Positions 1 to 64,000 of a stretch of 64,000 bases of DNA are shown piece by piece. The position numbers were made by a program, and so were the translations under genes. How positions within the stretch are numbered: the stretch's first letter is position 1; each line of letters starts with the position of its first letter. The stretch spans positions 1,302,001 to 1,366,000 of the forward strand of contig JAWMAR010000392.1 of the NCBI GenBank assembly GCA_036785375.1. Direction: 5' to 3'. The notes under the pieces are model-generated. The model had not been told where the DNA came from. It did no database searches and worked only from the letters and a program-made list of their open reading frames with translations. Source of the stretch: Leucoraja ocellata. Taxonomy: Eukaryota.

Positions 1-1021
1 CAGTCTTTTGCAATAATTCTTAGATACAAAGCTGGATGTTAGGATCAGACGAGAGGCGCACCTGCTGGCGTTGGGTGCGAAAGGAACAGCAGAGTCGGGA
101 ATCTTGATTGAAACACAAAGTGCTTGAGTAACTCAGCGGGTCAGGCAGTATCTATGTGGGGAAATGGATCGGCAAAATTAATATTGTTTGCACTATTATT
201 GTTTGTTTGTTGTTGTTGGTTGTTTTTGTGTGTGTAGGCATGTGTGCGTGTGTGAGTATATATATATACATAAATGATCTATCTCTATAGATATGTGTGT
301 GTATTTGTATGTGTACTGAACTTTTCTCTCTCGTTATTATATTGTTTACATTGTGCTATATTTACATATTCTGTTGTGCTGCTGCAAGTAAGAATTCCAT
401 TATTCTATCTGGGGCAAATGGCAATAAAACACTATTCTTCAGACTCGTTATTATACTGGCGTGTGATGGTATTAGCTTGCTGTTGTCACGTGTAGGGAGA
501 CGCGGTGAAAAAATGTTGCTGCTCTTCATGGAAATCATATTCTACACGAGTACATCCAGCCGTTGCAACAGTTAATGCAATGGGGAAAATACGAGAGTGC
601 AGCGTCAAAGCGTGGCAGTTGCAGAGAAAGCACAGAAAACAAGTTAATGCTCTCGTGTATAATTGTTATTCGTTTCACTATTCAGAACTGTAAATGCTGA
701 CGGCTTCCCGGAATTACTGATTCAGTCACCAGCCCATGTGATCTTAAACCTACGCCCTGATTCCAGTATTTCCTCGTCAAGAATAGGATTGACCTTTGCC
801 GTTTCAACTGGCTCCTTTCCCAATGCTCAGGTGAACCCAGGGAATAGGTCGGGTGAATGCACAGTCTTTTAACAAGGGAAGGGGAATCAAGAACCAGGTT
901 TAAAGTGAGAGGGGAAAGATCTAAAAGGGACCTGAGGTCAACCTGTTCACACAGAGAGTGGGTGGGTTTTTGAGATGTGTTGTCAAAGCAGGTAGTTGAG
1001 GCAGGTACTATAACAACATTT

Positions 1022-1272
1022 ACATAGAAACATAGAAACATAGAAATTAGGTGCAGGAGTAGGCCATTCGGCCCTTCGAGCCTGCACCGCCATTCAATAT
1101 GATCATGGCTGATCATCCAACTCAGTATCCCGTACCTGCCTTCTCTCCATACCCCCTGATTCCCTTAGTCACAAGGGCCACATCTAACTCCCTCTTAAAT
1201 ATAGCCAATGAACTGGCCTCAACTACCCTCTGTGGCAGAGAGTTCCAGAGATTCACCACTCTCTGTGTGAAA
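1022..1272 (-). mobile_element. CR1 LINE family A, 3' fragment
   Basis: Reverse complement of ORF2 end (...GEKAGTGY*), shared 3' UTR and (TTTCTATG)n tail. Confidence 0.9.
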
Positions 1273-1794
1273 GAAAATACATTTAAAAGACATTTGGACA
1301 AGCATGGATAGGAAATTGTCTATAGGGATATGGACCAAATGTGGGCAGGTGGGACTAGCATAGATGGGACATCTCGGTCGGCATGGGCAAGTTGAATCAA
1401 AGGGTCTGCTTCCGTGCTGTACGACTATGACTCTAACTCTTGAGCCTCAAAACCAATGCTATGGAAGGCACAACTTTAAAAAACAAAAACCAAAGGTTGG
1501 AGGGCCTCAGCGGGACAGGCAGCATTTGTGCAGAGAGACGCAAGGAACTCCAGTTGCAGGAATCTTGAGTAGAGCACAAAGTGCTTGGGTAACAAAGAGG
1601 GTCAGGCAGCATTTGTGAATGAATGGATTTCATGAATGGACAACATTTTTAATTGGAACCCTTCAGACTGATTGGAGTAGGGGGAACAAAGGTGGACAAA
1701 AGGTGCAGATGGGGCAAGTGATAAGCGGATGCAGATGCGGGGGGTTTTGAGGAGATAGAAGTGTACCAGGTAAGGTAAGGAGAAAAGAGGAGTG

Positions 1795-2161
1795 AAATTC
1801 TTAAGGGGTTGGACAGGCTAGATGCAGGAAGATTGTTCCCGATGTTGGGGAAGTCCAGAACAAGGGGTCACAGTTTAAGGATAAGGGGAAAATCTTTTCG
1901 AACCGAGATGAGGAAATCATTTTTCACACAGAGAGTGGCGAATCTGTGGAATTCTCTGCCACAGAAGGTGGTTGAGGCCACAGTTCATTGGCTATATTTA
2001 AGAGGGAGTTAGATGTGGACCTTGTGGCTAAAGGGATCAGGGGGTATGGAGAGAAGGCAGGTACAGGATACTGAGTTGGATGATCAGCCATGATCATATT
2101 GAATGGCTCAAAGGGCCGAATGGCCTACTCCTGCACCTATTTTCTATGTTTCTATGTTTCT
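1795..2161 (+). mobile_element. CR1 LINE family A, 5'-truncated
   Basis: [23 protein letters not shown]2 C-terminus; TTTCTATG tail. Confidence 0.9.
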
Positions 2162-2482
2162 AAATGTGAAACCAGAGGGATAAGGGTGGAAGGCGATCTT
2201 GTGGAAAGGGGTGGGATACAAATGCAGAGGCACAGAAAAGAAAGGTAGGGGTGGGAGAGGAAGTAGTAATACCTAAAATTGGCAAATTTGATGTTCATAC
2301 TGAAGAAGGGTTCAACCTGAAACCTGACCTATTCCTTTTGTCCAGAGATGCAGCCTGACCCCGTGACTTACTTTAGCAGTTTATGTCTCTCTTCAATGTT
2401 TATACTGTTGGGTTGTAAAGCACCAACATCAGCGTTTTGGAGGAAGCCAACATGACCAGCATCACCACCACAATAATAATAA

Positions 2483-3255
2483 TATACATGGTAAATGGTA
2501 GGGAATTGAAGAATGTAGGTGAACAGAGGGATCTGGGAATAACTGTGCACAGTTCCCTGAAAGTGGAATCTCATGTAGATAGGGTGGTAAAGAAAGCTTT
2601 TGGTGTGCTGGCCTTTATAAATCAGAGCATTGAGTATAGAAGTTGGGATGTAATGTTAAAATTGTACAAGGCATTGGTGAGGCCAATTCTGGAGTATGGT
2701 GTACAATTTTGGTCGCCTAATTATAGGAAGGATGTCAACAAAATAGAGAGAGTACAGAGGAGATTTACTAGAATGTTGCCTGGGTTTCAGCAACTAAGTT
2801 ACAAAGAAAGGTTGAACAAGTTAGGGCTTTATTCTTTGGAGCGCAGAAGGTTAAGGGGGACTTGATAGAGGTTTTTAAAATGATGAGAGGGATAGACAGA
2901 GTTGACGTGGAAAAGCTTTTCCCACTGAGAGTAGGGAAGATTCAAACAAGGGGACATGACATGAGAATTAAGGGACTGAAGTTTAGGGGTAACATGAGGG
3001 GGAACTTCTTTACTCAGAGAGTGGTAGCTGTGTGGAATGAGCTTCCAGTGAAGGTGGTGGAGGCAGGTTCGTTTTTATCATTTAAAAATAAATGGGATAG
3101 TTATATGGGTGGGAGGGAATGGAGGGTTATGGTCTGAGCGCAGGTATATGGGACTAGGGGAGATTATGTGTTCGGCACGGACTAGAAGGGTCGAGGTGGC
3201 CTGTTTCTGTGCTGTAATTGTTATATGGTTATATGGTTATATGGTTATATGGTTA
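2483..3255 (+). mobile_element. CR1 LINE family B, 5'-truncated
   Basis: ORF2 C-terminal region (ERDLG-like motif, LYKALVRPILEYG, TRGH); (TATGGTTA)n tail; frameshift near 2860. Confidence 0.9.
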
Positions 3256-3870
3256 ACCCACGTCTCCCTAAACAAACTCTGGACTGTCAACTGAAGGAAG
3301 GTCGGCGAGCCCCCGGCAGGCCAAAGAAACGCTGCAAGGACAACATCAAGAACAGTCTAAAGAAATTCCACATCGCATTGAGCAACTGGGAGCACATTGC
3401 ACTGGACAGGCGCTCCTGGGGAAATCCGTGCAGGAAGGAGCTGCACGTCACGAAACGGAACTACGCCGTGTTGCAGAGAAGGAGAGAGGAGAAGGGGACA
3501 CGACGACTATCAACCACCGCCAGTCTCCACTGCCCACGTTGCACCACAGTGTGTGGATCGCGGATTGGCCTCCATAGACATCTGCATACTCACAAACGGA
3601 CGACCCTATGGAGAGGAGAGTACAGTCATACTCGGTAGTTGAGGCAGTTCATTGGCTATATTTTAAGAGGGAGTTAGATGTGGCCCTTGTGGCTAAGGAG
3701 ATCAGGGGGTATGGAGAGAAGCAGGTACGGGATACTGAGTTGGATGATCAGCCATGATCATATTGAATGGCGGTGCAGGCTCGAAGGGCCGAATGGCCTA
3801 CTCCTGCACCTAATTTCTATGTTTCTATGTTTCTATGTTTCGAGTGACCGCCAATGATGATGATGATGAT
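3256..3870 (+). mobile_element. RTE-clade LINE 3' end, interrupted by a CR1-A copy (~3634-3840)
   Basis: RLPKQ...GRPKKRCKDNIKNSLK...WEHIALDRRSW and CxxC...HxxxH (CPRCTTVCGSRIGLHRHLHTH), typical of RTE ORF ends; (GAT)n tail at 3853-3870. Confidence 0.8.
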
Positions 3871-4432
3871 TGCCACATATGCAGAGTGCAAATGCACAGT
3901 GAAACTATCTTCTTACAAACAGTCCAGTAGACTATTGCCATACCTACGTACTTCCCCGATGAGCAGAGTGCACAGAAATAGTCCATATGGGCCTGCGTGC
4001 TAGAGGCGCCATGTTTTAGGCACCATTTTCAAAGTCCAGTCCACGCTCTAGTTGTGATGAGTGATGCACCTTCCAGGCAAGTCCCAGGCTATTGTAGGCC
4101 TCCACCCATCACCTTCCCTTGGACGTGCGAACCGACGTCCCTCTCCTCGTCCGTCCACCTTTGTGCCCCAGAGAAGTCTCCCACAGCTGATCTCGAGGGC
4201 GCTGTAGGCCAGCCACCTCTCCTACTGGCCTCACTCCCAGCCCATTGCATCCGTCATTCATCCATCTTGTATTAAGTCTTCGGGTGAAGATTAGCTGATC
4301 CCCCCCACCCCTCCCCCCTTCCAGGCCTTCACTCAGGTGCTGGTTGGTGGGGCTCCAGAGTGGTATGGGGCACTGGGACTAGCATAGCCCGGGCATCGAG
4401 ATCAGCATGGGTGGGTTGGGCCAAAGGGCCTG

Positions 4433-5130
4433 TTTGAAGGTAGGCATGCAGGTGCAGCAGGCAGTAAAGAAAGCGAATGGTATGTTAGCTTTCATTGCAA
4501 AAGGATTGAGTATAGGAGCAGAGAGGTTCTACTGCAGTTGTACAGGGTCTTGGTGAGACCACACCTGGAGTATTGCGTACAGTTTTGGTCTCCAAATCTG
4601 AAGAAAGACATACTTGCCCTAGAGGGAGTACAGAGAAGGTTCACCAGACTGATTCCTGGGATGGCAGGACTTTCATATGAAGAAAGACTGGATAGACTCG
4701 GCTTGTACTCACTAGAATTTAGAAGATTGAGGAGGGATCCTATAGAAACTTACAAAATTCTTACGTGGTTGGACAGGCTAGATGCAGGAAGATTATCCCC
4801 AATGTTGGGGAAGTCCAGAACAAGGGGTCACACAGTTTAAGGATAAGGGGGAAATCTTTTAGGACCGAAATGAGAAAAACATTTTTCACACAGAGTGGTG
4901 AATCTGTGGAATTCTCTGCCACAGAAGGTAGTTGACGCCAGTTCATTGGCTATATTTAAGAGGGAGTTAGAAGTGCCCCTTGTTACTAAAGGGATCGGGG
5001 GTATGGAGAGAAGGAGGTACAGGATACTGAGTTGGATGATCAGCCATGATCATATTGAATGGCGGTGCAGGCTCGAAGGGCCAAATGGCCTACTCCTGCA
5101 CCTATTGTCTATGTTTCTATGTTTCTATGT
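4433..5130 (+). mobile_element. CR1 LINE family A, 5'-truncated
   Basis: [15 protein letters not shown]...TRGH; TTTCTATG tail. Confidence 0.9.
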
Positions 5131-5204
5131 TACTGTTAATGTGTGCATGCCAAACATTTGCATGTTGTGGTGTTTATAACTAGATAGTTTGCTTACAATG
5201 CATT

Positions 5205-5484
5205 TTAGTTTAGTTTAGTTTAGTTTAGAGATACAGCGCAGAAACAGACCCTTCAGCCCATCGAGTCCACACCGACCCACGACATTAACACGACTCTACC
5301 CACATTGGGGACAATTTTTTTTACGTTTATGTAAGGCAATCAACCTGTGTGTCTGTCTCTTTGGAGTGTGGGGGAAACCAAAGATATGGGAGAAAACTCA
5401 CGTAGGTGACGGGGAGAACGTACAGACTCCATACAGATAGCACCCGTAGAATAGTAGCTCTGCCGTAATGCCACCGGCCACCAA
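5205..5484 (-). mobile_element. tRNA-derived SINE (HE1/V-SINE-like)
   Basis: Body GGGTGCTATCTGTATGGAGT...TTCTCCCCGT on minus strand and (CTAAA)n tail; recurs many times in the window. Confidence 0.65.
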
Positions 5485-6766
5485 AGATGGATTTGTGCCT
5501 GGAAGGTCATGTTTAACTAATCTTCTTGAATTTTTTGAAGATGTTACTCGGGAAATTGATGAGGGTAAAGCAGTGGATGTTGTGTATATGGACTTCAGTA
5601 AGGCCTTTGACAAGGTTCCTCATGGAAGGTTGGTTAAGAAGGTTCAATGGTTGGGTATTAATGGTGGAGTAGCAAGATGGATTCAACAGTGGCTGAATGG
5701 GAGATGCCAGAGAGTAATGGTGGATGGTTGTTTGTCAGGTTGGAGGCCAGTGACGAGTGGGGTGCCACGGGGATCTGTGTTGGGTCCACTGTTGTTTGTC
5801 ATGTACATCAATGATCTGGATGATGGTGTGGTAAATTGGATTAGTAAGTATGCAGATGATACTAAGATAGGTGGGGTTGCGGGTAATGAAGTAGAGCTTC
5901 AAAGTCTACAGAGAGATTTATGCCAGTTGGAAGAGTGGGCTGAAAGATGGCAGATGGAGTTTAATGCTGATAAGTGTGAGGTGCTACATCTTGGCAGGAC
6001 AAATCAAAATAGGACGTACATGGTAAATGGTAGGGAATTGAAGAATGTAGGTGAACAGAGGGATCTGGGAATAACTGTGCACAGTTCCCTGTGAAAGTGG
6101 AATCTCATGTAGATAGGGTGGTAAAGAAAGCTTTTGGTGTGCTGGCCTTTATAAATCAGAGCATTGAGTATAGAAGTTGGGATGTAATGTTAAAATTGTA
6201 CAAGGCATTGGTGAGGCCAATTCTGGAGTATGGTGTACAATTTTGGTCGCCTAATTATAGGAAGGATGTCAACAAAATAGAGAGAGTACAGAGGAGATTT
6301 ACTAGAATGTTGCCTGGGTTTCAGCAACTAAGTTACAAAGAAAGGTTGAACAAGTTTGGGCTTTATTCTTTGGAGCGCAGAAGGTTAAGGGGGGACTTGA
6401 TAGAGGTTTTTAAAATGATGAGAGGGATAGACAGAGTTGACGCGGAAAAGCTTTTCCCACTGAGAGTAGGGAAGATTCAAACAAGGGGACATGACATGAG
6501 AATTGAAGTTTAGGGTAACATGAGGGGGAACTTCTTTACTCAGAGAGTGGTGGCTGTGTGGAATGAGCTTCCAGTGAAGGTGGTGGAGGCAGGTTCGTTT
6601 TTATCATTTAAAAATAAATTGGATAGTTATATGGATGGGAAGGGAATGGAGGGTTATGGTCTGAGCGCAGGTATATGGGACTAGGGGAGATTATGTGTTC
6701 GGCACGGACTAGAAGGGTGGAGATGGCCTGTTTCCGTGCTGTAATTGTTATATTGTTATATGGTTA
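5485..6766 (+). mobile_element. CR1 LINE family B with reverse transcriptase core (frameshifted)
   Basis: GFVPGRSCLTNL, DFSKAFDKVPH, GVPRGSVLGPLLF and YADD RT motifs; 2-bp insertion at ~6090; family B tail. Confidence 0.95.
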
Positions 6767-7272
6767 AAGATGAGGGAAAATCTCGACTTACTGCATTCCC
6801 CGATGATGTTATAATTTGTCATGTGATGCAATGTGATTCTTTAACTGGCAGCGTTGCTGACTGGGGAATTCCAGTTTTGTCATTGACTTGTACAGCTTAG
6901 AAACAGGCCATTCAGCCCATCAAACCCACACTGACCAAAAACAACATAGCTTAGTTTAGTTTATTTTAGAGATATATCCTCATTTGTATATATTGTTTTA
7001 ATCAGCATTTTACTATTTTGCACTCTGGTTCGATGCTAAACTGGATTTCGTTTTACCTGTACTTGTATTTGTGCAATGACAATAAAGTTGAATCTAATCT
7101 AATCTAAAGAAAAACCAGCACGGAAACAGGCCCTTCGGCCCACCAAGTCTGTACCGACCAGCGATCCCCGCTCATTAACACTACTCTACACACACTAGGC
7201 ACATTACAATTATACCAAGACAATCAACCGGCAAACCTGTACGTCTTTAGATTGTGGGAGGAAACATATATA

Positions 7273-7587
7273 ACAGGACAAGGGGTCACAGCTTAAGGAT
7301 AAAGGGGAAATCCTTTAAAACCGAGATGAGGAGAACTTTTTTCACGCAGAGAGTGGTGAATCTCTGGAACTCTCTGCCACAGAGGGTAGTTGAGGCCAGT
7401 TCATTGGCTATATTTAAGAGGGAGTTAGATGTGGCCCTTGTGGCTAAGGGGATCAGGGGGTATGGAGAGAAGGCAGGTACGGGATACTGAGTTGGATGAT
7501 CAGCCATGATCATATTGAATGGCGGTGCAGGCTCGAAGGGCCGAATGGCCTACTCCTGCACCTAATTTCTATGTTTCTATGTTTCTA
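7273..7587 (+). mobile_element. CR1 LINE family A 3' end
   Basis: ORF2 end AGTGY* and tail; tail-to-tail with the following CR1-B. Confidence 0.9.
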
Positions 7588-8023
7588 TAACACCATATAA
7601 CACCATATAACAATTACAGCACGGAAACAGGCCATCGCGACCCTTCTAGTCCGTGCCGAACACATAATCTCCCCTAGTCCCCATATACCTGCGCTCAGAC
7701 CATAACCATCCATTCCCTTCCCATCCATATAACTATCCAATTTATTTTTAAATGGTAAAAACGAACCTGCCTCCACCACCTTCACTGGAAGCTCATTCCA
7801 CACAGCTACCACTCTCTGAGTAAAGAAGTTCCCCCTCATGTTACCCCTAAACTTCAGTCCCTTAATTCTCATGTCATGTCCCCTTGTTTGAATCTTCCCT
7901 ACTCTCAGTGGGAAAAGCTTTTCCACGTCAACTCTGTCTATCCCTCTCATCATTTTAAAAACCTCTATCAAGTCCCCCCTTAACCTTCTGCGCTCCAAAG
8001 AATAAAGCCCTAACTTGTTCAAC
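7587..8023 (-). mobile_element. CR1 LINE family B 3' end
   Basis: ORF 7585-8025 (LGLYSLERRRLRGDLIEVFK); ATAACCAT tail. Confidence 0.9.
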
Positions 8024-8072
8024 AAGATCTCGGAGAAAGTTCTCTCTAGACTCTATATTCTCTCTAGACTCT

Positions 8073-8499
8073 ATACTCTCTAGAATTTAGGAGATTGAGA
8101 GGGGATCTTATAGAAACTTACAAAATTCTTAAGGGGTTGGACAGGCTAGATGCAGGAAGATTGTTCCCGATGTTGGGGAAGTCCAGGACAAGGGGTCACA
8201 GCTGAAGGATAAGGGGGAAATCCTTTAAAACCGAGATGAGGAGAACTTTTTTCACACAGAGAGTGGTGAATCTCTGGAACTCTCTGCCGCAGAGTGTAGT
8301 TGAGGCCAGTTCATTGGCTATATTTAAGAGGGGGTTAGATGTGGCCCTTGTGGTTAAAGGGACCAGGGGGTATGGAGAGAAGGCAGGTACGGGATACTGA
8401 GTTGGATGATCAGCCATGATCATATTGAATGACGGTGCAGGCTCGAAGGGCCGAATGGCCTACTCCTGCACCTAATTTCTATGTTTCTATGTTTCTATG
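8073..8499 (+). mobile_element. CR1 LINE family A 3' end
   Basis: Near-identical to other family A copies; duplicated 5' junction at 8041-8082. Confidence 0.9.
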
Positions 8500-8504
8500 A
8501 AAGT

Positions 8505-8608
8505 TCAAACTCCGTACAGACAGCACCCGTAGTCGGGATCGAATCCAGGTCTTTGGTGCTGTAAGTGCTGTAAGGCAGCAACTCTACCACTGCACCACTG
8601 TGCCACCC
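8505..8608 (-). mobile_element. tRNA-derived SINE head
   Basis: Minus strand GGGTGGCACAGTGGTGCAGTGGTAGAG (A box) ... GGATTCGATCCC (B box). Confidence 0.7.
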
Positions 8609-9249
8609 TAATAGATATAGAAATTACAAAGTACTTAGACCTGTCATTATTGAAGGTTGACTTCAATAAAGTCAAAGTTATGTCATAACGTTGATATGGA
8701 GATAATAGTTCAATGGAAGGAGTGTGGGAACCTGCTGGAGAAGTACCTGGTGCACTCATACTTATTTCTGGACAAAGCTGTAGATATGGTAGTTTCTATT
8801 GAAGTAGCAATGGCTAATAACAGTATTTTATTTTTTGGTTTGTAAGCCTCTGTATGACAATTTACAGAAGGCCAATTAACCTTTACTACTTGCATGTTTT
8901 TGGGATGAGGGAGGAAACTGAAGCACCCAGACGAAATACATGCAGTCGAACGGAGAACGGACAGACTCCACACAGACAGCACCAGAGGTCAGGATCGAAC
9001 ACGGATCGAACAGTTCTGGCAGCTGCGCCACTGTACTGCCATAAAACACAATGTGCTGCTTTGATTGGATTATATTGGCGGATGGTGCTTTCGGAGAGGA
9101 TTCTTCAGGTTAGGATTTACTGCCATTTGGAAGAGAATGGAGCAATGTGGTGCATCAGTTCAATAGACAAAGTCGAGTGTCCACAATGGAGTAAAGATAA
9201 ATCGAACAGTACCCTCACTTATGGAAGGACCTTACAGAAGCCTGATAAT

Positions 9250-10177
9250 ATATATTAATGATTAGGACGAGGGAATTGAAGGCAATATCTCTAAGTTTGT
9301 GGATGACACGAAGCTGGGGGGCAGTGTTAGCTGTAAGGAGGATGCTAGGAGGCTGCAAGGTGACTTGGATAGGTTGGGTGAGTGGGCAAATGCATGGCAG
9401 ATGCAGTATAATGTGGATAAATGTGAGGTTATTCACTTTGGTGGCAAGAACAGGAAAATAGACTAGTATCTGAATGGTGGCCGATTCGGAAAAGGGGAGA
9501 TGCAACGAGACCTGGGTTTCATGGTACACCAGTCATTAAAAGTAGGCATGCAGGTGCAGCAGGCAGTGAAGAAAGCGAATGGTATGTTAGCATTCATAGC
9601 AAAAGGGTTTGAGTATAAGAGCAGGGAGGTTCTACTGCAGTTGTACAGGGCCTTGGTGAGACCACACCTGGAGTATTGTGTACAGTCTGAGGAAAGACAT
9701 TCTTGCCATAGAGGGAGTACAGAGAAGGTTCACCAGACTGATTCCTGGGATGGCAGAACTTTCACATGAAGAAAGATTGGATAGACTCGGCTTGTACTCG
9801 CTAGAATTTAGAAGATTGAGGGGGGATCTTATAGAAACTTACACAATTCTTAAGGGGTTGGACAGGCTAGATGCAGGAAGATTGTTCCCGATGTTGGGGA
9901 AGTCCAGAACAAGGGGTCACAGTTTAAGGATAAGGGGGAAATCTTTTAGGACCGAGATGAGAAAAACATTTTTCACACAGAGTGGTGGATCTGTGGAATT
10001 CTCTGCCACAGAAGGTAGTGGAGGCCAGAATGTTGGCTATATTTAAGAGGGAGTTAGATGTGGCGGTATAGAGAGAAGGCAAGTACAGGATACTGAGTTG
10101 GATGATCAGCCATGATCATATTGAATGGCGGTGCAGGGCCGAATGGCCTACTCCTGCACCTATTTTCTATGTTTCTA
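9250..10177 (+). mobile_element. CR1 LINE family A with partial RT, degenerate
   Basis: Fragmented ORF2 (ISKFVDDTKLGG...QRDLG...TRGH); tail. Confidence 0.9.
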
Positions 10178-10650
10178 ACCGAGGGGAAAATGGTATTCCT
10201 GAGTCTGGTGGAGCGCGCATTCAAGCTTCTGTACTTTTTGCTGGACGGGAGCGGGGAGAAGAGTGAATGATCGGGGTGAGACAAGTCTTTGTTTATATTC
10301 TGATGCAGCATGAAGTGCAGATGGAATCAATGGTGGCGGGTCTGGTCAATGCAATGGGCTGGGCTACTTACACAACTCATTTTTTCAAGTTGTAAATGCA
10401 ACTGTGCAGTCTGAAAGTCACAAAATGGAGAGGAATAACTGGTTTGGAACCTGCGGTGAACACACAGAGCTGGGTGGGGACTTTGCTCACTGAAGCTGTG
10501 CCAACTGAAAGTGAAAGAGATGAATTTCGGTTGTGTCTTGCAGGTTGAGCAAACAACACCAAGGGGATTTCCAGCAAAACAGTTTCTGTTCAATACACTC
10601 CCCTTCTTCAGCCACGTCCCTCTCTTTCCCATTTCTGCTTTTTGTTCTCT

Positions 10651-11178
10651 CATATAACCATATAACCATATAACAATTACAGCACGGAAACAGGCCATCT
10701 CGACCCTTCTAGTCCGTGCCGAACACATCATCTCCCCTAGTCCCATATACCTGCGCTCAGACCATAACCCTCCATTCCCTTCCCATCCATATAACTATCC
10801 AATTTATTTTTAAATTATAAAAACGAACTTGCCTCCACCACCTTCACTGGAAGCTCATTCCACACAGCTACCACTCTCTGAGTAAAGAAGTTCCCCCTCA
10901 TGTTACCCCTAAACTTCAGTCCCTTAATTCTCATGTCATGTCCCCTTGTTTGAATCTTCCCTACTCTCAGTGGGAAAAGCTTTTCCACGTCAACTCTGTC
11001 TATCCCTCTCATCATTTTAAAAACCTCTATCAAGTCCCCCCTTAACCTTCTGCGCTCCAAAGAATAAAGCCCTAACTTGTTCAACCTTTCTCTGTAACTT
11101 AGTTGCTGAAACCCAGGCAACATTCTAGTAAATCTCCTCTGTACTCTCTCTATTTTGTTGACATCCTTCCTATAATTA
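10651..11178 (-). mobile_element. CR1 LINE family B 3' end
   Basis: ORF 10815-11219; tail. Confidence 0.9.
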
Positions 11179-11403
11179 GCTGAATAATTATTAAAAAACA
11201 AATAATTATTTGTTGACATCCTCTCCTACCATCCTGCTCCTGTTATAGTTTAGTTCAGGGACACAGCACAGAAACAGGCCCTTTGGTCCATGCTGATCAG
11301 TGATCCCCTCACACTAACAGTCTCTGCCACACACAAGGGACAATTTACATTTCTACCAAGCCATTTAACCCACAAACCTGTACGTTTTTATTTTTGAGTG
11401 TGG

Positions 11404-12567
11404 TAGAAACATAGAAACATAGAAACATAGAAATTAGGTGCAGGAGTAGGCCATTCGGCCCTTCGAGCCTGCACCGCCATTCAATATGATCATGGCTGAT
11501 CATCCAACTCAGTATCCCGTACCTGCCTTCTCTCCATACCCCCTGATCCCCTTAGCCACAAGGGCCACATCTAACTCCCTCTTAAATATAGCCAATGAAC
11601 AGGCCTCAACTACCCTCTGTGGCAGAGAGTTCCAGAGATTCACCACTCTCTGTGTGAAAAAAGTTCTTCTCATATCGGTTTTAAAGGATTTCCCCCTTAT
11701 CATTAAGCTGTGACCCCTTGTCCTGGACTTCCCCAACATCGGGAACAATCTTCCTACATCTAGCCTGTCCAACCCCTTAAGAATTTTGTAAGTTTCTATA
11801 AGATCCCCTCTCAATCTCCTAAATTCTAGAGAGTATAAACCAAGTCTATCCAGTCTTTCTTCATAAGACAGTCCTGACATCCCAGGAATCAGTCTGGTGA
11901 ACCGTCTCTGCACTCCCTCTATGGCAATAATGTCCTTCCTCAGATTTGGAGACCAAAACTGTACGCAATACTCCAGGTGTGGTCTCACCAAGACCCTGTA
12001 CAACTGCAGTAGAACCTCCCTGCTCCTATACTCAAATCCTTTTGCAATGAAAGCTAACATACCATTCGCTTTCTTTACTGCCTGCTGCACCTGCATGCCT
12101 ACCTTCAATGACTGGTGTACCATGACACCCAGGTCTCGCTGCATCTCCCCCTTTCCCAAACGGCCACCATTTAGATAATAGTCTGCTTTCCCGTTTTTTG
12201 CCACCAAAATGGATAACCTCACATTTATCCACATTATACTGCATCTGCCAAACATTTGCCCACTCACCCAGCCTATCCAAGTCACCTTGCAGTCTCCTAG
12301 CATCCTCCTCACAGCTAACACTGCCCCCCAGCTTAGTGTCATCCGCAAACTTGGAGATATTGCCTTCAATTCCCTCATCCAGATCATTAATATATATTGT
12401 AAATAGCTGGGGTCCCAGTACTGAGCCTTGGGGTACCCCACTAGTCACTGCCTGCCATTGTGAAAAGGACCCGTTTACTCCTACTCTTTGCTTCCTGTTT
12501 GCCAGCCAGTTCTCTACCCACATCAATACTGAACCTCCAATGCCTTGTGCTTTAAGTTTGTATACTA
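11404..12567 (-). mobile_element. CR1 LINE family A with RT core
   Basis: GVPQGSVLGPQLF and FADD motifs in ORF 12032-12934, continuing in ORF 11509-12441 after a frameshift. Confidence 0.95.
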
Positions 12568-12744
12568 GGAAACCGGAGGTCCCAGACAAAGCCCATGCGG
12601 GCCATGGGGAGAATGTACATATTCCGTACAGACAAGCATCCACAGTCAGGATCAAACCCAGGTATCTGGAGCTGCAAGGCAGCAACTCTACCGCTGCGCC
12701 ACATTGCCAACCTCTAAGAGTTTCCTCTATTATTTCAATGTAAC

Positions 12745-13090
12745 TTAGAAGGGACATGCAGGAAAAATGTTCCCGATGTTGGGGGAGCCCAGAACTAGGG
12801 GATTGCAGTTTAAGAATAAGGGGTAGGCCATATTGGGCTAAAATGAGGAAAAACTTTTTCACCCTGAGAGTTGTGAATCTGTGGAATTTTCTGGCACAAT
12901 AGGCAGTGGAGGCCGATTCACTGGATGTTTTCAAGAGAGAGTTAAATATAACTGAGGGCTCACGGAATCAAGGGAAATGGGGAGAAAGCAGGAACGGAGT
13001 ACTGATTTTGGATGATCAGCCATGATCATATTGAATGGCTTGAAGGGCTGAATGGCCTACTCCTGCACCTATTTTCTATGTTTCGATGTT
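12745..13090 (+). mobile_element. Older CR1-A-related LINE 3' end
   Basis: Diverged version of family A ORF2 end and 3' UTR. Confidence 0.75.
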
Positions 13091-13091
13091 A

Positions 13092-13787
13092 AACATAGAA
13101 ACATAGAACATAGGTGCAGGAGTAGAGGCCATACGGCCCTTCGAGCCTGCACCGCCATTCAATATGATCATGGCTGATCATCCAACTCAGTATCCCGTAC
13201 CTGCCTTCTCTCCATACCCCCTGATCCATTTAGCCACAAGGGCCACATCTAACTCCCTCTTAAATATAGCCAATGAACTGGCCTCAACTACCTTCTGTGG
13301 CAGAGTGTTCCACAAATCATGGGAGACCCCTTCCACCCCTGCAACGGACTGTTCCAGCTGCTACGGTCAGGCAAACGTCTCCGTTGCCATGCGGTGAGAA
13401 CGGAGAGGTTGAGAAGGAGTTTCTTCCCAGAGGCAATTCGGACTGTAAACGCCTATCTCACCAGGGACTAACTCTACTGAACGTTTTTCCTTCCATTATT
13501 TATTATGTAAAAGAATATGTGTGTTATGATTGTGTTTATAATTTGTTTGGTTGTTTTGTTGTTTGTCTTTTGCACAAAAGTCCGCGAGCATTGCCACTTT
13601 CATTTCACTGCACATCTCGTATGTGTATGTGACAAATAAACTTGACTTGACTTGACTTGACTTGAGATTCACCACTCTCTGTGTGAAATTTATTTTTCTC
13701 TTCTCGGTCCTAAAGGATTTCCCCTCTATCCTTAAGCTGTGACCCCTTGACCTGGAACTCCCCAACAATCTTCCTGCATCTAGCCTG
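13092..13787 (-). mobile_element. CR1 family A copy interrupted by a Rex/Babar-like 3' end (~13315-13663, plus)
   Basis: CR1-A sequence resumes at ~13664 after a (CTTGA)n-tailed insert. Confidence 0.7.
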
Positions 13788-13799
13788 TTGCTATATTCA

Positions 13800-14115
13800 A
13801 TCCCACGTTTCAGCTCCCATGAGGAATAGAAGTGGGCAGTTGAGGGTTCTACCCGAGTTGACTGCCTGCTCCTGTTCTGGGCCTATGTCCGTGGCCGGGG
13901 TGCCCCTGTAGACGGAGTACGCAATGTCTACGTGGAATATGGAGGCCTTCAGTGAACGCTGGTCACCGCGCAGTGTGGGGAGGGGGTCCAGTGTTTTGTA
14001 GATAAGGTTGACAACATTTTAATCTGATAACATTTTTATTGTTGATTGTAAACTGCCAATAGCAAAATAGTTTCTGTTCATCACTCTATATATATATGTG
14101 GTTAATTGAATAAAA
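13800..14115 (+). mobile_element. Degenerate Tx1-like LINE 3' end
   Basis: Decayed 'DCL-LF-AYVRGRV...EAFSERWSP' C-terminal motif followed by an AT-rich UTR with AATAAA. Confidence 0.45.
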
Positions 14116-14374
14116 GGTCCTTTTTCAGGGGGGAAAAAATGATGGGAATAGATAGGGTGAATGCTCAGAGTCTTTTACCAAGGGATGCGGAATCAAAAAC
14201 TAGAGGATACAGGTTTAAGGTGATATTTACTGGGAACCTGAGGGATAACCTTCACACATAGAGTGTGGTGGGTATATAGAACGAGCTGCCTCGAGGTAAT
14301 TGATACAGGCACTATAACAACATTTTAAAATACATTTGGACAGGTACATAGATAGGAAAGCTTCTGTGGGATAT

Positions 14375-14906
14375 AGAAACATAGAAACATTATAAAAAAG
14401 TGCAGGAGGATGTCATTTGGCCCTTCGAGGCATTCATTGTGATCATGGCTGATCGTCCCCAATCAATAACCCGTGCCTGCCTTCTCCCCATATCCCTTGA
14501 TTCCACTAGCCCCTAGAGCTCTATCTAACTCTCTCTTCCAGCGATTTGGCCTCCACTGCCCTCTGTGGCAGGGAATTCTACAAATTCCACAAATTCACAA
14601 CTCTCTGGGTGAAAAAGTTTTTTCTCATCTCAGTCTTACATGGCCTCCCCTTTATTCTAAGACTGTGGCCCTTGGTTCTGGGCTCACCCAACATTGGGAA
14701 CATTTTTCCTGCATCTAGCTTGTCCAGTCCTTTTATAATTTTATATGTTTCTAGAAGATCTCCCCCTCATCCTTCAAAACTCCAGTGAATACAAGCCTAG
14801 CCTTTTCAATCTTTCCTCGTATGACAGTCCCGCCATCCCAGGGATCAATCTTGCTACACTGCACTGCCTCAATCACAAGGATGTCCTTCCTCAAATTAGG
14901 AGACCA
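14375..14906 (-). mobile_element. Older CR1-A-related LINE
   Basis: Diverged family A ORF2 end and UTR. Confidence 0.75.
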
Positions 14907-14992
14907 AATGGGCCAAACATGGGCAAATGGGACTAATGGGATGGACCATTTTGGTCAGCATGGATGAGTTGGGCAGAAGGGCCTGTTCCTTT

Positions 14993-15606
14993 ATAACCAT
15001 ATAACCATATAACAATTACAGCACGGAAACAGGCCATCTCGGCCCTACAAGTCCGTGCCGAACAACTTTGTTTCCCCCTTAGTCCCACCTGCCTGCACTC
15101 ATACCATAACCCTCCATTCCCTTCTCATCCATATGCCTATCCAATTTATTTTTAAATGATACCAATGAACCTGCCTCCACCACTTCCACTGGAAGCTCAT
15201 TCCACACCGCTACCACTCTCTGAGTAAAGAAGTTCCCCCTCATATTACCCCTAAACTTCTGTCCCTTAATTCTGAAGTCATGTCCTCTTGTTTGAGTCTT
15301 CCCTATTCTCAAAGGGAAAAGCTTGTCCACATCAACTCTGTCTATCCCTCTCATCATTTTAAAGACCTCTATCAAGTCCCCCCTTAACCTTCTGCGCTCC
15401 AGAGAATAAAGACCTAACTTATTCAACCTATCTCTGTAACTTAGTTGTTGAAACCCAGGCAACATTCTAGTAAACCTCCTCTGTACTCTCTCTATTTTGT
15501 TGACATCCTTCCTATAATTGTGCGACCAAAATTGTACACCATACTCCAGATTTGGCCTCACCAATGACTTGTACAATTTTAACATTACATCCCAGCTTCT
15601 ATACTC
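14993..15606 (-). mobile_element. CR1 LINE family B (AGRWD subfamily)
   Basis: ORF 15079-15672; tail. Confidence 0.9.
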
Positions 15607-16335
15607 AAAATGCAGGAGTAACTTAGCAGGACAAGCTACTAAGCAACCTTTCTCTATGAATCTTAGATCCAAGTCACTGGGATTGGTTAATTGATTGAAA
15701 ACAGCATGGAAACAGGTACTTCAGCCCAGCTATGAGTCCACGTGGACCATCGATCATCCATTCACACCAGTTCTATGTTGTCCCACTGTCTCTTTCACTC
15801 CCACATACTCAGGGCTAATATACAGAGGGCTCGTTAACCTACATACCCCAATGTCTTTTTGGCTGTCGGAGGATATCGGGCCTCCGGGAGGAAACCCACG
15901 CGGTCACAGGGAGAACGTGCAAACTCCACACAGACAGCACTTGAGGTCAGGATCGAACAGCTCACTGGAATTGTGAGGCCGCAGCAAGTAGTGTCTCCGT
16001 TTGCTGGGTTTTCATTAATAACAGAGCACGGCGTTAATGTGTCGGTTTTTTGAGAAGATGTAANNNNNNNNNNNNNNNNNNNNNNNNNNNNNNNNNNNNN
16101 NNNNNNNNNNNNNNNNNNNNNNNNNNNNNNNNNNNNNNNNNNNNNNNNNNNNNNNNNNNNNNNNNNNNNNNNNNNNNNNNNNNNNNNNNNNNNNNNNNNN
16201 NNNNNNNNNNNNNNNNNNNNNNNNNNNNNNNNNNNNNNNNNNNNTAATTATAGAGATAGAGGGGGAGAGCAAGGCAGTGGGATCATAAGGTCATGAGGAA
16301 TAGCAGTAGAAATAGGCCATTCGGCCCATCAAGTC

Positions 16336-17321
16336 TGTAGGGGTTTTGTGTTTCCCTTTATTTCACTTCGGGCCCAACTGCCCGAGTTATTCTCTCCCTT
16401 GTCGGAGGGTCAAACTGCCACCACTCCACTCGAGCGGTTTCCAAAGAGAGAGAATACAACAAAAGGGATTCCCCTCGGTTCTAGACCTCGGAATTATGGT
16501 GGGATATGATAAAAGGTTGAATTGACCAGAGTGTGCTGATGATGGAAAACAGAAACCAAGATGGACTCAAAGCAAGTCTAAAATTTACAGGCTTTATTAA
16601 ACAATGAGAAATCGAATCTCACCAACACTACATAATACGTGGCTAAAGTTATGCTTTAAACTAAGACTATGGACGGAAAACTATCGGGCACGTCGTAAAA
16701 CTTACTTTACACAATTTTACTTACACCCTTTCCCCTTCTTCTCAACCTCTATCCTATTTCGGGAATTTCACCAGGTCACTGGGGTACTTACAGTTGGGCT
16801 CACGAGCCGTCCAGCAGAGCAGAAAAAGAGAAAGAGTTCTGGCTTGACTCCTGTTTGATACCTGAGCTTCCTTTGAAACCCCCAGGTGGTCCTCTGGATA
16901 AAAGGGTTCTTTTGATGATTCCCAGTTTCGATCTGGCATTAACAATAGGCTTCCGATGATAAGGGGTTTGCTGATGTCATGATCCCTCAGCCTGATCGTT
17001 ATCCCATCGCCTGGATGGGCTCCTATTGTCTTGATGGATGGGTCATCCAAGATGGTGATTGAGCTTGGGCTGGCCTGTTTACCACCGGCTGCTGAGGCTT
17101 GGTTCCTTCCTTTGTGTATCCAAGATAATCTCGTTATCTCCATCTCAGCCTTTCCTGTTCACATCATTCGCATATTTGTGTGATGCCCAAGTCCACAGGC
17201 CAGACAGGTTTGTGGATTGGGGTTTTTTTAATTTGCAGCCAGCAAATCTGTCTTTTTAAAATATCCATGTCCTTATCCGAGTTCTTCCATAATTTTGGAG
17301 GATTTGCCCCAATAACTTACA
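16336..17321 (-). mobile_element. Solo LTR (~986 bp)
   Basis: TGTAG...TTACA termini; 4-bp TSD AGTC (16332-16335 / 17322-17325); interrupts a CR1 3' UTR; AATAAA on minus strand at 16593-16598. Confidence 0.8.
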
Positions 17322-17338
17322 AGTCCTCTCTGTCATTC

Positions 17339-17699
17339 TTTATTTTATTAGAAGTAGACATATTATAAAGTATAGTTGCATATTATAGTAAAAAAACTTT
17401 TCATATACATCAGTCATACATTATTAAAATTTTCAATTGTTGATTACTTCTACTTCTAGTGTTTTGTTTTTATATAGAAAAAGAGAGAAAGAGAAAAGTT
17501 ACAAATATCAAAAAAAGAACAAAAAAGGTGGAATGGATTACTTATAATACGTCATTGGAGATAGGTTCGTAGATTATAAAGTATGACTTTTCATCTAATC
17601 CTGAGTTCAAGTTTCAGTTGGGTTTTCGTGCCGGGCCAATCTATCCCGTCAGATAATTAATGAATGGAGCCCATATTTTATCAAAAAGTTATTTTTTGG
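17339..17699 (-). mobile_element. L1-clade LINE 3' end
   Basis: A-rich tail on minus strand; 11-bp TSD CTCTGTCATTC (17328-17338 / 17700-17710). Confidence 0.7.
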
Positions 17700-17848
17700 C
17701 TCTGTCATTCAATCATGGCTGATCTATATCTCCCTCCTAACCCCATTCTCCTGCCTTCTCCCCATAGCCTGTACTAATCAAAAATCTATCTATCTCTGCT
17801 TTAGAAATATCCACTGATGACCTCCACAGTTTTCTGTGGCAAAGAATT

Positions 17849-18073
17849 ACATAGAAACATAGAAACATAGAAATTAGGTGCAGGAGTAGGCCATTCGGCC
17901 CTTCGAGCCTGCACCGCCATTCAATATGATCATGGCTGATCATCCAACTCAGTATCCAGTACCTGCCTTCTCTCCATACCCCCTGATCCCCTTAGCCACA
18001 AGGGCCACATCTAACTCCCTCTTAAATATAGCCAATGAACTGGCCTCAACTACCCTCTGTGGCAGAGAGTTCC
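17849..18073 (-). mobile_element. CR1 family A 3' end nested in an older CR1 (~16290-18290)
   Basis: Young family A sequence inside a diverged CR1. Confidence 0.8.
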
Positions 18074-18579
18074 ACAGATTCACCTTCTGACTAAGGAAAG
18101 TTCTCCTCATCTCCTTCCTAAAAGAAGTCCTTTAATTCGGAGGCTATGACCTCTAGTCCTCGGCTCTCCCACTAGTGGAAACATCCTCTCCATATCCACT
18201 CTATCCAAGCCTTTCACTATTCTGTATGTTTTAATGAGGTCCCCCCTTACTAAATGCCAGCGAGTACAGGCCCAGTGCCGACAAAAGCTCATCATTGGGT
18301 GCTCATCATGATCATTTAGTCCAAGAAGAAATGTCCCCTCATCTCCTTCCTAAAATTACTTCCCTGTTTTTGTGCAAGGCAGTGGATATTGTTAAGGCTG
18401 AAGTAGATAGATTCCTGAAAAGTACAGGTGTCAGAGGTTATGGGGAGAAGGGGGTTAAGAGGGAGAGATAGATCAGCCATGATTGAATGGCGGAGTAGAC
18501 TTGTTGGGCCGAATGGCCTAATTCTACTATTCCTTATGAACGTATGAGAGGAATGGGCCCTTTGGCCACAATGTAGGTG

Positions 18580-19200
18580 GAAACATAGAAACATAGAAAC
18601 ATAGAAATTAGGTGCAGGAGTAGGCCATTCGGCCCTTCGAGCCTGCACCGCCATTCAATATGATCATGGCTGATCATCCAACTCAGTATCCCGTACCTGC
18701 CTTCTCTCCATACCCCCTGATCCCCTTAGCCACAAGGGCCACATCTAACTCCCTCTTAAATATAGCCAATGAACTGGCCTCAACTACCCTCTGTGGCAGA
18801 GAGTTCCAGAGATTCACCACTCTCTGTGTGAAAAAAGTTCTTCTCATCTCGGTTTTAAAGGATTTCCCCCTTATCCTTAAGCTGTGACCCCTTGTCCTGG
18901 ACTTCCCCAACATCGGGAACAATCTTCCTGCATCTAGCCTGTCCAACCCCTTAAGAATTTTGTAAGTTTCTATAAGATCCCCTCTCAATCTCCTAAATTC
19001 TAGAGAGTATAAACCAAGTCTATCCAGTCTTTCTTCATAAGACAGTCCTGACATCCCAGGAATCAGTCTGGTGAACCGTCTCTGCACTCCCTCTATGGCA
19101 ATAATGTCCTTCCTCAGATTTGGAGACCAAAACTGTACGCAATACTCCAGGTGTGGTCTCACCAAGACCCTGTACAAGTGCAGTAGAACCTCCCTGCTCC
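18580..19200 (-). mobile_element. CR1 LINE family A
   Basis: ORF 18683-19243 ORF2 C-terminus; tail. Confidence 0.9.
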
Positions 19201-19209
19201 CTGCTTTGG

Positions 19210-19735
19210 TTCTGGGGGAAGGGGGTTGACTGGCAATCACCAAGGTGCAGAGTTAAGGAGTGTAACAGCCGCAGGGAAGAAGCTGTTCCTGAACCTGCTG
19301 GTCCGGCAACGGAGAGACCTGTAGCGCCTCCCTTATGGTAGGAGGGTAAACTGTGGTTGGGGTGAGAGCAGTCCTTGGCGATGCTGAGCGCCTTCCGCAG
19401 ACATCGCTTGCTTTGGACAGACCCAATGGAGGGGAGCGATCGAGGAACCGATGATGCGTTGGGCAATTTTCACCACCCTCTGCAATGCCTTCCGGTCGGA
19501 GACAGAGCAGTTGCCATACCATACTGTGATGCAGTTGGTAAGGATGCTCTCGATGGTGCAGCGATAGAAGTTCACCAGAATCTGACGAGACAGATGGACC
19601 TTCTTCAGTCTCCTCAGGAAGAAGAGACGCTGGTGAGCCTTCTTGATCAGAGTTGAGGTATTGTGGGTCCAAGAGAGGTCATCGGAGATGTTGACTCCCA
19701 GGAACCTGAAGCTGGAAACACGTTCCACCTCCTTT
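19210..19735 (-). mobile_element. Rex1/Babar-like LINE 3' part
   Basis: FRFLGVNISDDLSWTHNT...KKAHQRLFFLRRLKK...FYRCTIESILT motif. Confidence 0.85.
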
Positions 19736-20249
19736 ATCATTGTTACATTTAGACGGGTGCATGGTTAGGAGAGATATAGAGGGATATGGGTCAAATGCAG
19801 ACAGCAGGGACTAGTGAGAACAGGCATCTTGGTCGCCATAGGCAAGTTGGGGCAAGGGGCCTGTTTCCGTGCTGAATGACTATCGCTTGACTATTGGGAA
19901 AGTGAGGGAATGAAGGAAATATGTATTTATTATCAGCTGTTAGCACTATTAAGTTGATCAGGAAGAGGGGCAGAGCACTTGGTTAGACTAAAGCAGACAG
20001 ATTCCAGTGACCGCAGTCCTGCAGTATGAATATTGAGCAGGAAGGAAACCAGCAGATGCTGGTTTAAACTGAAGATAGACATAAAAAGCTGGAGTAACTC
20101 ACTGGGACAGGCAGCATCTATGGTGAGAATGTATGGGTGACGTTTCGGGTCTGGACTCTAACTTCAAGTAACCCTGTCATAACCTCCTTCTCCATCCCTC
20201 CCCTACCCAAGACGCCCCAGCTTCTTGTTTTCTCCCAACAAACAGCTAA

Positions 20250-20347
20250 ACCCTCTGAAGAAGGGTTTCGGCCCGAAACGTTGCCTATTTCCTACGCTCC
20301 ATAGATGCTGCTGCACCCGCTGAGTTTCTCCAGCATTTTTGTCTACC
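20250..20347 (+). ncRNA. ~98-nt hammerhead-motif element (PLE family B) with TSD
   Basis: CUGAAGA-A-GGGU(UUCG)GCCC-GAAA-CG-UU core at 20255-20282; TSD AACAGCTAA at 20241-20249 / 20348-20356. Confidence 0.65.
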
Positions 20348-20430
20348 AACAGCTAACAAGGGCTTGTTTCCTTTACCATTGTTACATTTTTTGCATTTAT
20401 TTCATTCATCATACTTTGTCTCTCAACATA

Positions 20431-20848
20431 AACCATATAACCATATAACAATTACAGCACGGAAACAGGCCATCTCAACCCTTCTAGTCCGTGCCGAACA
20501 CATAATCTCCCCTAGTCCCATATACCTGCGCTCAGACCATAACCCTCCATTCCCTTCCCATCCATATAACTATCCAATTTATTTTTAAATGATAAAAACG
20601 AACCTGCCTCCACCACCTTCACTGGAAGCTCATTCCACACAGCTACCACTCTCTGAGTAAAGAAGTTCCCCCTCATGTTACCCCTAAACTTCAGTCCCTT
20701 AATTCTCAAGTCATGTCCCCTTGTTTGAATCTTCCCTACTCTCAGTGGGAAAAGCTTTTCCACGTCAACTCTGTCTATCCCTCTCATCATTTTAAAAACC
20801 TCTATCAAGTCCCCCCTTAACCTTCTGCGCTCCAAAGAATAAAGCCTA
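20431..20848 (-). mobile_element. CR1 LINE family B 3' end
   Basis: ORF 20512-20835; tail. Confidence 0.9.
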
Positions 20849-20949
20849 TCAGCTATATCTCTCGTTTCCTTTTCCCCTGACTAGTCTGAAGAAGGGTCTC
20901 GACCCGAAATGTCGCCCATTCCTCCTCCACAGACATGTCGCCTGTCGCA

Positions 20950-21039
20950 GGTACACAAAAATGCTGGAGAAACTCAGCGGGTGCAGCAGCATCTATGGAG
21001 CGAAGGAAACAGGCAACGTTTCGGGCCGAAACCCTTCTT
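20950..21039 (-). ncRNA. ~90-nt hammerhead-motif element (PLE family B) with TSD
   Basis: Same core on minus strand; 17-bp TSD CAGACATGT(C/T)GCCTGTC at 20930-20946 / 21040-21056. Confidence 0.65.
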
Positions 21040-21810
21040 CAGACATGTTGCCTGTCCCGCTGAGTTACTCCAGTTTATTTTGGCTGTCTTTCTCTTTCTT
21101 TCGTCTTCCAAGCAAAGTTGGAGTGCAGCAGCATTGTGGCAGGGAACATATCACATCTCCAAAGGCTAGACTCCAGTCTGATTCATGGAGCCATACAGAA
21201 TGCTTCGACCCACCTTGTTCATGCCAACCAAGTTGTCATTCGAGCTGATGAAAGACACAAAATGCAGGAGTAATTCAGCGGACAGGCAGCATCTCTGATA
21301 AGCAAGAATGAATGACATTTCGGGTCAAGAATATCCGCCAACATGTCTGAAGAAGGATCTTGACATGCAACTTTTCTTTCCAGAAATGCAACCTGTACAA
21401 CTGAGATATTCCAGCGTTGTGTTGCTATCTTCGGTGTAAATGAGCATTTGCTGTTCCTTTCTACATAATTTCATCTGGCCAAGACCTATGAGCCTGCATT
21501 TGACCCATGTCTCTCTAAATCCGATCCAGGGAAATGTTTCAATATCCGTTCAAAGTTTCAATTACCACATAGAATGCTGGTGGCACAGTGTGGCGCAGCT
21601 GATAGAGCTGCTGGTGCACAGCGCCATAGAACCAGCTTCGCTCCTGACCTCAGGAGCAGTCAGTGTGGAGTTTGCACGTTTTCCCTGTGGTCAAATGGGT
21701 TTTCTCCGGATGGTCTGGTTTCCTCGCACATTCCAAAGACATACGAGTTTATAGGTTATTTAAGAAGGAACTGCAGATGCTGGAGAATCGAAGGTACACA
21801 AAAAAGCTGG

Positions 21811-22566
21811 AGAGATTTATGCCAGTTGGAAGAGTGGGCTGAAAGATGGCAGATGGAGTTTAATGCTGATAAGTGTGAGGTGCTACATCTTGGCAGGACA
21901 AATCAAAATAGGACGTACATGAACAGAGTTGAACAGTTGAACAGAGGGATCTAGGAATAACTGTGCATAGTTCCCTGAAGGTGGAATCTCATGTAGATAG
22001 GGGTGGTAAAGAAAGCTTTTGGTGTGCTAGCCTTTATAAATCAGAGCATTGAGTATAGAAGTTGGGATGTAATGTTAAAATTGTACAAGGCATTGGCGAG
22101 AACAATTCTGGAGTATGGTGTACAATTTTGGTCGCCCAATTATAGGAAGGATGATTAAAGAGAAAGGTTGAACAAGTTAGGTCTTTATTCTCTGGAGCGG
22201 AGAAGGTTAAGGGGGGACTTGATAGAGGTCTTTAAAATGATGAGAGGGATAGACAGAGTTGACGTGGATAAGCTTTTCCCATTGAGAGTAGGGAAGATTC
22301 AAACAAGATGACATGACTTCAGAATTAAGGGACAGACGTTTAGGGGTAACAGAGAGTGGTAGCTGTGTACATTGAGCTTCCAGTGGAAGTGGTGGAGGCA
22401 GGTTTAATTTTATAATTTAAAAATAAATTGGATATGTATATGGATGGGAAGGGAATGGAGGGTTATGGTCTGAATGCGGGTAGATGGGACTAGGGGAAAA
22501 TAATTGTTCGGCACGGACTTGTAGGGCCGAGATGGCCTGTTTCCGTGCTGTAATTGTTATATGGTT
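21811..22566 (+). mobile_element. CR1 LINE family B, internally deleted
   Basis: RDLCQLEEWAERWQMEFNADKC... with several deletions; tail. Confidence 0.85.
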
Positions 22567-22697
22567 AAATGGTTGAATGGGACATCTGGTGTGCATGGGA
22601 AAGTTGGGCCGAAGGGCCTGTTTCTCTGCTCTCTAGCTCTATAAGGTTAGGGGAGATGCATGAGAATCTCTGTCTATAATCACTTTTCTCGCTCTGC

Positions 22698-22860
22698 AGA
22701 TCCGGACTCTTCTCCTCTGCATCTCCTTCTTCAGGTCGGAACTTCTCCATCTTCCAGCGGCTCCCTGGACCATGTCGGCCGCCCACAAGGCCGGAGATGG
22801 TCCCCGCTTCACCGTGAGCCCGTTACGGGCCGGCTACTCGCAGGAGCCCCGCAGGATATT
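22698..22860 (+). pseudogene. Truncated NAT8-like paralog (acceptor, 5' UTR and ~29 codons)
   Basis: TTTTCTCGCTCTGCAG acceptor; ATG at 22772 gives MSAAHKAGDGPRFTVSPLRAGYSQEPRRI, homologous to the N-terminus at 33527; cut by CR1-B at 22861, remainder not seen. Confidence 0.85.
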
Positions 22861-23398
22861 ATAACCATATAACCATATAACAATTACAGCACGGAAACAG
22901 GCCATCTCGACCCTTCTAGTCCGTGCCGAACACATAATCTCCCCTAGTCCCATATACCTGCGCTCAGACCATAACCCTCCATTCCCTTCCCATCCATATA
23001 ACTATCCAATTTATTTTTAAATGATAAAAATGAACCTGCCTCCACCACCTTCACTGGAAGCTCATTCCACACCGCTACCACTCTCTGAGTAAAGAAGTTC
23101 CCCCTCATGTTACCCCTAAACTTCAGTCCCTTAATTCTCAAGTCATGTCCCCTTGTTTGAATCTTCCCTACTCTCAGTGGGAAAAGCTTTTCCACGTCAA
23201 CTCTGTCTATCCCTCTCATCATTTTAAAAACCTCTATCAAGTCCCCCCTTAACCTTCTGCGCTCCAAAGAATAAAGCCCTAACTTGTTCAACCTTTCTCT
23301 GTAACTTAGTTGCTGAAACCCAGGCAACATTCTAATAAATCTCCTCTGTACTCTCTCTATTTTGTTGACATCCTTCCTATAATTAGGCGACCAAAATT
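22861..23398 (-). mobile_element. CR1 LINE family B 3' end
   Basis: ORF 22944-23330; tail. Confidence 0.9.
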
Positions 23399-23409
23399 GA
23401 TAAGGCCAA

Positions 23410-23830
23410 TAATGTCCAAAGGGGACCTTCGGATGTTCAGAAGCTGTGGCTGGGCTTGCACGTCATCACTTCCTACAAAGCAAAACCAGGAGACAGCTCA
23501 AGCAACAGCAAAGCGTCACTCCCTAACGAGCTCTATCCATTCTACACACGCTTTGATGGGGAGAACACTAATGTGCCTTCTCGGCCGCCCATAGCCCCCG
23601 GATGGTATTACAGTCTCAGACCCAGATACCGACTTCAGAAGATCCTTCAGGAGGGTGGACCCTCGGCCTGCACCAAAATGGTATACCTGGTCATGTTATT
23701 AAATTCTGTACAAACCAACTAACTGGAATTTTGTTGACATTATTTGACCTTCATTATTGAGGGCTAATGTTTCCACCTGGTTTGAAAGGGCATCAATAAT
23801 ACCAGTGCCCAAGAAGAGCAAGGTAACATT
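23410..23830 (+). mobile_element. Rex1/Babar-like LINE internal fragment, degenerate
   Basis: LHVITSYKAKP...ASLPNELYPFYTRFD and 'IIPVPKKSK' motifs. Confidence 0.65.
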
Positions 23831-23832
23831 GG

Positions 23833-24122
23833 GGAGGCATGGCGGCGCAGCAGTACAGTTGTTGGCTGACACTGCCAGGGACCCGAGGTCAAGCCTGTCT
23901 ACAGGTGGTGGCTGCACAGAGTTTGCACGTTCTCCCTCTCTGACCACATGTTTTCCCCAAGTGCTCCGGTTTCATACCACGCTCCACAGACGTACAGGTT
24001 TGTAGCTTAATTGGCTTTGGTAAAGATTGAAAATTGCCACTCGTGTATGTAGGATAATGTGAATCACTGGTCAGCGCCAACTAAGTGGGCCAAAGTGCCT
24101 GTTTCCACGCTCTATCCCTAAA
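23833..24122 (+). mobile_element. tRNA-derived SINE
   Basis: GGCATGGCGGCGCAGCAGTA head, SINE body and CR1-like tail. Confidence 0.6.
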
Positions 24123-24294
24123 CTAGTCCTCATCAAAGCCTCATTGACTAATGACCGATGGCACTTACGTCCGTGGTGATTGTGCTTTTACAGGTTGGTT
24201 GTGGTGCAATTCAACTCCCACCGTAGCAAGAACAAGAACCCACTATAATCTGCCTACTACCACTACAGTAGTTGTGTATTAAAATTAGTAGTAA

Positions 24295-24685
24295 ACTTGC
24301 TCAACGCATCACTGGTTCCACGCTCCCCTCCATTGAGTCTGTCCAAAGCAAGCGCTGTCTGCGGAGGGCGCTCAGCATCGCCAAGGACTGCTCTCACCCC
24401 AACCATGGACTGTTTACCCTCCTACCATCCGGGAGGCGCTACAGGTCTCTCCGTTGCCAAACCAGCAGGTCGAGGAACAGCTTCTTTCCGGCGGCTGTCA
24501 CTCTACTCAACAACGTACCTCGGTGACTGCCAATCACCACCCCCCCCCCCCCCCCCCGACACTTATTATTATTTATTCAAATTGTTTGCTATGTCGCTCT
24601 TCAAGGGAGATGCTAAATGCATTTCGTTGTCTCTGTACTGTACACTGACAATGACAATTAAATTGAATCTGAATCTGAATCTGAA
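24295..24685 (+). mobile_element. Rex1/Babar-like LINE 3' end
   Basis: AQRITGSTLPSI...LLPSGRRYRS...RNSFFPAAVTLLN; (AATCTG)n tail. Confidence 0.85.
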
Positions 24686-24939
24686 CAGATCAACGGAGGA
24701 TTCAATCTCACCAGCTCTCCACTCTGCACTGGACCAATTTGATGACAAAAACAAAGTGAGTCTGAAGAAGGTTCTTGACCCAAAACGTCACCCATTCCTT
24801 CTCCCCAGAGATGCTGCCTGTCCCGCTGAGTTACTCCAGCATTTTGTGTCCGTTTTCGGTTTAAGCCAGCATCTGCAGTTCCTTCCAACACATGGAACCC
24901 TATAGGTCAGGCTGGTGTTCATAGAATACAGATCATAGA

Positions 24940-25900
24940 CTACAGTTCTGGTCGCCAAATTATAGGAAAGATGTCAACAAAATAGAGTGAGTACAGAGGA
25001 GGTTTACTAGAATGTTGCCTGGGTTTCAGCACCTAGGTTTCAGAGAAAGGTTGAATAAGTTAGATCTTTATTCTTTGGAGCGCAGAAGGTCAAGGGGGGA
25101 CTTAATAGAGGTCTTTAAAATGATGAGAGGGATAGACAGAGTTGATGTGGATACGTTTTTTCCATTGAGAGTAGGGAAGGTTCAAACATGATTTGAGAAT
25201 TAAGGGACAAAAGTTTAGGGGCAACATGAGGGGGAACCTCTTTACTCAGAGAGTGGTAGCGCTGTGGAATGAGCTTCCAGTGGAAGTGATGGAGGCAGGT
25301 TCGATTTTATTATTTAAAAATAAATTGGATAGGTATATAACCATATAACAATTACAGCACGGAAACAGGCCATCTCGACCCTTCTAGTCCGTGCCGAACA
25401 CCTAATCTCCCCTAGTCCCATATACCTGCGCTCAGACCATAACCCTCCATTCCCTTCCCATCCATATAACTATCCAATTTATTTTTAAATGATAAAAACG
25501 AACCTGCCTCCACCACCTTCACTGGAAGCTCATTCCACACAGCTACCACTCTCTGAGTAAAGAAGTTCCCCCTCATGTTACCCCTAAACTTCAGTCCCTT
25601 AATTCTCATGTCATGCCCCCGTGTTTGAATCTTCCCTACTCTCAGTGGGCAAAGCTTTTCCACGTCAACTCTGTCTATCCCTCTCATCATTTTAAAAACC
25701 TCTATCAAGTCCCCCCTTAACCTTCTGCGCTCCAAAGAATAAAGCCTTAGTCCAAAGAATAAAGCCCTATGTATACGGACGGGAAAGGAATGGAGGGTAT
25801 GGTCTGAGTGCAGGTAGATGGGACTAGGTGAGAGTAAGTGTTCGGCATGGACTAGAAGGGCCGCGATGGCAAGTTTCCGTGCTGTAATTGTTATATGGTT
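24940..25900 (+). mobile_element. Older CR1-B with a younger antisense CR1-B nested at ~25337-25768
   Basis: Plus-strand family B sequence resumes after the minus-strand insert. Confidence 0.85.
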
Positions 25901-26349
25901 ATATATGGTTATCAGGACGTTCAACATCATCACCCTCCAGGCCAGTTACTAAGCTCACGGAAGTGGATCTCTGCGCATACCTTCTGCAACTGAATCCTCG
26001 ACGTCCTTAGCAACAGACCACAAACGGAATGAATTGTCACCAGCACTTCCCCCTCAAAATACACCTGCACCGGAAAAAACTCAAAGCGACGTGATCAGCC
26101 GCCAGCCCTACTCACTCAATAATCACGATGCAGTTCAAACACCATCTTCAGGTTCACCGACGGCACCACCGGCACAGCGGTATAGTTGCTGCCTTGCAGT
26201 GCCGGAGGCCCAAGTTCGATCCCGACGGGTGCTGTCTGTATGGAGTTTGTACCTTCTCCTCATGTCCATGTGGGTTTTCTCCAAGATCTTCCGTTTCCTT
26301 CCACACTTGGGAAATGTAAAAATTGTCCCTCGTGTGTGTTGGAGGTTAT

Positions 26350-26951
26350 TAACCATATAACCATATAACAATTACAGCACGGAAACAGGCCATCTCGGCC
26401 CTACAAGTCCGTGCCGAACAATTTTTTTCCCCCTTAGTCCCACCTGCCTGCACTCATACCATAACCCTCCATTCCCTTCTCATCCATATGCCTATCCAAT
26501 TTATTTTTAAATGATACCAATGAACCTGCCTCCACCACTTCCACTGGGAGCTCATTCCACACCGCTACCACTCTCCGAGTAAAGAAGTTCCCCCTCATAT
26601 TACCCCTAAACTTCTGTCCCTTAATTCTGAAGTCATGTCCTCTTGTTTGAATCTACCCTATTCTCAAAGGGAAAAGCTTGTCCACATCAACTCTGTCTAT
26701 CCCTCTCATCATTTTAAAGACCTCTATCAGGTCCCCCCCTTAACCTTCTGCGCTCCAAAGAATAAAGACCTAACTTATTCAACCTATCTCTGTAACTTAG
26801 TTGTTAAAACCCAGGCAACATTCTAGTAAATCTCCTCTGTACTCTCTCTATTTTGTTGACATCCTTCCTATAATTGGGCGACCAAAATTGTACACCATAC
26901 TCCAGATTTGGTCTCACCAATGCCTTGTACAATTTTAACATTACATCCCAG
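26350..26951 (-). mobile_element. CR1 LINE family B (AGRWD subfamily)
   Basis: Near-identical to 14993-15606. Confidence 0.9.
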
Positions 26952-27263
26952 CGGACCCGGTGTACCGTGGGGTATTATGTGGGGATCGTTAGTCAGCGCG
27001 GACCCGGTGTACCGAAGGGCCCGTTTCCGCACTGTATCTCTAATTAAACTAAACCACCGTTGTTGGACCAATCGCAGACGATGAGTCAGAGTATAGAATG
27101 AAATATAGAACAGGGTATAGACTATTTTAAAGACCTCTATCAAGTCCCCCCTTAACCTTCTGCGCTCCAGAGAATAAAGACCTAACTTATTCAACCTATC
27201 TCTGTAACTTAGTTGTTAAAACCCAGGCAACATTCTAGTAAATCTCCTCTGTACTCTCTCTAG

Positions 27264-27678
27264 ATACTCTCTAGAATTTAGAAGATTGAGAGGGGATCTT
27301 ATAGAAACTTACAAAATTCTTAAGGGGTTGGACAGGCTAGATGCAGGAAGATTGTTCCCGATGTTGGGGAAGTCCAGGACAAGGGGTCACAGCTTAAGGA
27401 TAAAGGGGAAATCCTTTAAAACCGAGATGAGAAGAACTTTTTTCACACAGAGAGTGGTGAATCTCTGGAACTCTCTGCCACAGAGGGTAGTTGAGGCCAG
27501 TTCGTTGGCTATATTTAAGAGGGAGTTAGATGTGGCCCTTGTGGCTAAGGGGATCAGGGGGTATGGAGAGAAGGCTGGTACGGGATACTGAGTTGGATGA
27601 TCAGCCATGATCATATTGAATGGCGGTGCAGGCTCGAAGGGCCGAATGGCCTACTCCTGCACCTAATTTCTATGTTTC
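27264..27678 (+). mobile_element. CR1 LINE family A 3' end
   Basis: ORF 27286-27591; tail. Confidence 0.9.
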
Positions 27679-28329
27679 AAACGAAACGCCGTTATCACTA
27701 CATAGATATATAGTGATAGGTAGAGATATAGATATGTTTGTGTGTTTTTAATATATGCTCCACAGCAGCAACAAACATTATTACAGTCAGATCACTTTAT
27801 GCAAAATTATTGAATTAAGGTCTGAAGGGTCTCGACTCGAAATGTCACCCATTCCTTCTATCCAGAGATGTTGCCTGTCCCACTGAGTTACTCCAGCATT
27901 TTGTGTCTATCTTCAATTGAAATCACCATCTGCAGTGGCTCCTACACATTGAATAATGTGCAGAATTTATTGTGTATCGTCTGACTATGTGGCTCTCGTG
28001 CTGCTGCAAGCAAGATTTCTCCTGTTCTGGAATTACATCGTTCCTGGTCAAATGACAATAATCTCAATTTGATGTAACAATGCCCTCTAGTTTTAGATTC
28101 CCTCGCCCTGGGGAAAATGCTGTGACGACCCCCCTCATCCAGGCCCTCAGATCTCTTTCACGGAAATAATCCTAGCCAATCCAATCTCTCCCGATAAGCA
28201 CCCCAGTTCTGGCAACATCCTGCTGAATCCTTTCTACACCCTTCGTAGCTCTATGACAGTCCCTCCCACAGCAGTACTCCAAATACATAGCATTGTTAAT
28301 ATGGTAGACAAAAATACTGGAGACACTGT

Positions 28330-29117
28330 GATAAATGTCAGGTACAAGAAGCTAACATAGCGCACTCTTTTGTTTTCTGTATAAAAATTCAAAAATTCTG
28401 GAACGAAATATTTGAAATCTTTACAAAATTATTTAAAACAAAACTTCTACCCAGAGTAGAATGGATCATTTTTTGGAATATCGGAAGGTAACCCAGAATT
28501 AAATATGTTTCAAAAGAACTTACTTAATTATGGGCTAATAATGGGGAAAAAAGATTATACTTAAATTTTGGAAAAATGCTCCAATACCAACAACAAAAAT
28601 GTGGATTTCAAACATGTTCGAAACATTACACTTGGAAGAGATGAGACTCCTCCTAGCAGGTAAAGCAGATCACTTCCAAAAGACGTGGTCTGCATTTATG
28701 GAACTATTACAAGCTAAGGTGCAATAATAAGTTAAAATATAAAGGCTACCAGGACCTGGTAATGGGGGGTATAAAATACATTTTTAATAAAAACATGGTT
28801 GGTATATCCTTTTTTGCGGAGTTTTGTGTTACAATAGAGCGATTGATTTTCCTTTTTTCCTTTTTTTCCTTTTCTTTCTAGGGCCTTAATTATTTTCTTT
28901 GCTTCCTTCTCTAATTCCTCCCGAAGGGGTTCTTTTCTCCCAACTCTTTCCTGCACCTTCACGATTCTTGCTTACTTTTCTTACTTCTTTTATTTCTTTC
29001 TCTTTTAAAGCTCAAAAAATGAAGTGGTACAACATAATGTAATAAGATATATGCGATGTATTAATGTGATTTACTGTACTGCTAATAAAAATAAAATTAA
29101 AAAAAATTAAAAAAAAT
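28330..29117 (+). mobile_element. L1-clade LINE 3' end
   Basis: KIQKFWNEIFEIF...ILKFWKNAPIPTTKMWISNMFETLHLEEMR...W ORF2 end; pyrimidine-rich UTR; AATAAA and A-rich tail. Confidence 0.75.
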
Positions 29118-29309
29118 ATTGGAGAAACAGAGTTGTTCTAGCATTTTTGTCAACCTTAGATTTTCCAGCATCTGCAGTTCCTTCTTAAACTTATTAATGT
29201 TGTATTTTTAATTATTGTTATATATTATCTGCGAGTTATTGTGTTAACGCTCCTGTTAGGTTCTATTGTCGGTAGATAAGACAATTGAACACTTTGAAGC
29301 ATGGTCTCA

Positions 29310-29557
29310 CCAATTTTTACACAGAGAGTGGTGAAATCTGTGGAGTTCTCTGCCACAGAAGGTAGTTGAGGCCAGTTCATTGGCTATATTTAAGAGGGAG
29401 TTAGATGTGGCCCTTGTGGCTAAAGGGATCAGGGGGTATGGAGAGAAGGCAGGGATGGGATACCGAGTTGGATGATCAGCCATGATCATATTGAATGGCG
29501 GTGCAGGCTCGAAGGGCCGAATGGCCTACTCCTGCACCTATTGTCTATGTTTCTATG
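29310..29557 (+). mobile_element. CR1 LINE family A 3' end
   Basis: ORF2 end and UTR. Confidence 0.85.
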
Positions 29558-29588
29558 TATTGTCTTGTCCTGGTGTAACACGGACAGG

Positions 29589-29879
29589 ATTCCACTGTAC
29601 GAGGTAATTCAAGAGTTCTCCCGAGTTTAAAACTAAATCGGACTCGTGGTGAGTACGCAGAATGTACTTACCGAGTACGTTGGAGCTCGGGACACCTCTT
29701 AGCGGCTCGTAACGCTAACGGCAGGTAACCGGGAAACTCGTGAAGATTTTTCAACATTGTGAAAAATGTCCACGAGAGTCCCGATTACCCACGGGCGGCC
29801 ATTACCGTAATTCTCCGAGTTGGAATCAGGGGAAACTCGGGAGAACTCTTGAATTACCTCGTACAGTGGGACAGGGGCT
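29589..29879. mobile_element. Palindromic non-autonomous DNA transposon (MITE type 2)
   Basis: Long inverted repeat CCACTGTACGAGGTAATTCAAGAGTTCTCCCGAGTTT / AAACTCGGGAGAACTCTTGAATTACCTCGTACAGTGGGACAGGGGC. Confidence 0.75.
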
Positions 29880-30017
29880 TTGAATGCCAAGAAGTCCAGA
29901 GTGTATAATTACCACACGCACTAACAATGGAACAATTAAATTCTTACTTACATAAGCCTTTCGGCCTGCAAACACAAAACACATAGTCTATAAAGAATGA
30001 AATTTGAATAAATATAA

Positions 30018-30507
30018 CCATATAACCATATAACAATTACAGCACGGAAACAGGCCATCTCGGCCCTACAAGTCCATGCCGAACAAATTATTTTTTCCCC
30101 CTTAGTCCCACCTGCCTGCACTCATACCATAACCCTCCATTCCCTTCTCATCCATATGCCTATCCAATTTATTTTTAAATGATACCAATGAACCTGCCTC
30201 CACCACTTCCACTGGGAGCTCATTCCACACCGCCACCACTCTCTGCGTAAAGAAGTTCCCCCTCATATTACCCCTAAACTTCTGTCCCTTAATTCTGAAG
30301 TCATGTCCTCTTGTTTGAATCTTCCCTATTCTCAAAGGGAAAAGCTTGTCCACATCAACTCTGTCTATCCCTCTCATCATTTTAAAGACCTCTATCAGGT
30401 CCCCCCTTAACCTTCTGCGCTCCAGAGAATAAAGACCTAACTTATTCAACCTATCTCTGTAACTTAGTTGTTGAAACCCAGGCAACATTCTAGTAAATCT
30501 CCTCTGT
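30018..30507 (-). mobile_element. CR1 LINE family B flanked by an ~80-bp direct duplication
   Basis: ORF 30102-30488; 29938-30017 repeated at 30512-30591. Confidence 0.9.
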
Positions 30508-30940
30508 AATGAAATTCTTACTTACAGCAGCCTTTCGGCCTGCAAACACAAAACACATAGTCTATAAAGAATGAAATTTGAATAAATATAAAAGCAAAAT
30601 AAATGGGAAAAAGTCTCCTAACTTTCTTTGTACAGACAGTTGATAGAATTTCCAAGTCGAGATTAGCGTTGTGTTCAAGAGCCAGAACCTGATATTGGCT
30701 GCCTTTTTGAGACAGCACCTTCTATAGAACCCTTCAATGGCGGGGAGGTCAGTAGCTGTGATACACCAGGCAGTGTCAACCACTCTCATTAATCTCCTTC
30801 ACTCCTTGGCATCGAGTATCTGACCCTGGCCATGATGCAACCAGTCAATATGCTCCATGTAGTAGAAATGATAGCGAGTATTCGTCACATGCTGAATCTC
30901 CTCAATCTTCCAGGTCAGTAGAGGCGTTAGAGACCGCGAT

Positions 30941-31164
30941 GCCCCTGTCCCACTTAGGAAACCTGAACGGAAACCTCTGGAGACTTTGTGCCCCACCCAA
31001 GGTTTCCATGCGGTTCCCGGAGGTTTTTGTCAGTCTCCCTACCTGCTTCCACTGCCTGCAACCTCCGGCAACCACCTGCAACCTCCGGGAACCGCACGGA
31101 AACATTGAGTGGGGCGCAAAGTCTCCAGAGGTTTCCGTTCAGATTTCCTAAGTGGGACAGGGGC
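30941..31164. mobile_element. Palindromic MITE type 1
   Basis: TIR GCCCCTGTCCCACTTAGGAAACCTGAACGGAAACCTCTGGAGAC; copies at 43749-43983 and 58686-58947. Confidence 0.8.
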
Positions 31165-31588
31165 CTCTAGAATTTAGAAGATTGAGAGGGGATCTTATAG
31201 AAACTTACAAAATTCTTAAGGAGTTGGACAGGCTAGATGCAGGTAGATTGTTCCCGATGTTAGGGAAGTCCAGGACAAGGGGTCACAGCTTAAGGATAAA
31301 GGGGAAATCCTTTAAAACCGAGATGAGAAGAACTTTTTTCACACAGAGAGTGGTGAATCTCTGGAACTCTCTGCCACAGAGGGTAGTTGAGGCCAGTTCA
31401 TTGGCTATATTTAAGAGGGAGTTAGATGTGGCCCTTGTGGCTAAGGGGATCAGGGGGTATGGAGAGAAGGCAGGTACGGGACACTGAGTTGGATGATCAG
31501 CCATGATCATATTGAATGGCGGTGCAGGCTCGAAGGGCCGAATGGCCTACTCCTGCACCTAATTTCTATGTTTCTATGTTTCTATGTT
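31165..31588 (+). mobile_element. CR1 LINE family A 3' end
   Basis: ORF 31152-31487; tail. Confidence 0.9.
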
Positions 31589-32114
31589 TAAGGAACTGCA
31601 GACACAGGAATCTGACGAAGAACACAATTGCTCTAGTAACTCAGCGGGTTAAGGTACCATCTCTGGTGGACATTGATAGGTGATGTTATGGGTTGGGACC
31701 CTTCATCCCAAGAAGTTGAGGTGTTTAGAGGCTTTCTGTGTGATTACATCAAGGTGCTGGGCCCAGGACAGATCTTCAAATATACACACCAGAAGTTTAA
31801 AGTACTTGAGTTTCTCCACTGCTGACCCTTGATCCATGTAATCAGTTTAGGGGTCCCTGTGCAGCTTGATGTGTGTATGGGACAATACCTAATCTTGATC
31901 TACTCCAGCTCCAATGCCCTTTACTTCCCCTCCACACCCCATCCCCATCGCATCTCCCCCTCCCCACTCCCCCCCCCCCCCCACTCTCCCCACCCCTTCT
32001 CCTCCTCTCTCCCCCCTATGACTCCCCTCATCCATCCTCTCAATTCTCCTCCCCACCATCTCCGGCTATCCACTCCCATCCCCATCCCTCCACCCCCCCC
32101 CCCCCCAACTTGAT

Positions 32115-32409
32115 ACACAGCTTAAGGATAAGGGGGAAATCCTTTAGAACCGAGATGAGGAGAACTTTTTTCACACAGAGAGTGGTGAATCTCTGGAACT
32201 CTCTGCCACAGAGGGTAGTCGAGGCCACAGTTCATTGGCTATATTTAAGAGGGAGTTAGATGTGGCCCTTGTGGCCAGGGGGATCAGAGGGTATGGAGAG
32301 AAGGCAGGTACGGGATACTGAGTTGGATGATCAGCCATGATCATATTGAATGGCGGTGCAGGCTTGAAGGGCCGAATGGCCTACTCCTGCACCTAATTTC
32401 TATGTTTCT
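32115..32409 (+). mobile_element. CR1 LINE family A 3' end
   Basis: [23 protein letters not shown]...; tail. Confidence 0.9.
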
Positions 32410-32705
32410 AACTTCCTCTACCCTCCTCTTCTCCTTCTCCCCTCCCTTCATTCCTCCCCACCCCTCCTCTCTCCTCCCTATCCCTGCTCCAACTACGTAC
32501 CTCCCCGCACTCATCCCTCCACTCACCTCCCCTCCTCTCCTCTCCCCTCACCAATCAGCTCAAAGACTATATCTAGTCATTTATCTTAGCCACAAGGGCC
32601 ACATCTAACTATATCTAGTCATTTCGTTGTCTCTGTACTGTACACTGACAATGACAATTAAAATTGAATCTGAATCTGAATCTGAATCTGATCTAGTCAG
32701 GACGT

Positions 32706-32715
32706 TTTATTTATT
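32706..32715 (-). terminator. Overlapping AATAAA poly(A) signals of the NAT8-like gene
   Basis: AATAAATAAA on minus strand ~60 nt after the stop codon. Confidence 0.6.
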
Positions 32716-32771
32716 GACATGACTCCCCTCCCCAACGAAATGAGATTGTGTTCCCAGTCGGGACGTTTGGT

Positions 32772-33527
32772 CTATTGACGCCCCTGTCTCCCTGTCACTG
32801 GGGCCCCTTGGTAGGAATGACCGGCGTCCAGAAGGTCCAGCCTCAGCTCGCACACATAGATGTTGGTGACCCAGGATAGCAGGGCCAGTCCGGGCATGGG
32901 ATCGGCGTCCCTGGTCATCCGAAAGCCCTGGGCTAGATAGAGCCGGATGGCGGGCTGCTGGACGGTGGAGGTGTACAGGACACACTCCCGGTAGCCGCTG
33001 TCCCGGGCGAACTCCAGCACCCGGCGGGTCAGTCTGCAGCCCAGCCCCAGACCCCGGCATCGCCGGTCCACCGAGAGGCGGAGGAGCTGGCAGCAGCCCG
33101 GCTGTCCCTCGGCCTTCTGTGCTGCCACCACCCCTCGCAGCCCACCGTCTCCCCCCTCCTCCTCCACCACCCAGAACCCCGACCCCGGCCTCCCCATGTA
33201 GGTCCCCTCAATGTCCGCCATGTCCCCCTCCAGCTGCTGCTTCACGTACCCGGCGTATATCAGGCGGCAGGCCAGGTACAGGAGGGCTAGCAGCGCGGCG
33301 ACGGGCAGAGCGGCCCAAGCCAGCGGCCAGCCGGCTCCGTAGACAGCGGCCCCGGTAGCCAGAAGGAGACAGTGCACGGCGGGCGACTGCAGGGCCCGGC
33401 GGAATGCCGGCCAAGGGAGATCCAGCAAACCCTCCGAGAAGATCCTGCGGGCCTCCGGTGTGTCGCCGGCCCGGAACGGGCGCACGGTGAAGCGGGGACC
33501 CCCTCCAGCCTTGTAGGCGGCCGACAT
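32772..33527 (-). CDS. nat8: NAT8/camello-like GNAT N-acetyltransferase, 251 aa, single coding exon
   Basis: Kozak GGACCATG; hydrophobic membrane segment (LLLATGAAVY...LLALLYLAC); DMADIE..Y...SGFWV; acetyl-CoA motif A RCRGLGLG; LYTS..QQPAIRLY...GF; (CT)n-CAG acceptor ending at 33595. Symbol denotes the family; orthology not established. Confidence 0.88.
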   Translation of the reverse strand: MSAAYKAGGGPRFTVRPFRAGDTPEARRIFSEGLLDLPWPAFRRALQSPAVHCLLLATGAAVYGAGWPLAWAALPVAALLALLYLACRLIYAGYVKQQLEGDMADIEGTYMGRPGSGFWVVEEEGGDGGLRGVVAAQKAEGQPGCCQLLRLSVDRRCRGLGLGCRLTRRVLEFARDSGYRECVLYTSTVQQPAIRLYLAQGFRMTRDADPMPGLALLSWVTNIYVCELRLDLLDAGHSYQGAPVTGRQGRQ

Positions 33528-33884
33528 GGTCCAGGGAGCCGCTGGGAGGTTGTGGAGGAGGTGCTTCGGCCAGAGGAAGGGGAGGTGTCTGGATCTGCAG
33601 AGCGAGAGAGAGAGAGAGAGAGAAACATCAAGTGAGGCAGAGGTCCCAGGGCTGCCAACTCTCACGCAATTCATATAACCATATAACAATTACAGCACGG
33701 AAACAGGCCACATTGTACGGGCTTGTTGGACTAGGGCAGTTGCTAAATTCAGCTCCCAGCATGGATCACAATAATGGAACAGAGCACATAGAACAGTACA
33801 GTACAGCACATGAATGTGCCCTTCAACCCACAGTGTCTGTGCCGAACATGATGCCATGATCATCACTTATCTGCCTGTCCATAA

Positions 33885-34391
33885 TCCATATAACCATATA
33901 ACAATTACAGCACGGAAACAGGCCATCTCGGCCCTACAAGTCCGTGCCGAACAATTTTTTCCCCCTTAGTCCCACCTGCCTGCACTCATACCATAACCCT
34001 CCATTCCCTTCTCATCCATATGCCTATCCAATTTATTTTTAAATGATGCCAATGAACCTGCCTCCACTACTTCCACTGGAAGCTCATTCCACACCGCTAC
34101 CACTCTCTGAGTAAAAAAGTTCCCCCTCATATTACCCCTAAACTTCTGTCCCTTAATTCTGAAGTCATGTCCTCTTGTTTGAATCCTCCCTATTCTCAAA
34201 GGGAAAAGCTTGTCCACATCAACTCTGTCTATCCCTCTCATCATTTTAAAGACCTCTATCAAGTCCCCCCTTAACCTTCTGCGCTCCAGAGAATAAAGAC
34301 CTAACTTATTCAACCTTTCTCTGTAACTTAGTTGTTGAAACCCAGGCAACACTCTAATAAATCTCCTCTGTACTCTCTCTATTTTGTTGAC
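33885..34391 (-). mobile_element. CR1 LINE family B (AGRWD subfamily)
   Basis: ORF 33966-34454; tail. Confidence 0.9.
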
Positions 34392-34619
34392 TTCACGTAA
34401 TTTTAACGCTCTAACGCTGATCACAGGATTTCTCACGCTCAAAAAAACACACATTTAAAAACAATACAAATAAATAAATGAAGTCACGGACAATTCACTT
34501 AGCCCAAGGCTTCCAGATCTCATTCACCCTCACAAATGAGAATAGTTTTCTGTCGCCGGGTTTTCCCGTAAAGAACAAGCAATTTGGCCTAAGATCATCG
34601 CACACTTAAAAAAAGTGCA

Positions 34620-34770
34620 GACAAAAATGCTGGAGAAACTCAGCGGGTGAGGCAGCATCTATGGAGCTAAGGAATAGGCGACGTTTCGGGTCGAGACCCT
34701 TCTTCAGACTCAAGCATTTTTCCTGCACTTTTGTCTACCTTCGATTTTTCTAGTATCTGCAGTTATTTCT
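34620..34770 (-). mobile_element. Penelope-like terminal repeat with intact hammerhead core (family A stem II)
   Basis: Minus strand AGTCTGAAGAAGGGTCTCGACCCGAAACGTCGC at ~34678-34710. Confidence 0.7.
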
Positions 34771-35699
34771 TAAACATTTAAAATGGCAATGTAACTGCAG
34801 TACTGATGAGTCAATTTGACATTGGGGTCAAGGAAAGAGCGTTCACGTCGCGGCCCTGTTTCCACCAATCTTTCCACCACCACGCACAAGAAGCAACAAG
34901 ACAGACACCATTGTATACAGATGCCGAGAAGTGTGTCCAGCACCGACTGATCAACTTCTAATCTTGTGTGTGGACTCGATAAGAAGAAGAAGAATTTGAC
35001 ATTCATGGANNNNNNNNNNNNNNNNNNNNNNNNNNNNNNNNNNNNNNNNNNNNNNNNNNNNNNNNNNNNNNNNNNNNNNNNNNNNNNNNNNNNNNNNNNN
35101 NNNNNNNNNNNNNNNNNNNNNNNNNNNNNNNNNNNNNNNNNNNNNNNNNNNNNNNNNNNNNNNNNNNNNNNNNNNNNNNNNNNNNNNNNNNNNNNNNNNN
35201 NNNNNNNNNNNNNNNNNNNNNNNNNNNNNNNNNNNNNNNNNNNNNNNNNNNNNNNNNNNNNNNNNNNNNNNNNNNNNNNNNNNNNNNNNNNNNNNNNNNN
35301 NNNNNNNNNNNNNNNNNNNNNNNNNNNGTATATGTATGTGGGCGTGTATATATATGCATATATTTATGTGTGTATATGTATGTGTGTGTATGCATGTGTA
35401 TATGTCTGTGTAAATATGTGTGTAAATATGGTTACATAGCTCCTCGTTGTACGTATGTCCAGGTGACAATAACAAACCCCAACTTAAACCCAATAATATG
35501 AACATTGAATTCTCAAATGTCAAGTGATAGTCTCCCTACACCCACTGTTCTCCTACCCATCGCCGATGTGTACCCATTTCTTCCACCACCCTGGTCACCT
35601 TATTCCCTTCCTCTCCTTCTTACAACAGACACCAAGATGCAGCACAGAACGCCACGGGCTGCCTAACTGTACATCTCCCCCTTTTGCCTTGCTGTAGAC

Positions 35700-38170
35700 T
35701 GACCCCCCCACCCCACCCCACCCCCACACTCCCGCCACTCCCCACACTCCCCCCAACCCCCCCCCCACTCCCCCCAACCCCCCCACACTCCCCCCAACCC
35801 CCCCCCAACCCCCCCCACACTCCCCCCAACCCCCCCCCCCACACTCCCCCCACTCCCCCCAACCCCCCCCACACTCCCCCCAACCCCCCCCCACACTCCC
35901 CCCAACCCCCCCCCCCCACTCCCCCGCCCACACTCCCCCCAACCCCCCCCCACACTCCCCCCAACCCCCCCCACACACTCCCCCCCCCCACACTCCCCTC
36001 AACCCCCCCCCCCCCACTCCCCCCCCCACTCCCCCCCCAACCCCCCCGCCACACTCCCCCCAACCCCCCCCACACTCCCCCCAACCCCCCCCCCCACACT
36101 CCCCCCCCCAACCCCCCCCCACTCCCCCCCCACACTCCCCCCACCCCCCCCCCCCCACTCCCCCCAACCCCCCCCCCACACTCCCCCCAACCCCCCCCCC
36201 CCACTCCCCCCCCCACCCCCCCCCCACTCCCCCCCCACTCCCCCCCCAACCCCCCCCCCCACACTCCCCCCAACCCCCCCACACTCCCCCCCCCACACTC
36301 CCCCCACCCCCCCCACACTCCCCCCAACCCCCCCCCCACACTCCCCCCCCCCACACTCCCCCCAACCCCCCCACACTCTCCCCAACCCCCCCCCCCACAC
36401 TCCCCAACCCCCCCCCACACTCCCCCCAACCCCCCCCCCCCCCACACTCCCCCAACCCCCCCCCACACTCCCCCCAACCCCCCCCACACTCCCCCCAACC
36501 CCCCCCCCCCCCCCACACTCCCCCCAACCCCCCCCACACTCCCCCCAACCCCCCCAACCCCCCCCACACTCCCCCCAACCCCCCCAACCCCCCCCACACT
36601 CCCCCCAACCCCCCCCCCACACTCCCCCAACCCCCCCCCCACACTCCCCCCAACCCCCCCCCACACTCCCCCCAACCCCCCCCCCACACTCCCCCCCAAC
36701 CCCCCCCCCACTCCCCCGCCCACACTCCCCCCAACCCCCCCCCACACTCCCCCCAACCCCCCCCACACTCCCCCCAACCCCCCCCCACACTCCCCCCAAC
36801 CCCCCCCCCACACTCCCCCCAACCCCCCCACTCCCCCGCCCACACTCCCCCCAACCCCCCCCCACACTCCCCCCAACCCCCCCCACACTCCCCCCCCACA
36901 CTCCCCCCACTCCCCCCCCCACACTCCCCCCAACCCCCCCCCCACTCCCCCCCCCACACTCCCCCCCAACCCCCCTCCACACTCCCCCCACTCCCCCCCC
37001 ACACTCCCCCCCAACCCCCCCCCCCACTCCCCCAACCCCCCCCACACTCCCCCCAACCCCCCCACACTCCCCCCAACCCCCCCCCACACTCCCCCCCCCA
37101 CACTCCCCCCAACCCCCCCCCACACTCCCCCCAACCCCCCCCCCACACTCCCCCCAACCCCCCCCACTCCCCCCAACCCCCCCCCCACTCCCCCCAACCC
37201 CCCCCCACTCCCCACAACCCCCCCCCCCACACTCCCCCCAACCCCCCCCACTCCCCCCAACCCCCCCCCACACTCCCCCCAACCCCCCCCCCACACACTC
37301 CCCCCAACCCCCCCCCACACACTCCCCCCAACCCCCCCCCCCACACACTCCCCCCAACCCCCCCCCCCCCACACACTCCCCCCAACCCCCCCCCCCCACA
37401 CTCCCCCCAACCCCCCCCCCACACACTCCCCCCCCCCACACACTCCCCCCAACCCCCCCCCCACACACTCCCCCCCCCACACACTCCCCCCAACCCCCCC
37501 CCCACACACTCCCCCCAACCCCCCCCACACTCCCCCCAACCCCCCCCCCCACACACTCCCCCCAACCCCCCCCCACACTCCCCCCAACCCCCCCCACACT
37601 CCCCCCAACCCCCCCCACACTCCCTAACCCCCCCCACACTCCCCCCAACCCCCCCCCCCACACTCCCCCCAACCCCCCCACACTCCCCCCCCAACCCCCC
37701 CCCCCCCCACACACTGCCCCCAACCCCCCCCCCCACACTCCCCCCAACCCCCCCCACACTCCCTAACCCCCCCCACACTCCCCCCAACCCCCCCCCCCAC
37801 ACTCCCCCCAACCCCCCCACACTCCCCCCCAACCCCCCCCCCCCCACACACTGCCCCCAACCCCCCCCCCACACTCCCCCCAACCCCCCCCACACACTCC
37901 CGCCACTCCCCCCCCCCCACACTCTCCCCACCCCGCCCCCCCCACACACGACCTCACCCCCCCCCCACACTCCCTCCAACCCCCCCCCCCCCCACACACT
38001 CCCCACAATCCCCACCCCCCCACACACTACCTCACCCCCACACTCTCCCCGCCCCCCACACTCTCCCCAACCCCCCCCCCCCCACACTCTCCCCAACCCG
38101 TCCCCCCCCCCCCACACACGACCTCACCCCCCACACTCCCCACACTCAGCACAACCACCACACTCCCCCC
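35700..38170. repeat. C-rich minisatellite, ~20-bp unit C(n)ACACTC(n)AA
   Basis: Over 100 degenerate units with variable C-run lengths. Confidence 0.95.
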
Positions 38171-38179
38171 AAACTGAGA

Positions 38180-38425
38180 TTCACACAGAGAGTGGTGAAT
38201 CTCTGGAACTCTCTGCCACAGAAGGCAGTTGAGGCCAGTTCATTGGCTATATTTAAGAGGGAGTTAGATGTGGCCCTTGTGGCTAAGGGGATCAGGGGGT
38301 ATGGAGAGAAGGCAGGTACGGGATACTGAGTTGGATGATCAGCCATGATCATATTGAATGGCGGTGCAGGCTCGAAGGGCCGAATGGCCTACTCCTGCAC
38401 CTAATTTCTATGTTTCTATGTTTCT
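38180..38425 (+). mobile_element. CR1 LINE family A 3' end
   Basis: ORF2 end, UTR and tail. Confidence 0.9.
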
Positions 38426-39124
38426 AAACCCCCCGCCTCACACTCCCCCCCACATCCCCCCCAAACCTCCACAATCTTTGTACACACCCAATCCTGTACT
38501 TTGATTTCATGTTTCATGTATCGTGAGTTTTCCGACTGTTGGCAGTGGAATTTCCCACTTGGGATGAATAAAGTTGAATAAAGTATCATTTCCTATATCC
38601 TCCATCTCCCCCATTTCCATTTGATCTCCCCTCTCTCCCCTCCTGCCTGTTCCCACTCCACCCTTATCCCTCTCTCTGGTTTTACAGTCCGATGCCCCTC
38701 CCTTCCCCTTTTACACCAACCTTTGGTCTCCTTTACGACTACAACCTTTGTCACTGTCTCCACGCATCTGTCAGTGAATTCTACTCCTACCCTCCGCCTT
38801 CACCTACACGGTCCCACTGAGATGAGCGCAAGAGGATGGCTTCCCCCTTCTCCGCTCCACCTATCTCCTGATGCCCACACACACACCCCTCCGCCCCTGA
38901 GATCATCCTGAGCAAGAAATGGATGCCCGCTGCCTCCAGCACTGGTTTGCCGGATTCACCCTCCCCTCCCCCCTACATCTCTCCACACCCCCACCCCCTC
39001 CCCCCTACATCTCTCCACAACCCCACCCCCTCCCAGGCCGGCTACTGAACGCCTGGGTAGACGGACGTCCTACGGTGGGTGGGATACGGGGTGGGGTTGG
39101 TTGGTCTCCATGCAGGTGCAGCAG

Positions 39125-39810
39125 GCTAGGCATGCAGGTGCAGCAGGCAGTAAAGAAAGCGAATGGCATGTTGGCTTTCATAGCAAGAGGATTTGAGTAT
39201 AGGAGCAGGGAGGTTCTACTGCAGTTGTATAGGTTCTTGGTGAGACCACACCTGGAGTATTGCGTGCAGTTTTGGTCTCCAAATCTGAGGAAGGACATTA
39301 TTGCCATAGAGGGAGTGCAGGGAAGGTTCACCAGACTGATTCCTGGAATGTCAGGACTGTCTTATGAAGAAAGACTGGATAGACTTGGTTTATACTCTCT
39401 AGAATTTAGGAGATTGAGAGGGGATCTTATAGAAACTTACAAAATTCTTAAGGGGTTGGACAGGCTAGATGCAGGAAGATTGTTCCCGATGTTGGGGAAG
39501 TCCAGGACAAGGGGTCACAGCTTAAGGATAAGGGGGAAATCCTTTAAAACCGAGATGAGGAGAACTTTTTTCACACAGAGAGTGGTGAATCTCTGGAACT
39601 CTCTGCCACAGAGGGTAGTTGAGGCCAGTTCATTGGCTATATTTAAGAGGGAGTTAGATGTGGCCCTTGTGGCCAAGGGGATCAGAGGGTATGGAGAGAA
39701 GGCAGGTACGGGATACTGAGTTGGATGATCAGCCATGATCATATTGAATGGCGGTGCAGGCTCGAAGGGCCGAATGACCTACTCCTGCACCTAATTTCTA
39801 TGTTTCTATG
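39125..39810 (+). mobile_element. CR1 LINE family A
   Basis: ORF 38919-39719 from [10 protein letters not shown] onward; tail. Confidence 0.9.
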
Positions 39811-39861
39811 TCTCGTGGGGTCGTAGGGGGAGGCGAGCGAGGGAGCAGGGGGTGTGCCGAC

Positions 39862-39990
39862 ACTCACCGCCACTCGCTGCGTTGTCTGCAGTAGACTGGA
39901 CCCGGTTCTCAGCAGAGGGTGCCCGGTTAAAGATTAACACAGTCCGTCGCAGCTGGACTCTGTACGGCCGGCCTTCCCGGGACAAGGCAN
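39862..39990 (-). promoter_or_regulatory. Putative promoter and non-coding exon 1 of the intact NAT8-like gene
   Basis: Donor GCG|GTGAGT at 39867-39862; CpG-rich; HNF1-like palindrome GTTAAAGATTAAC at 39926-39938; homologous region upstream of the second paralog. Confidence 0.55.
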
Positions 39991-40338
39991 NNNNNNNNNN
40001 NNNNNNNNNNNNNNNNNNNNNNNNNNNNNNNNNNNNNNNNNNNNNNNNNNNNNNNNNNNNNNNNNNNNNNNNNNNNNNNNNNNNNNNNNNNNNNNNNNNN
40101 NNNNNNNNNNNNNNNNNNNNNNNNNNNNNNNNNNNNNNNNNNNNNNNNNNNNNNNNNNNNNNNNNNNNNNNNNNNNNNNNNNNNNNNNNCAAAACGTCAC
40201 CCATTCCTCTCTCCAGAGATGCTGCTTGTCCCGCTGAGTTATTCCAGCATTTTGTGTCTAGCTTCGAGCTCAAAGACTTTTTCTTCACGGGACGTTTCCT
40301 TCATTGACATGCACCCAACCCCGTGTCCCGAGACCTCC

Positions 40339-41057
40339 TCAGTCGGGATGACCGGCGTCCAGAAGTCCAGCCTCATCTCGCACTGGTAGATGTTGGTGAC
40401 CCAGGATAGCAGGGCCGGTCCGGGCATGGGCTCGGCGTCCCTGGTCAGCCGAAATCCCTGGGCTAGATAGAGCCGGATGGCGGGCTGCTGGACGGTGGAG
40501 GTGTACAGGACACACTCCCGGTAGCCGCTGTCCCGGGCGAACTCCAGCACCCGGCGGGTCAGTCTGCAGCCCAGCCCCAGACCCCGGCATCGCCGGTCCA
40601 CCGAGAGGCGGAGGAGCTGGCAGCAGCCCGGCTGTCCCTCGGCCTTCTGTGCTGCCACCACCCCTCGCAGCCCACCGTCTCCCCCCTCCTCCTCCACCAC
40701 CCAGAACCCCGACCCCGGCCTCCCCATGTAGGTCCCCTCAATGTCCGCCATGTCCCCCTCCAGCGTCTCCCTCAGGTAGCGGGCAAAGACCATGCGGCAG
40801 GCCAGGTAGAGGAGGGCTAGCAGCGCGGCGACGGGCAGAGCGGTCCCAGGTGAGCGGCCAGCCGGCTCCGTAGACGGCGGCCCCGGCAGTCAGGATCAGG
40901 CAGGCCGCGGCTGGCGACTGCAGGGCCCGGCGGAAGGCCGGCCAAGGCATGTCCATCACACCATCGGAAAATATCCTGCGGGCCTCCGGCGTGTCGCCGG
41001 CCCGGAACGGGCGCACGGTGAAGCGGGGACCATCTCCGCCTTGTGGACGACCGCCAT
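40339..41057 (-). pseudogene. Tandem NAT8-like paralog with three 1-bp indels (pseudogene or assembly errors)
   Basis: ATG at 41057; -1 at ~41038, +1 at ~40845, -1 at ~40365 relative to the intact copy; 40456-40764 identical to 32926-33234. Confidence 0.8.
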
Positions 41058-41351
41058 GGTCCAGGGAGCCGCTGGGAGATGGAGGATTTAACTCCAGGGG
41101 GCAATTTTGCCCACCCAGAGGGTACATTTCGGCTACATTTGTAGATTCTGGATTTGTACATATTTGTTCTCATTGACAGACTGTGTTTGGTGCGGGTATA
41201 CCGGTATATGTTCATCATTAGTTGTTCATAAATAAATGAAATAACATTGTTATGTGCTATTAATGCTGCCTGGGGTAAATGGGAACCCCTGGCCTAGGCC
41301 AAGGTGTAGTGAGGATAGGTGTTCAGTGAAACGATGACCCATGCCTTGGTC

Positions 41352-41853
41352 ACCATATAACCATATAACCATATAACAATTACAGCACAGAAACAGGCCA
41401 TCTCGACCCTTCTAGTCCGTGCCGAACACATAATCTCCCCTAGTCCCATATACCTGCGCTCAGACCATAACCCTCCATTCCCTTCCCATCCATATAACTA
41501 TCCAATTTATTTTTAAATGATAAAAACGAACCTGCCTCCACCACCTTCACCGGAAGCTCATTCCACACAGCTACCACTCTCTGAGTAAAGAAGTTCCCCC
41601 TCATGTTACCCCTAAACTTCAGTCCCTTAATTCTCAAGTCATGTCCCCGTGTTTGAATCTTCCCTACTCTCAGTGGGAAAAGCTTTTCCACGTCAACTCT
41701 GTCTATCCCTCTCATCATTTTAAAAACCTCTATCAAGTCCCCCCTTAACCTTCTGCGCTCCAAAGAATAAAGCCCTAACTTGTGCAACCTTTCTCTGTAA
41801 CTTAGTTGCTGAAACCAGGCAACATTCTAGTAAACCAGGCAACATTCTAGTAA
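41352..41853 (-). mobile_element. CR1 LINE family B 3' end
   Basis: ORF 41440-41787; duplicated 5' junction. Confidence 0.9.
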
Positions 41854-42120
41854 ATGTCAGATGTCACAGCGATACATTGGAGACCAGATGCCAACAGCCG
41901 CCCCTGAGATTGGCAAATTCCCGCCTACTGCTCCTTTCAGCCGGTTGTTGAATGCCCTGGTAGTGGGACGTCCCGCGGCGGGATGAGGGTGGGTGTGGGG
42001 GGGAGGTGGGGGGGGGGGGGGGGGCTGAGGTGGTTGGGCTCACCTCCTTGTGCTGTTCAGATGTGGGAGGAGGAAGGGAGAGGGGGGGAGGGATCAGAGA
42101 GGGACGGAGGCAGTGCTCAC

Positions 42121-42325
42121 ACTCACCTTCTGGTTGCTGGCTTCTCCTTGAGATAGACGCGACCCGTCTCTCAGCGGATGACGGTACACAAAAAAGCTGG
42201 AGAAACTCAGCGGGTGCAGCAGCATCTATGGAGCGAAGGAAACAAGCAACGTTTCGGGCCGAAACCCTTCTTCAGCAGATGACGTCCGTTAACGGCTGAA
42301 CAGCCCGGAGACTCTGGACTCTTGT
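42121..42325 (-). promoter_or_regulatory. Putative exon 1/promoter of the second NAT8-like paralog
   Basis: Donor AAG|GTGAGT at 42126-42121; patchy homology to 39862-39965; decayed HNF1-like site at 42288-42301. Confidence 0.45.
42184..42272 (-). ncRNA. ~90-nt hammerhead-motif element (PLE family B) with TSD
   Basis: Same core as 20250; TSD CAGC(G/A)GATGACG at 42172-42183 / 42273-42284. Confidence 0.65.
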
Positions 42326-42374
42326 CTGCAACCGTCCATCCCAGAAGAGCATCCCGCCCAACACATGTACGGGT

Positions 42375-42415
<41 letters not shown>

Positions 42416-42486
42416 GCCAACACTAATTCATTACCACCCTCCTCACCAGTATCAACCAATTACCTGCCCGCCTTTGTCCTGCCCCT

Positions 42487-42720
42487 TACGCAGAGAGTGG
42501 TAGCGGTGTGGAATGAGCTCCCAGTGGAAGTGGTGGAGGCAGGCTCATTGGTATCATTTAAAAATAAATTGGACAGGCATATGGATGAGAAGGGAATGGA
42601 GGGTTATGGTACGAGTGCAGGCAGGTGGGACTAAGGGGAAAAAAATTTGTTCGGCATGGACTTGTAGGGCCGAGATGGCCTGTTTCCATGCTGTAATTGT
42701 TATATTGTTATATTGTTATA
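42487..42720 (+). mobile_element. CR1 LINE family B 3' end
   Basis: TQRVVAVWNELP...AGRWD*; tail. Confidence 0.9.
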
Positions 42721-43086
42721 TTCTCGCTTCAACCTTTCATTCCCCACCTCCCCCCTACAAACAATCTGAAGAAGGTCCCAACCCGAAATATCACCTATCC
42801 ATGATCTGCAGGGATGCTGCCTGATCCACTGAGTTCCTCCAGCACTTTGTGTCTTCCTTTGTAAACTGTTCCATGTTTCTACAGTCTACATCCTAGACTA
42901 CTAAAGGAAGTAGCCCATAACATAATGTGCATTGGTGGTCATCTTCCACAGTTATTTAGACTCTTGGCTGTTCCACAGAAGGGAGGGTATCCCCATTATT
43001 AGTTTTAATATAGTTTACTAATACAGCCTGGATACAGGCCATCGGCCCATCACTTCCGCGCCAGCCAGCGATACTTGTACACTATT

Positions 43087-43737
43087 GAAACATAGAAACA
43101 TAGAAACATTGAAATTAGGTGCGGAGTAGGCCATTCGGCCCTTCGAGCCTGCACCGCCATTCAATATGATCATGGCTGATCATCCAACTCAGTATCCCGT
43201 ACCTGCCTTCTCTCCATACCCCCTGATCCCCTTAGCCACAAGGGGCCACATCTAACTCCCTCTTAAATACAGCCAATGAACTGGCCTCAACTACCCTCTG
43301 TGGCAGAGAGTTCCAGAGATTCACCACTCTCTGCGTGAAAAAAAGTTCTTCTCATCTCGGTTTTAAAGGATTTCCCCCTTATCCTTAAGCTGTGACCCCT
43401 TGTCCTGGACTTCCCTAACATCGGGAACAATCTTCCTGCATCTAGTCTGTCCAACCCCTTAAGAATTTTGTAAGTTTCTATAAGATCCCCTCTCAATCTT
43501 CTAAATTCTAGAGAGTATAAACCAAGTCTATCCAGTCTTTCTTCATAAGACAGTCCTGACATCCAGGAATAAGTCTGGTGAACCGTCTCTGCACTCCCTC
43601 TATGGTAATAATGTCCTTCCTCAGATTTGGAGACCAAAACTGTACGCAATACTCCAGGTGTGGTCTCACCAAGACCCTGTACAACTGCAGTAGAACCTCC
43701 CTGCTCCTATACTCAAATCCTTTTGCAATGAAAGCTA
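43087..43737 (-). mobile_element. CR1 LINE family A
   Basis: ORFs 43287-43649 and 43508-43804; tail. Confidence 0.9.
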
Positions 43738-43748
43738 AAGGCAATGAA

Positions 43749-43983
43749 GCCCCTGTCCCACTTAGGAAACCTGAAAGGAAACCTCTGGAGACTTTGCGCC
43801 CCACTCAAGGTTTCCGTGCGGTTCCCGGAGGTTGCAGGTGGTTGCCGGAGGTTGCTGGTAGTGGAAGCAGGCAGGGAGACTGACAAAAACCTCCAGGAAC
43901 CTCCGGGAACCGCACGGAAACCTTGGGTGGGGCGCAAAGTCTCCAGAGGTTTCCGTTCAGGTTTCCTAAGTGGGACACGGGGC
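43749..43983. mobile_element. Palindromic MITE type 1
   Basis: Same TIRs as 30941-31164. Confidence 0.8.
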
Positions 43984-44198
43984 ATTACAATATCCTCACA
44001 CACTAGGGACAATTTACAATTTTACCAAAGCGAATTGACCAACAAACCTATACGTCTTTGTTGTATGGGGGGAAACCAAAGCACCCAGAGAAAGCCTACT
44101 ATTTAACAATGGAGGGAGAGATTAAACAGGGGTTCACAGATCAGCTTGCCTCGTGACAAGTGGGGAAAATGCTGGACTCTAAAACAAAATAAAAATTA

Positions 44199-45257
44199 AT
44201 TGAGTATAGAAGCTGGGATGTAATGTTAAAATTGTACAAGGCATTGGTGAGACCAAATCTGGAGTATGGTGTACAATTTTGGTCGCCCAATTATAGGAAG
44301 GATGTCAGCAAAATAGAGAGAGTACAGAGGAGATTTACTAGAATGTTGCCTGGGTTTCAACAACTAAGTTACAGAGATAGGTTGAATAAGTTAGGTCTTT
44401 ATTCTCTGGAGCGCAGAAGGTTAAGGGGGGACTTGATAGAGGTCTTTAAAATGATGAGAGGGATAGACAGAGTTGATGTGGACAAGCTTTTCCCACTGAG
44501 AGTAGGGAAGATTCAAACAAGAGGACATATAACCATATAACCATATAACAATTACAACATGGAAACAGGCCATCTCGACCCTTCTAGTCCGTGCCGAACA
44601 CATATTCTCCCCTAGTCCCATATACCTGCGCTCAGACCATAACCCTCCATTCCCTTCCCATCCATATAACTATCCAATTTATTTTAAATGATAAAAACGA
44701 ACCTGCCTCCACCACCTTCACTGAAGCTCATTCCACACAGCTACCACTCTCTGAGTAAAGAAGTTCCCCCTCATGTTACCCCTAAACTTCAGTCCCTTAA
44801 TTCTCATGTCATGTCCCCTTGTTTGAATCTTCCCTACTCTCAGTGGGAAAAGCTTTTCCACGTCAACTCTGTCTATCCCTCTCATCATTTTAAAAACCTC
44901 TATCAAGTCCCCCCTTAACCTTCTGCGCTCCAAAGAATAAAGCCCTATCCAAAGAATAAAGCCCTAATAAAAGACATGACTTCAGAATTAAGGGACAGAA
45001 GTTTAGGGTAATATGAGGGGGAACTTCTTTACTCAGAAAGTGGTAGCGGTGTGGAATGAGCTTCCAGTGGAAGTGGTGGAGGCAGGTTCATTGGTATTAT
45101 TTAAAATAAATTGGATAGGCATATGGATGAGGAGGAATGGAGGGTTATGGTATGAGTGCAGGCAGGTGGGACTAAGGGGAAAAAAAGTTGTTCGGCACGG
45201 ACTTGTAGGGCCGAGATGGCCTGTTTCCGTGCTGTAATTGTTATATGTTATATGTTA
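44199..45257 (+). mobile_element. CR1-B (AGRWD) with an antisense CR1-B (AGIWD) nested at ~44528-44965
   Basis: Plus copy resumes at GACATGACTTC (~44972); short GACAT duplication. Confidence 0.85.
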
Positions 45258-47004
45258 ATTCCAGAACATTTAGAAAACATTAACAGGATCGAACAAAGTC
45301 AGCGTTTGTTTGTGAAAGAGTAACTGAGTAAAAGAGAAATTAACTGGTAGCATAGGTGGTGAGACCATATGTTGAGAGAGGTGAATCTGGGACACCAGAA
45401 CTCAACGAAGCATCATTGAAGGGTGGTTGATAATTTGATAACCCAATGATTATGGAAAGACCGTTTTCAGAGTCTGATATCAGAGGGGAAAATCTGTTCC
45501 TGTCTGACGGTGCTTGATTTCAAGCTTCTGTATCTTCTGCCGAGACACAAAATACCGGAGTAACTCAGCGGGACAGGCAGCATCTCTAGAGAGAAAGAAT
45601 GGGTGATGATGTTTCTGGTCGAGACCCATCATCAGACAGCATCTTCCGCCTGGCCGGAGCAGGGAGAAGACTGAATGACCAGGGTGGGACAAGTCTTTGA
45701 TGATGTTGACTGCTTTTCCAAGGCAGCTGGTGTAGATGGAGTCCATGGTGAGAAATCCTGTGTGCGTGGTCGACTGGGTTAAACTCCACAACTCACTGCA
45801 ATTTACTGTGATCCTGGTCAGAGCTGTTCCAAACCAAGCTGTGATACAGCCCGAATGTATGCTTTCTCTGGTGCATCTGCAGAAATGTATTAAAAGTAAC
45901 CGGAGACATGCCGAAATTCATCAGTCCTCTAGATATGGTTAGTCCATGACAGATTGTTAGTGATATTTACGCCTGGGAAGTTGAAAACCTCAACCATTTC
46001 CTCTTCGGCACCATTCATGCTGATTGGGGCATGTAGCCTACCATGCTTCATCAGAGCAGAATTAAACCATTCAAATCCATCAAGTCTACTCCGCCATTCA
46101 ATCACGTCTGATCTATCTTTCCCTCTCCCTCTGAATCCATTTCCTGCCTACTCCCCTGACATCCTTGCTAATGAAGAATCAATCTCTGTAGTTCTTTCCT
46201 AGCAATTGTTTTCACTCCACAGAAAACTAATAAAACTATCAATGTTTGTATCTCGCACCATTTAGTGTTGTTCATTTATTTTATGATGTTTAATCATTTT
46301 TATTTATCCCAATGTAGTGATGAAGACGTGCAAGGGTGTGTGTTTATCAGTAACAACAGGAAGAACACGGTAATAGGATCTGCAGCATTTTTTTTGTCGG
46401 ATGACGGTGTGTTTTGCCTAATACAGTGCAAGCAAAAACCTCATTCGTGAAGTGCGATCACACTAATGAGAATATAAATCATTCTACCCNNNNNNNNNNN
46501 NNNNNNNNNNNNNNNNNNNNNNNNNNNNNNNNNNNNNNNNNNNNNNNNNNNNNNNNNNNNNNNNNNNNNNNNNNNNNNNNNNNNNNNNNNNNNNNNNNNN
46601 NNNNNNNNNNNNNNNNNNNNNNNNNNNNNNNNNNNNNNNNNNNNNNNNNNNNNNNNNNNNNNNNNNNNNNNNNNNNNNNNNNNNNNNNNNNNNNNNNCGG
46701 GAACAATCTTTCTGCATCTAGCCTGTCCAACCCCTTAAGAATTTTGTAAGTTTCTATAAGATCCCTCCTCAATCTTCTAACTATCTAACTCTTTCTTAAA
46801 TCTATCCAGTGACTTGGCCTCCACTGCCCTCTGTGGCAGGGAATTCATAAATTCACAACTCTCTGGGTGAAAGTTAGCAGTGGTGGAGATGGAATTTCAC
46901 GCATGCATGCATGCATGTACTTGATTATGCATGGACGCAATCGTTGCACTCGGTGCAGTGTGAGCCTTAAGAAGTGCCCGCTAAACAGACACATTCGTTA
47001 ATAT

Positions 47005-47400
47005 GTAGGAAGGAACTGCAGATAGACACAACAACCTGGTGTAACTCAGCGGGACAGGCATTATCTCTGGAGAAAAGGACTGTGTGACGTTTCGTGTCGA
47101 GACCCTTCTTCAGACTGGTTAGGGATTAGTAAAACAAGAGATATAGACGATGATGTGGGGACAAAGAACAATGAATGAAAGATATGCAAAAAAAGTAACG
47201 ATGATAAAGGAAACTGGCCCCTCCCCTTCACCTGTATCAACCTAGCACTTTCCAGGCTTTGTCCCACCCCCACTCTCTTCCCACCCACCCCTGCCATTAA
47301 AATCAGTCCGAAACAGGGTCCCGACCCGAAATATCTGCTTGCCCGTTACCTCCAGAGATGCTTCCTGGCCCGCTAAGTAACTCCAGTGCGTTGTGTTTTA
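47005..47400. mobile_element. Penelope-like inverted terminal repeats with hammerhead motif
   Basis: Minus copy 47005-47115 and degenerate plus copy ~47305-47400. Confidence 0.6.
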
Positions 47401-47549
47401 CTTATGGGCAGCACGGTGGCGCAGCGATAGAGTTGCACCAGAGACACGGGGTTGGGAGATTGCAACCTTCACGTGGTCCACCCTGTTTCGACGAATGCAA
47501 TCAACCTGGCGTGCACAAGCAGAAGATCAAACAGAACAAGTTGTCTTCT

Positions 47550-48030
47550 ACCAGACTGATTCCTGGGATGTCAGGACTGTCTTATGAAGAAAGACTGGAT
47601 AGACTTGGTTTATACTCTCTAGAATTTAGAAGATTGAGAGGGGATCTTATAGAAACTTACAAAATTCTTAAGGGGTTGGACAGGCTAGATGCAGGAAGAT
47701 TGTTCCCGATGTTAGGGAAGTCCAGGACAAGGGGTCACAGCTTAAGGATAAGGGGGAAATCCTTTAAAACCGAGATGAGAAGAACTTTTTTCACACAGAG
47801 AGTGGTGAATCTCTGGAACTCTCTGCCACAGAGGGTAGTTGAGGCCAGTTCATTGGCTATATTTAAGACGGAGTTAGATGTGGCCCTTGTGGCTAAGGGG
47901 ATCAGGGGGTATGGAGAGAAGGCAGGTACGGGATACTGAGTTGGATGATCAGCCATGATCATATTGAATGGCGGTGCAGGCTCGAAGGGCCGAATGGCCT
48001 ACTCCTGCACCTAATTTCTATGTTTCTATG
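47550..48030 (+). mobile_element. CR1 LINE family A
   Basis: ORF 47358-47939 C-terminal part; tail. Confidence 0.9.
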
Positions 48031-49164
48031 TCTTACAACTTTAGGCTGTGCTCGCCACACACGCAAGAAGAAGACCAGATACGCGTTTTCAATGCCGACT
48101 ACAGGTGCTGTTTGTACTGAGTTTGTTCTCCCTGTGACCGCGTGGGTTGTTCTCCGAGATGTTCGGTTTCCTCCCACACTCCAAAGACGTACAGGTTTGT
48201 AAATTGGCTTGGGTTTGTATACGTGGTATACGTTTAAATTGTCCCTAGTATGTGTAGAATGGTCGGTGCGAATGTGCAGGGATCGCTGGTCGGCGTGGGC
48301 CAAAGGGCCTGTTTCCGCGCTGGATCTCTAAAATAAACTTTGAAGGAGGTTCTCAACCCTAAACGTCACCCACTCCTTCACTCCAAAGATGCTGCCGGTC
48401 CCGCTGACTTACTCCAGCATTTGTGTAAACCAAATTAAACTAAGCTTAATATTCCAGAATGACACAACTGTGTTCTGCGTGCCTTCATTGGACAAGGTAA
48501 GGGAGTGTGGTGCCCGAAACACTACTCCTGATCACCTGCCACTGTTTAACTAAAGCGATGGGAGTTTATTGATGCGGTTACAACCAGGGTTGGGTTGGTG
48601 GGGGCAAAGTGCAAGTGGACTTTCAAAACACATCGACAAATTGCTGCATGACAAACATACCAAGAAAAGTAAAGTCCACGATATATGATAGGCATAAATG
48701 GACTCTTCACAAACTCCTCACACAGTGGATGTTGCAACAGCACAGCACAGCACCAGGCCTTTTGGCCCACTGTGTCTCTGCTGGCCATCGTGCCAATTTG
48801 GGCAGAGCCACTGGGTAGAGGTATTGCCTCGCGGTGCAGGAAATCACTGTTTGATCATCACCTCGGGTTCTGTCAGTGTGGAGATGCAAGCTTTCCCTGC
48901 CCTGCCCCCAGGTGGGATTTCCACTCGGTGCTCCGGTTTCCACCAACACCCCGAAAGATGTGCGGGTTTGTAGGTTGTTTAGCCTCTGTAAATTGCCCCC
49001 AGTGTGGATACGAAAGTGGGATAATATAGAACTAGTGAGCAAGGTGATCGATGGGTGAACTCTATGGGTCGAAAGGCCTGTTTTCACGCTGTACTTCTAA
49101 ACTAGATTTAAAATGCACAAATGTCGGCCCATTGGTCTATATCCCTGCATCACTTGCTTGTTCA

Positions 49165-49620
49165 TGTGAGTTTTGGTCTCCTAATTTGAGGAAGGACATC
49201 CTTGTGATTGAGGTACGTTCACGAGATTGATCCCTGGGATGGCGGGACTGTCATATCAGAAAAGATTGAAAGACTAGACTTGTATTCACTGCAGTTTAAA
49301 TGGATAAGTGGGGATCTTACAGAACCATAAAAGGACTGGACAAGCTAGATGCAGGAGACTTGTTCCCAATGTTGGGCGAGTCCAGAACCAGGGGCCACAC
49401 ACAGTCTTAGAATAAAGGGGAGGTCATTTAAGACTGAGGTGAGAAAAAACTTTTTCACCCAGAGAGTTGTGAATTTGTGGAATTCCCTGCCACAGATGGC
49501 AGTGGAGGCCAAGTCACTGGATGGATTAAGAGAGGGCTAGATAGAGCTCTAGGGGCTAGTGGAGTCAAGGGATATGGGGAGAAGGCAGGCACGGGTTATT
49601 GATAGGGGACGATCAGCATG
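49165..49620 (+). mobile_element. Older CR1-A-related LINE
   Basis: Diverged ORF2 end; similar inverted copy at 50142-50650. Confidence 0.75.
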
Positions 49621-50141
49621 ACTTGTTCATGTGACTATGTAAATGCCTCTTAAACGTAGCTATCATATCTGTCTCCATCATCTTCCCTGGCACCGTGTTC
49701 CATGACCTCACCACCCTCTCTGCAAAAAAAAAAATATGGCTTGTAAACTCCTTAAAAAAATTTCCCCTGCTCACCGTAAAGCTATGCCCTTCAAATGTAG
49801 ATGCAGCGCAGCCCATCGCACAAACCAACCTCCCTTCCATTGAAGAAGGGTCTCGGCCCCAAGCAAGGTAAACAAGCAAGCACATTTATCTATATAGCAA
49901 ATTTAATCAACAAGGCAATTCAAAGTGCGTTACACAAAGCATTAAAAGGCAATTAAAAACAGTCACTAAAAAGAATAGAAAATAAAAACATGCTAAATAG
50001 AATAAGACAAGTATTGATACAAGAATACATTTTACATTGCTGTGTTAGAAATGAAGAATTATTTAATTTAATTAAAATTAAAAGCAATTAAAATCAGCGT
50101 CAACAGAAAAGTCTTCACCCCGATTTGAAAGAACTGAGAGT

Positions 50142-51240
50142 TAGAAACATAAAAAATAGATGTAGGAGGAGGCCATTAGGCCCTTCGAGTCAGCACCGTC
50201 GTTCATTGTGATCATGGCTGATCGTCCCCTATCAATAACCCGTGCCTGCCTTCTCCCCATATCCCTTGACTCCACTAGCACCTAGAGCTCTATCTAACCC
50301 TCTCTTTAATCCATCCAGTGACTTGGCCTCCACTGCCCTCTGTGGCAGGGAATTCCACAAATTCACAACTCTCTGGGTGAAAATGTTTTTTCTCACCCCA
50401 GTCTTAAATGACCTCCCCGTTATTCTAAGACTGTGTGGCCCCTGGTTCTGGACTCGCCCAACATTGGGAACAAGTCTCCTGCATCTAGCTTGTCCAGTCC
50501 TTTTATGTTTCTGTAAGATCCCCACTTATCCATTTAAACTCCAGTGAATACAAGTCTAGTCTTTTCAATCTTTTCTGATATGACAGTCCCGCCATCCCAG
50601 GGATCAATCTCATGAACCTACCTCAATCACAAGGATATCCTTCCTCAAATTACGAAACCTGCCTTTTACGAATCCTAATGTGGATTAGGAATATGATGGA
50701 CATAGCACGCCTTGAAGAAATGAGACTCCGACTAATAGATAAATATGACCAATTCTTAAGGAGTTGGTCTCCTTTCATCGACTTTTTGGAATCATGTGAT
50801 GCAGCGGTACCGTAAAGATTGCTGATTTCAGTTCATGACGCGGATAGATCTACATCTCCGAATACAGATTTGAAAAATTCTCTTTTAAGGGGCCTTCTCT
50901 TCTATTTCTACTTTCCACTTTCTCTCTTCCTTTTTTATTTTTTATATACACACTTCACGTTTTTCTACTCTCTACCGTCTATTTTTCCACTTTTTCCTCT
51001 TTCTATTGTTTTCTTTTCTTGTCCTGCTCACTTCCTGTCTCATAACATAAAACTAGAGGTTGTACATAGAATGGATTACGGTATTACATAGTTGGCACCT
51101 AAAATTAGGTTCCACTGTACTGTTTTGTGCTGTATTCACTTCTAATAAAATAAACAAAAAAAACAAACAAAAAAAAAAAACTACGAAACCAAAACTGTAC
51201 ACAATACTCCAGATGTGGTCTCACCAGAGCCCTATACAAG
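50142..51240 (-). mobile_element. Older CR1-A-related LINE interrupted by L1
   Basis: ORF 50232-50525; CR1 resumes at 51182. Confidence 0.75.
50660..51181 (+). mobile_element. L1-clade LINE 3' end
   Basis: MWIRNMMDIARLEEMRLRL...FLRSWSPFIDFL*; poly(A) tail; 9-bp TSD TACGAAACC. Confidence 0.8.
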
Positions 51241-51789
51241 ATACAAGATAGTTTTAATTGTCACGTGTGCCTAATGGCACAGTGAAATGAATTTCCACAC
51301 AGCCATACACTAAAAATCAACAGGACACAACACACCACAGAGTCGACACAAAACATCCCCACACAGCAGAATCAAAGTTCCCCACTGTGTGGGAAGGCAC
51401 CAAAGTCAGTCAAAGTACAACTGCAGAAGAAGCAGATCGGGATAAATTGTTACAAGGATCTCTGTATCAATCTCCAGCGCTTTGTGTATTAACCAGCGTC
51501 TCCAGTTCCTTGTTGCTACAAGTTCCCAGGTTTGCCGCGCCTCTCCTTACAGTTAATAACTCTCTCATCCTAGTGAACTGGAAAGCCTGTGCCCCCTAAT
51601 GTCCAGCAACGGAAGGAACTGCAGATGCTGTATTGAAACAAAGATAGACACAGAATGCTGGAATAACTCAGCGGGACAGGCAGCATCTCTGGAGAGAAGG
51701 AACGGGTGACGTTTCGGGTCGAGACCCTTCTTGGACTGTCCCGCTGAGTTACTCCAGCATTTTGTGTCGAACCTCTAAGCCTGTTGTTG

Positions 51790-51910
51790 AAGGTTCGGTT
51801 TCCTGTTTTGAAACTGTTTGAGTCTGGGCTGCCCGGTAACTGGTGAGCAGTTACTGTGAAAATCTCTCATTGGCCGCTTGTATACGAGTGCCCAATGATT
51901 CACTTTCTCT
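51790..51910 (+). promoter_or_regulatory. MHC class I promoter: ISRE-like, S-X-Y module, CCAAT
   Basis: GTTCGGTTTC 51793-51802; X box CCCGGTAACTGGTG 51832-51845 followed by X2-like TGAGCA; Y box CTCATTGGCC 51866-51875, 20 bp after X; CCAAT 51892-51896; ATTCACTTTC 51898-51907. Confidence 0.75.
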
Positions 51911-52041
51911 ACTTCCGCATTGAGTTGAAATTACATCCCTGAATGCAAACTACGCCATAATGTTAGTGGATAAACATTTGTTCGTTATTCTTATTTGAAC
52001 TCTTTGCCCCCTTGCCCTGCCCGGGGCATTTGGCTTGGGGA

Positions 52042-52093
52042 ATGTTGCTGCTACTCGGTGCCTTGTGTCTATGCCTTCCCTGGGCATGTTCGG
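52042..52093 (+). CDS. MHC class I heavy chain exon 1 (signal peptide MLLLLGALCLCLPWACS)
   Basis: Hydrophobic leader ending in A-x-S; phase-1 donor G|GTAAGT; joins in frame to 61837 (G+AG=Glu); lies just downstream of the SXY module. Confidence 0.8.
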
Positions 52094-52205
52094 GTAAGTG
52101 GAGTTCATTTCTCTAGCCTTCTCAACCCAGCAACCCTGGAGAACAGCAACAGGCCCCATTTCGGGTCGAGACCCTTAGTATGAAAAAGTGGAGAGCCAGG
52201 TCAAA

Positions 52206-53022
52206 GGTACACAAAATGCTGGAGAAACTCAGCGGGTGCAGCAGCATCTATGGAGCGAAGGAAATGGGCAACGTTTCGGGCTGAAATCCTTCTTCATACT
52301 GGTGGGGGATGGGGGTGGGAGGCGGGAAGGAGAATGGAAAAAGGAGGAGGAGGAGCCCGAGGGCTGAGGAAGGGGAGGAGACAGCAAGGGCTAACAAAAT
52401 TGGGAGAATTCAATGTTCATGCCCCCTAGAAGATTGAGAGGGGATCTTATAGAAACTTACAAAATTCTTAAGGGGTTGGACAGGCTAGATGCAGGAAGAT
52501 TGTTCCCGATGTTAGGGAAGTCCAGGACAAGGGGTCACAGCTTAAGGATAAAGGGGAAATCCTTTAAAACCGAGATGAGAAGAACTTTTTTCACGCAGAG
52601 AGTGGTGAATCTCTGGAACTCTCTGCCACAGAGGGTAGTTGAGGCCAGTTCATTGGCTATATTTAAGAGGGAGTTAGATGTGGCCCTTGTGGCTAAGGGG
52701 ATCAGGGGGTATGGAGAGAAGGCAGGTACGGGATACTGAGTTGGATGATCAGCCATGATCATATTGAATGGCGGTGCAGGCTCGAACGGCCGAATGGCCT
52801 ACTCCTGCACCTATTTTCTATGTTTCTAATATGAGGTGCTGTTCCTCCAATTTCCGGTGTTGCTCGCTGTGGCCATGGAGGGGACCCAGGACGGAGATGT
52901 CGGATGTGGAATGGGAGGGGGAGTTGAAGTGCTGAGCCACCGGGAGGTCAGCTTGGTTATAGCGGACCGAGCGGAGGTGTTCGGCGAAGCGATCGCCCAA
53001 CCTCCGCTTGGTCTCACCGATG
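52206..53022 (-). mobile_element. Penelope-like element family B 3' end (GIY-YIG endonuclease plus hammerhead repeat), split by CR1-A at 52426-52828
   Basis: RRLGDRFAEHLRSV...LPVAQHFNSPSH...RKLEEQHLI; terminal repeat matches the 90-nt elements. Confidence 0.8.
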
Positions 53023-53122
53023 TAAATGCGTGGCAGGTAATAAATAGGTCAACCTGAATTTGCGAAAGATATAATCATAGATTTATAGAGTACAAGAGCA
53101 GGCCCTATGGCCCACCCTGTCT

Positions 53123-54039
53123 ATAGTGGGGATGCACGTAAGGTCACTGGGTCATAGGGCGTGACGCACGGAGCCGCTCAATACATCTGGAGGACATCCG
53201 TAACTTCTGGTACATGTTATTAATGCAAGAAACGCGTATTTTCCTACCTGTTAAAAACCGCCTAAATGTTGAATTTTTGCGCTGAAAAAAATTGTTCAAG
53301 TCGGGGTAAGTGTGAGAGACACGTACCCAACTTTAGAATTCCAAACGTGAAGCGAAATGAAGGTAAAGAGAAGCGAGAACTGAAGGGACAACAACAGCTA
53401 AAGTGTTTAACAAACATTGGCCGTGCAGATATCAGAATCGAAAATATTGGGAATTATCACGTTTGCTCACTGCATTTCATCAACAGTAAGGCATATTTTG
53501 GGTTTTTTCTTGATTCCTTTGGTATCTAAAAAGTCTCAGACTTATCTAAAAGTGATAAATCTGGCTGTAAATTTTTCTTCAGATGCGTTTTCATTTTGTA
53601 AGTAAAAACCCACTTGAGAACCATGGGCGATTTAAAAAATTTACAGCCAGATTTGTCGCTTCTGAAACTTGTTAGATGCCAAAGGAATCAAGAAAAAACA
53701 CAAAACAATGGGCCTTAGTTGATGAAATGCAGTGAGCAAACGGCCAATGTTCGCCAAGCACTCTGGCTGTTGTTGTCTCTTCAGCTCTCGCTTCTGTCTA
53801 CCGTAATTTCTCCTCACTTTTGGAATTCTGAAGTAGGATAAATGTCTCTCACGCTTATCCCGATTTCCATAATTATTTACAGCGCAAAAATTGACAATTT
53901 CAGCGGGTTTTAACGGGCCCACTACGCAGGAAACAATGGTCAGTGCCGACCTGCAGTTCATCGTGTGTAATCCACTTGGCGTAGCGTAGCAACAGTACGG
54001 GTCATGGGTCGTGACCTGACTACCGTGAAACCTCCCTAT
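53123..54039. mobile_element. Palindromic non-autonomous DNA element made of two inverted THAP-domain remnants (ISL2EU/PIF-Harbinger-like)
   Basis: ATAG...CTAT termini with imperfect TIRs; plus arm FCAEKNC...FRIP...VCSLHF; minus arm FCAVNNY...YFRIPKV. Confidence 0.65.
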
Positions 54040-54149
54040 GCTGTTTATTGTGTTCCCATCTTTACTAGAGTTATACAACAAGGAAACGGACCCTTCGGCG
54101 TAACTCCTTCATTCCCAGAAGCTGCCCCATCTAAGTTAGTCCCACTTAT

Positions 54150-54753
54150 AATAACCATATAACCATATAACAATTACAGCACGGAAACAGGCCATCTCGA
54201 CCCTTCTAGTCCGTGCCGAACACATAATCTCCCCTAGTCCCATATACCTGCGCTCAGACCATAACCCTCCATTCCCTTCCCATCCATATAACTATCCAAT
54301 TTATTTTTAAATGATAAAAACGAACCTGCCTCCACCACCTTCACTGGAAGCTCATTCCACACAGCCACCACTCTCTGAGTAAAGAAGTTCCCCCTCATGT
54401 TACCCCTAAACTTCAGTCCCTTAATTCTCATGTCATGTCCCCTTGTTTGAATCTTCCCTACTCTCAGTGGGAAAAGCTTTTCCACATCAACTCTGTCTAT
54501 CCCTCTCATAATTTTAAAAACCTCTATCAAGTCCCCCCTTAACCTTCTGCGCTCCAAAGAATAAAGCCCTAACTTGTTCAACCTTTCTCTGTAACTTAGT
54601 TGCTGAAACCCAGGCAACATTCTAGTAAATCTCCTCTGTACTCTCTCTATTTTGTTGACATCCTTCCTATAATTAGGCGACCAAAATTGTACACCATACT
54701 CCAGAATTGGCCTCACCAATGCCTTGTACAATTTTAACATTACATCCCAACTT
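54150..54753 (-). mobile_element. CR1 LINE family B
   Basis: ORF 54234-54830; tail. Confidence 0.9.
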
Positions 54754-55327
54754 GCCATGTTTGTCCCACATCCCTTTAAAATGTTCCTCCCCAAGTACCT
54801 GACTAAGTATCTTTTAAATGCAGTTACCATGCCTGCCTCGATTACCTCCTCCGGCAGCTGGTTCTATATACTACCACCCTCTGAGTGAAAAAGACAGCCC
54901 TCAGGTCCATATTAAATATATCCCTTCTCACTTTGAACATATATACTCTTTTTGATTCCCCTACCCTCGGTAAAAAAAACTCTACGTGCATTATGTCTAC
55001 TCCCCTCATGATTTTATGCACGCCATAAGATCACCCCTCAGCCTGCAATCTGAAAAATAAATTAGAAAATGTTGCAAGTACCCGGAGTCATACTGCATGG
55101 AAACAGGATGTTTGGCCCAACTTGCCCAAGGCGACCAACATGCACCATCTTCACTAGTCCTACCTTCCTGCGTTTGGCTAATATCCCTCTGAACCTTTCC
55201 TATCTGTGTACCTGTCCAAAAGTCTTTTACATGTTGTTATAGTACCTGCCTCAAATACCTCTTTTGGAAGCTTGTTCCATATAGCCATCACCTTCTGCAT
55301 GAAAGTGTTGCCCCTCAGATTCCTACA

Positions 55328-55625
55328 AGCACGGTGGCGCAGAGCTGCTGCTTTACAGCGCCAGAGACATTGGTTCAATCCTGACTATGGGTGCTGTCTG
55401 TATGCAGTTTGTACATTTTCACCGTGACCGTGTGGGGTTTTTCGGGAGCTCTGGTGTCCTCTCACATCCCAAAGACATACAGGCTTGTGTGTGTTAATTG
55501 GCTTTGGTACCAATTGTAAATTGTCCCTAGTGTGTAGATAGTGCTAGTGTATGTTGATCGCTGGTCGGCACGGACTCGGTGGGCCGAAGGGTCAGTTCCC
55601 ACTCTGTATCTCTAACCTAAACTAA
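55328..55625 (+). mobile_element. tRNA-derived SINE
   Basis: GCACGGTGGCGCAG head, GGTTCAATCC B box, SINE body and CTAAA tail. Confidence 0.7.
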
Positions 55626-56007
55626 ATTAATCTAAAAAAATTATTTCCCCTCTCACCTGACACCTATGCCCTCCTGATTTCCTGATTCCTATACTCTGGG
55701 TAAAGAATCTGTGCATTCACCCCATCTATTCCCCTCATGATCTAGTGCCCCTCTTTAAGATCACCCCTCAACCTCCTGTGCTAACCCTAACCCTAACTCT
55801 AAAGTCCAACCTCTCCATGTAGCTCAGCCCCTCAAGTCTGAGCAACATCCTCGTAAATCATCTCTGTGGTCTTTATAACTTAATGACATCCTTCCTATAG
55901 CCAAACTCCAAATATATCCTCTCCCAACGTCTTATACAACGTCTTAATATATCATCCCAACTTCTATGGTCAATATAGATAATTAAAGCTGTAGTTACTC
56001 AGTGGGT

Positions 56008-56330
56008 CTTTGAGAATAGGGAAGATTCAAACAAGAGGACATGACTTCAGAATTAAGGGACAGAAGTTTAGGGGTAATATGAGGGGGAACTTCTTTACTC
56101 AGAGAGTGGTAGCGGTGTGGAATGAGCTTCCAGTGGAAGTGGTGGAGGCAGGTTCATTGGTATCATTTAAAAATAAATTGGATAGGCATATGGATGAGAA
56201 GGGAATGGAGGGTTATGGTATGAGTGCAGGCAGGTGGGACTAAGGGGAAAAAAAATTTGTTCGGCATGGACTTGTAGGGCCGAGATGGCCTGTTTCCGTG
56301 CTGTAATTGTTATATGGTTATATGGTTATA
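56008..56330 (+). mobile_element. CR1 LINE family B 3' end
   Basis: ORF 56010-56243; tail. Confidence 0.9.
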
Positions 56331-56352
56331 TATGGGTCATATGACAGCATAT

Positions 56353-57100
56353 AGACACAAAATGCTGGAGTAACTCAGCGGGACAGGCCGTATCTCTGGA
56401 GAGAAGGAATGGGTGATGTTTTGGGTTGAGACCCTTCTTCAGACTGAGAGTCAGGGGAGAGGGAAATGAGAGATATAGACAGTGATATAGGGAGATGTAG
56501 AACAAATGAATTCAAGATATGTTAAAAGTAACAATGATGAAGGAAACAGGCCATTGTTAGTTAGATGAAAATGAGTATCAACATTGAGACTCAACAAGAT
56601 GACTTTGGAGCTGGTATGTCTTGGGGCGAGAGAGGGATGGAAAGAGAGGTGATGCAAGGGTTACTTGGTTAGAGAAATCAATAATCATACCACTGGATTA
56701 TAAGCTAACTAAGCAAAATATGAGATGCTCACATTCCAACTCCAATTTGCATTTGGCCTCACTCTGACAATGGAGGAGACTGAGGACAGAAAGTTCAGTG
56801 TGGGAATGGAAATGGGAAGGGCAAGTGTTTGGCAACCGGGAGATCAGGTAAGTCCAGGTGGACTGAGCGAAGGTGTTCAGCGAAACGATCGCCCAGTCTA
56901 CATGGCGCCTTTGCATTCATGTGGCCCCAAAAATGAGTTACGGACAATGAGACTCAACAAGACGACCTTGTCTTGTTGACAAATTTGAAGAAAGTCTTGA
57001 CCCGAAACGTCACCATTCCTGCCATCCAGAGATGTTGCCCGTCCTCCAGCATTTTGTGTATATCTTCGGTGTAAACCAGCATCTAAAGTTCTTTCCTACA
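56353..57100 (-). mobile_element. Penelope-like element family A 3' end (degenerate GIY-YIG) with inverted terminal repeat
   Basis: RLGDRFAEHL...SHTELSVLSLLHCQSEAKCKLE...HLIFCL; hammerhead repeat at 56353-56445 and inverted at ~56985-57100. Confidence 0.75.
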
Positions 57101-57159
57101 CAAGACGATTTTGATACTAGTATAAAGACATTGGGGGGGGGGGGGGGGGGGGGGAGAAG

Positions 57160-57850
57160 TACAACGGGATCTAAGGGTCCTTGTACATCAGTCTATGAAA
57201 GTAAGCATGCAGGTACAGCAGGCAGTGAAGAAAGCGAATGGCTTGTTGGCCTTTATAACAAGAGGAATCGAATATAGAAGCAAAGAGGTCCTTCTGCAGT
57301 TGTACAGAGCTCTAGTGAGACCACACCTGGAGTATTGTGTGCCGTTTTGGTCCCCTAATTTGAGGAAGGACATTCTTGCTATTGAGGGAGTGCAGCGTAG
57401 GTTTACAAGGTTAATTCCCGGCATGGCGGGACTGTCATATGCTGAGAGAATGGAGCGGCTGGGCTTGTATCTCATTGAAACATATAAGATTGTTAAGGGT
57501 TTGGACACGCTAGAGGCAGGAAACATGTTCCCGATGTTGGGGGAGTCGAGAACCAGGGGCCACAGTTTAACAATAAGGAGCAAGCCATTTAGAACGGAGA
57601 CGAGGAAACACTTTTTCTTACAGAGAGTGGTGAGTCTGTGGAATTCTCTGCCTCAGAGGGCGGTGGAGGCAGGTTCTCTGGATGCTTTCAAGAGAGAGCT
57701 AGATAGGGCTCTTAAAAATAGTGGAGTCAGGGGATATGGGGAATAGGTAGGAACGGGGTACTGATTGGGGATGGTCACCCATGATCACATTGAATGGCGG
57801 TGCTGGCTCGAAGGGCCGAATGGCCTACTCCTGCACCTATTGTCTATTGA
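57160..57850 (+). mobile_element. Older CR1-A-related LINE
   Basis: ORF 57195-57746. Confidence 0.85.
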
Positions 57851-58685
57851 CCATCCTATCTACCCGTGATGCCACTTCATGGGAACAATGTACCTGTACT
57901 CCTAGGCCCCTCTGCTCTACATCACTCCCCAGAGGCTTGTGTTCACCGTTAAGATCCTGCCATGATTTGACTTCTCAAAGTGCAGCAAATTGCATTCTAC
58001 CAGTTTATTTACCAGCATTTGGTTCATTACCTTTTGTGCCTTGGCAATTTGGTTCTTTACCCAGATGTTGTGAGAATCGCCTCTCAGGCATTGTCTTCCA
58101 GATTCCAAACACCCTCTGAATCCTCGATAAGTACTTGCTCCTTATTTTAAACCTACGCCTCCTTATTTAGAGTCGGAGTCAGAGTCAGAGTCAATTTAAT
58201 TGTCATTTGGACCCCTGGAGGTCCAAACGAAATGCCGTTTCTGCAGCCATACATTACACACAAATAGACCCCAGACACAACATAATTACATTTTACATAA
58301 ACATCCATCACATAGCTGTGATGGAAGGCCAAAAAAACTTATCTCTCCACTGCACTCTCCCCCCCCCGATGTCAGAGTCAAAGTCAAAGCCCCCGGCTGG
58401 CGATGGCGATTGTCCCGCGGCCATTGAAGCCACGCCGGGTGGTGCGAGGTCGGTGCGAGTCTTCATTATGAGAAACGTTTCTTACTCTCAATCCTATCTA
58501 TGCCTCTCATAATGTTGTACGCCTCCATTAGTGTTCCCCCTTCACATTCCACTGCTCCAAGGAAAGTAAACCCAGCCTCTCTGGACTCTCCTCACAACAG
58601 CTTCATCCCAGGCAACATCCTGATGAATCTCCTCAGTGCTTTCTCTAATGTAGCCACATCTTTCAGTAGTGTGGAGACTATAGAG

Positions 58686-58947
58686 CCTCTGTCCCACTTA
58701 GGAAACCTGAACGGAAACCTCTGGAGACTTTGCGCCCCACCCAAGGTTTCCGAGCGTTCCCGGAGGTTTTTGTCAGTCTCCCTACCTGCTTCCACTACCT
58801 GCAACCTCCGGCAACCACCTGCAACCTCCGGGAACCGCTTGGAAACCTTGGGTGGGGTGCAAAATCTCCAGAGGTTTCCGTTCAGGTTTCCTAAGTGGGA
58901 CAGGGGCATAATGCCCCTGTCCCACTTAGGAAACCTGAACGGAAACC
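58686..58947. mobile_element. Palindromic MITE type 1 plus partial tandem copy
   Basis: Same TIRs; second copy starts at 58912 and is cut by CR1-B. Confidence 0.8.
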
Positions 58948-59697
58948 ATATAACCATATAACCATATAACAATTACAGCACGGAAACAGGCCATCTCGAC
59001 CCTTCTAGTCCGTGCCGAACACATAATCTCCCCTAGTCCCATATACCTGCGCTCAGACCATAACCCTCCATTCCCTTCCCATCCATATAACTATCTAATT
59101 TATTTTTAATTGATAAAAACGAACCTGCCTCCACCACCTTCACTGGAAGCTCATTCCACACAGCTACCACTCTCTGAGTAAAGAAGTTCCCCCTCATGTT
59201 ACCCCTAAACTTCAGTCCTTTAATTCTCATGTCATGTCCCCTTGTTTGAATCTTCCCTACTCTCAGTGGGAAAAGCTTTTCCACGTCTATCCCTCTCATA
59301 ATTTTAAAAACCTCTATCAAGTTCCCCCTTAACCTTCTGCGCTCCAAAGAATAAAACCCTAACTTGTTCAACCTTTCTCTGTAACTTAGTTGCTGAAACC
59401 CAGGCAACATTCTAGTAAATCTCCTCTGTACTCTGTCTATTTTGTTGACATCCTTCCTATAATTAGGCGACCAAAATTGTACACCATACTCCAGAATTGG
59501 CCTCACCAATGCCTTGTACAAATTTAACATTACATCCCAACTTCTATACTCAATGCTCTGATTTATAAAGGCCAGCACACCAAAAGCTTTCTTTACCACC
59601 CTATCTACATGAGATTCCACTTTCAGGGAACTGTGCACAGTTATTCACAGATCCCTTTGTTCACCTGCATTCTTCAATTCCCTACCATTTACCATGT
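58945..59697 (-). mobile_element. CR1 LINE family B
   Basis: ORF 59033-59638; tail. Confidence 0.9.
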
Positions 59698-60177
59698 AAA
59701 ACCTGTGGAGACTTTACATTTTCACCTCTCTGTTTTAATAATTTTCTTCCAATGGAGATGGAGTCGAAGCTGGGTCCCGACCTGAAACGCCGCTTGCCCC
59801 CCACAGATACTGCCTGGCCCACTGAGTTACTCCAGCATTTTGTGTTTTGCTCAGGATTCCAGCCTCTGCAGTTCCTGGTGTCTCCATTGAGATGAAGGCG
59901 TTCATTTCTTGAACTTTCTCTGCCCGTTCGGTTGGATAAACTTGGATTGTGTTCTCCGAAACATTGGAGGTTGAAGGGAGGTAGATGAAATCATGACTCT
60001 TAGACAGGGTAGATAGACACAGAACCTTCTTCCCAGAGTTAACATATCCAATACTAGAGGGCATAGCTATAAGGTGAGAGGGGGAAAGATTAATGAAGAT
60101 AGGCTGGGTAAGAATTTTACACAGAGGGTGGTTGGTGCCGGGAACGCACTGTTAGTGGTGGTGGTGCGTTCCCGGCA

Positions 60178-60728
60178 ATTGCGTACAGTTTTGGTCTCCA
60201 AATCTGAGGAAGGACATTATTGCCATAGAGGGAGTGCAGAGACGGTTCACCAGACTGATTCCTGGGATGTCAGGACTGTCTTATGAAGAAAGACTGGATA
60301 GACTTGGTTTATACTCTCTAGAATTAGAAGATTGAGAGGGGATCTTATAGAAACTTACAAAATTCTTAAGGGGTTGGACAGGCTAGATGCAGGAAGATTG
60401 TTCCCGATGTTAGGGAAGTCCAGGACAAGGGGTCACAGCTTAAGGATAAAGGGGAAATCCTTTAAAACCGAGATGAGAAGAACTTTTTTCACGCAGAGAG
60501 TGGTGAATCTCTGGAACTCTCTGCCACAGAGGGTAGTTGAGGCCAGTTCATTGGCTATATTTAAGAGGGAGTTAGATGTGGCCCTTGTGGCTAAGGGGAT
60601 CAGGGGGTATGGAGAGAAGGCAGGTACAGGATACTGAGTTGGATGATCAGCCATGATCATATTGAATGGCGGTGCAGGCTCGAAGGGCCGAATGGCCTAC
60701 TCCTGCACCTAATTTCTATGTTTCTATG
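60178..60728 (+). mobile_element. CR1 LINE family A
   Basis: ORF 60332-60637; tail. Confidence 0.9.
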
Positions 60729-60973
60729 GTGGAGGCAAATACTATAGTGCCATTTAAGAGGCTTTTAGGTAGGCACTTGTAAGTGAAAATAATAGAGGGA
60801 TATGCCCCATGTACAGGTAGATTAGATCAGTTTAACTTGGCATCAGGTTTGGCACAAACATTGTGAGTCCAAGGGCCTGGTCCTGTAATGTACTATTCTA
60901 TGTTCCATGTTCGTTTAGTTGGGGAATGGCGGGCAGGAGATAGAGGAGGGGAGATGTGTGGAAAGTCGGCACC

Positions 60974-61785
60974 ATTTAATGCTGATAAGTGTGAGGTGCT
61001 ACATCTTGGCAGGACAAATCAAAATAGGACGTACATGGTAAATGGTAGGGAATTGAAGAATATAGGTGAACAGAGGGATCTGGGAATAACTGTGCACAGT
61101 TCCCTGAAAGTGGAATCTCATGTAGATAGGGTGGTAAAGAAAGCTTTTGGTGTGCTGGCCTTTATAAATCAGAGCATTGAGTATAGAAGTTGGGATGTAA
61201 TGTTAAAATTGTACAAGGCATTGGTGAGGCCAATTCTGGAGTATGGTGTACAGTTTTGGTCGCCTAATTATAGGAAGGATGTCGACAAAATAGAGAGAGT
61301 ACAGAGGAGATTTACTAGAATGTTGCCTGGGTTTCAGCAACTAAGTTACAGAGAAAGGTTGAACAAGTTAGGGCTTTATTCTTTGGAGCGCAGAAGGTTA
61401 AGGGGGGACTTGATAGAGGTTTTTAAAATGACGAGAGGGATAGACAGAGTTGACGTGGAAAAGCTTTTCCCACTGAGAGTAGGGAAGATTCAAACAAGGG
61501 GACATGACATGAGAATTAAGGGACTGAAGTTTAGGGGTAACATGAGGGGGAACTTCTTTACTCAGAGAGTGGTGGCTGTGTGGAATGAGCTTCCAGTGAA
61601 AGTGGTGGAGGCAGGTTCGTTTTTATCATTTAAAAATAAATTGGATAGTTATATGGATGGGAAGGGAATGGAGGGTTATGGTCTGAGCGCAGGTATATGG
61701 GACTAGGGGAGATTATGTGTTCGGCACGGACTAGAAGGGTCGAGATGGCCTGTTTCCGTGCTGTAATTGTTATATTATATTATAT
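60974..61785 (+). mobile_element. CR1 LINE family B
   Basis: ORF 60888-61706 from FNADKC onward; tail ends ~50 bp before the alpha-1 acceptor. Confidence 0.9.
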
Positions 61786-61836
61786 TTTATTACCATGTTA
61801 TCTCATTCTAAGGTTGTGTTGTGTTGTGATTTACAG

Positions 61837-62100
61837 AGACACACTCACTGCAATATTACTACACCTCGATGGTCGGGAGTGTGGACCTTCCTGAGTTTGT
61901 GCACATCGGAGTGCTGGATGGCGTTCAGATAACCTACTTTGACAGCAAAACCGAGGAGGACATTGCACGCCAGCCATGGATGGAGAGAGCCCTGGGAAGT
62001 GACTACTGGGACAAGGAGACCCAGAGATTGATCAATCGACACAAGTTGTACATGGCCAATGTCCAGATCGCAATGCAACGATCTAACCACAGCAAGATGG
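61837..62100 (+). CDS. MHC class I heavy chain exon 2 (alpha-1 domain)
   Basis: TTTACAG acceptor and G|GTGCGT donor, phase 1/1, 264 bp; (E)THSLQYYYT...PEFV.IGVLDG...YFDS...RQPWM...DYWDKETQ...RSNHS with the N86 glycosylation site. Confidence 0.92.
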
Positions 62101-62131
62101 GTGCGTGCATTCCCAGTGCTTGATTCACACG

Positions 62132-62808
62132 GCATTCAGATTCAGATTCAATCTTTATTGCCATTGTGCAGTGTACAGTACAGAGACCACAAAATGCAGT
62201 TAGCATCTCACCCAGAAGAGCGAACATAGAATAATGAGCAATAAGTATATATATGTACATACAGTAGTGGTAGTGTAATTTTTTCTGGGGGAAGGAGTGT
62301 CCGTGGGGGTGGGTGAGTGGCAGTCACCGAGGTACAGTGTTGAGCAGTGTAACAGCCACTGGGAAGAAGCTGTTCCTGGACCTACTGGTTCGGCAACGGT
62401 GAGACCTGTAGCGCCTCCCAGATGGTAAACAGTCTATGGCTGGGGTGAGAGCAGTCCTTGGCAATGCTGCACGCCCTTCGCAGACAACGCTTGCTTTGGA
62501 CAGACCCAATGGAGGGGAGTGAGGAACCGGTGATGCGTTGGGCAGTTTTCACCACCCTCTGCAATGCTTTCCGGTCGGAGACAGAGCAGTTGCCATACCA
62601 TACTGTGATAGAGTTGCTAAGGATGCTCTCGATGGTGCAGCGGTGGTAGTTCACCAGAATCTGAGGAGGCAGATGGACCTTCTTCAGTCTCCTCAGGAAG
62701 AAGAGACGCTGGTGAGCCTTCTTGACCAGAGTTGAGGTATTGTGGGTCCAAGAGAGGTCATCGGAGATGTTGACCCCCAGAAACCTGAAGCTGGAAACAC
62801 GTTCCACT
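62132..62808 (-). mobile_element. Rex1/Babar-like LINE 3' part
   Basis: ORF 62382-62807 (KKAHQRLFFLRRLKK); (AATCTG)n tail; same family as 19210 and 24295. Confidence 0.85.
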
Positions 62809-63829
62809 CATGCCATGGGCAATGGTGTGCACAGACATGTTAGCAGTTCAGTGTAGTTTAGAGATACAGCGTGAAAACAGGCCCTTCGGCCCAGCAAGTC
62901 CGCAACGCCTATTGACCCATACACCTGTACTTCTTTGGGGTGTGGGAGGAAACCGAACATCGCGTAGAAAATCCACACAGGTCACGGGGAGAACGTAAAC
63001 CTTCTCTGACCTCTTCATCAGTTTTTCTCTTCCTTCCAAGAGCAGGGTGACCAAAACTCCAAATCAGTCATTCGAGGAATGCCAGCATAATGAAGGATGA
63101 GTCTCACCCCAGTCATTCCCTCTTCTCCCCTTTCCCGTTTGGCAAGAGGCACGGAAGTGTGAAAATGCACACCGCCTGAATCAGGGACAGTTTCTTCAAA
63201 GGCTGTTTAGAGAGAATTGAGCCATTCTAACACCAACTAGATAGCAGGCCGGAGTCACCACCTATCTCATTGGAGACCTTCGGACTATCTTTAATTGAAC
63301 TAAACATTATTCCCTTTATCTGTACACTATCGCCTTTTTGCTGATTGGATAGCATGCAAGAAAAAGCGTCTTAATATACCTCAGTATTCTTGAGGTGTAT
63401 AAAATCGTGAGGGAAATAGGTCGGGTATACTAACAGAGTCTCTTGCTCAGAGCAGGGGAATCGAGAACCAGAGGACATAGGTTTAAGCTAAAGGGGGGAA
63501 AGATTCAATAGGAATCTGAGGGGTAACTTTTTCACTCATGGGTGTATGGAATGAGCTGTCAGAGGAGGTTGTTGATGTCAGGATGATTGCAACGTTTAAG
63601 AAACAATGAGATGGACCGATGGATAGGTCAGGTTTAGAGTGATATAATAATAATAATTGTTTATAGGGACAGTGCATATTAATTAACATTTGCATGTAAA
63701 TATGCAAGATTGTAGCCAATCAGTAGCTAATTTCCGTCTCTAGTCCCAGGCAAAGGTAGGTGGAAGTGTCTTGCCCAAGGACACAACGACAGTACACACT
63801 CCAAGCAGGATTCGAACCAGCCGAACACT

Positions 63830-64000
63830 TAACCATATAATAACCATATAATAATTACAGCACGGAAACAGGCCATCTCGGCCCTACAAGTCCGTGCCGA
63901 ACAAATTTTTTTCCCCTTAGTCCCACCTGCCTGCACTCATACCATAACCCTCCATTCCCTTCTCATCCATATGCCTATCCAATTTATTTTTAAATGATAC
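63830..64000 (-). mobile_element. CR1 LINE family B 3' end (runs off the window)
   Basis: Tail and AGRWD-type end. Confidence 0.85.

Follow-up and report, generated by a model that had tools for sequence, protein, structure and literature searches.

Short hammerhead-bearing insertions as target-duplicated stumps of an intact Penelope-like element

Three short inserts, each about 93 nt long and carrying a hammerhead ribozyme core, lie in the 64,000-nucleotide stretch of DNA analysed here (the window), and they raise the question of whether they represent a minute mobile family of their own or pieces of a larger element. The preliminary description of this DNA held that each insert has its own target site duplication (TSD), and all three were found, with TSDs of 9, 17 and 13 bp (Table 1); its slightly shorter coordinates reflect shared bases that it assigned to the TSD. 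Copy 2 also has a 2-nt filler at its 3' junction. Positions within the element are numbered throughout from the C of the CUGAAGA core (+1).

The duplications are above chance. TSD scores are at least 9 in 26 of the 43 short, non-inverted copies of a larger sample, and swapping the flanks gives a mean of 0.12 (maximum 1). The motif duplicated around copy 1 is present once, at the matching place, in related copies of its host repeat (L206, L027 and L319). As had also been described, two of the inserts reside inside another Penelope-like element (PLE) repeat: copies 1 and 2 are both within one older PLE end.

Table 1. Hammerhead-bearing insertions and other PLE-related features of the window
Feature	Position	Strand	Remarks
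Copy 1, short PLE insertion	20254-20347	+	element positions 0..+93; 95.7% to intact element L181
Copy 1 hammerhead core	20255-20282	+	predicted cut after 20282; helix I is one U.G pair
Copy 1 TSD	20241-20249 / 20348-20356	+	9 bp, exact
Copy 1 filler	20250-20253	+	4 nt; resembles part of +8..+14, inverted
Copy 2, short PLE insertion	21044-20950	-	element positions -1..+93; 95.1% to intact element; 2-bp helix I intact
Copy 2 TSD	20930-20946 / 21040-21056		17 bp, 1 mismatch; 5 bases common to element 5' end
Copy 3, short PLE insertion	42275-42183	-	element positions +1..+93; 96.7% to intact element; helix I cannot form
Copy 3 TSD	42171-42183 / 42272-42284		13 bp, 1 mismatch; 4 bases common to element
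Older PLE 3' end hosting copies 1 and 2	20160-21140	+	3' UTR, hammerhead at 20886, tail
CR1-type fragment interrupting older PLE end	about 20430-20845
Fourth short copy, intermediate subfamily	34619-34710	-	element positions -2..+90
Inverted tail piece beside fourth copy	about 34717-34780
Truncated PLE stump, same PLE family	52206-53027	-	element positions -373..+93; GIY-YIG end, no RT
CR1-type fragment interrupting the PLE at 52206-53027	52427-52827

The element behind the inserts

The genome contains an intact PLE whose ribozyme-bearing end (pLTR) matches the inserts at 95-97% identity, which bears out the proposed link to PLE hammerheads. This PLE is 3,946 bp long and encodes a reverse transcriptase (RT) plus GIY-YIG ORF of 1,221 amino acids, counted from the first Met. 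It forms tandem arrays (L181, L182 and L186) with a period of 3,946 and an open frame of 1,233 amino acids, and the unit lies 120-126 nt past the stop codon in 20 of 20 RT-endonuclease loci. The first ATG is at +165, and the unit corresponds to the hammerhead plus the 5' leader of the tandem element. Thus, the units are stumps of an autonomous PLE's own end and not a separate mini-element. One 28-mer of the unit has 87,331 occurrences genome-wide.

The ORF includes a YIDD motif at residue 868 and YIGETKR near the C-terminus. In a sister copy, Pfam searches returned RVT_1 (E 4e-6) and GIY-YIG (E 0.007), both below the Pfam cut-offs. A C-X4-C-X2-C linker at residues 1088-1096 fits the CX2-5CxxC pattern between RT and endonuclease (PMC8557442). 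We therefore classify the element as a putative endonuclease-bearing (EN+) PLE of Neptune type, a clade label taken from the Cys linker, which is also present in Nematis.

The preliminary description nominated the PLE at 52206-53022 as the mobilizer of the inserts. Upstream of its ribozyme that element retains no more than ~370 nt, and because it is 5'-truncated, interrupted and devoid of RT, it is a dead stump that cannot be the mobilizer. The gene downstream of copy 3 encodes a GNAT acetyltransferase (Pfam PF00583), and RNA reads from a related organism gave zero coverage of the unique flanks of this copy.

Hammerhead structure

All three copies can be read as CUGAAGA, an extra A, GGGU-UUCG-GCCC, GAAA, CG and UU, in agreement with the parse given previously. 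The features of minimal type I hammerheads are present, namely CUGANGA, an extra base, stem II with G10.1-C11.1, GAAA, a palindromic 15.2-16.2 and NUH. Such ribozymes of metazoan PLEs share the catalytic core, the extra base between 9 and 10.1, the G10.1-C11.1 pair and a palindromic helix III suited to dimers (PMC4209133). They typically have a helix I of 4-5 bp, whereas helix I here has only 2 bp, like the D. virilis variant (PMC4209133).

These 2 bp are intact in the full-length element and in copy 2, but copy 1 retains one pair and copy 3 none. Most such stumps are therefore not expected to cleave. With helix III palindromic and helix I limited to 2 bp or broken, the earlier suggestion that cleavage would probably need a dimer is supported; the self-duplex of GAAACGUU has an energy of -5.7 kcal/mol. 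Most copies of the young family have U at the cleavage position. According to folding, an alternative hairpin of equal energy at +11..+25 hides GAAA in this family.

The covariance-model check proposed for the hammerhead gave no hit: no Rfam hammerhead model matched the window at E<=1 or the pLTR of the intact element at E<=10. In six free folds, no z-score went beyond +/-0.7, and the hammerhead was not the minimum-energy fold.

Ends of the copies and how they may arise

End statistics come from 117 deduplicated copies, most of them located within the initial 5.5 Mb of a single contig; they include 5 window copies and one duplicate pair that survived deduplication, and leave out a sample ranked by full-length score. 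At the 3' side, 69 copies end without a tail at +93, 44 end with a tail at about +130, and 4 end elsewhere. The 5' ends are distributed as 6 at +31..+53, 12 at +14..+30, 29 at +2..+13, 35 at -5..+1, 1 at -30..-6, 17 at -31..-590 and 17 beyond -590. Sixty-four of the 117 sampled copies hence end between +13 and -5, with -1 the commonest position and a sharp boundary at -5, and the stop rate of 7.1% per nt at -5..+1 is 39 times the 0.18% per nt upstream. The peak is broad, fold-back hot spots at +11 and +23 contribute to it, and 21 of its 64 copies are inverted. An opposite-strand neighbour accompanies 38 of 164 anchor hits.

Genome-wide counts of exact matches fall from 36,086 to 33,078, 30,473, 24,691, 21,182 and 16,745 as 1, 2, 3, 4 and 6 upstream bases are added, such that 54% of copies lose the match within 6 nt, although point mutations and subfamily variants, above all at -4/-5, enter these counts alongside truncation. 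In an older family with a different upstream UTR, 51% are lost within 4 nt (23,567 to 11,459), and a crude classifier sorted its 92 copies reaching +1 into 46 short, 20 inverted and 26 extended.

The expected 90-nt length peak is thus real, and the smooth length distribution named beforehand as a refutation of the proposal was not seen. The companion idea of stereotyped RT truncation at the ribozyme holds for the truncation of a PLE but not for its place, since the principal stop, at -1 to -5, lies immediately 5' of the ribozyme core and does not coincide with the cut site (+29). A minor class of 5' ends does fall exactly at the predicted hammerhead cut (+29), where genomic ends are in excess, and is suggestive of cleavage in vivo; fillers at +28/+29 are A/T-rich, with template jumps. 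Searches of the accessible literature, mostly outside the subscription journals, turned up no report of PLE stumps sharing a fixed 5' edge or of genomic copies ending at a hammerhead cut.

The units are probably short, TSD-flanked ends of the intact PLE, made when RT started within the RNA leader and, some 95 or 132 bases on, ran off the 5' end. The template would be the hammerhead and 5' leader of tandem PLE RNA, on which RT would start at two internal sites, giving the 3' ends at +93 and about +130. In an anole PLE, two internal RT start sites used in vitro match genomic 3' ends (PMC11167929). The accumulation of 5' ends at +13..-5 in both the young and the older family would then mark the RNA 5' end, and the product would be a strong-stop-like cDNA attached to its target through microhomology or a few bases of filler. 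For longer copies, RT would have to start on the downstream pLTR of a tandem transcript or else jump between templates. As a minor route, templates cut by the hammerhead may yield the ends at +29. The resulting stumps are predicted to be inactive from the moment of insertion.

Jumps that leave from -1/-2 and resume elsewhere on the element RNA (to +232 in L260, and to +10..+36 in L334, L379, L361 and L366) fit a template end, and four jumps land at +199 to +232. Two sources describe single-pLTR truncated copies as the usual PLE outcome (PMC4209133; bioRxiv 10.64898/2026.07.22.740005), and the pLTR of a rotifer PLE is reported to carry an Inr-like motif (PMC3846280). Run-off at the RNA end is our inference, and the lack of a cap-G signature speaks against it: G precedes 34.2% of ends at -2 (background 35.0%) and 40.0% of ends at -1 (background 33.7%), an excess that A>G decay could supply. 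Also counting against it, RNA reads from a related organism, which shares at most 0.57 of sampled words (another organism: 0.77) and was represented by oligo-dT and single-cell libraries, revealed no pile of starts or ends, and 76-96% of them continue into unrelated sequence.

The lack of a cap-G signature also suits a different, rather unlikely explanation of the same PLE stumps, in which a longer RNA would carry a roadblock at -1..-5, formed by the edge of the ribozyme fold or by a protein on the upstream pyrimidine tract and CAG, which resemble a 3' splice site. In the young and the older family alike, this tract and CAG border directly on the stop edge, and 35 of the 70 copies reaching +1 are read through. 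Moreover, in D. virilis Penelope, an intron begins 46 bp downstream of the transcription start and ends at helix I (PMC2377424; PMC4209133), which places that start about 120 nt upstream of the ribozyme and counts against run-off. Against a roadblock, one guessed spliced junction, built with one donor only, had 0 genomic matches, and fillers between TSD and element are <10 nt in 25 of 26 cases, so upstream exons were not copied. RT stops at RNA structures are expected on entry, that is on the 3' side at about +20, and few copies end there.

It is very improbable that the units form a minute, non-autonomous retrozyme- or SINE-like family whose own short loci are transcribed and then copied again in trans by the PLE protein. 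The strong length peak, the individual TSDs and the very high copy number are what such a family might produce; non-LTR retrozymes derive from PLE pLTRs, according to a recent preprint (bioRxiv 10.64898/2026.07.22.740005), and isolated short head-to-tail dimers do occur (L260 and L285). However, the haplotype spectra of short and long copies do not differ (p=0.19, small sample), with no short-only haplotype, and tailed and tail-less ends occur in both (21 of 63 short versus 16 of 35 extended copies tailed, p=0.28). Only 1 of 903 pairs of short copies shares a 5' leader, and that pair is one duplicated locus; 5' ends otherwise differ copy by copy. Same-strand neighbours within 400 nt accompany 2 of 164 anchor hits (one 234-nt pair), which leaves no tandem arrays. 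With haplotypes and tail ratios alike in short and long copies, and neither common leaders nor tandem arrays, we conclude that the units are not a self-propagating SINE or retrozyme, contrary to what had been proposed. Stumps without a tail could not have produced tailed offspring. In addition, helix I is broken in two of the three window copies, ARAGORN found no tRNA gene in the window, and no tRNA-derived head was found, the whole unit aligning to the PLE. The stumps also stop at the RT start, without the downstream RNA that the anole protein needs (PMC11167929).

Another reading, with very little probability, is smooth 5' truncation, in which the peak would come from later deletion, from selection against copies that keep the pyrimidine tract and AG, or from misalignment within the UTR, whose part upstream of -6 is of low complexity and differs between subfamilies (and a first classifier did sort long copies as short). 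It is largely refuted by the flush TSDs: these directly adjoin the 5' ends in 26 of 43 copies, so the ends were made at insertion, while the drop at -1/-2 is seen in bases common to the subfamilies observed and uniform loss cannot give a ~30-fold rise in stop rate between +40 and -1 as the at-risk set drops only from 117 to 70.

Related systems and biological meaning

Neptune-type EN+ PLEs (PMC8557442, PMC3846280) resemble the element in their single ORF with RT, Cys linker and C-terminal GIY-YIG domain, their tandem or partial-tandem copies, pLTR hammerhead and optional 37-38-nt tail, and in heavy 5' truncation, inverted 5' pieces, TSDs and microhomology joins. In our sample, 44 of 117 copies are tailed and 26 of 43 short copies have a TSD. 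Those accounts describe truncation and solo pLTRs with no such sharp edge in the available text, whereas here about half of the copies stop near one position. Solo pLTRs without TSDs were put down to recombination or deletion (PMC3846280); the units here carry TSDs.

The Poseidon element PAc of Anolis carolinensis likewise has two internal RT starts that set 3' ends with and without a tail, and a hammerhead upstream, but its ORF starts in stem II, while the first ATG here is downstream of both starts (PMC11167929). That study found no RNA read whose start coincided with the hammerhead cut and, in the text available, leaves 5' ends aside (PMC11167929), whereas here the 5' ends of a minor class of genomic copies coincide exactly with the predicted cut. 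Non-LTR retrozymes are also derived from PLE pLTRs, with type I hammerheads, no coding capacity and dispersed monomers, but their description defines them as tandem repeats of at least two consecutive hammerhead units (bioRxiv 10.64898/2026.07.22.740005). The units here are TSD-flanked monomers that are not bounded by the cleavage site.

In LTR retroelements, minus-strand strong-stop cDNA arises when RT starts near the RNA 5' end and soon runs off, and a jump is needed to continue. The analogy has limits: here a nick in chromosomal DNA would serve for priming, the short product ends up integrated, and there is no tRNA primer and no integrase.

The element itself is ordinary: a highly active PLE has left stumps in a genome resembling those of cartilaginous fishes. 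The value of these stumps is as a data set. The ~87,000 near-identical young copies and the intact masters make these questions directly testable through a whole-genome junction map, and the intact tandem elements are a ready template for in vitro work. Tentatively, the genome may hold a fossil map of the PLE cycle, in which the main end would be the RNA start (-1 to -5) and the minor end the hammerhead cut (+29), made by germline cleavage and bridged by template jumps and by A/T-rich bases that had no template. The jumps to +199..+232 hint at a ~230-nt leader RNA that might have been retroposed in trans by the tens of thousands, a SINE-like output unable to propagate. If true, this map would provide evidence at the genome level for germline cleavage by a minimal PLE hammerhead.

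Short inserts and their source element

The preliminary description reported three short inserts that share their ends and are flanked by duplications, and all of these are found in the window sequence. Their target-site duplications (TSDs) are 9, 17 and 13 bp long for copies 1, 2 and 3, respectively. At the 5' junction, target and element have five bases in common in copy 2 and four in copy 3, whereas the 4-nt filler at copy 1 can be read as a short inverted piece of the element. One older Penelope-like element (PLE) end hosts both copy 1 and copy 2, and the TSD motif of copy 1 is present once in related copies of this host repeat. Among 43 short non-inverted sample copies, 26 have a TSD score of at least 9 (9 to 21 bp, mode 14), versus a mean of 0.12 in a swapped-flank control. 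The window DNA is rich in CR1/L2 and seems to be that of a cartilaginous fish, and a GNAT acetyltransferase frame lies ~1 kb downstream of copy 3.

Within the 3.44-Gb genome, a 28-mer from the ~93-nt hammerhead-bearing unit (+53 to +80, where +1 is the C of the CUGAAGA core and 0 the base before it) occurs 87,331 times. The unit lies 120 to 126 nt past the stop codon in 20 of 20 reverse transcriptase (RT)-endonuclease frames at loci found with the GIY-YIG fragment of the window, and a search with an N-terminal piece yielded intact elements, part of them arrayed at a period of 3,946 bp. Head-to-tail arrays with periods of 3,946 to 3,985 bp occur at loci L181, L182, L186 and L187 (contigs C300, C8, C265 and C1), many of them with fully open frames; this PLE family is young and probably active. 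The RT and GIY-YIG Pfam matches of the element are real, with scores under the curated cut-offs, and its linker points to the Neptune type as characterized in PMC8557442. The window copies are 95 to 97% identical to the intact element, and we consider it very probable that the units are stumps of this autonomous element.

Features of the window and of the intact 3,946-bp element
Feature	Coordinates	Strand	Remarks
Copy 1	20254-20347	+
Copy 2	20950-21044	-
Copy 3	42183-42275	-
PLE piece	52206-53027
Older-family hammerhead units, same kind	~20 sites, e.g. 2300, 24761, 47113, 51732, 56443		70-80% identity to young unit
HDV-like motif	34814-34875	+	Rfam CPEB3_ribozyme, 28.1 bits (gathering 35)
GNAT acetyltransferase frame (Pfam PF00583)	32772-33524	-	near-duplicate of the next
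GNAT acetyltransferase frame (Pfam PF00583)	40239-41169	-	broken across two frames in assembly
C-rich short tandem repeat	35531-38232		~2.7 kb, low complexity; long proline-rich frames
Long hairpins	13053-13131, 53500-53703		weak microRNA-model matches far under gathering scores; probably inverted repeat ends
Element: hammerhead	+1..+28		then leader
Element: first ATG	+165
Element: ORF			1,221 aa; YIDD, C-X4-C-X2-C linker, YIGETKR
Element: 3' UTR			120 nt, pyrimidine-rich

Two further arrangements were observed. At several loci (L033, L034, L059 and L206), long inverted repeats with G/C runs surround an inverted PLE stump; this recurring composite could be mobile as a whole or could reflect local duplication. 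On contig C1, at ~0.3 to 2.8 Mb, many insertion loci are found twice in mirrored order (e.g. L049/L068, L041/L075, L038/L078), so that either a large segment is duplicated in inverted orientation or the assembly is at fault.

End positions and the origin of the 5' edge

Ends were mapped in copies anchored solely on the +53 to +80 28-mer with at most two mismatches, drawn from the window, from loci around the first matches on contig C1, and from 34 stretches picked by position. Matches within 650 nt of a locus's upstream edge or within 300 nt of its downstream edge were excluded, and removal of duplicated loci reduced 129 copies to 117, five of them from the window and with one duplicate pair left in. 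The 3' ends lie at ~+93 in 69 copies, at ~+130 in 44 and elsewhere in four; these two ends match the pair of internal sites at which RT starts, and which delimit the tail, in the anole element (PAc, a Poseidon element of Anolis carolinensis; PMC11167929).

The 5' ends fall at +31 to +53 in six copies, +14 to +30 in 12, +2 to +13 in 29, -5 to +1 in 35 (12 of them at -1) and -30 to -6 in one, with others at -130 to -31 (seven), -330 to -131 (six), -590 to -331 (four) and farther upstream (17). The stereotyped truncation near the ribozyme that had been proposed as an alternative is supported by a stop rate 39 times higher at -5 to +1 than at -130 to -6. Exact genome-wide counts are consistent with this: +1 to +27 occurs 36,086 times; adding bases 0, -1, -2 and -3 loses 8.3, 7.9, 19.0 and 14.2%, and the next two bases another 20.9%, for a total of 53.6%, although part of these losses reflects subfamily variants and point mutation. 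A 28-mer from the end of the ORF has 15,130 occurrences. The older family, a diverged relative, loses 51% within four bases, and in a DNA-like run contig depth rises stepwise at the 5' edge, a step inflated by UTR divergence.

The source element, the two fixed 3' ends, the sharp 5' edge and the creation of TSDs at insertion are demonstrated. We propose that the edge would be the RNA 5' end at an initiator-like TCAGT, which we take to resemble the initiator consensus, and that stumps would be integrated run-off products of RT that starts on an upstream leader. A rotifer terminal repeat (pLTR) carries an Inr-like TCACT, according to PMC3846280. The full run-off mechanism seems moderately probable. 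Against it, a cap-G signature looked for at the 5' ends was not found, RNA reads from a related organism have no pile of starts, and the D. virilis start lies ~120 nt 5' of the ribozyme according to PMC2377424. The chief competing explanation is that RT is halted by a roadblock at the pyrimidine tract. In the intact element at L181 (4620-5220), runs X22 and X23 have ~4 times more single-cell reads on one strand of the unit, the library orientation not being given.

The short units had also been proposed to be a separate non-autonomous, retrozyme/SINE-like family, a reading at odds with their similarity to extended copies in haplotypes (p=0.19) and tail fraction (21/63 versus 16/35, p=0.28), and with the finding, among sampled copies, of no leader common to two independent short copies and no arrays of short units. 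According to bioRxiv 10.64898/2026.07.22.740005, retrozymes are defined as tandem units, and 5' truncation leaves the majority of PLE insertions with only one terminal repeat. A stump ending at +93 could have no tailed offspring, and it is missing the RNA that lies 3' of the start sites and that the anole protein needs (PMC11167929). Given the small sample, there may be a minor short-only subfamily. The PLE at 52206-53022, previously proposed as mobilizer, is itself a stump, since it is interrupted, lacks RT and spans only -373 to +93.

The hammerhead and ends at +29

The motif of the unit fits the minimal type I descriptor of PMC4209133 apart from its 2-bp helix I. This helix is reduced or absent in copies 1 and 3, and an alternative hairpin at +11 to +25 that hides GAAA is predicted at -5.0 kcal/mol, versus -5.1 for stem II. 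Inverted junctions have a hot spot at +11. Cleavage is predicted between +28 and +29, and RNA cleaved there would be unable to template a unit starting at -1, which implies that the main class would stem from uncleaved RNA, in agreement with what was found in vitro for the anole element (PMC11167929). The window also holds an HDV-like motif whose 3' catalytic part seems degenerate; with 910 genome-wide occurrences of its 19-nt core, the motif belongs to a repeat family.

A minor class of ends lies at +29, with five ends (four events) in the sample versus five spread over 28 positions nearby (p about 4e-5 under a Poisson model with that nearby rate). Genome-wide two-mismatch patterns gave 445, 542, 207 and 346 matches at +28, +29, +30 and +31, raw counts that need care, in part because the patterns have unequal chance factors. 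About half of 20 examined matches at +28 and 7 of 20 at +31 are intact cores altered by point changes or slippage, and 7 of 30 at +29 are symmetric inversions, some double-counted. After a rough correction, with +30 left raw, the excess at +29 is two- to threefold. Several of the 30 +29 loci continue, often via A-rich bases, into the element at a different point (+128, +199, +201, +226 or an ORF position).

Insertions of 3 to 12 nt lie precisely between +28 and +29 in 25 cases. Six are independent and not local duplications, five being A/T-rich and one GAA, whereas a single control site three bases upstream gave 10 matches with no A/T-rich fillers (p=0.03 counting all six). Together, the +29 ends and fillers are suggestive, but not proof, of cleavage at the predicted hammerhead cut.

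Truncated single-pLTR PLE insertions are already known. We found no description of the sharp 5' edge or the +29 class in the literature covered, mostly outside subscription journals. The data on both constitute a useful side result that is open to testing.

What the first reader, a model, noticed from the sequence alone, without database searches (positions are those of the whole stretch)
52042..62100. MHC class I heavy chain with a 9.7-kb TE-filled first intron and an atypical alpha-1 that keeps peptide-anchor residues
The leader (missed by the ORF track) splices in frame to a 264-bp alpha-1 exon: MLLLLGALCLCLPWACS/ETHSLQYYYTSMVGSVDLPEFVHIGVLDGVQITYFDSKTEEDIARQPWMERALGSDYWDKETQRLINRHKLYMANVQIAMQRSNHSKM. 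Y7, Y59, E63, R84 and N86 equivalents are retained. However, GVLDGVQITYFDS departs from the usual classical GYVD..F..YDS, which suggests a non-classical or distinct lineage. I cannot assign the lineage from sequence alone.
Basis: partly seen in the sequence, partly recalled or inferred. Interest (0 to 1): 0.7.

Follow-up and report, generated by a model that had tools for sequence, protein, structure and literature searches.

The report
Skate UDA nonclassical MHC class I
This is the first two exons of a skate's UDA gene, an already described immune gene of sharks and rays that likely displays a small fixed set of molecules to immune cells; its long repeat-filled first intron is ordinary for this region.

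Summary
The 52-bp leader (52042-52093) and 264-bp alpha-1 exon (61837-62100) flank a 9,743-bp GT-AG intron and join in frame. Five more exons lie just past the window, giving a 383-aa class I heavy chain. It is UDA, a published cartilaginous-fish class Ib lineage: alpha-1 matches the published little-skate UDA at 85 of 88 residues, the protein falls in the UDA clade (99/99), and it sits after a BET (likely BRD2) gene and beta-2-microglobulin as in sawfish. The 'atypical' motif is the lineage signature. Anchors Y7, Y59, R84, T143, K146, W147, Y159, Y171 are kept, and 31 of 44 groove positions are invariant in 16 UDA proteins. A surplus base in the assembled alpha-3 exon is absent from both allele contigs of the best-matching public run, so it is likely an assembly error. 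The intron is 85% repeats, like the other five introns (72-89%). The ligand remains unknown; a narrow, probably acidic peptide-type ligand is inferred. Side leads: an alpha-3-skipped form and a skate/ray tail motif resembling an endosomal signal.

The parts
52042..52093 (+). Exon 1, signal peptide (17 codons + 1 base, phase 1)
   Evidence: 16 of 17 residues identical to RefSeq little-skate orthologue P0014
52094..61836 (+). Intron 1, 9,743 bp, GT-AG, 85% interspersed repeats, about half LINE ORF2-like fragments on both strands
61837..62100 (+). Exon 2, alpha-1 domain (264 bp)
   Evidence: 85 of 88 residues identical to published Leer_UDA (compared by eye)
62101..64000 (+). First 1,900 bp of intron 2 (2,335 bp in all). 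The gene continues beyond the window on G000:C392 (+): exon 3 alpha-2 1366436-1366711; exon 4 alpha-3 1375798-1376074 (277 bp as assembled, one surplus base, likely an assembly error); exon 5 TM 1381357-1381488; exon 6 1384867-1384896; exon 7 tail and stop 1386290-1386411

Best explanation
This is the seven-exon UDA gene of a skate, a non-classical MHC class I heavy chain that is likely intact and single-copy and would pair with beta-2-microglobulin and likely present a narrow, conserved set of peptide-type ligands. Shown: exon structure, lineage, gene order, retention of eight terminus-binding residues, near-invariance of the groove across sharks and rays, spliced alpha-2/alpha-3/TM contigs in three public runs. 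Inferred (about 0.6): the chain folds in the ER with beta-2-microglobulin, binds a short peptide by both ends as classical class I does, but because the other groove residues are frozen (H24, D45, R66, R70, Y97, R114, K156) it selects one kind of ligand, probably with acidic side chains, and shows it to a fixed receptor on innate-like T or NK-type cells. Intron 1 grew by ordinary LINE/SINE insertion like its neighbours.
For: Alpha-1/2/3 are 85/88, 90/92 and 82/92 identical to the sequences labelled little-skate UDA in the supplement of PMC10751288 (by eye). P0032 (QGX07421.1, nurse shark non-classical class I) equals the supplement's Gici_UDA in alpha-1 and groups with the window protein: UDA side of a branch 99/99, window sister to L. 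erinacea P0014 99/88. Other class I alpha-1 exons in G000 are only 35-42% identical and the alpha-3 exon has 1 DNA match in the genome. Order BET gene(-), beta-2m(-), this gene(+), UFA-like gene(+) on C392 mirrors sawfish BRD2(-), B2M(-), MHC-Ib(+). Groove: 31 of 44 positions invariant in 16 UDA proteins against 34 of 136 other alpha-1/2 positions (Fisher p 1.4e-7); in matched trios 27 of 35 non-anchor groove positions are identical in UDA against 12 of 35 in UAA-like, with the rest of alpha-1/2 alike (70 vs 73 of 136). None of the 9 variable alpha-1/2 columns among 13 skate cluster members is a groove position. AlphaFold model of P0014 gives a standard class I fold, target-normalised TM 0.86-0.93 to solved class I chains in the top ten. 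Run X1 carries two allele contigs across the surplus base, one with the assembly's own SNP letter, and both lack the base (39.3 of 39.3 depth).
Against: As assembled, the gene is frameshifted before the TM exon; the correction rests on assembled contigs of one genomic-type run (X1, which may be the assembly's own sample) plus X2, X3, X8, not raw reads. The defining UDA paper (PMC7002201) could not be read. No ligand, tissue or expression-level data were obtained. The 44 groove positions are a recalled HLA-A2 list mapped through the published alignment; sequences are related, so the Fisher p overstates independence. Genome searches score only the best candidates, so single copy is a lower bound.
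Confidence: 0.93

Rival explanations
1. An undescribed class I lineage of cartilaginous fish.
For: Databases name these proteins only generically ('F10 alpha chain-like', 'Q10 alpha chain-like'); no listed solved structure above 35% identity.
Against: 85 of 88 alpha-1 residues equal published little-skate UDA; UDA clade 99/99; same gene order as sawfish.
Confidence: 0.01
2. UDA, but a pseudogene or null/secreted allele in this animal because of the alpha-3 frameshift, which would remove the transmembrane segment.
For: Exon 4 is 277 bp instead of 276; the assembled reading leaves frame about 7 codons before the exon end and stops in exon 6.
Against: The surplus base lies in a short C run; both allele contigs of X1 and the contigs of X2, X3 and X8 lack it; all splice sites are canonical and no other lesion was found.
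Confidence: 0.04
3. UDA works like MR1 or HLA-E/Qa-1 in role but binds a non-peptide ligand (phosphorylated or acidic metabolite) or serves as a ligand-independent stress or self marker.
For: Frozen groove with 6 basic and 8 aromatic residues among 35 non-anchor positions; Y74 and R70 could crowd the middle of the groove (inference); MR1 chains are among the fold matches, below classical class I.
Against: All eight terminus-binding residues are kept (invariant in 16 of 16 except Y59 14 of 16 and K146 15 of 16), which is hard to explain without a bound peptide backbone; the reportedly lipid-binding lineages UFA and UGA have lost several of them.
Confidence: 0.3
4. A classical (UAA) class I gene.
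For: Anchor residues kept; linked to beta-2m; nearest solved sequences are fish and shark class I chains.
Against: 36-42% identity to the UAA-like alpha-1 exons of the same genome on C563 and C541; separate clade; groove not variable.
Confidence: 0.01

Closest known systems
Chondrichthyan MHC class Ib UDA (Leer-UDA, Gici-UDA QGX07421.1; Almeida et al. 2020 J Immunol 204:892, title seen in reference lists, text not held; sequences from supplement of PMC10751288)
   Same: 85/88, 90/92, 82/92 identity to Leer_UDA by domain; same clade; same motif G[VLM]LD.[VL][QP]ITY[FY]D (15 of 15 UDA proteins checked); single copy next to beta-2m and a BET gene.
   Different: Only species-level substitutions. 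The coding exons span 32.4 kb here against a 12.2-kb gene in sawfish. Two GNAT acetyltransferase frames lie between beta-2m and UDA here; the sawfish list shows a zinc-finger gene there.
Classical class Ia UAA of sharks and skates (PDB 6lup; UAA-like P0039, P0052, P0036)
   Same: Same fold and domain plan; same eight anchors and also L123 in the three stored proteins.
   Different: About 35% identity; variable groove in UAA; GYVD motif; shorter cytoplasmic tail.
Teleost Z (ZE) lineage (Teni_Z in the same supplement)
   Same: Non-classical class I with a G.LD..I.Y.DS-type motif and R84; conserved peptide-type groove across species (recalled). A functional analogue.
   Different: Groove residues differ in the published alignment; orthology was not tested because no Z protein was identified in my tree.
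Shark class Ib UFA and UGA (CD1-like; PDB 9ch4 = UGA)
   Same: Same MHC-Ib cluster for UFA; a UFA-like gene is the next class I gene found, about 132 kb downstream.
   Different: They lack several peptide anchors and are reported to bind lipids (PMC12562908, passage citing a personal communication).
HLA-E/Qa-1 and MR1 (roles recalled)
   Same: Non-polymorphic class I with restricted ligand; possible role model.
   Different: About 30% identity for MR1; no orthology shown.

Membership tests
MHC class I heavy chain | Leader, alpha-1, alpha-2, alpha-3 (C1-set), TM and cytoplasmic exons, phase-1 junctions | tested here: met
   Pfam MHC_I and C1-set on orthologue P0014
MHC class I heavy chain | Class I fold with the alpha-2 and alpha-3 cysteine pairs, N86 sequon | tested here: met
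   model of P0014; invariant cysteines; sequon
MHC class I heavy chain | Association with beta-2-microglobulin | not tested
   no complex job sent: a textbook pair would pass by likeness to solved structures
UDA lineage | Sequence identity and monophyly with published UDA | tested here: met
   (by eye)
UDA lineage | Single or low copy number in elasmobranchs | tested here: met
   1 close alpha-1 match of 7 and 1 alpha-3 DNA match in G000; lower bounds
UDA lineage | MHC linkage, in the class Ib cluster next to brd2 and beta-2m | tested here: met
   beta-2m exon C392:1274617-1274970 and BET gene C392:1220099-1232391; the BET paralogue was not resolved by sequence, BRD2 is inferred from order
UDA lineage | Eight of nine terminus-binding residues kept (feature recalled from Almeida 2020) | tested here: met
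   Y7 Y59 R84 T143 K146 W147 Y159 Y171 kept, 123 is L; L123 also in three UAA-like proteins, so it is not diagnostic
UDA lineage | Groove residues conserved across species | tested here: met
UDA lineage | Mono- or oligomorphic within a species (recalled) | tested here: inconclusive
   9 of 169 columns vary among 13 cluster members, none in the groove, but species are unknown, clustering caps divergence, and the UAA-like control cluster varied as little (7 of 179)
UDA lineage | Restricted tissue distribution and low expression (recalled) | not testable with these tools
   only contigs were served; spliced contigs show transcription, not level
Classical class Ia (UAA) | Clade with UAA | tested here: not met
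Classical class Ia (UAA) | Variable peptide-binding positions | tested here: not met
Teleost Z lineage | Orthology to Z genes | not tested
   Z sequence seen only in the supplement alignment; not among stored proteins by name

The most novel reading that the evidence does not exclude
Skate and ray UDA is an endosome-cycling class Ib molecule: a [DE]xxxML tail motif found in 8 of 8 batoid proteins and 0 of 7 shark proteins would route it through endosomes, where its frozen basic groove loads one conserved acidic ligand for innate-like lymphocytes, and an alpha-3-skipped splice form (P0004) would act as a beta-2m-independent variant like MR1B or short HLA-G forms.
Probability: 0.15. Interest if true: 0.55.

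Novelty: already known. Interest (0 to 1): 0.13.

Why it matters
The gene itself adds nothing new: UDA is published for sharks, skates and chimaeras, with a little-skate sequence nearly identical to this one. The useful outputs are a correct lineage label, a complete exon map, a likely assembly error that could make annotators call a pseudogene, and one more batoid confirming the brd2 - beta-2m - UDA - UFA block. The open question, what a class I groove frozen since sharks and rays split actually binds, is not answered by this locus; it would matter for the origin of innate-like T-cell and NK recognition.

Tried and rejected
1) The two primary papers (PMC7002201 UDA; PMC8454915 UEA) are not held; their content is marked as recalled. 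Three literature searches found only PMC10751288, reviews and teleost papers; the 'UDA' of the PMC6523485 and PMC9586880 passages is a salmonid or duck gene of the same name, unrelated. 2) An 800-870-aa two-ectodomain class I protein, suggested by NCBI models P0002, P0005, P0050: rejected as gene-model fusions of UDA with the next gene (UFA-like); the linker is not homologous between ray and sharks (E 0.46 and 0.66) and its counterpart here holds a stop. Read-through in the two carpet sharks, whose linkers are 67% alike, is not excluded. 3) A special role for intron 1: no enrichment of repeats or length over other introns; 0 of 11 intron ORFs had a Pfam match; the downstream UFA-like gene has a first intron of about 10.8 kb. 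4) look-up of sequencing runs: no RNA holder listed on record; no evidence either way. 5) First read-laying run on 4.2 kb was swamped by repeats; the second used the exon only, so no call was left for the leader junction. 6) ZIP-family search for slc39a7 gave no hit on C392 (27 matches elsewhere); uninformative. 7) One row of alignment A1 (L029:238-510) was out of frame and was ignored; later alignments left it out. 8) Only 76 frames, picked by length from about 660 candidates in the 434-kb flank, were scanned against Pfam, so the neighbour list is incomplete. 9) Three look-ups in earlier findings returned nothing. 10) complex prediction, the search of protein representatives and the atlas were not used: the family was already clear.
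Full report
OBSERVATION. Alpha-1 matches solved class I chains, best a bony-fish chain at E 2e-20. The intron is 9,743 bp and GT-AG. The window is G000:C392:1302001-1366000. By similarity the animal is a skate; I did not determine the species.

THE REST OF THE GENE. In 200 kb fetched downstream, tblastn with homologues found alpha-2, alpha-3, TM and tail exons, and a scan found a 30-bp cytoplasmic exon. In continued window coordinates: 64436-64711, 73798-74074, 79357-79488, 82867-82896, 84290-84411; all six introns are GT-AG. Exon 4 is 277 bp, one base too long, so the assembled frame breaks before the TM exon; read with X at the break the product is 383 aa. Public runs were found with exon 4 (23 listed, none on record as RNA). 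In run X1, the best holder (0.88 of words, possibly the assembly's own sample), two contigs of depth 20.5 and 18.8 cross the site; they differ at a SNP 12 bases upstream, one carrying the assembly's letter, and both lack the surplus base (39.3 of 39.3). Contigs of X3 and X8 and X2 lack it too. It is most likely an assembly error in a short C run. Loose ends of contigs in X18, X3 and X8 read into the end of exon 3 or the start of exon 5, that is, spliced transcripts. It is supported by RefSeq models of two skates with nearly the same leader and the same junction and by a protein from a 1,195-base Logan contig, P0031, that runs from leader to alpha-3. Against: P0003 and P0004 begin at the internal Met of alpha-1 and the other 11 Logan members listed in the skate cluster have P0003's length, which I cannot explain beyond start-codon choice or contig breaks.

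LINEAGE. The supplement of Verissimo et al. 2023 (PMC10751288; I saw passages of the text, and supplement parts 18, 97, 98 and searches) lists reference domains of chondrichthyan class I lineages. By eye, the window protein equals little-skate UDA at 85 of 88 (alpha-1), 90 of 92 (alpha-2) and 82 of 92 (alpha-3, X counted as a difference) residues. Against RefSeq L. erinacea P0014 the computed figures are 86/88, 90/92, 85/92, and against nurse shark P0032 (QGX07421.1, whose alpha-1 equals the supplement's Gici_UDA) 54/88, 54/92, 44/89. In an IQ-TREE tree of 36 rows, the 13 rows labelled UDA, the window protein and four unlabelled rows form one side of a branch at 99/99, apart from five UAA-like rows (100/99), ten teleost rows and three UFA-like halves; the tool flags a long-branch join for the UFA-like rows, which does not bear on the window protein's place among the skate rows. 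No Z, CD1, UBA, UCA or UEA row was knowingly in the tree.

COPY NUMBER AND PLACE. The alpha-1 search gave 7 matches in G000, the other six at 35-42% identity; they read as UAA-like (C563, C541), UGA-like, UFA-like and one further class Ib type when set beside the supplement. Exon 4 has one DNA match. On C392 a BET-family gene lies at about 1.220-1.232 Mb (minus), a beta-2-microglobulin exon at 1,274,617-1,274,970 (minus), UDA from 1,354,042 (plus) and a UFA-like gene from about 1.518 Mb (plus). Sawfish has BRD2(-), B2M(-), then the MHC-Ib gene named like P0006 (+), 75 kb from B2M, followed by more MHC-Ib genes. The paper states that UDA is single copy in a cluster flanked by brd2 and beta-2m. 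One bromodomain exon did not resolve BRD2 from BRD3/4.

THE INTRON. 85% of intron 1 has another copy within 434 kb; introns 2-6 give 73, 79, 85, 89 and 72%, three 10-kb control stretches 100, 71 and 68%. 4,569 of 9,743 bp match LINE ORF2-like frames taken from the region, two of which are continuations of RT-positive frames rather than Pfam hits themselves. Intron 3 is 9,086 bp and the neighbour gene's first intron about 10.8 kb. The coding span is 32.4 kb against a 12.2-kb sawfish gene: the whole gene is longer, not this intron alone.

MECHANISM. Using HLA-A2 numbering read off the published alignment and a recalled list of 44 groove positions, Y7, Y59, R84, T143, K146, W147, Y159 and Y171 are kept; 123 is L, as in three UAA-like proteins. 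31 of 44 groove positions are invariant in 16 UDA proteins from skates, rays and sharks, against 34 of 136 other alpha-1/2 positions and 22 of 92 in alpha-3. In trios matched by taxon (two skates and a bamboo shark), 27 of 35 non-anchor groove positions are identical in UDA and 12 of 35 in UAA-like proteins, while the remaining alpha-1/2 positions are alike (70 and 73 of 136). Among 13 skate cluster members 9 of 169 columns vary, none in the groove, but the UAA-like control cluster varied as little (7 of 179), so this does not test polymorphism. The AlphaFold model of P0014 (mean pLDDT 77; mostly 85-97 over the ectodomain) is a standard class I fold; best matches are chicken, shark and bony-fish class I and shark UGA, at 29-35% identity, and no UDA structure appeared among the listed matches. 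Inference: a peptide-type ligand held by both ends, with fixed pockets; 6 basic against 3 acidic residues among the 35 positions point to an acidic ligand. The receptor and cell type are unknown. A review names UDA among single-copy shark MHC-Ib genes and reports lipid binding for UFA and UGA from a personal communication (PMC12562908, passages). The defining paper (Almeida 2020) was not held; its claims of eight of nine anchors, low polymorphism and low, tissue-restricted expression are recalled, and it or its supplements may already cover the tail motif and splice forms noted here.

SIDE LEADS. A [DE]xxxML motif occurs in the tail of 8 of 8 batoid and 0 of 7 shark UDA proteins (one shark record is partial); its likeness to dileucine sorting signals is recalled, not tested. 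P0004, on 5 Logan contigs, is UDA lacking exactly the 92-residue alpha-3 exon.

VERDICT. Observation confirmed; identity settled as UDA (about 0.97); gene likely intact; intron ordinary; ligand mechanism inferred at about 0.6. Already known; interest 0.13.

Noticed in passing
window 32772-33689 (-) and 40239-40889 (-): Two GNAT acetyltransferase frames (Pfam PF00583, E 7e-13 and 3e-13; NAT8/camello-like by recall), 90% identical as DNA over 801 bp, between beta-2m and UDA; the sawfish gene list shows no such gene there. Local duplication, near N stretches of the window.
   Followed up: partly
L028:553 (G000:C392 about 1,376,052): One surplus base in UDA exon 4 of the assembly, absent from both allele contigs of run X1; likely an assembly error that could cause a pseudogene call.
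   Followed up: yes
G000:C392 about 1,518,150-1,551,360 (+), L023-L026: UFA-like (CD1-like) class Ib gene, first intron about 10.8 kb; NCBI models of three species (P0002, P0005, P0050) fuse UDA with this neighbour.
   Followed up: partly
P0004 (Logan, 5 contigs): Skate UDA protein lacking exactly the alpha-3 exon, in frame to the TM exon; possible splice isoform.
   Followed up: partly
UDA last exon, G000:C392:1386290-1386411: [DE]xxxML motif in 8 of 8 batoid and 0 of 7 shark UDA tails; possible endosomal sorting signal.
   Followed up: partly
L014:4924-9124, L019:2725-7236, L020:4771-7780 (all -): Three elements with long open reverse-transcriptase and tyrosine-recombinase frames (DIRS-type retrotransposons by anatomy) between UDA and the UFA-like gene.
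   Followed up: no
window 35700-38075: 2.3-kb degenerate C-rich low-complexity tandem array (77% C) between the GNAT copies.
   Followed up: no
G000:C563, C2088, C541, C588: Other class I genes: UAA-like on C563 and C541, UGA-like and another class Ib type on C563 with near-identical copies on C2088, and a stop-containing alpha-2 on C588.
   Followed up: partly
L033:2617-2970 (-) and L037-L039 (-): Beta-2-microglobulin exon and a BET-family gene 79 kb and about 122 kb upstream of UDA.
   Followed up: yes
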